From assembly GCF_049075655.1 (NCBI RefSeq), contig NZ_CP157522.1:628817-652816 (forward strand): a stretch of 24,000 nt of DNA, written 5' to 3'. Numbering within the stretch: the first letter of the stretch is position 1; each line of letters opens with the position of its first letter. Below the pieces are notes generated by a model. The model saw only the letters and a program-made list of their open reading frames with translations, was not told the DNA's origin and searched no databases. Made by a program: the position numbers and the translations under genes. This DNA is from Methanothermococcus sp. Ax23. GTDB taxonomy: Archaea > AGJL01 > Methanococci > Methanococcales > Methanococcaceae. Of the stretch, positions 1 through 24,000 are shown one piece after another.

Positions 1-1
1 T

Positions 2-421
2 CCACAGAACCGAAATACAAAATCAAAATTATACATATCGAGAATAGCCAGAGAGGGTAGGAAATTTGGAGTTGGAATATGCCTTGTATCTCAAAGACCA
101 AAGACCCTTGACCAAGAGTCGTTATCACAATGTAATAATTTAATAATTTCAAAATTAATCGAACCTTCTGACCAATCCCATGTTCAGCATGCCTCTGAAA
201 ATCTAAGTGAGGACCTACTTAAACAGCTTCCAGGGTTGAATGTTGGTGAGGCTGTAATACTTGGTCCTGCATTAAAGATTCCTGCAATAGTTAAGATAAA
301 TAAATTTAATGGAGAATACGGCGGAGAAGATTTAGATATTGTAAATATATGGGGCAATGGCAATAATAACCACAATAATGAAGAAAGGCTTTCGTCTGAT
401 GATATGTTTGGAGGTTTATAA
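2..421 (+). CDS. HerA/FtsK-like (DUF87-type) P-loop ATPase, C-terminal fragment; the 5' end lies outside the window
   Basis: The frame is open from the window edge (frame of nt 2). It reads ...KLYISRIAREGRKFGVGICLVSQRPKTLDQESLSQCNNLIISKLIEPSDQ...LNVGEAVILGPALKIPAIVKINKF. The AREGRKFG-hydrophobic-SQRP block is the conserved C-terminal region of archaeal HerA-type ATPases. The tail is Asn-rich and the stop is TAA at 419-421. Confidence 0.7.
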   Translation, partial: PQNRNTKSKLYISRIAREGRKFGVGICLVSQRPKTLDQESLSQCNNLIISKLIEPSDQSHVQHASENLSEDLLKQLPGLNVGEAVILGPALKIPAIVKINKFNGEYGGEDLDIVNIWGNGNNNHNNEERLSSDDMFGGL

Positions 422-530
422 TGAATATATAATATAATAAAATACATAATATAGTATTACAATATAATATAAAAAGGGATTTTATAACATTGGGAGCTCC
501 CATAAATAATTATATAACATAAAAAAAGAG

Positions 531-1394
531 GTGAGCTCTACGAAGTGGGAAGTTACTTTTGACGGCATAACTTATGAATGCATCAATTGCGGATATTGTT
601 GCAGTTGTAAAGATTGGAGAATATATTTATCATATTTTGATGCTTTGAAGTTAAAGGAATATGCAGAATATATTGAAAAGACAGAAGATATAAACGATTT
701 AGGATTCAATAGACGATTGAAGATAAATGAGAGGGGATGCGTCCTTTTGAATAAAGACTATTTGTGCAATATCCAGATTAAAAAAGGATATGAATTTAAA
801 CCTGCCATGTGTAGATTATTTCCATTTAGTTTTATGGTCAAATGGAATGGAGATTTACTTTTAATAATTAAACATTACTGTAATGGCATTAAAAAAGGAA
901 AATGCGATGATAAAATAATTAAACATGCCATAGAATGCTGTGAAGAGCTATATCTTGATGAACTAAATAAAATAAGACTTATGGGCGTGGAATCTTCTGC
1001 AAAAACCAGATTGGATAACGATACATTAATCACATGGGAGGAGAGGGAAGAGCTCGGAAGGTATATTTTTGATAGTGGTAGTTTGGATGAGCTCTCTGAA
1101 AAATGTAGAGATATTTTAAAACTTGATATTTCCAACGACATATCAAATATATATAATAATATGAAAAAATTAAATCTCAGCAGCGAAATATTTATTAAAA
1201 ATGAAGAAGAAATAATAAGATATTTAGGGGAACTTAATAAAAGGGAGCATTTTAGAAAACTAAATTTTAAAAAAGAAATATGTTATTTAATAAATATCGG
1301 GAAAGAATTGAGCGGATATAGGAACATATTCAAAGGTGAGGGAATTATCGATTCAAAGATTTTAAATTATGGCATATACAACGATATTTCGTGA
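531..1394 (+). CDS. YkgJ/UPF0153-type cysteine-cluster (CxxCxxCC) protein, putative Fe-S or Zn binding
   Basis: This is a 287-aa ORF with an N-terminal CINCGYCCSC motif and further Cys residues (C70, C79, C94), typical of the CxxCxxCC family. Only a GTG start at 531 is available in frame before the Cys cluster. A GAGGTG at 528-533 overlaps that GTG, so the exact start is uncertain. Confidence 0.65.
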   Translation: MSSTKWEVTFDGITYECINCGYCCSCKDWRIYLSYFDALKLKEYAEYIEKTEDINDLGFNRRLKINERGCVLLNKDYLCNIQIKKGYEFKPAMCRLFPFSFMVKWNGDLLLIIKHYCNGIKKGKCDDKIIKHAIECCEELYLDELNKIRLMGVESSAKTRLDNDTLITWEEREELGRYIFDSGSLDELSEKCRDILKLDISNDISNIYNNMKKLNLSSEIFIKNEEEIIRYLGELNKREHFRKLNFKKEICYLINIGKELSGYRNIFKGEGIIDSKILNYGIYNDIS

Positions 1395-1398
1395 AAAT

Positions 1399-1914
1399 AT
1401 GAAAAAAGAGCAAATAATCATCATAATCATAATGTCAATATTGGTAACAATACCTATTTTATGGGTTATTCAATATACTAATGCAAATGCAGCAGATGTC
1501 TTAAAAAAATATAACATATACGCTATAGAAACCAAAAAAATAAACAATAAAAATGTATCTATCGTATATCAAATTAAAAACCCATCTCAGGATATAGCTC
1601 CAAATAATATTGACTCCAAAACCAAAGCTGAAATATGCTATATTACATGGTATGTATTTAATCATTATAATAATGTTGATGAAGTTCAAATAATTGCATA
1701 TTATAATGACTCGGGCAAATTAAATGAATATTACAAATTTAAAATAGATAGAAATACTGCTGAGATATCGGGGCTTTTGAATGTTTCTGAAGCCGATATA
1801 TCATCGGATGTATATTATTATTACCGCAAAATAATTAAACTAGGAGTGCTAAAAGTTAAAGATGTTAATATCCCATATTGGAGGAGGGTTGATTATGACG
1901 ATAACACCAATTAA
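1399..1914 (+). CDS. Hypothetical membrane-anchored or secreted protein
   Basis: The ORF track gives 1369-1914. The ATG at 1399 gives MKKEQIIIIIIMSILVTIPILWVIQYTNANA, which is a basic N-terminus plus one hydrophobic helix (signal anchor). It lies 5 nt after the stop of the upstream gene. I recognise no family. Confidence 0.55.
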   Translation: MKKEQIIIIIIMSILVTIPILWVIQYTNANAADVLKKYNIYAIETKKINNKNVSIVYQIKNPSQDIAPNNIDSKTKAEICYITWYVFNHYNNVDEVQIIAYYNDSGKLNEYYKFKIDRNTAEISGLLNVSEADISSDVYYYYRKIIKLGVLKVKDVNIPYWRRVDYDDNTN

Positions 1915-2461
1915 TGAAGAAGAAAAAATGAGTATTTTGGCAGGGCTTAGAAGCCGTGTGCCTGCTACAAAACTAATAACTTTAAAGAAAATTTCGGATA
2001 TTGCAGATATGCATCCTGAGTCATTGCAATACCTAGATATGACTGATAAAAGGACAATACAGGAGATAATAGATTCAATTGAAAGGATATCCAGTATGGA
2101 GCAGGATAATGTATTAAAAAGGGAAGCATTAATAGCCCTTGGAAAAATAAAAAAAGCCTTGGGAACAAAATTTACCCGAGATTTAATAACCTGCAAAAAT
2201 TGTGGTGAAATTATAGATTTAGGATGGGAATACTGTGCAAACTGCGGGTCTAATATCAATGATATGGAATTCAATGATGTAAAAAGATGTAAGAATTGTA
2301 ATAAGAATATTTCTGAGGAATGGTCATATTGTGCCCATTGTGGAATTAGATTAAAAGAAAAGGAAGAAAAGAATTTAACATGCCCAAATTGTAGAAGACC
2401 TATTGACCCGTCATGGATGGTTTGCCCATATTGCGGACATAGACTCAAAAGGGTAAAATAA
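1895..2461 (+). CDS. Triple zinc-ribbon (DZR-like) protein with a helical N-terminal domain
   Basis: The ATG at 1895 is preceded by GGAGGAGGG and overlaps the end of the upstream gene by 20 nt. The C-terminal half has three tandem CxxC-x9-W-x-x-C-x-x-CG units: CKNCGEIIDLGWEYCANCG, CKNCNKNISEEWSYCAHCG and CPNCRRPIDPSWMVCPYCG. Confidence 0.7.
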   Translation: MTITPINEEEKMSILAGLRSRVPATKLITLKKISDIADMHPESLQYLDMTDKRTIQEIIDSIERISSMEQDNVLKREALIALGKIKKALGTKFTRDLITCKNCGEIIDLGWEYCANCGSNINDMEFNDVKRCKNCNKNISEEWSYCAHCGIRLKEKEEKNLTCPNCRRPIDPSWMVCPYCGHRLKRVK

Positions 2462-2472
2462 GAACATATTTC

Positions 2473-3279
2473 CTAATTTTTTAGAATATTTGATATAATA
2501 CAAGATTCTTCTGTGAGCTCGATTTTCAATCCTATTTTTGCAGGAATTATATTAACATCAGTATTTTCCAATATATATTCGCACTCTTTAATAGGGTTGG
2601 TCATTTTTAATCCCATATGATTCATAACCACAATTTCTGGCTTTTTAGCCATTCCATTTAATAAATCTATTAAATCATTTGAACATAAATGGCCTTTTAT
2701 ACGCTCATTTTTTTTCCTGACAACATTTGCCACAAGAACCCTCACCCCATTGAAATCGTCAATTAACGATTCCATAAACTCAGTATCACTTGTGTATCCA
2801 ATATCTCCCTTATTGGTATTTACCCTTACACCAATTCCGAAAGGATCTCCGTGTTTTGTTTTTGTTGCTGTTAAATTAACATCCAAAATATCCACAGAAT
2901 CTTTTGGATTTAATAAATAAACTCTTTCAGGTTTTGATTGATGGTATTTAGATATTGCATTTTCATAATTTCCAAATCCTTCCAACACTGAAATATTGCT
3001 TATTATATAACCCCTCTTTTTTATCATACCGTTTGTCATAGCCTCTATTATTACCTCAGCATCAGTATAATGGTCAGGATGGTCGTGAGATACAAAAACA
3101 GCATTTGTATTCCATGGGGATATTTTTAACTCACTCATCCTCACCAGAGCTCCGGGACCTGGGTCAATATGTAATTTTGTTTTTTCAGTATGTATTCTAA
3201 AACCGCCCGTTCCCTTATTCTGTGAAATGGTTTCCCATCTACCTCCTCCAGCTCCTAAAAATATTATTTCAACACGCAA
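2473..3279 (-). CDS. MBL-fold metallo-hydrolase (beta-lactamase-like superfamily)
   Basis: This is a 268-aa ORF. It has the H-x-H-x-D-H motif as VSHDHPDHYTD after an N-terminal LGAGGG strand, with later His/Asp ligand candidates (TKHGDP, NHMG). Confidence 0.8.
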   Translation of the reverse strand: MRVEIIFLGAGGGRWETISQNKGTGGFRIHTEKTKLHIDPGPGALVRMSELKISPWNTNAVFVSHDHPDHYTDAEVIIEAMTNGMIKKRGYIISNISVLEGFGNYENAISKYHQSKPERVYLLNPKDSVDILDVNLTATKTKHGDPFGIGVRVNTNKGDIGYTSDTEFMESLIDDFNGVRVLVANVVRKKNERIKGHLCSNDLIDLLNGMAKKPEIVVMNHMGLKMTNPIKECEYILENTDVNIIPAKIGLKIELTEESCIISNILKN

Positions 3280-3360
3280 ATTACCACATCCGATAATTAT
3301 TTAAATTCAATAAAAATAAGGGATATTCAAATATAAATAAATTTTTAAAAAAATAATAAA

Positions 3361-3882
3361 TCAGTTATCTATATACTTAATATTTTCAAATATACCATTT
3401 ACTTCTACAATTATATAGGGGGATGTAATTAGTATGGTATTATTATTCTGAATACTTTTATTTATATAGACCATTATACTATTATTGCTATTTTTAACTA
3501 TCTTTGTTATTTCAATGTTATAATCAATGGGTTTTTTTCCACCATATATTGCTATAATGGTTTTATTTTTGCATTTATCAATATAATTATAATAATATTC
3601 TTTATCTTGCTTCCCATATTTTCCATATTCTACTATATCATATTCAATAGAGATGGGAAGTTTTGTTTTAACATTTGTATTATTTACATTAGTTGTAGAA
3701 TTATTGCTAAAATGTTCCAAATTGCGTTTATATGTGTTATAATCTCCCATTTCAGTGTTGGTGTTGGTATTCTGAATATTTTTAATATTCATCATATTAT
3801 TAAAATCTAAACAGGCAGATAAACACACCATTGAAAAAATTGAAAATAATACCAACAGTTTATTTGTCTTATAATTTCCCAT
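3361..3882 (-). CDS. Putative secreted lipoprotein, possibly with a PrcB-like C-terminal domain
   Basis: The ATG at 3882 gives MGNYKTNKLLVLFSIFSMVCLSAC, a signal peptide plus an LSAC lipobox-like motif. The C-terminal segment GGKKPIDYNIEITKIV...ILITSPYIIVEV resembles the PrcB_C pattern (G-x-x-x-GY-x-I-x-I ... sPy-x-iv-x-v). The linker is Asn/Thr-rich. The family assignment is tentative. Confidence 0.5.
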   Translation of the reverse strand: MGNYKTNKLLVLFSIFSMVCLSACLDFNNMMNIKNIQNTNTNTEMGDYNTYKRNLEHFSNNSTTNVNNTNVKTKLPISIEYDIVEYGKYGKQDKEYYYNYIDKCKNKTIIAIYGGKKPIDYNIEITKIVKNSNNSIMVYINKSIQNNNTILITSPYIIVEVNGIFENIKYIDN

Positions 3883-3895
3883 AGTATCCCAGTAT

Positions 3896-4702
3896 TCACT
3901 TTCCAAATCTTCTTTTTCTCCTTTGATAATCTCTAATAGACCTTAAAAAATCTATTTTTCTAAATTTAGGCCAGTATGTTTCACAAAAATAAAGTTCAGA
4001 ATAGCTCGATTGCCATATTAAAAAATTACTTATTCTTTCCTCACCAGAAGTCCTTATTATTAAATCAGGGTTTGGATATGGCAAATGGGACGTATATAAA
4101 TGTTTAGATATGGTTTCCATAGTTATATCTTCAACATCCATCTCATTATTTTTTATCTTCTGCCCAATCTTTTTTATAGCATCCACGAGCTCCTGCTGAC
4201 CTCCATAGGCAATTGCAACATTTACAAAATAATTATCATAATCCTTTGTTTTATTTTCCGCATAATTTATTGCTTCCCTAACTCTTTCTGGTAGGAGCTC
4301 TATTCTACCTATGGCTTTTATGCGTATTTTATATTTATGAATATCATTATCATCTGCAATTTTCCTAAATTCCTTTTCAAACAAATCCATCAATTCATCA
4401 ACTTCATCCTTTGGTCTATTAAAATTTTCCAGCGAAAATGAATACAATGTTATTATTTTTATATTTAAATCTACACACCATCGTATAAACTCCCTGACCT
4501 TTTTTGCACCAATGTAATGACCCCTTGTAGGTTTATCCCCCAGCATTTTTGCCATTCGCCTGTTGCCATCCATTATAACCCCTATGTGTTTTGGGATATT
4601 TTTTTTATTAATTTCCTTCTCAAGCATTTTCTCGTAAAATTTAAATATCCCCATATTATTAAAAAAATCGTAAATTTTAATGAAAAACAAATTCACCACC
4701 AA
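3896..4702 (-). CDS. uppS: Undecaprenyl-diphosphate synthase family cis-prenyltransferase
   Basis: It has the hallmark HIGVIMDGNRRMA motif, then RGH, LYSFSLENFNRP, the AIAYGG block and a C-terminal RTSGEERISNFLIWQ..YSELYF motif. The start is uncertain: 4702, or the internal ATG at 4654. Confidence 0.9.
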   Translation of the reverse strand: MVVNLFFIKIYDFFNNMGIFKFYEKMLEKEINKKNIPKHIGVIMDGNRRMAKMLGDKPTRGHYIGAKKVREFIRWCVDLNIKIITLYSFSLENFNRPKDEVDELMDLFEKEFRKIADDNDIHKYKIRIKAIGRIELLPERVREAINYAENKTKDYDNYFVNVAIAYGGQQELVDAIKKIGQKIKNNEMDVEDITMETISKHLYTSHLPYPNPDLIIRTSGEERISNFLIWQSSYSELYFCETYWPKFRKIDFLRSIRDYQRRKRRFGK

Positions 4703-4735
4703 ATCTTTAAATCTTTAAATTAAAGTTATTTAAAT

Positions 4736-5488
4736 TCAAATTCTAATATTTCCAGTTAAAAATTTTATTGCATTATAATATCTATCCCAAGTTCCATTTC
4801 TACTGGTATCTATAAATTTTATATTGTTTTTATTTAAGACCACTGCACCGCATCCTTCAGTACCGCAGATTAATCCCAAACATCTAAAAATTAAGTTCCC
4901 AGAGATTCCATCAGGAGCTACAATTATATTGCATCCATCTTTTAGATATTCCTCTATTAATATGCCCTTATGTTCTATTACCAAATTATTATATTTATTA
5001 TTGATACATTTAACAATATTTTCACATTCATCTATTGAACTGCTGATTTTTTCACTTCTACCGTAATCTGAAAGTCTTCCCGCCGATAAAATTCCGATTT
5101 TCGGATTTTTAGTGTTAGTATTAATATTAGCATTAGCATTTAAAAAATTTATTGCATATTCTATTATATTTATTTTATCATTAAAACTATTATTATCATC
5201 TACTTCGTCAATGCCAACAGGAGAAAGTAAAAAATAATCATTTGTAAATGGGTTTTTTAAAATCGATGCCCTATAAAATTTTCCAATATGTTCTTTTAAA
5301 TATGGTATAACATCAGAAGATGACAGCGTGCCTCTTATGGACCCATGCACTTTCTTTTTTACAGTTAATTCTACGAGCTCCTGCGGGTCATCTATTAATT
5401 CGACTTTTATATTTTCATCTATCAATTTATTGTATGCCTTTAAAATTTCCTCCTCATTGGTTTTGCCAATTCCCATCAAATATTTCAT
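4736..5488 (-). CDS. MtxX-like protein (methanogen marker protein 4 family, phosphate acyltransferase-like fold)
   Basis: This is a 250-aa ORF. The C-terminal APDGISGNLIFRCL motif and the overall layout recall the MtxX / PlsX-Pta-like family found in methanogens. It has an internal Asn-rich insert (NANANINTNTKN). The assignment is from memory of the family, not from a search. Confidence 0.5.
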   Translation of the reverse strand: MKYLMGIGKTNEEEILKAYNKLIDENIKVELIDDPQELVELTVKKKVHGSIRGTLSSSDVIPYLKEHIGKFYRASILKNPFTNDYFLLSPVGIDEVDDNNSFNDKINIIEYAINFLNANANINTNTKNPKIGILSAGRLSDYGRSEKISSSIDECENIVKCINNKYNNLVIEHKGILIEEYLKDGCNIIVAPDGISGNLIFRCLGLICGTEGCGAVVLNKNNIKFIDTSRNGTWDRYYNAIKFLTGNIRI

Positions 5489-5569
5489 AGTTTCCCTAAT
5501 ATATAATTTAATTATTCAATTTGTAGTTAAAAGGATAATTTAGAATTATTTTAATTTTATTATTTTATT

Positions 5570-5899
5570 TTAATTTTTTATATCCAACTTATCTCCTACC
5601 TTTAAATCCAAATTACAGCTCTTCACTTCAATCATTGCATTTGAATAAACATTTGATTTATAGGTTTTCCATGGTTTTAAATTCTTAACAATATCCACAA
5701 CTTTATTATCCCATAGAAAAATAACATCTATTGGATATTTCATAAAAAATGTGTGTATATGGAGCTTTCTTTTATTATAATAAAATATAAGCCCCTCATT
5801 ATGCCCTATATCTTTAAACATCAAACCAAAGGCTCTTTTTACAAAATTATCTGCAATACTCAAACGATATAGTTTATTATTTAATTTTACCTTTAACAT
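5570..5899 (-). CDS. DUF192 (UPF0127) family protein
   Basis: This is a 109-aa ORF containing the RAFGLMF motif and the size typical of DUF192. Its start overlaps the last 23 nt of the upstream peptidase gene. Confidence 0.65.
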   Translation of the reverse strand: MLKVKLNNKLYRLSIADNFVKRAFGLMFKDIGHNEGLIFYYNKRKLHIHTFFMKYPIDVIFLWDNKVVDIVKNLKPWKTYKSNVYSNAMIEVKSCNLDLKVGDKLDIKN

Positions 5900-6716
5900 A
5901 ATCTACCTTTTTATAAGGGGTCGGTATGTATTGAACAGATGGTCTTTGGCTCACCGGTTGCTTATATAAATCAAACAGTCTATAAACCTTATTTGGAACC
6001 TCTGTATTTACTGATATTCCCAATTCCCTCAACTTTTTAACAGTTAATGGATAATCATGAGTCCATTTACCTGTTGAAAGTGTTTCTGCAAGCTCTTTTG
6101 CTTTTTCATCAGGCATTTTATCCTTTAATAAATCATATACAAATTCTTTTACCTGATTTATTGCCTTTTTGGAAATATCTGCAAGTATTAATGTTTCATC
6201 GTCGAGCTCATCGATATACTTGGTATTTGCTGCATTTAATATAGATGCCGCAGGATACTGCCCTATTTGCGGGTCTACTGGACCCATTACTGCATTCTTA
6301 TCCATTATAATCTCATCTACCGCCAGGGATATTAAACTACCTCCGCTCATTGCATAGTGTGGTATTATTACGGTTGTTTTTGCCTTATGTTCCTTTAATG
6401 CCATGGCTATCTGCTCACTGGCAAGAACCAAACCACCCGGTGTGTGAAGTATTAAATCAATAGGCATGTCTTCGGGCGTCATTCTGATTGCCCTCAAAAC
6501 CTCTTCACTATCTTCTATATTTATAAATCTATATAGGGGTATTCCAAAAAGAGCCAGTTGCTCCTGCCTATGTATCATTACTATTACTCTAGCTTTTCTC
6601 TCCTTTTCCAATTCTTTGATACAATTATACCTTTGTAATAATTTCAGTCTAAACATGAATTGTGGATACATGAATAAAAATATAAAAAATATCCAAAAAA
6701 GACTTGATGGGTCCAT
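5877..6716 (-). CDS. Membrane-anchored Clp-fold serine peptidase (SDH / serine dehydrogenase proteinase family)
   Basis: This is a 279-aa ORF with an N-terminal hydrophobic helix (LFWIFFIFLFMYP). That is followed by VIVMIHRQE...DLILHTPGGLVLASEQIA...IPHYAMSGGSLISLA. The HTPGG and the MSGG nucleophile context are characteristic of the ClpP/SppA-like SDH family. Confidence 0.7.
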   Translation of the reverse strand: MDPSSLFWIFFIFLFMYPQFMFRLKLLQRYNCIKELEKERKARVIVMIHRQEQLALFGIPLYRFINIEDSEEVLRAIRMTPEDMPIDLILHTPGGLVLASEQIAMALKEHKAKTTVIIPHYAMSGGSLISLAVDEIIMDKNAVMGPVDPQIGQYPAASILNAANTKYIDELDDETLILADISKKAINQVKEFVYDLLKDKMPDEKAKELAETLSTGKWTHDYPLTVKKLRELGISVNTEVPNKVYRLFDLYKQPVSQRPSVQYIPTPYKKVDYVKGKIK

Positions 6717-6921
6717 AATTACACCACATGATATTAATGATTATTATACGCATCAAAATATATTTTATATTTATTAACCTTTATATTTATTAAATCAATA
6801 ATATATATTTAACAATTACCTATAAATACAGAGCACATAAATATATACACTACTTATGTATATATTATATACACATAATATTCATTATCATCATACATTA
6901 TTACAAAATTGAGGTGTTCTA

Positions 6922-8040
6922 ATGAACAGAATAAATATAAACACCATCAAAATAAAGCCATTATTATCAGAACCTTCAAAATTATCTGATGACGTTATGG
7001 CTTTAAAATATGTTATTATAGAACCTGCGGGATTTCCCATTAAAATAAATAGCGAGAACTTAAAAATCACTATTGACGACCCAAAATTATTCAACGTATA
7101 TGCGAGAGAGCAGTGGGAAGGCGAGAGTGTAAAAGAAGGAGATTATTTATTCGATAACACAATTATTCCTGATTATGCATTTAAAGTAATCTCGACATAC
7201 CCCAAAGAAGGAGGTATTATCACGCGAGACACTTTGTTTAAATTAAAAACAGCGAGAACCCACAACAGCAAAGAATTTAAAAAAGCAAGATTTGACGAAG
7301 TAATAGGTCAGGAAAATGCAAAGAAAAAATGTAAAATAATTATAAAATATCTCGAATGTCCAGAACTATTTGGAGAATGGGCACCGAAAAATGTATTATT
7401 TTACGGACCCCCTGGAACCGGGAAAACACTTCTAGCAAGAGCTCTTGCAACTGAAACATATGTTCCACTTTATCTAATAAAGGCAACGGAGCTCATAGGG
7501 GAACATGTGGGCGATGGTTCAAAGCAAATTCAAGACCTATACAATAAAGCATTAAATGATAGACCATGTATTATATTTATAGATGAGCTCGATGCCATAG
7601 CACTTAGTAGGCAGTATCAATCATTAAGGGGTGATGTCTCAGAGGTTGTAAATGCACTATTAACTGAGCTCGATGGAATACACGATAATGAAGGAATTGT
7701 AACAATTGCAGCCACAAACAACCCTGAAATGCTTGACAATGCTATAAGGAGTAGATTTGAAGAAGAGATAAAATTCGAGCTCCCAAATGATGATGACAGG
7801 TTGAAAATTATGGAGCTCTACACAGAAAAGATGCCCATAAAAGTTAAGGCAAACTTGAAGAAATATGTTGAAAAAACAAAAGGTATGAGTGGAAGGGATA
7901 TAAAAGAAAAATTCTTAAAACCTGCACTTCACAAGGCGATATTAGAGGACAGAGGAGTCATTGAAGAAAAAGATTTAGATGATGCATTGAATAAATTACA
8001 TGGAAATAAGAGAGAAATGCCTTTAAATCTATATGGATAA
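6922..8040 (+). CDS. Single-domain AAA+ ATPase with a Cdc48-N-like N-terminal domain (proteasome regulatory subunit / Cdc48 relative)
   Basis: GAGGTG (6911-6916) lies 5 nt upstream of the ATG. Motifs present: Walker A GPPGTGKT, Walker B IIFIDELD, sensor-1 ATN and the second region of homology (SRFEEEI). It is 372 aa. Confidence 0.9.
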   Translation: MNRININTIKIKPLLSEPSKLSDDVMALKYVIIEPAGFPIKINSENLKITIDDPKLFNVYAREQWEGESVKEGDYLFDNTIIPDYAFKVISTYPKEGGIITRDTLFKLKTARTHNSKEFKKARFDEVIGQENAKKKCKIIIKYLECPELFGEWAPKNVLFYGPPGTGKTLLARALATETYVPLYLIKATELIGEHVGDGSKQIQDLYNKALNDRPCIIFIDELDAIALSRQYQSLRGDVSEVVNALLTELDGIHDNEGIVTIAATNNPEMLDNAIRSRFEEEIKFELPNDDDRLKIMELYTEKMPIKVKANLKKYVEKTKGMSGRDIKEKFLKPALHKAILEDRGVIEEKDLDDALNKLHGNKREMPLNLYG

Positions 8041-8082
8041 TAAAATATAAAAATAATAAGATATAAAAAATAAAAATAATAC

Positions 8083-11000
8083 TTATCCCATTTTAAAGAA
8101 ATCTTCTATTTTTACCTGCTTATTCTTATCATTTTCAAATAAATTATCTATCCCTTCTTTAATTAATTCCAATCTCTGTTTTATGTAATCACTTGCGTTG
8201 TATTTTTCAGCCATTTTCTGAGAAACCTCCATATATTTTTCCACAGCTCCCTTTGAAACTGTTAATATCAATTTACTACCACATTTTGGACATGTTCCTT
8301 TTAATGGTATTCTTCTGAATTTTGCACCACATTTACATCTTACCCCCTGCCTTGAAAATGCTCTTAAATTTCCAATTAAATCAGGGACGAAATGAGATTG
8401 AATTACCTTTTCAGCAACGTCTCTTTCATCAGTTGCCCTTATTTTTTTCGCAACAGCCAATTGAGCCTCTGTTTTTTCAAGCATGGAACCTAATGTTTTA
8501 TATGCACAAACTAATGGTCCAACATCAACACTTGAAGTTTCATGGGTATATCCAATACCTTCATATTGGGATGGCGTGCCCAACCTATCCTCAACGGTTT
8601 CTATTAGCTGTTTAACCTCCTTAGGAGATGGCATTTCAAGTGTTTTTTCGTAGAATTCCAATGGATACTCCCAAACTGTATCCATGTTATGAACTTCTCC
8701 ATCAACTTCTTTTGGGTCAAGAAGTGTGGTTAATACAAGAGGTGCATCCATTTGCCCCCCTCTTTTATCTGGCAAAAATCGTTTGGAGAAGTTTAGAAAT
8801 GCGTCTAAAAGCAAGAATATACCGTCTTCGTCCCCATCACATTGGTATGTTTGAATATTTGAATTTATAACTATATTGTGATACTTCTTTGCATTTAGCG
8901 AATATACAAATTCATCCTCTGCCTTAACGATGGTTTTATTTCTAACTCTCACTATCCATCCATAACTGCAATCATTGGAATATATTGTTCGTCGGTGTTT
9001 ATGGAGTTCATACACATTCTGCTTTTTAGAAGATGTAAATCCAATTTCCTTAAAGAACATATGATAAAATATTGAAGTTATATTTAATGCATAAATCTTT
9101 GATATAGGAGCTCTTGTCCCTCTATTGTCATGATATTTTTTTACAATTCCATTTCTTTCATTTGCATTTTTATCAACTGTAATGTATGTTCTAATTCCAT
9201 ACTTTGCATTTAATAGAGTATCAACATCGAATAGCAATTCCTTATTTACACTATATACGCTTACTCTTGGCGTAGTTTTTAATGCTGTTCCATCCCCTGT
9301 GAAGTATGTTGAAAGCATCAATTTAACCTTTTCCTTTGGAAGTTTGAATATAAATGAAGGCACTCTTTTATTGTGTGCATTTGTTCCTGTCTTCAATATC
9401 TCAGTGAATAGCAAATATATTATTCTTGAACCAACGGTTATTTTTCCGTCTTTTTCATATATTCCAAACCCATCTCCAAATGCCTCATTTAATGCATCTT
9501 TAAGGTCTTTATTTACTTCCTCATCGTAATTTGAGAAGTTTATTTGATAAACGCTATTGGTCTTTCTTATGTAGCCCTCTGCTAAATAATAGCCAATTAT
9601 TTTTAATAACGGTTCGATTTTAATAATTCTTTTTATATTTACCTTGTCCCGTCTTACTGCAATAAATACATCCTTTGGAATATCAGATATATCTAATTCT
9701 GCATTTTTTAATATTTTTAACAGTAAATTCAATGGTATTGTGTCTTGTTTTATATATTTGGTGATATTTTTAATCAGTTTTCCTTTTCCCTTTTCATCCC
9801 TTTCTTTTAAACAGTCCTTTGGAATATTATTTTTTATCCAATCAGCTATTCCTCTAATTCTTATGAGCTCCCATATATGTTTATATTCTTCCTTTGAGAG
9901 CTCCGCCAACAAATCAATATATTCGATATCCTCTTCCTCAAAATCCAATTTTGGAATTAACATTAAGTCGTTTTCTTCAATATCCATTGCATTCTTTTTT
10001 ATAAATTTATCCTCTTTTTCATCATATATCATTACTGGATGGTCTGGCGTGGTTTCAAAACTTCTTCCTGTGTCGAGCTCTATATTTATAAGATGATTTG
10101 GAGATGGTATTTTTAAAACTTCCTCAATATCCGTTAAAACCATTTTTTTATTTAATGTGTCGAAGGAATAAACCTTAATATTTAGATTATTTTTTGGTTT
10201 ATTTTTAATATATGCCATATTTTCATAATACTCATTGTCATATAAATTGTAGAGCTCCTCAATTGTAATTCTTTTTACTTCCCCATTGATATTTACCAAT
10301 ATACTTGTATTTGGTGGGAAGCAGTTTCTTCTCTTTGATGCGTGGAAATATGGGTGAGCATATCCAACATTTGCCTTACAATATCCAATAATTCTACCTA
10401 CCATTCCCGCAGAAGTGTGCGGAGCCATTCCTATTACTAAATGTCCTATTAAGTCCTCTTTATTCTTTACATTGTAAAATCTGTCTGTTTTATAGAATTT
10501 TTCAAGTAAATCATCAATAAACTTCGTTGCATTTACAAAATACTCTGCACAAGAATTTGGAATGATTACATCCTGCACTTTTAATTCTATCACTTGATTT
10601 TCATCAGTTATAGGATTACCGTATATATCTTTATCATATCCTAATTCCTTCAATTTTTCAATGGAAACATTTATTTCACAAGGTTTAAAATGAGTAATAG
10701 GCACATCTGTGCAGTCAAACCTAAGGGTTCCATCCTTAAACACAAATACATCATTCATTGCCCTTAATATACCCTTTTCAAGTGGTTCAACTATTTTATC
10801 CTTTGAAGTCATACCTTTAATGCACTTTACATCGCCCGGTTTATTTATTTTTAGATTTTCTAATGCCTTATACCAATAATCCTTTAACGGGAGCTCTATC
10901 CTATTGGGTCCCGATAATTCCACATGAGCTCCACAAAATGGACATTTGTTATATAAACTTATTTTTCCACATTTTGGGCATTTTCCAGAATATACCTCTA

Positions 11001-13014
11001 CTGTATCAGTTTTTCCTTCCTCTACTGCTTTATTTATTAATCTAACAACGTTACCTGCATTTCCTATTGGGAAAAGACCATTTACTGGCGGCTTCATTTT
11101 TCTTGCAGCAGCTTTTTCAGGTCGCCCCATACGAGCTCCCACATAAACATAGGCATTTCTTTTAATCTCAAATGGTGATAGTAAATTTATAAAGTGCATG
11201 GCATTTTTTGATTTATTATATATTTCCGTTATATCCTTTATTAAATCTTGATTTTTTTCAACATCGTATCCTAATGAGTATAACAACGGATAATATTCAT
11301 CTATTGATATATATTTATTGATATTATTATTTTCTTCCTTATTCAATACATTATGACAGCATCCTATTAACTCCAAAACTCTCTTTGCCTTTGTATTTTC
11401 CTCATACTTTGGATTGTATGGGATTAACCATGCGTCATTTTCTTCATCATAGTATCCATTCAATAGATAGTGTCTAAGCAACAATATGTCTTCCTTTGAT
11501 ACATCATGCCAGTAGTAAGTATATCTTGGATGTAGTGGCGTTTCAGTTTCTATTGCAAATTTTACAGCTTCTTTATGGCTTGGATTATTTATAAATTCCT
11601 TTTTATAACATATATTCTTTGAAATTAGTATTTTTTCATACCACTCCTCGCACCAACTGCTTGGAAGTATTGAGTGGTTGTTTTCAAGGAAATCTCCAAA
11701 ATTAACTAAAATATCTCCTAAGAATAGTATCTCTTCCACAGAGTCCCTATATTCCAATGCCTTTTCAATTGTGTCTATTTTTATTACATTTCCATTTTTT
11801 AATTTCACAATAGGCGGTTCTATGCTATCTACTGGGACAACACATGTTGCCTTTCCCGGTCTTTCAGTTTTTAACTGAGTTCCAATAGCCATAAAGTCAT
11901 CTACCAAATACATAAGTGCAGGATGGAATCCATCCGTTGCAAATCCTGTATTTCTGCTTCTCCCATACCTTAATCTAAACCCCCCTGCTTTTGAAGGATG
12001 GGCAAAAACTGGTCTTCCCGCAATTACTTCCCCTATAAACTTTGTAATTGCTTCGATTTCAACATCGTCGTATAATTTACTATATTCTTCAAATTCTTCA
12101 TCATCCACTTCATTGACTTCATCGTCTAAGTTTTCCTTTTCGTTTTCATTTCCTTTTTCATCTTTTTTGCCCTTTAACTCCTTTAACCAATCCCATCCTT
12201 CAATTCCAAGTTTATCAACGTGCCTTAAAATTTTTGGAGCTTTTAAAAGCACACCTTCAACAAGTGCAAGGAGAGCTCCCCCTCTTATCTGATTAGTTTC
12301 TACTCTATCTAAATCCCTATGTCCGCTGACTTCAACATCGTCTGTGGCTTCCCCTGTAATTTCTATTGATATATTTTTTACTGCTGTTCTTATTTCCTCA
12401 GCTTTTGGAGAATACTGAAAGCTACCTACTTCTGATTGATATAAATCAACCTCTTCTACATATCTTTCTATTTCATCATCATTAGGTAAATATCTATTTA
12501 ATCCCATGTTTTTTCGGACATAATCACCAACAAGAACGGCTAGTGCCTGAGCTGTCCCTCCTGCACTTCTAATTGGTCCTGCAAAATATATTGCTAAATA
12601 CTCACTTCCATCCTTGTTCTTTTTTATTTTAACATGGGCAATACCTTCAAGGGGAGCTGCCACAATTCCTTCTGTGATTATTGCTAAGGCTGTTCTTACA
12701 GCCTGTTCCGCCAGTTCTTCCCTATTTCCACTGTTTCCAAATTTTCCCTCAACTATTTCTTTTGCAATCTCCAATGCAGCAGGTTCTTTACCGAGCTCAG
12801 AAACTAACTCCCTAATTCTCTCAGACACTCCTTTTGGACCTACAAGCCCTTCAACTCTATCTGCCATATCCTTCGCAAGTGGAATTTCTACAAAATCAGA
12901 TACATCATATCCTTTTTTTCTACACTCTTCCGCAATATTGTAAATTTCCTTAACATTCTCTAAAATATTTTTAAAATAAGATTCCATATTCTTAGAGGAG
13001 CTCACATGAAACAT
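8083..13014 (-). CDS. polC: DNA polymerase II (PolD) large subunit DP2, interrupted by an intein
   Basis: This is a 1643-aa ORF. The N-terminus ([16 protein letters not shown]), [14 protein letters not shown], the Zn modules (CPKCG..CPFCG and CKCG..CPKCG) and the catalytic KRRN|CDGDEDG motif are DP2 hallmarks. Removing the 494-aa insert leaves 1149 aa, a normal DP2 length. Confidence 0.95.
8842..10323 (-). mobile_element. Intein with a LAGLIDADG homing-endonuclease domain, inserted in the DP2 KRRN/CDGDED catalytic motif
   Basis: I read the junctions directly. AAC(N)-TGC(C1) lies at 10321-10323 (minus strand), and CAA(Q494)-TGT(C+1) lies at 8842-8844 / 8839-8841. Block A is [10 protein letters not shown] and block B is TTPDHPV. 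The LAGLIDADG motifs are [11 protein letters not shown] and [11 protein letters not shown]. The C-terminal block is [22 protein letters not shown], followed by Cys+1. Confidence 0.9.
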
Positions 13015-13118
13015 ATCTTCACCATATTATAAAATTGTAGATTTAGTAAAATAATATGTCCATCAAATATAAATATTAAAGTAAGTATTAAGTATATCTA
13101 AATATATAAATATATATT

Positions 13119-13130
13119 TGTAAAAAATAT
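13119..13130 (-). terminator. Oligo-T stretch after the RNase P RNA
   Basis: The minus strand reads AUAUUUUUUAC immediately 3' of the terminal helix. Oligo-T tracts act as archaeal terminators. Confidence 0.4.
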
Positions 13131-13374
13131 GGGCATGAGGACTATAGCCCGCCTTCTGTAATTTCGGCGACATTCAGCTAAGCGCTAAATGCTTGCACCC
13201 GTGCAGAATGGCCTCGTTTCACCGGCTCCTTGAAACTCCTCAATTTTCATATCATAGTCATCTGTTTCAAGGCCGTGTCGTTTCTATACACCATTCAATC
13301 CTTCTCAGGATATTATGCACATAATGGGTGGGCGGAGCTTCCTCCTAAATGGGAGTCGCCAGTCCTCTTGCCCA
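13131..13374 (-). ncRNA. rnpB: RNase P RNA (archaeal, type-M-like, about 244 nt)
   Basis: This is a GC-rich island with no ORF. The minus-strand RNA starts GGGCAAGAGGACU and ends AGUCCUCAUGCCC, forming P1. GGCGAC pairs with GUCGCC (P2). The CR-I-like element is GGAGGAAGCUCCGCCCACC. The CR-V-like element UUACAGAAGGCGGGCUAUAG is able to form P4 with CCGCC. GGUGAAACG and GGGUGCAAGC elements are also present. Confidence 0.85.
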
Positions 13375-13424
13375 TAGTTAATATATTGTAAAATTACATT
13401 ACACTCGAAAACTCGAAACTATAT

Positions 13425-13436
13425 TGGATAAAAAAA
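13425..13436 (-). terminator. Oligo-T (U7) tract immediately after the 5S rRNA
   Basis: The plus-strand A7 run at 13430-13436 gives UUUUUUUAUCC on the minus strand, directly 3' of the 5S gene. Confidence 0.5.
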
Positions 13437-13556
13437 TGGCTAACGGCGTCACCCTGTTCCCACCGAAAGGCAGTACTTAGGGTATCGCTGGAGGGCTTAA
13501 TTTCCGAGATCGGAACGGGATCGGATGTGGCACCTCCGCTATGACCGTTATGCCAG
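13437..13556 (-). rRNA. rrf: 5S rRNA
   Basis: The minus strand reads UGGCAUAACGGUCAUAGCGGAGGUGCCACAUCCGAUCCCGUUCCGAUCUCGGAAAUUAAGCCC...GGGAACAGGGUGACGCCGUUAGCCA. The ends pair to form helix I and the conserved CCGAUCUCGGAA loop region is present. Ends are accurate to within a few nt. Confidence 0.9.
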
Positions 13557-13570
13557 AAAAAATAAAGCGG

Positions 13571-13605
13571 GCATAAGCCCCTATATCTTTAAGTGTCCAA
13601 GTATC

Positions 13606-13615
<10 letters not shown>
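13571..13615 (-). other. 23S processing stem, 3' half (pairs with 16575-16618), containing a bulge-helix-bulge motif
   Basis: 13571-13588 is the exact reverse complement of 16601-16618 (18 bp), and 13597-13608 of 16581-16592 (12 bp). The central segments GGUG/CACU form a 4-bp helix flanked by 3-nt bulges (AUA and UAA). This is the canonical substrate of the archaeal splicing endonuclease. Confidence 0.85.
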
Positions 13616-16574
<2,959 letters not shown>

Positions 16575-16580
<6 letters not shown>

Positions 16581-16618
16581 TGGGATACTTGGATATCACC
16601 AGATATAGGGGCTTATGC
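16575..16618 (-). other. 23S processing stem, 5' half (pairs with 13571-13615)
   Basis: See the paired feature; I checked complementarity base by base. Confidence 0.85.
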
Positions 16619-16678
16619 ACAACCATCATCTTAAATCAGGTTTCAGTTCATAACCCGTGAGGATTATGAACCTCGTTA

Positions 16679-16751
<73 letters not shown>

Positions 16752-16759
16752 AATCCTCA

Positions 16760-16790
16760 GCCCGCAACCATTTAGTGCTTAGTAACGACC
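16760..16790 (-). other. 16S processing stem, 3' half (pairs with 18335-18365), containing a bulge-helix-bulge motif
   Basis: The transcript 5' flank is GCCCGCAACCA-AGUG-AUA-CUUAGUAACGACC. The 3' flank is GGUCGUUACUAAG-CACU-AAA-UGGUUGCGGGC. These give 11-bp and 13-bp helices around a 4-bp AGUG/CACU helix with two 3-nt bulges. Confidence 0.85.
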
Positions 16791-16798
16791 TTTTTTTC

Positions 16799-18269
<1,471 letters not shown>

Positions 18270-18334
18270 TATTTGCTAAGCATAGCTTAGCAAATACTCT
18301 TTGGAGTCGGTCAAAAAGTTTTTGGAATTGACTC

Positions 18335-18365
18335 GGTCGTTACTAAGTATCACTTGGTTGCGGGC
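18335..18365 (-). other. 16S processing stem, 5' half (pairs with 16760-16790)
   Basis: See the paired feature; I checked complementarity base by base. Confidence 0.85.
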
Positions 18366-18454
18366 TTACATCAAACCTGAGCTCCTTTTCTCTCAGGCTA
18401 TCATTGACTGCATAATATGATGGTGGTTTGGATGATGTATTGTTTTTAGGTTTG

Positions 18455-18485
18455 GAACAATATTATATATATGCAAAAATAATCC
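18455..18485 (-). promoter_or_regulatory. Candidate rRNA operon promoter (TATA-like box)
   Basis: The minus strand reads GGAUUAUUUUUGCAUAUAUAUAAUAUUG. It lies between the channel-gene terminator and the 16S leader and is the only strong TATA-like element upstream of the processing stem. The position is plausible but no transcription start is known. Confidence 0.35.
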
Positions 18486-18490
18486 TTCAA

Positions 18491-18523
18491 AAAATTAACA
18501 ATAACAATAAAAAAATAAAAAAA
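18491..18523 (-). terminator. T-rich tract after the K+ channel gene
   Basis: Directly after the TGA stop (18524-18526) the minus strand reads UUUUUUUAUUUUUUAUUGUUAUUGUUAAUUUU. Confidence 0.45.
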
Positions 18524-19540
18524 TCACTTATTCTTTACAATCTTTTCCAGATTATCAAGTTGTTCCGTAGTTCCAAACGCATAAAGCACATCATTAGAGG
18601 AGATTATAATATTGGGCGGTGGATTTGTTATCAACTCGTTGTCTTTTTTAATACCTATTATAGTAGCTCCACTTTCCTGCCTTATTCTCGTTTCAGATAA
18701 ACTCTTACCTGCCAGTCGAGAGCCTTCTTCAATCTTTATCTTTCTTATCTCTAAATCTTCATCATATTCATATTTAGCTATGGACATAAAAGTAGATACA
18801 AAATCAAGTATATCTGGCTTTAATGCAAGTTCCGCCATCCTTAAACCCCCTATAACATAAGGAGAAACTACCCTATCTGCCCCTGCAATTAAGAGCTTGT
18901 CCATGGCCACTCTTTCATCGGCTTTTGCAATAATATAAAGATTTGGATTAAGTCTTTTTGCAGATAAGGTGATATATACATTATCAGAGTCTCTTGAAAC
19001 TGTTGAAATCAGGCCTTTTGCTTCTTTTATCCTTGCCTTTAATAATGTATCATCAAGGGTGGCATCACCCACAATATAATTAAAATTCGGATTATCTTCG
19101 AGCTCATTTTCCAAAAGTTCCGCATTATTATCTATGACAACATATTTTGCTCCAGATTTTTCAAGTTTATCTGCAACAACTTTTCCACTTCTACCATATC
19201 CGCAGATAATATAATGATTTTTTAAATATTTTATTCTTTTATCCATGTTTCTCATCTGATTTGTTTTTTTAAAATAACCGCCTATAAAAAATTCAGCAAT
19301 ATTTCCCAAGGCATACAATCCTATGCCGACGCCAAATAATATATACATGGCTGAAATGAGTTTCCCCAGTTCTGTCTTTGGCACATAATCTCCATAACCT
19401 ACTGTTGAAATAGTGACTATTGAAAAATACAGTGCATCCAATGGCCTTAATCCTTCTATATTCATCATAACTATTGAATAGATTACAATCGCAACTCCCA
19501 TTACACCTATACTTAGTTTTATCCTATCTATAACTTCCAT
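18524..19540 (-). CDS. MthK-type potassium channel (2-TM pore plus RCK/TrkA-N and TrkA-C domains)
   Basis: It has the selectivity filter TVGYGD (STVGYGDYVP), two TM helices and an RCK Rossmann motif (IICGYGRSG). A C-terminal TrkA-C-like segment follows. The ORF track extends to 19621, but the ATG at 19540 (MEVIDRIK...) gives about 338 aa, similar to MthK. Confidence 0.9.
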   Translation of the reverse strand: MEVIDRIKLSIGVMGVAIVIYSIVMMNIEGLRPLDALYFSIVTISTVGYGDYVPKTELGKLISAMYILFGVGIGLYALGNIAEFFIGGYFKKTNQMRNMDKRIKYLKNHYIICGYGRSGKVVADKLEKSGAKYVVIDNNAELLENELEDNPNFNYIVGDATLDDTLLKARIKEAKGLISTVSRDSDNVYITLSAKRLNPNLYIIAKADERVAMDKLLIAGADRVVSPYVIGGLRMAELALKPDILDFVSTFMSIAKYEYDEDLEIRKIKIEEGSRLAGKSLSETRIRQESGATIIGIKKDNELITNPPPNIIISSNDVLYAFGTTEQLDNLEKIVKNK

Positions 19541-19653
19541 CTTACCACATATAATACATATAAATCCAAATACATCTATGAAAATATAAATAATAATGAT
19601 GTATAAATTAATTACTACCAACTATAAATTAATAAATATAATCAACATAAAAT

Positions 19654-21213
19654 ATGAAGATGATATTTATGGACATAGGCATAATTGATATAAAAGGTTC
19701 ATTACCCTGTTTTGAAAGTTTTGGGGGCCTACCTACAAAAATAATAGACGAAAACAACACTTCAGAAATTAAAGACTTAAACATGCTGATTATACCCGGT
19801 GGGAGTTTAGTTGAAAGCGGTTCATTGAACGAAAAATTAAAAAAACATATAATAGAATTTGATGGAATAATACTTGGAATATGTAGTGGATTTCAAATAT
19901 TATCTGAAAAAATAGATATTGGTAGAAAAAGTCCAGTTCCCATTGTTAAAGAAGGTTTGGGATTGTTGAATGTTGAATTTTCACCACTTATTTGCACAGA
20001 CGAAGTTAATTTTGAATTAAAAAATGACACTATTTTTGGAAAAAGCAATGATGCTGGAATGGGATTTCATTGCCACACATACGGCAATATAAAAATAACC
20101 AACAAAAAAACAAAACAACTATGTATTTCAAAAATTAAAAAATTAAACTACAAAATGGTTGGAGATGTAGATATCATATCCGGTGTTTATCATAAAAATA
20201 TCTTTGGAACAATGGTGCATGGATTTTTAGATAACGAAAATATAAAAGAAAACTTGCTTAATTCGTTAAATATCGACGAAAATGAACGAGAGTTGATATT
20301 TAAAAAAAATAAGGACATAACTCAAAAATTAAAATCTAAATCTATAATAAACACCAATACTAATATGGTAAATAGTAAGGTTAATATTAATAATAGGAGC
20401 TCCCCTTCAAAACATTCAAAAGAAACTAATGAAAAAAAAGGATTGATTCTTCTAGCAACTGGCTCCGAAAGTGGAAAAACTTTTCTAACAACATGTATAG
20501 TATCAAAATTGGATAAAAAAACATTTGTAGCAAAAATAGGTCCCGATGTGAGAGATATTGTTCCATCACTTTATATTTTAAGAGAACCTATGTCAAAATA
20601 CAGCAGTATAAAAATCGCAGATAGGGGCTGGTGTGATGTTGATGATTTTTTAAAATTTGTTAAAAATTCAGATTATACATATTATATTATCGAAGGAGTG
20701 ATGGGTGCATTTACAGGAGCATTGAACAAAAAAAATTATAGTGGAGCCGAAATATCGAAAATATTGGGATTCCCTGTATATATTGTATCATCATGCAGTA
20801 AAAGCGGTATTGAAGGAGCATTTGTGGAAAGTTTTGGATATTATTCATTATTAAAAGAGATGGGAGTTAATGTTAAAGGAATAATATTAAATAAAATTTA
20901 TAACTTTGAAGTATTTGAGAAGGTTAAAAAAATAGGAGATGAAATTGGATTACATATAATAGGAGTTGGAAAAGCAAAAATGGATAAAAGAGGTCTGATG
21001 CCAGAGGTTGAGATAGATTATGAAAACTTCTGTAAAAATGCCATGGATTTGGATATAAAGCTCGAAATTCCGAAAATTGAAATAGATAATAATAACGATA
21101 ACAATGCAAAATTAGAGGAAAACCTTTGCATTTCATCACCCTCCGCTCCGCTCCAAGAAGATAAAGATTTTGAATATTATTTAAAAAAATGGATTAATAA
21201 TCATTATTTTTAA
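19654..21213 (+). CDS. CobQ/CbiA-type amidotransferase with inverted domain order: N-terminal GATase, C-terminal DTBS-like P-loop ATPase
   Basis: Residues about 1-215 carry LIIPGGS...GICSGFQIL (Cys nucleophile), [17 protein letters not shown] and [12 protein letters not shown], matching the CobB/CobQ-type GATase pattern. An Asn/Lys-rich linker spans about 216-260. Residues about 262-450 carry [15 protein letters not shown] (P-loop), [22 protein letters not shown] and [15 protein letters not shown], matching the CbiA/CobQ N-terminal ATPase-domain pattern. Confidence 0.7.
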
Positions 21214-21244
21214 GAATTATAACTTATAACTATCAAGGGATAGT

Positions 21245-23269
21245 ATGGATGAAAAAAAGATAGAGCAGTTAAAACCATATATTACCAACTATATAAGAAA
21301 CTTCCACAGTGATGACATTATATCAGAAAAGGAAAGGGTAGTAATAGACTTGGAGAAATTATATAATTATGGAATAGTGGATTTTATAGAATATATTTAT
21401 GAAAATCCATACGATGGATTAAAGATTTTAGAAGATGCATACGTGGAAGCATACTACGCACTAAAAAATGAAAATCCAAACTGCTCCATCACAATAAAAA
21501 ACATACCCGAAGTATTCAAAAAATACAACAACAAAACATTAACAATTAAGGATATTAAAAGCAGTACATTGGGAAAACTTATAGAATTTGAAGGAATTAT
21601 TGTATTAGCAACTAAAATAAAATCAATATTAAAAAAAGCAGTATATGTATGCAATAATTGTGGAAATAGGGTTGTTGTAAATATCGATAATCCCTATGAA
21701 TATAATCCAGAGTCTAAATCATGCACCAATGAAAAATGTAATGGAATATTACAGATAGTAGAAAACGAATCGGAGTATATTGACTTCCAGGAATTAAAAG
21801 TTCAACAACCGCTGGATTTAATGGATGACCCAGAGGAACCTCCAAAATATATATCTGTATTTTTAGAAAATTCGCCGGGCATATTCTGCGGAAGGGTAAA
21901 AATAATAGGAATACCCATCAAATACCAAAGTAGTAAAAAACTACCAATATATGACATATACATAAGAGGGCTAAATTGCGAAATAATAGAAAATAAATTA
22001 GAAAGTGAGCTCACCGAAGATGACATTGAAAAAATAGAAAAAGTTGCCAAACACCCAAAAGTGCTGGATATATTATCAAATGAACTCATCCCAGAAATAA
22101 AAGGATATGAAACTATAAAGAAGGCGATATTTTTACAGCAGATAAAAGGAGTTAAAAAAGGGAATAAAAGAGCCGACAGCCACATACTTTTAATTACCGA
22201 CCCGGGGATTGGAAAAAGTGTTATGCTCAGAAAAATAGCGGAGCTCCCGGGAAACCTATATGGTTCTGTAACCACGGCATCAGGAGTTGGTTTAACCGCA
22301 GCAGTTGTTAGGGAAAAAACTGAAATTGGGGATGATACGTGGGTTATAAAACCAGGTTTGTTGGTTAAAGCAAACAAGGGGACCGCATGTATTGACGAGC
22401 TAACTGTTAATAAGGACCTTCAAAGTTTTGTTTTAGAGGCTATGGAAAGCCAAACAATTCACATTAATAAAGGGGGTATAAATACAAAGCTTCCAGCAGA
22501 GTGTGCAATTCTTGCTGCATGCAACCCAAGATGGGGAAAATTTGACCCCAATGTTTCAATACCTGAACAGATAAACATACCTGCCCCTATGTTAAGTAGA
22601 TTTGATATAATATTTCCAATAAAGGATGAAGTAGATAGGGCAAAGGACAAAGACATAGCAAAACATATTATCAATATCCATAGAAAATATTTGAAGAAGG
22701 ACGAAGGAGACATAAAAGTCGATAAAGAGACTAAAATTAATGGTGTTGAAATCGACGATGAATTTATCATAAAATATATATTATATGCTAGACAGAAAAA
22801 GCCAATTATATCAAAAAATGCAGAGGATATTTTAGTAGAATACTACACAAACATGAGGAAGAGCTCTATACAAATAACCGCAAGGCAGCTTGAAGCTGCG
22901 ATTCGACTTGCTGAAGCTCATGCAAAGGTGAAATTAAAGGATGTTGTGGAAGAAGAGGATGCAGAAGAGGCAATAAATATAATAATGGAATCACTAAAAG
23001 AGATAGCCTATGATCCAGAAACTGGTATGATTGATATAGGGAAGATTACGGGAGAATCAAACAAGGATAAAAATAAAATGAAGGAGATATACACAATTAT
23101 TAAAAAACTCTCAGAAAAGAACAACGAGGGATTGGTGTTATTCGAAGATATATTGGAAGAAACTAAAAAGAAGGGAATGGATGAAGAAGAAACCGAGAAC
23201 ATCATTAAAAAATTATTAAAGAGGGGGGACATCGACGAACCAAGGAATGGAAAATACCGAATTATATAA
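21245..23269 (+). CDS. mcm: MCM replicative helicase paralogue
   Basis: This is a 674-aa ORF. Motifs present: N-terminal C4 Zn finger (CNNCGN...CTNEKCNG), Walker A TDPGIGKS, ASGVGLTAAVV, Walker B ACIDELTV, sensor-1 LAACNP, Arg finger SRFDIIF, sensor-2 ITARQLEAAIRLAEAHAKV, and a C-terminal winged-helix-like tail. Confidence 0.9.
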   Translation: MDEKKIEQLKPYITNYIRNFHSDDIISEKERVVIDLEKLYNYGIVDFIEYIYENPYDGLKILEDAYVEAYYALKNENPNCSITIKNIPEVFKKYNNKTLTIKDIKSSTLGKLIEFEGIIVLATKIKSILKKAVYVCNNCGNRVVVNIDNPYEYNPESKSCTNEKCNGILQIVENESEYIDFQELKVQQPLDLMDDPEEPPKYISVFLENSPGIFCGRVKIIGIPIKYQSSKKLPIYDIYIRGLNCEIIENKLESELTEDDIEKIEKVAKHPKVLDILSNELIPEIKGYETIKKAIFLQQIKGVKKGNKRADSHILLITDPGIGKSVMLRKIAELPGNLYGSVTTASGVGLTAAVVREKTEIGDDTWVIKPGLLVKANKGTACIDELTVNKDLQSFVLEAMESQTIHINKGGINTKLPAECAILAACNPRWGKFDPNVSIPEQINIPAPMLSRFDIIFPIKDEVDRAKDKDIAKHIINIHRKYLKKDEGDIKVDKETKINGVEIDDEFIIKYILYARQKKPIISKNAEDILVEYYTNMRKSSIQITARQLEAAIRLAEAHAKVKLKDVVEEEDAEEAINIIMESLKEIAYDPETGMIDIGKITGESNKDKNKMKEIYTIIKKLSEKNNEGLVLFEDILEETKKKGMDEEETENIIKKLLKRGDIDEPRNGKYRII

Positions 23270-23375
23270 TATCAAAAACCTTCAACATTATCAGCTTCAT
23301 CGAATATAATGGGCATATTATAATTAAATCCATTCGATAAAAAAATATTAATGTAAAAAGAATACTTGTGATACA

Positions 23376-24000
23376 ATGAACATAATATATCAGACCGCAT
23401 CAGATTTTTTAACAAATGATATATGGGTCATGCCAACAGATAGGAAAAATATACTTGAATTAGATGAAAGCGGAGAAATTAAAATATTTAACAATATTCC
23501 AGTTTTAAGGGTGCTTGCAACACCCTCTTTAAAAAAAACAATTAGTAGGTTAGTTTATACCATAAAAGATAAAATGGTTTTATTTAAAAATAAAGACGAA
23601 AATATTAATTTAAATATATTTAAATACTTGGACAAAATGTACTTCAAAACCCCAAATAAAAATTATTATAGGACAAAAAAAGCATGGTATAGATTCATTG
23701 GCGATTTATTTGAAGACATCAACAATTGGAATTTTAAAAAGGTCATTACTAAAACCATAATACTACTTAAAATATTAAAGCCCGTGTTAGTATTTGATGT
23801 CCATAATGTTTCAAAATGGAACCATATAGAAGGTTTTAAAAAATTTATAAACACACTTCATAAACATAACATCAGCATCGTAATAAGATGCCCAGTTGAA
23901 TCCATAAACCACATAAAAAAAACATTTGAAAACTCAAAAATAAACAATATTGCCGTGATGAAGTACTATGGAAAACTAAAAGGATATAATATCTCAACAA
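23376..24000 (+). CDS. Hypothetical protein, N-terminal 208 codons; the 3' end lies outside the window
   Basis: This ORF is absent from the supplied track because it has no stop within the window. I translated it manually from the ATG at 23376: MNIIYQTASDFLTNDIWVMPTDRKNILELDESGEIKIFNNIPVLRVLATPSLKK...VLVFDVHNVSKWNHIEGFKKFINTLHKHNISIVIRCPVES... The frame stays open to nt 24000. I recognise no family. Confidence 0.5.
   Translation, partial: MNIIYQTASDFLTNDIWVMPTDRKNILELDESGEIKIFNNIPVLRVLATPSLKKTISRLVYTIKDKMVLFKNKDENINLNIFKYLDKMYFKTPNKNYYRTKKAWYRFIGDLFEDINNWNFKKVITKTIILLKILKPVLVFDVHNVSKWNHIEGFKKFINTLHKHNISIVIRCPVESINHIKKTFENSKINNIAVMKYYGKLKGYNIST

Follow-up and report, generated by a model that had tools for sequence, protein, structure and literature searches.

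In cyanobacteria, HIP1 and a set of "alternate HIPs" have been described as highly iterated palindromes (PMC4390886, PMC5861425). The alternate HIPs, among them the hexamer GGCGCC, are found together with a cognate methyltransferase (PMC4390886). HIP1 has been argued to be under selection (PMC5861425) and, when methylated, to enhance transformation (10.1101/2024.09.10.611283; 10.64898/2026.06.24.733823). Methyltransferases specific for GAGCTC that produce m5C also exist (PMC11275837).

The window analyzed here, a stretch of 24,000 nucleotides from the heat-loving methanogen Methanothermococcus jasoni Ax23, contains 34 copies of the palindrome GAGCTC. An earlier reading of the same letters without database searches (the sequence-only reading) had listed their start positions, all of which proved exact. 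In this methanogen and in some of its near relatives, though not in others, the hexamer is about 25 times as common as expected.

Excess of the complete hexamer

Dinucleotide shuffles of the window gave a mean of 1.88 copies and a maximum of 7, and the Markov expectations at orders 1, 2 and 3 were 1.9, 2.9 and 7.7. The rough estimate in the sequence-only reading, that composition predicts only a few copies, agrees with the 1.9–2.9 of orders 1 and 2, from which the observed count is far removed. The observed/expected ratio is thus not near 1, the value that would have refuted the signal. At maximal order, the Markov comparison that it had proposed is uninformative, because the order-4 expectation of 25 copies is circular: GAGCT and AGCTC each occur 46 times, and 34 of the occurrences of either word belong to the hexamer itself. 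Excluding the rRNA operon, 33 copies are found where 1.29 are expected (18.8 kb, 31% GC; P = 1e-34). The RNA genes contain 1 copy against 1.4 expected, in line with chance for the single rRNA-gene site already singled out earlier (14920–14925, 23S rRNA).

Only the full hexamer is favored. Its one-off neighbors are not enriched, with GAGCTA, GAGCTT and GAGCTG counted at 4 copies apiece, as had been estimated, and under synonymous-codon shuffles GAGCTC ranks first among all hexamers (z = 23), with overlapping words as the only runners-up. The palindromes GATC, GTAC, CTAG and ACGT are avoided in the window.

An artefact or a passive effect of composition (assembly or vector contamination, repeats, or a rebound from lost AGCT avoidance) has next to no probability as the cause. 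Relatives without the excess (L012, Methanofervidicoccus, Methanotorris) do avoid AGCT (O/E 0.03–0.5), and Ax23 has about as many AGCT words apart from GAGCTC as expected (about 30 against 38). However, relaxed avoidance would restore AGCT to expectation, not raise one of the 16 flank combinations in the table of NAGCTN words 19-fold. Further, the sites occupy unique, conserved coding positions rather than repeats, and the excess is replicated in independent assemblies, comprising two complete genomes, MAGs, and ENA and Logan contigs. This replication and the NAGCTN table refute the explanation.

Independence from the reading frame

Coding DNA holds 31 copies against 1.7 under synonymous-codon shuffles. 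Their phases are as counted in the sequence-only reading, 21 GAG-CTC (Glu-Leu), 6 xGA-GCT-Cxx (Ala) and 4 xxG-AGC-TCx (Ser-Ser), where the shuffles expect 0.95, 0.42 and 0.36, respectively; in each of the three phases, none of 2000 shuffles reached the observed count. The occupancy of permitted positions is 21/55 for Glu-Leu, 6/7 for the second phase and 4/21 for the third (38–86% for the first two), and the six coding sequences that lack sites have almost no permissive amino-acid context, four of them having none.

In the 1535 bp of non-coding DNA there are 3 copies where 0.05 would be expected (P = 2e-5, with site 533 counted as non-coding). The first (494–499) lies within the 12-bp palindrome TGGGAGCTCCCA upstream of a CxxCxxCC gene, in an AT-rich spacer that is otherwise poorly conserved, and M. 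okinawensis IH1 has GAGCTC at the equivalent place. The second (533–538), also present in IH1 and replaced by GGGACT in L013, had previously been assigned to the Ser-Ser phase of the gene at 531. This gene probably starts at GTG 545, where relatives have ATG or TTG. The site is then non-coding, probably part of the 5' UTR, and shares bases with the Shine-Dalgarno sequence (GAGGTGAGCTC); the same arrangement, GGTGAGCTC, precedes two genes of the IH1 plasmid pMETOK01. The third (18379–18384) is in the leader or promoter region, about 110 nt upstream of the 16S rRNA 5' end, and is conserved in L013.

A preference for GAG-CTC as a codon pair or in translation, or selection acting on the peptides themselves, would fit the predominance of Glu-Leu among the coding sites (21/31); our recount also reproduced the reported share of Glu-Leu dicodons written this way, 5 of 6 for the AAA gene and 6 of 17 for DP2. 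Yet the enrichment of the Ala and Ser-Ser phases and of non-coding DNA persists beside that of Glu-Leu and refutes such a preference, to which we assign a negligible probability. In addition, GAGCTC is a perfect palindrome, elsewhere CTC is used less than any other Leu codon (11 of 453 after residues other than Glu), and non-enriched relatives with the same Glu-Leu dipeptides never choose GAG-CTC. A cause acting on DNA independently of the reading frame, as the sequence-only reading had argued, is thus supported: every phase and the non-coding DNA are enriched, an intein and the plasmid of a sister species are filled, and the trait is switched on or off between close relatives with 87–93% identical proteins.

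Distribution and turnover of sites among relatives

The comparison with related Methanococcales that had been suggested shows a patchy distribution. Within Methanothermococcus, GAGCTC is enriched in Ax23, IH1 and L013, in L014, and in L018/19; it is not enriched in L012, Methanofervidicoccus-like genomes and Methanotorris. L012 is a close relative of Ax23 (87–93% protein identity), but has a single GAGCTC in 15.7 kb despite 93% identity in DP2 and 91% in the protease. The excess of IH1 appears at two unlinked loci and on a plasmid: the second locus, about 240 kb away, holds 21 copies against 1.2 expected, and pMETOK01, a resident plasmid specific to IH1, holds 13 against 0.63. In Ax23, the DP2 intein (amino acids 911–1385, nucleotides about 8860–10284) contains five copies, as previously stated. 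With the second locus, the plasmid and the intein all filled, the cause acts in trans and genome-wide. The trait is lineage-specific and quick to switch. L014 uses the octamer GGAGCTCC at 12 of its 21 sites, its flanking bases being C at 32 of 42 places (P = 1e-18) against 23 of 68 in Ax23, showing that specificity varies by lineage in the manner expected of a recognition protein.

Alignment of orthologous positions shows that GAGCTC arises through point substitutions. The non-enriched relatives read GAATTA, GAACTY or GAGTTR at these positions, and Ax23 sites differ from L012 in about two of six bases, at an overall nucleotide divergence of 10–18%. In the CxxCxxCC gene (+ strand), both Glu-Leu sites (1050–1055, 1089–1094) are shared with IH1, and L013 has GAGCTT and GAACTC, respectively. 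On the − strand, the metallo-beta-lactamase-fold gene has a Glu-Leu site found only in Ax23 (2515–2520; GAACTT in IH1, GAGTTA in L013, GAATTA in L014) and an Ala-phase site shared with IH1, L013 and L014 (3147–3152). Both sites of the undecaprenyl-diphosphate synthase gene (− strand) are GAG-CTC. The one at 4187–4192 occurs in IH1, with GAAATT (Glu-Ile) in L013 and L014, and an amino-acid change or an exchange of alleles is involved; the one at 4295–4300 occurs in IH1 and L013, with GATTTA in L014. Two further GAG-CTC sites on this strand lie in a 250-aa gene of unknown function (5375–5380; also IH1 and L014, GAACTC in L013) and in the SDH-type protease gene (6204–6209; also IH1 and L013, GAATTA in L012, GAGCTG in L018, other residues in farther relatives).

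The AAA (PRS2) gene (+ strand) carries one xGA-GCT-Cxx site (7439–7444), shared with IH1, L013 and L018/19, where all aligned non-enriched relatives have GGGCTC or GGGCTT and hence no AGCT. Its other five sites are GAG-CTC: 7489–7494 (IH1, L013, L018/19; GAACTY or GAGTTR in non-enriched relatives), 7585–7590 (IH1, L013; GAATTA, GAGTTA or GAACTG in others), 7666–7671 (Ax23 only; GAACTG in L013, GAATTA in IH1), 7777–7782 (L013; GAACTC in IH1) and 7813–7818 (IH1, L013, L014; GAACTC or GAACTG in non-enriched relatives). The L014 counterpart of site 7777 lies one base away, in a different codon phase, pointing to an independent origin.

In the DP2 intein (− strand), the xGA-GCT-Cxx site at 9108–9113 is found only in Ax23. 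IH1, L013, L012 and L014 read AAATTC here (L019 ATGCAC). Three AT-to-GC transitions thus gave rise to the site and replaced Ile by Ala, making it one of the gains that alter amino acids. The remaining intein sites are GAG-CTC, at 9865–9870 (IH1, L014; GAACTC in L013), 9898–9903 (L013, L014; GAACTC in IH1 and L012), 10075–10080 (IH1, L013) and 10252–10257 (L013, L014; GAATTA in L012). The rest of DP2 (− strand) has GAG-CTC at 10891–10896 in the extein (L013, L014; GAACTT in IH1 and L012) and at 12793–12798 (L013; GAACTT in IH1), and xGA-GCT-Cxx at 10926–10931 (Ala against Thr in some relatives; L014, L018/19; GAACTC in IH1 and L012), 11133–11138 (IH1, L018/19; GGGCTC in L013) and 12273–12278 (all enriched lineages; GGGCAT in L012). 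Its Ser-Ser site (12998–13003) is shared with IH1 and L013. Beyond the rRNA genes, GAG-CTC occurs in the TrkA-type K+ channel gene (19100–19105, − strand) and xxG-AGC-TCx in the CobQ-like amidotransferase gene (20397–20402, + strand). The MCM gene (+ strand) has two GAG-CTC sites (22007–22012, AAATTA in L012; 22241–22246, GAACTT in L012) and one xxG-AGC-TCx site (22861–22866, AAGTTC in L012).

A pure very-short-patch type of repair, in which a Vsr- or Mig-like context-specific enzyme corrects T:G to C:G in excess, could produce such changes. The methylated inner cytosine would deaminate fast at 65–73 °C, and GAGTTC and GAACTC would be turned into GAGCTC with the reverse change prevented. In E. 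coli, the abundance of CCWGG is shifted by repair of this type, and a thermophilic methanogen has Mig.MthI alongside a GGCC m5C methylase. In the same direction, the commonest alternative allele is GAACTC or GAACTT, one central transition away, and GAACTC and GAGTTC are depleted in the Ax23 window (3 against 9.2 expected). However, these two words are not depleted in IH1 or L013 (7–8 against about 8, scaled), and the GARYTC pool of Ax23 has 39 members (34 GAGCTC, 2 GAATTC, 1 GAACTC, 2 GAGTTC) where base frequencies predict about 20 per window. Many gains change positions 1 and 6 (GAATTA or GAGTTA to GAGCTC), and the L014 octamer requires that outer positions be driven as well. The transversions among these gains (TTA to CTC) cannot be the product of a repair that corrects deamination only, and we consider this explanation improbable.

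Complete sites are retained. Ax23 keeps 11/13, 11/12 and 6/8 of those found in the less dense genomes, against 7/25, 13/31 and 3/24 of other Glu-Leu dicodons (P = 0.002–0.005), whereas 0/15 are kept towards L012. L013 shows a net loss (7 losses, 2 gains). The alleles of DP2 and its intein are mosaic among lineages, and this recombination blurs the direction of gains and losses.

Retention above the control dicodons would be expected if the sites were selected directly for a function in the cell, methylated or not, with a small benefit creating and keeping each one. They might bind a nucleoid, segregation or recombination protein, or, in the manner of an uptake sequence or a Chi site, tag DNA as coming from kin and so favor its uptake or homologous recombination. 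The tolerated amino-acid changes, the preference for the complete palindrome alone, the resemblance of the L014 octamer to the footprint of a dimeric binding protein and the exchange of DNA between lineages speak for selection, as do the cases made for selection on HIP1 (PMC5861425) and for its enhancement of transformation when methylated (10.1101/2024.09.10.611283; 10.64898/2026.06.24.733823). Against it, spacing is Poisson-like (coefficient of variation 0.83–1.32) with no regular placement, the plasmid is filled too, and the trait is dispensable, being absent from L012 and in net loss in L013. If a function depended on about 2000 sites, its unreplaced loss in a sister lineage would be hard to fit with strong selection, and multi-step gains via non-enriched intermediates would be slow if only the complete site were selected. 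We regard direct selection as a rather unlikely alternative.

A putative recognition site and its likeness to HIP1

Our best explanation, held tentatively at somewhat less than even probability, is that GAGCTC is a HIP-type palindrome shaped by a lineage-specific, trans-acting recognizer and by directional fixation. The hexamer would be the recognition site of a sequence-specific dimeric DNA protein, present in some Methanothermococcus lineages and missing from others; the likeliest candidate is a Type II-like DNA methyltransferase that shares the specificity of SacI and would give GAG(m)CTC. In cells bearing this factor, point substitutions that complete the hexamer would be preferentially fixed and complete sites would withstand loss, so that the motif would come to occupy any position where the sequence permits it, whether in a Glu-Leu, Arg/Gly-Ala-X or Ser-Ser codon context, in a Shine-Dalgarno spacer or promoter region, in the intein or on a resident plasmid. 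One candidate for the directional step is Elhai's "ratchet", in which strand choice guided by methylation, or a biased correction of mismatches, would operate among many genome copies; another is preferential uptake or recombination of tagged DNA.

Several points weigh against this explanation. Recognition sites of restriction-modification systems are normally avoided, as GATC, GTAC, CTAG and ACGT are in the window, and direct selection would predict the retention above controls just as well. The outer-position transversions among the gains (TTA to CTC) would not come from a repair confined to deamination, and the recombination between lineages obscures which changes are gains and which are losses. 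To our knowledge, Methanococcales have no MutS/MutL, so Elhai's mechanism cannot apply literally. A search for SacI-type genes, as the sequence-only reading had suggested, covered about 230 kb of loci and revealed no gene for a methyltransferase, a restriction enzyme or a repair function directed at GAGCTC. The sole DNA methyltransferase found, a type IIG / DrmMI-like enzyme on pMETOK01, is a singleton unique to IH1 and is ruled out as the cause of a trait common to several lineages.

The sequence-only reading knew of no description of this signal. In the literature we likewise found none of such a palindrome in Archaea or with the sequence GAGCTC, but a counterpart had been described in the HIP1 and alternate HIPs of cyanobacteria. 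The candidates it had named, a modification target, a binding or uptake signal, and biased repair or conversion, are the same hypotheses as in the debate on HIP1. Elhai's HIP model needs G-mC, which the central GC of GAGCTC would supply. GAGCTC is an archaeal equivalent of the HIP1 palindromes, themselves unexplained, of cyanobacteria.

Excess of GAGCTC in coding, non-coding and mobile DNA

A recount of the window returned 34 copies of GAGCTC, each at the start position that the sequence-only reading had assigned to it. Dinucleotide-preserving shuffles of the window contain 1.88 copies on average and at most 7, and Markov models of order 1, 2 and 3 predict 1.9, 2.9 and 7.7 copies. The maximal, order-4 model predicts 25, a control that is circular and uninformative because GAGCTC itself accounts for 34 of the 46 occurrences of GAGCT and for 34 of the 46 of AGCTC. 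Without the rRNA operon, the window is 31% GC and holds 33 copies against 1.29 expected (P ~1e-34); its RNA genes hold one, with 1.4 expected. The neighbours GAGCTA, GAGCTT and GAGCTG, earlier noticed as rare, occur exactly four times each, and none of the nine one-off neighbour classes of GAGCTC is enriched in the window. Judged against synonymous-codon shuffles, GAGCTC is the highest-scoring hexamer (z = 23), and the runners-up all overlap it. Observed/expected ratios (O/E) in five other loci are 12-23, and the pooled density is 1.2 copies per kb (136 kb from five genomes and one plasmid). We reject an artefact as the source of this excess. A search for regular or clustered spacing at loci of up to 25 kb found Poisson-like distances (coefficient of variation 0.83-1.32), and an apparent surplus of site pairs 33-39 bp apart in the window was not significant (P = 0.08).

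For the 16 annotated coding sequences we used a synonymous-codon shuffle that holds the protein sequences and the pooled codon usage fixed (2000 shuffles). This null is conservative, since the motif itself inflates the usage of GAG, CTC, GCT and AGC. Nevertheless, the excess persists when codon usage is conditioned on in this way, with 31 observed copies against 1.74. Re-annotation left the distribution over codon phases as first reported, with 21 copies as GAG-CTC (Glu-Leu), six as xGA-GCT-Cxx (Ala) and four as xxG-AGC-TCx (Ser-Ser); the shuffles predict 0.95, 0.42 and 0.36, and none of the 2000 reached the observed value in any phase. GAG-CTC occupies 21 of the 55 Glu-Leu dicodons, whereas CTC accounts for only 11 of the 453 leucine codons elsewhere. 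Occupancy of the permitted peptide contexts is 6/7 in the Ala phase and 4/21 in the Ser-Ser phase, and most of the coding sequences that have no site also have no peptide context able to encode one. Sites are thus found where the encoded protein permits them.

The non-coding copies are also in excess. The gene that encodes a CxxCxxCC protein most likely starts at GTG 545 and not at GTG 531, as judged from its relatives, which have ATG or TTG at the codon aligned with GTG 545, following a conserved AAAGAGGTG. With this start, site 533 would be formed by the Shine-Dalgarno sequence and spacer and would hence be non-coding. The sequence-only reading had placed 533 in the Ser-Ser phase and counted two non-coding sites; it was right that such copies exist, but 533 is probably one of them, making three. 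With 533 included, 1535 bp of non-coding DNA at 25% GC contain three copies against 0.05 expected (P = 2e-5). As all three phases and the non-coding DNA are enriched, the proposed DNA-level cause is supported, and we reject a codon-pair (dicodon) bias, which would place the excess in one frame.

Mobile DNA carries the motif as well. Five sites were counted within the 1.4-kb intein of DP2 (~8860-10284), in agreement with the earlier claim. The intein is absent from locus L018 and present in locus L019, two otherwise near-identical loci of one lineage found in Logan. The plasmid pMETOK01 of M. okinawensis IH1 (26.8% GC) has 13 copies in 14.9 kb, with 0.63 expected, and two of these occur as AGGTGAGCTCATG directly before start codons. 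GAG-CTC occupies 7 of its 52 Glu-Leu dicodons, compared to 21/55 in the window, a lower share that would fit a shorter residence of the plasmid in its host. Between positions 2640 and 12637, pMETOK01 encodes a DISARM-like or type IIG module composed of an 801-aa protein of unknown function, an Eco57I/DrmMI-like methyltransferase, and an SNF2 helicase with a PLD nuclease domain. The proteins of the plasmid, among them all three of the module, remain singletons when clustered at 90%. Two copies of the 14-mer GAGCTCCGATAAAA, at plasmid positions 44 and 12662, bracket a toxin-antitoxin segment that adjoins the integrase gene. A scan of viral contigs with this integrase for viruses or proviruses of the host gave no match.

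Distribution among lineages and turnover of sites

Ax23 is the type strain of M. jasoni (Ax23T), with a chromosome (CP157522) of 1,662,948 bp at 31.85% GC and an average nucleotide identity of 85% to M. okinawensis IH1 (PMC12955612). The IH1 locus syntenic with the window has 28 copies of GAGCTC in 21 kb, and an unlinked IH1 locus ~240 kb away has 21 in 21 kb, with 1.2 expected. Further enriched are the metagenome-assembled genome (MAG) GCA_027074775.1 / WAKW01 (31 copies in 25 kb), a lineage from an ENA metagenome, L014 (21 in 15.7 kb, O/E 23), and the Logan lineage (14 in 14-15 kb). Not enriched are the genome GCA_054002535.1 (one copy in 15.7 kb), the SZUA and SCGC MAGs (0-1 each), Methanofervidicoccus sp. 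A16 (one copy against 2.2 expected) and Methanotorris igneus (none against 1.9 expected). GCA_054002535.1 lacks the excess despite protein identities to Ax23 of 93% in DP2, 91% in the protease and 87% in the AAA protein. On a neighbor-joining tree of AAA and protease the trait is patchy: GCA_054002535.1 is the sister of a clade formed by Ax23, IH1 and GCA_027074775.1, and the enriched lineages L014 and L018/L019 are distant.

The genus label of some of these records is probably wrong. In the proteasome-activating nucleotidase, the SZUA "M. okinawensis" MAGs and SCGC AD-155-E23 share 95-96% identity with Methanofervidicoccus sp. A16, but no more than ~81-83% with IH1 and Ax23. By these identities, records L002, L003, L004 and L006, filed as M. 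okinawensis or Methanothermococcus sp., are probably Methanofervidicoccus-like.

Genomes without the excess avoid the inner tetramer AGCT (O/E 0.03-0.5), most strongly the Methanofervidicoccus-like genomes (loci L005, L008 and L020; O/E 0.03-0.07); in GCA_054002535.1 and Methanotorris igneus it is halved. In Ax23, AGCT outside GAGCTC is near expectation. Other palindromes are rare in the coding sequences of the window when compared to the synonymous shuffle: GATC (2 vs 40), GTAC (4 vs 28), CTAG (7 vs 25), ACGT (8 vs 23) and GCGC (0 vs 7.6). Ax23 thus shows classical palindrome avoidance except for GAGCTC, which implies several restriction-modification pressures. Some loci have excesses of other palindromes, all weaker than that of GAGCTC: CTGCAG in L018/L019 (7 vs 1.2), CCCGGG at the IH1 locus L022 (positions 926, 1410, 5197 and 5497; 4 vs 0.2, two as CCCCGGGG), and CCATGG in L005/L008 (7 vs 0.9), where GGCC also has an O/E of ~4.

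The width of the motif differs between lineages. The iterated word of L014 is the octamer GGAGCTCC, found at 12 of its 21 sites, with a chance expectation of ~0.02 as estimated from composition. The flanking bases there are C at 32 of 42 positions (P = 1e-18), and four sites extend to CGGAGCTCCG. Searching the Ax23 window for an extended motif yielded nothing beyond a weak preference for C at position +1 (23/68, P = 0.002).

In codon alignments of orthologues, GAGCTC in the enriched genomes corresponds to ordinary synonymous alternatives in the non-enriched ones, namely GAATTA, GAACTY or GAGTTR, and GGGCTC in the Ala phase. At the Ax23 sites about two of the six bases differ from GCA_054002535.1, despite an overall identity of 82-90% between the aligned genes. 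Some sites also needed amino-acid changes, to judge from the alignments. Site 9108 in the intein reads GAGCTC in Ax23 and AAATTC in IH1, GCA_027074775.1, GCA_054002535.1 and L014, a change of three AT-to-GC transitions that includes Ile to Ala; at 4187, GCA_027074775.1 and L014 encode Glu-Ile, and at 10926 some relatives have Thr. One L014 site is out of register with its Ax23 counterpart by a single base (7777/7778), which indicates an independent origin at the same spot.

We polarized gains and losses within the trio of Ax23, IH1 and GCA_027074775.1, using the third genome in each case. Ax23 has four gains and no losses, GCA_027074775.1 has two gains and seven losses (533, 1050, 1089, 4187, 5375, 9865 and 11133), and IH1 has three private sites. 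The GCA_027074775.1 lineage (L001/L013) thus appears to be losing sites. Three of its seven lost sites now read GAACTC and one GAGCTT, both changes of the C-to-T type. A repair of deamination alone, of the VSP (very-short-patch) type, would deplete the T-containing neighbours of the site, and GAACTC and GAGTTC together are depleted in the Ax23 window (3 vs 9.2 expected). In IH1 and GCA_027074775.1, however, they stand at 7-8 against ~8 expected. Moreover, outer positions and transversions are driven too, and the GARYTC pool is too small, with ~20 expected from composition and 39 seen. Because of the latter two points we disfavor deamination repair as the sole cause and consider it improbable.

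The sites of genomes less dense than Ax23 are kept in Ax23 in 11/13, 11/12 and 6/8 cases, while the control, other Glu-Leu dicodons, is kept in 7/25, 13/31 and 3/24 (P = 0.002-0.005). This retention is asymmetric, as the extra sites of Ax23 are not conserved above control. That the sites are selected directly for a function is an explanation to which we give limited credence. In GCA_054002535.1, none of 15 Ax23 sites is conserved, compared to 6 of 20 controls (P = 0.03). We make no claim as to whether this lineage purged its sites or never had them, since polarizing through it is confounded by recombination: DP2 (8083-13014) is a mosaic, in which two intein alleles are common to several lineages. 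Over the 3' half of the intein, Ax23 shares 93% identity with GCA_054002535.1 and 78% with GCA_027074775.1, while IH1 and GCA_027074775.1 share 93%; in one 600-nt segment, the identity even to the distant L014 is 94%. The DP2 gene adjoins the RNase P RNA gene (13133-13371), which follows immediately on the 5S rRNA, where the 16S-tRNA-23S-5S operon ends.

Candidate causes and their implications

The independence from reading frame, the reach into non-coding DNA, intein and plasmid, the presence or absence in close relatives, the lineage-specific width and the restriction to the complete palindrome together speak for a lineage-specific protein that acts in trans and recognizes the palindrome, combined with a process that fixes changes towards GAGCTC. 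We tentatively favor, with somewhat less than even confidence, a putative SacI-type methyltransferase together with a directional fixation step. The enzyme would methylate the inner C of GAGCTC and so generate a G-mC step; the direction might come from a bias in correction or conversion between the copies of the genome or, alternatively, from drive via uptake and recombination. A motif scan for DNA methyltransferase or restriction genes in all open reading frames of the chromosomal loci examined returned only a THUMP RNA methyltransferase and LarC. We dropped the type IIG / DrmMI-like methyltransferase of pMETOK01, with its SNF2-PLD helicase, as a candidate: it belongs to a family of enzymes with asymmetric sites and is found in IH1 only, and as a singleton at 90% clustering it is not the shared cause of a trait common to several lineages.

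To our knowledge, the Methanococcales lack MutS and MutL, so that the repair model developed for cyanobacteria is not literally transferable. A more specific proposal, which we consider possible but on the unlikely side, is that this is the first archaeal system of the type of the cyanobacterial highly iterated palindromes (HIPs). Here, a horizontally mobile, palindrome-specific methyltransferase and a methylation-guided bias in mismatch correction or gene conversion would have rewritten ~2000 positions per genome, within the time of species divergence, in a polyploid archaeon without MutS/MutL.

We class GAGCTC with the HIP-type palindromes, as one that uses a new word, belongs to a new domain of life and is distributed, on or off, in an unusually informative way. 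The genome of IH1 has been public for years, and with it the signal, yet our full-text literature searches found no report of an over-representation of GAGCTC or GGAGCTCC, of iterated palindromes in archaea, or of a Methanothermococcus methylome. The species description of Ax23 is silent on restriction enzymes and methyltransferases (PMC12955612). HIPs have been known in cyanobacteria for ~30 years and their origin is disputed between a repair ratchet, selection on chromosome structure and a tag for uptake and recombination. Their occurrence in another domain of life, with another sequence, makes the phenomenon a general one and not a cyanobacterial oddity. The Methanothermococcus genomes, of 1.66 Mb, offer a natural experiment, with sister lineages that are on, off or have a wider motif, and with a plasmid and an intein being "ameliorated". 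Any responsible gene should stand out in a presence/absence comparison, and if our reading is true, simple comparative genomics together with a methylome could reveal the causal genes and, through them, how iterated palindromes originate, a question of long standing. PCR-free R10.4.1 nanopore reads exist for Ax23 (PMC12955612) and suffice for calling methylation at GAGCTC.

There are practical consequences as well. About one SacI site per 0.6-1 kb affects the cloning and transformation of these methanogens, and analyses of codon usage and dN/dS are biased, because the Glu-Leu, Ala and Ser-Ser contexts are being rewritten, as are some amino acids. GAGCTC also provides a sharp oligonucleotide signature, of use in the binning of MAGs and in dating DNA that was acquired horizontally.

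Comparison with known systems

Genomes with a restriction-modification system normally avoid its site. GAGCTC is the word of SacI-type systems, and a palindromic hexamer is typical of homodimeric Type II enzymes, but the site is hugely enriched here and no such gene was located in the loci examined. With a 13- to 26-fold excess, opposite in sign to avoidance, we reject an ordinary restriction-modification site. GAGCTC-specific m5C methyltransferases do exist, for example M.Sgr13350I (PMC11275837).

VSP repair would share with the system proposed here that a methylated palindrome is shielded from C-to-T decay and restored when such decay has occurred; the deamination neighbor is depleted in the Ax23 window. 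VSP repair shapes the abundance of CCWGG and CTWGG in E. coli, and in Methanothermobacter the T:G glycosylase Mig.MthI is linked to the GGCC methylase. In E. coli, however, the effect is modest, in contrast to the 13- to 26-fold effect at GAGCTC, where outer positions and transversions are driven as well.

Uptake sequences (Neisseria DUS, Haemophilus USS) and Chi resemble GAGCTC in occurring about once per kb genome-wide, in genes at permissive positions, in being able to spread by molecular drive when uptake or recombination is biased, and in a specificity that varies by lineage; exchange of DNA between lineages is evident here from the mosaic DP2. Yet both uptake sequences and Chi are 8-12-mers that are asymmetric and have orientation effects, and the former are often paired in terminators. 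GAGCTC does not fit the DUS/USS class, defined by asymmetric 9-12-mers that a competence receptor recognizes and that often form inverted pairs in terminators, as it is a symmetric 6-8-mer found mostly in coding sequence and not in terminator pairs.

The closest likeness is to the iterated palindromes of cyanobacteria. HIP1, GCGATCGC, is 15- to 300-fold over-represented, at ~0.3-2.7 copies per kb (PMC4390886, PMC5861425). Like HIP1, GAGCTC is a short, GC-rich, perfect palindrome; it reaches the HIP1 threshold of at least 15-fold, and its 1.2 copies per kb (136 kb pooled, including two unlinked IH1 loci) fall within the HIP1 range. Both occur in all frames within genes and in intergenic DNA, spread by point substitution, are kept between related genomes above controls, have palindromic extensions in some genomes (here L014, with GGAGCTCC and CGGAGCTCCG) and are absent from some lineages. 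The host of GAGCTC, on the other hand, is polyploid and is not known to encode MutS/MutL. It is an archaeon and a thermophile of 31% GC, the sequence is another one and a 6-mer in most lineages, and the trait is much patchier, being on or off within one genus. The methyltransferases DmtA and DmtC are known for HIP1, whereas the GAGCTC enzyme is only putative. A long-range periodicity, quasi-periodic at the 10-90 kb scale, is also reported for HIP1. As to its origin, Elhai proposed a ratchet of methylation-directed repair, for which a G-mC step is required (PMC4390886), Xu et al. argued for selection instead (PMC5861425), and recent preprints suggest that it has a role in uptake or recombination that depends on methylation (10.1101/2024.09.10.611283; 10.64898/2026.06.24.733823).

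Alternate HIPs are GGCGCC in Calothrix PCC 7103, GCSGC in Cyanothece PCC 7822 and RCCGGY in Oscillatoria PCC 10802; each co-occurs with a methyltransferase of the same specificity and has been read as a by-product of methylation-directed repair (PMC4390886). They share with GAGCTC a sporadic, lineage-specific surplus of one palindrome, in one case a hexamer with an O/E >15, and each has a central G-C step. They differ in that the GAGCTC trait is common to several species and a plasmid, coexists with a strong avoidance of other palindromes, and occurs in a host where a MutS/L-based ratchet could not run as described. Among the systems compared, the alternate HIPs are the best match to GAGCTC in sporadic distribution and hexamer size.
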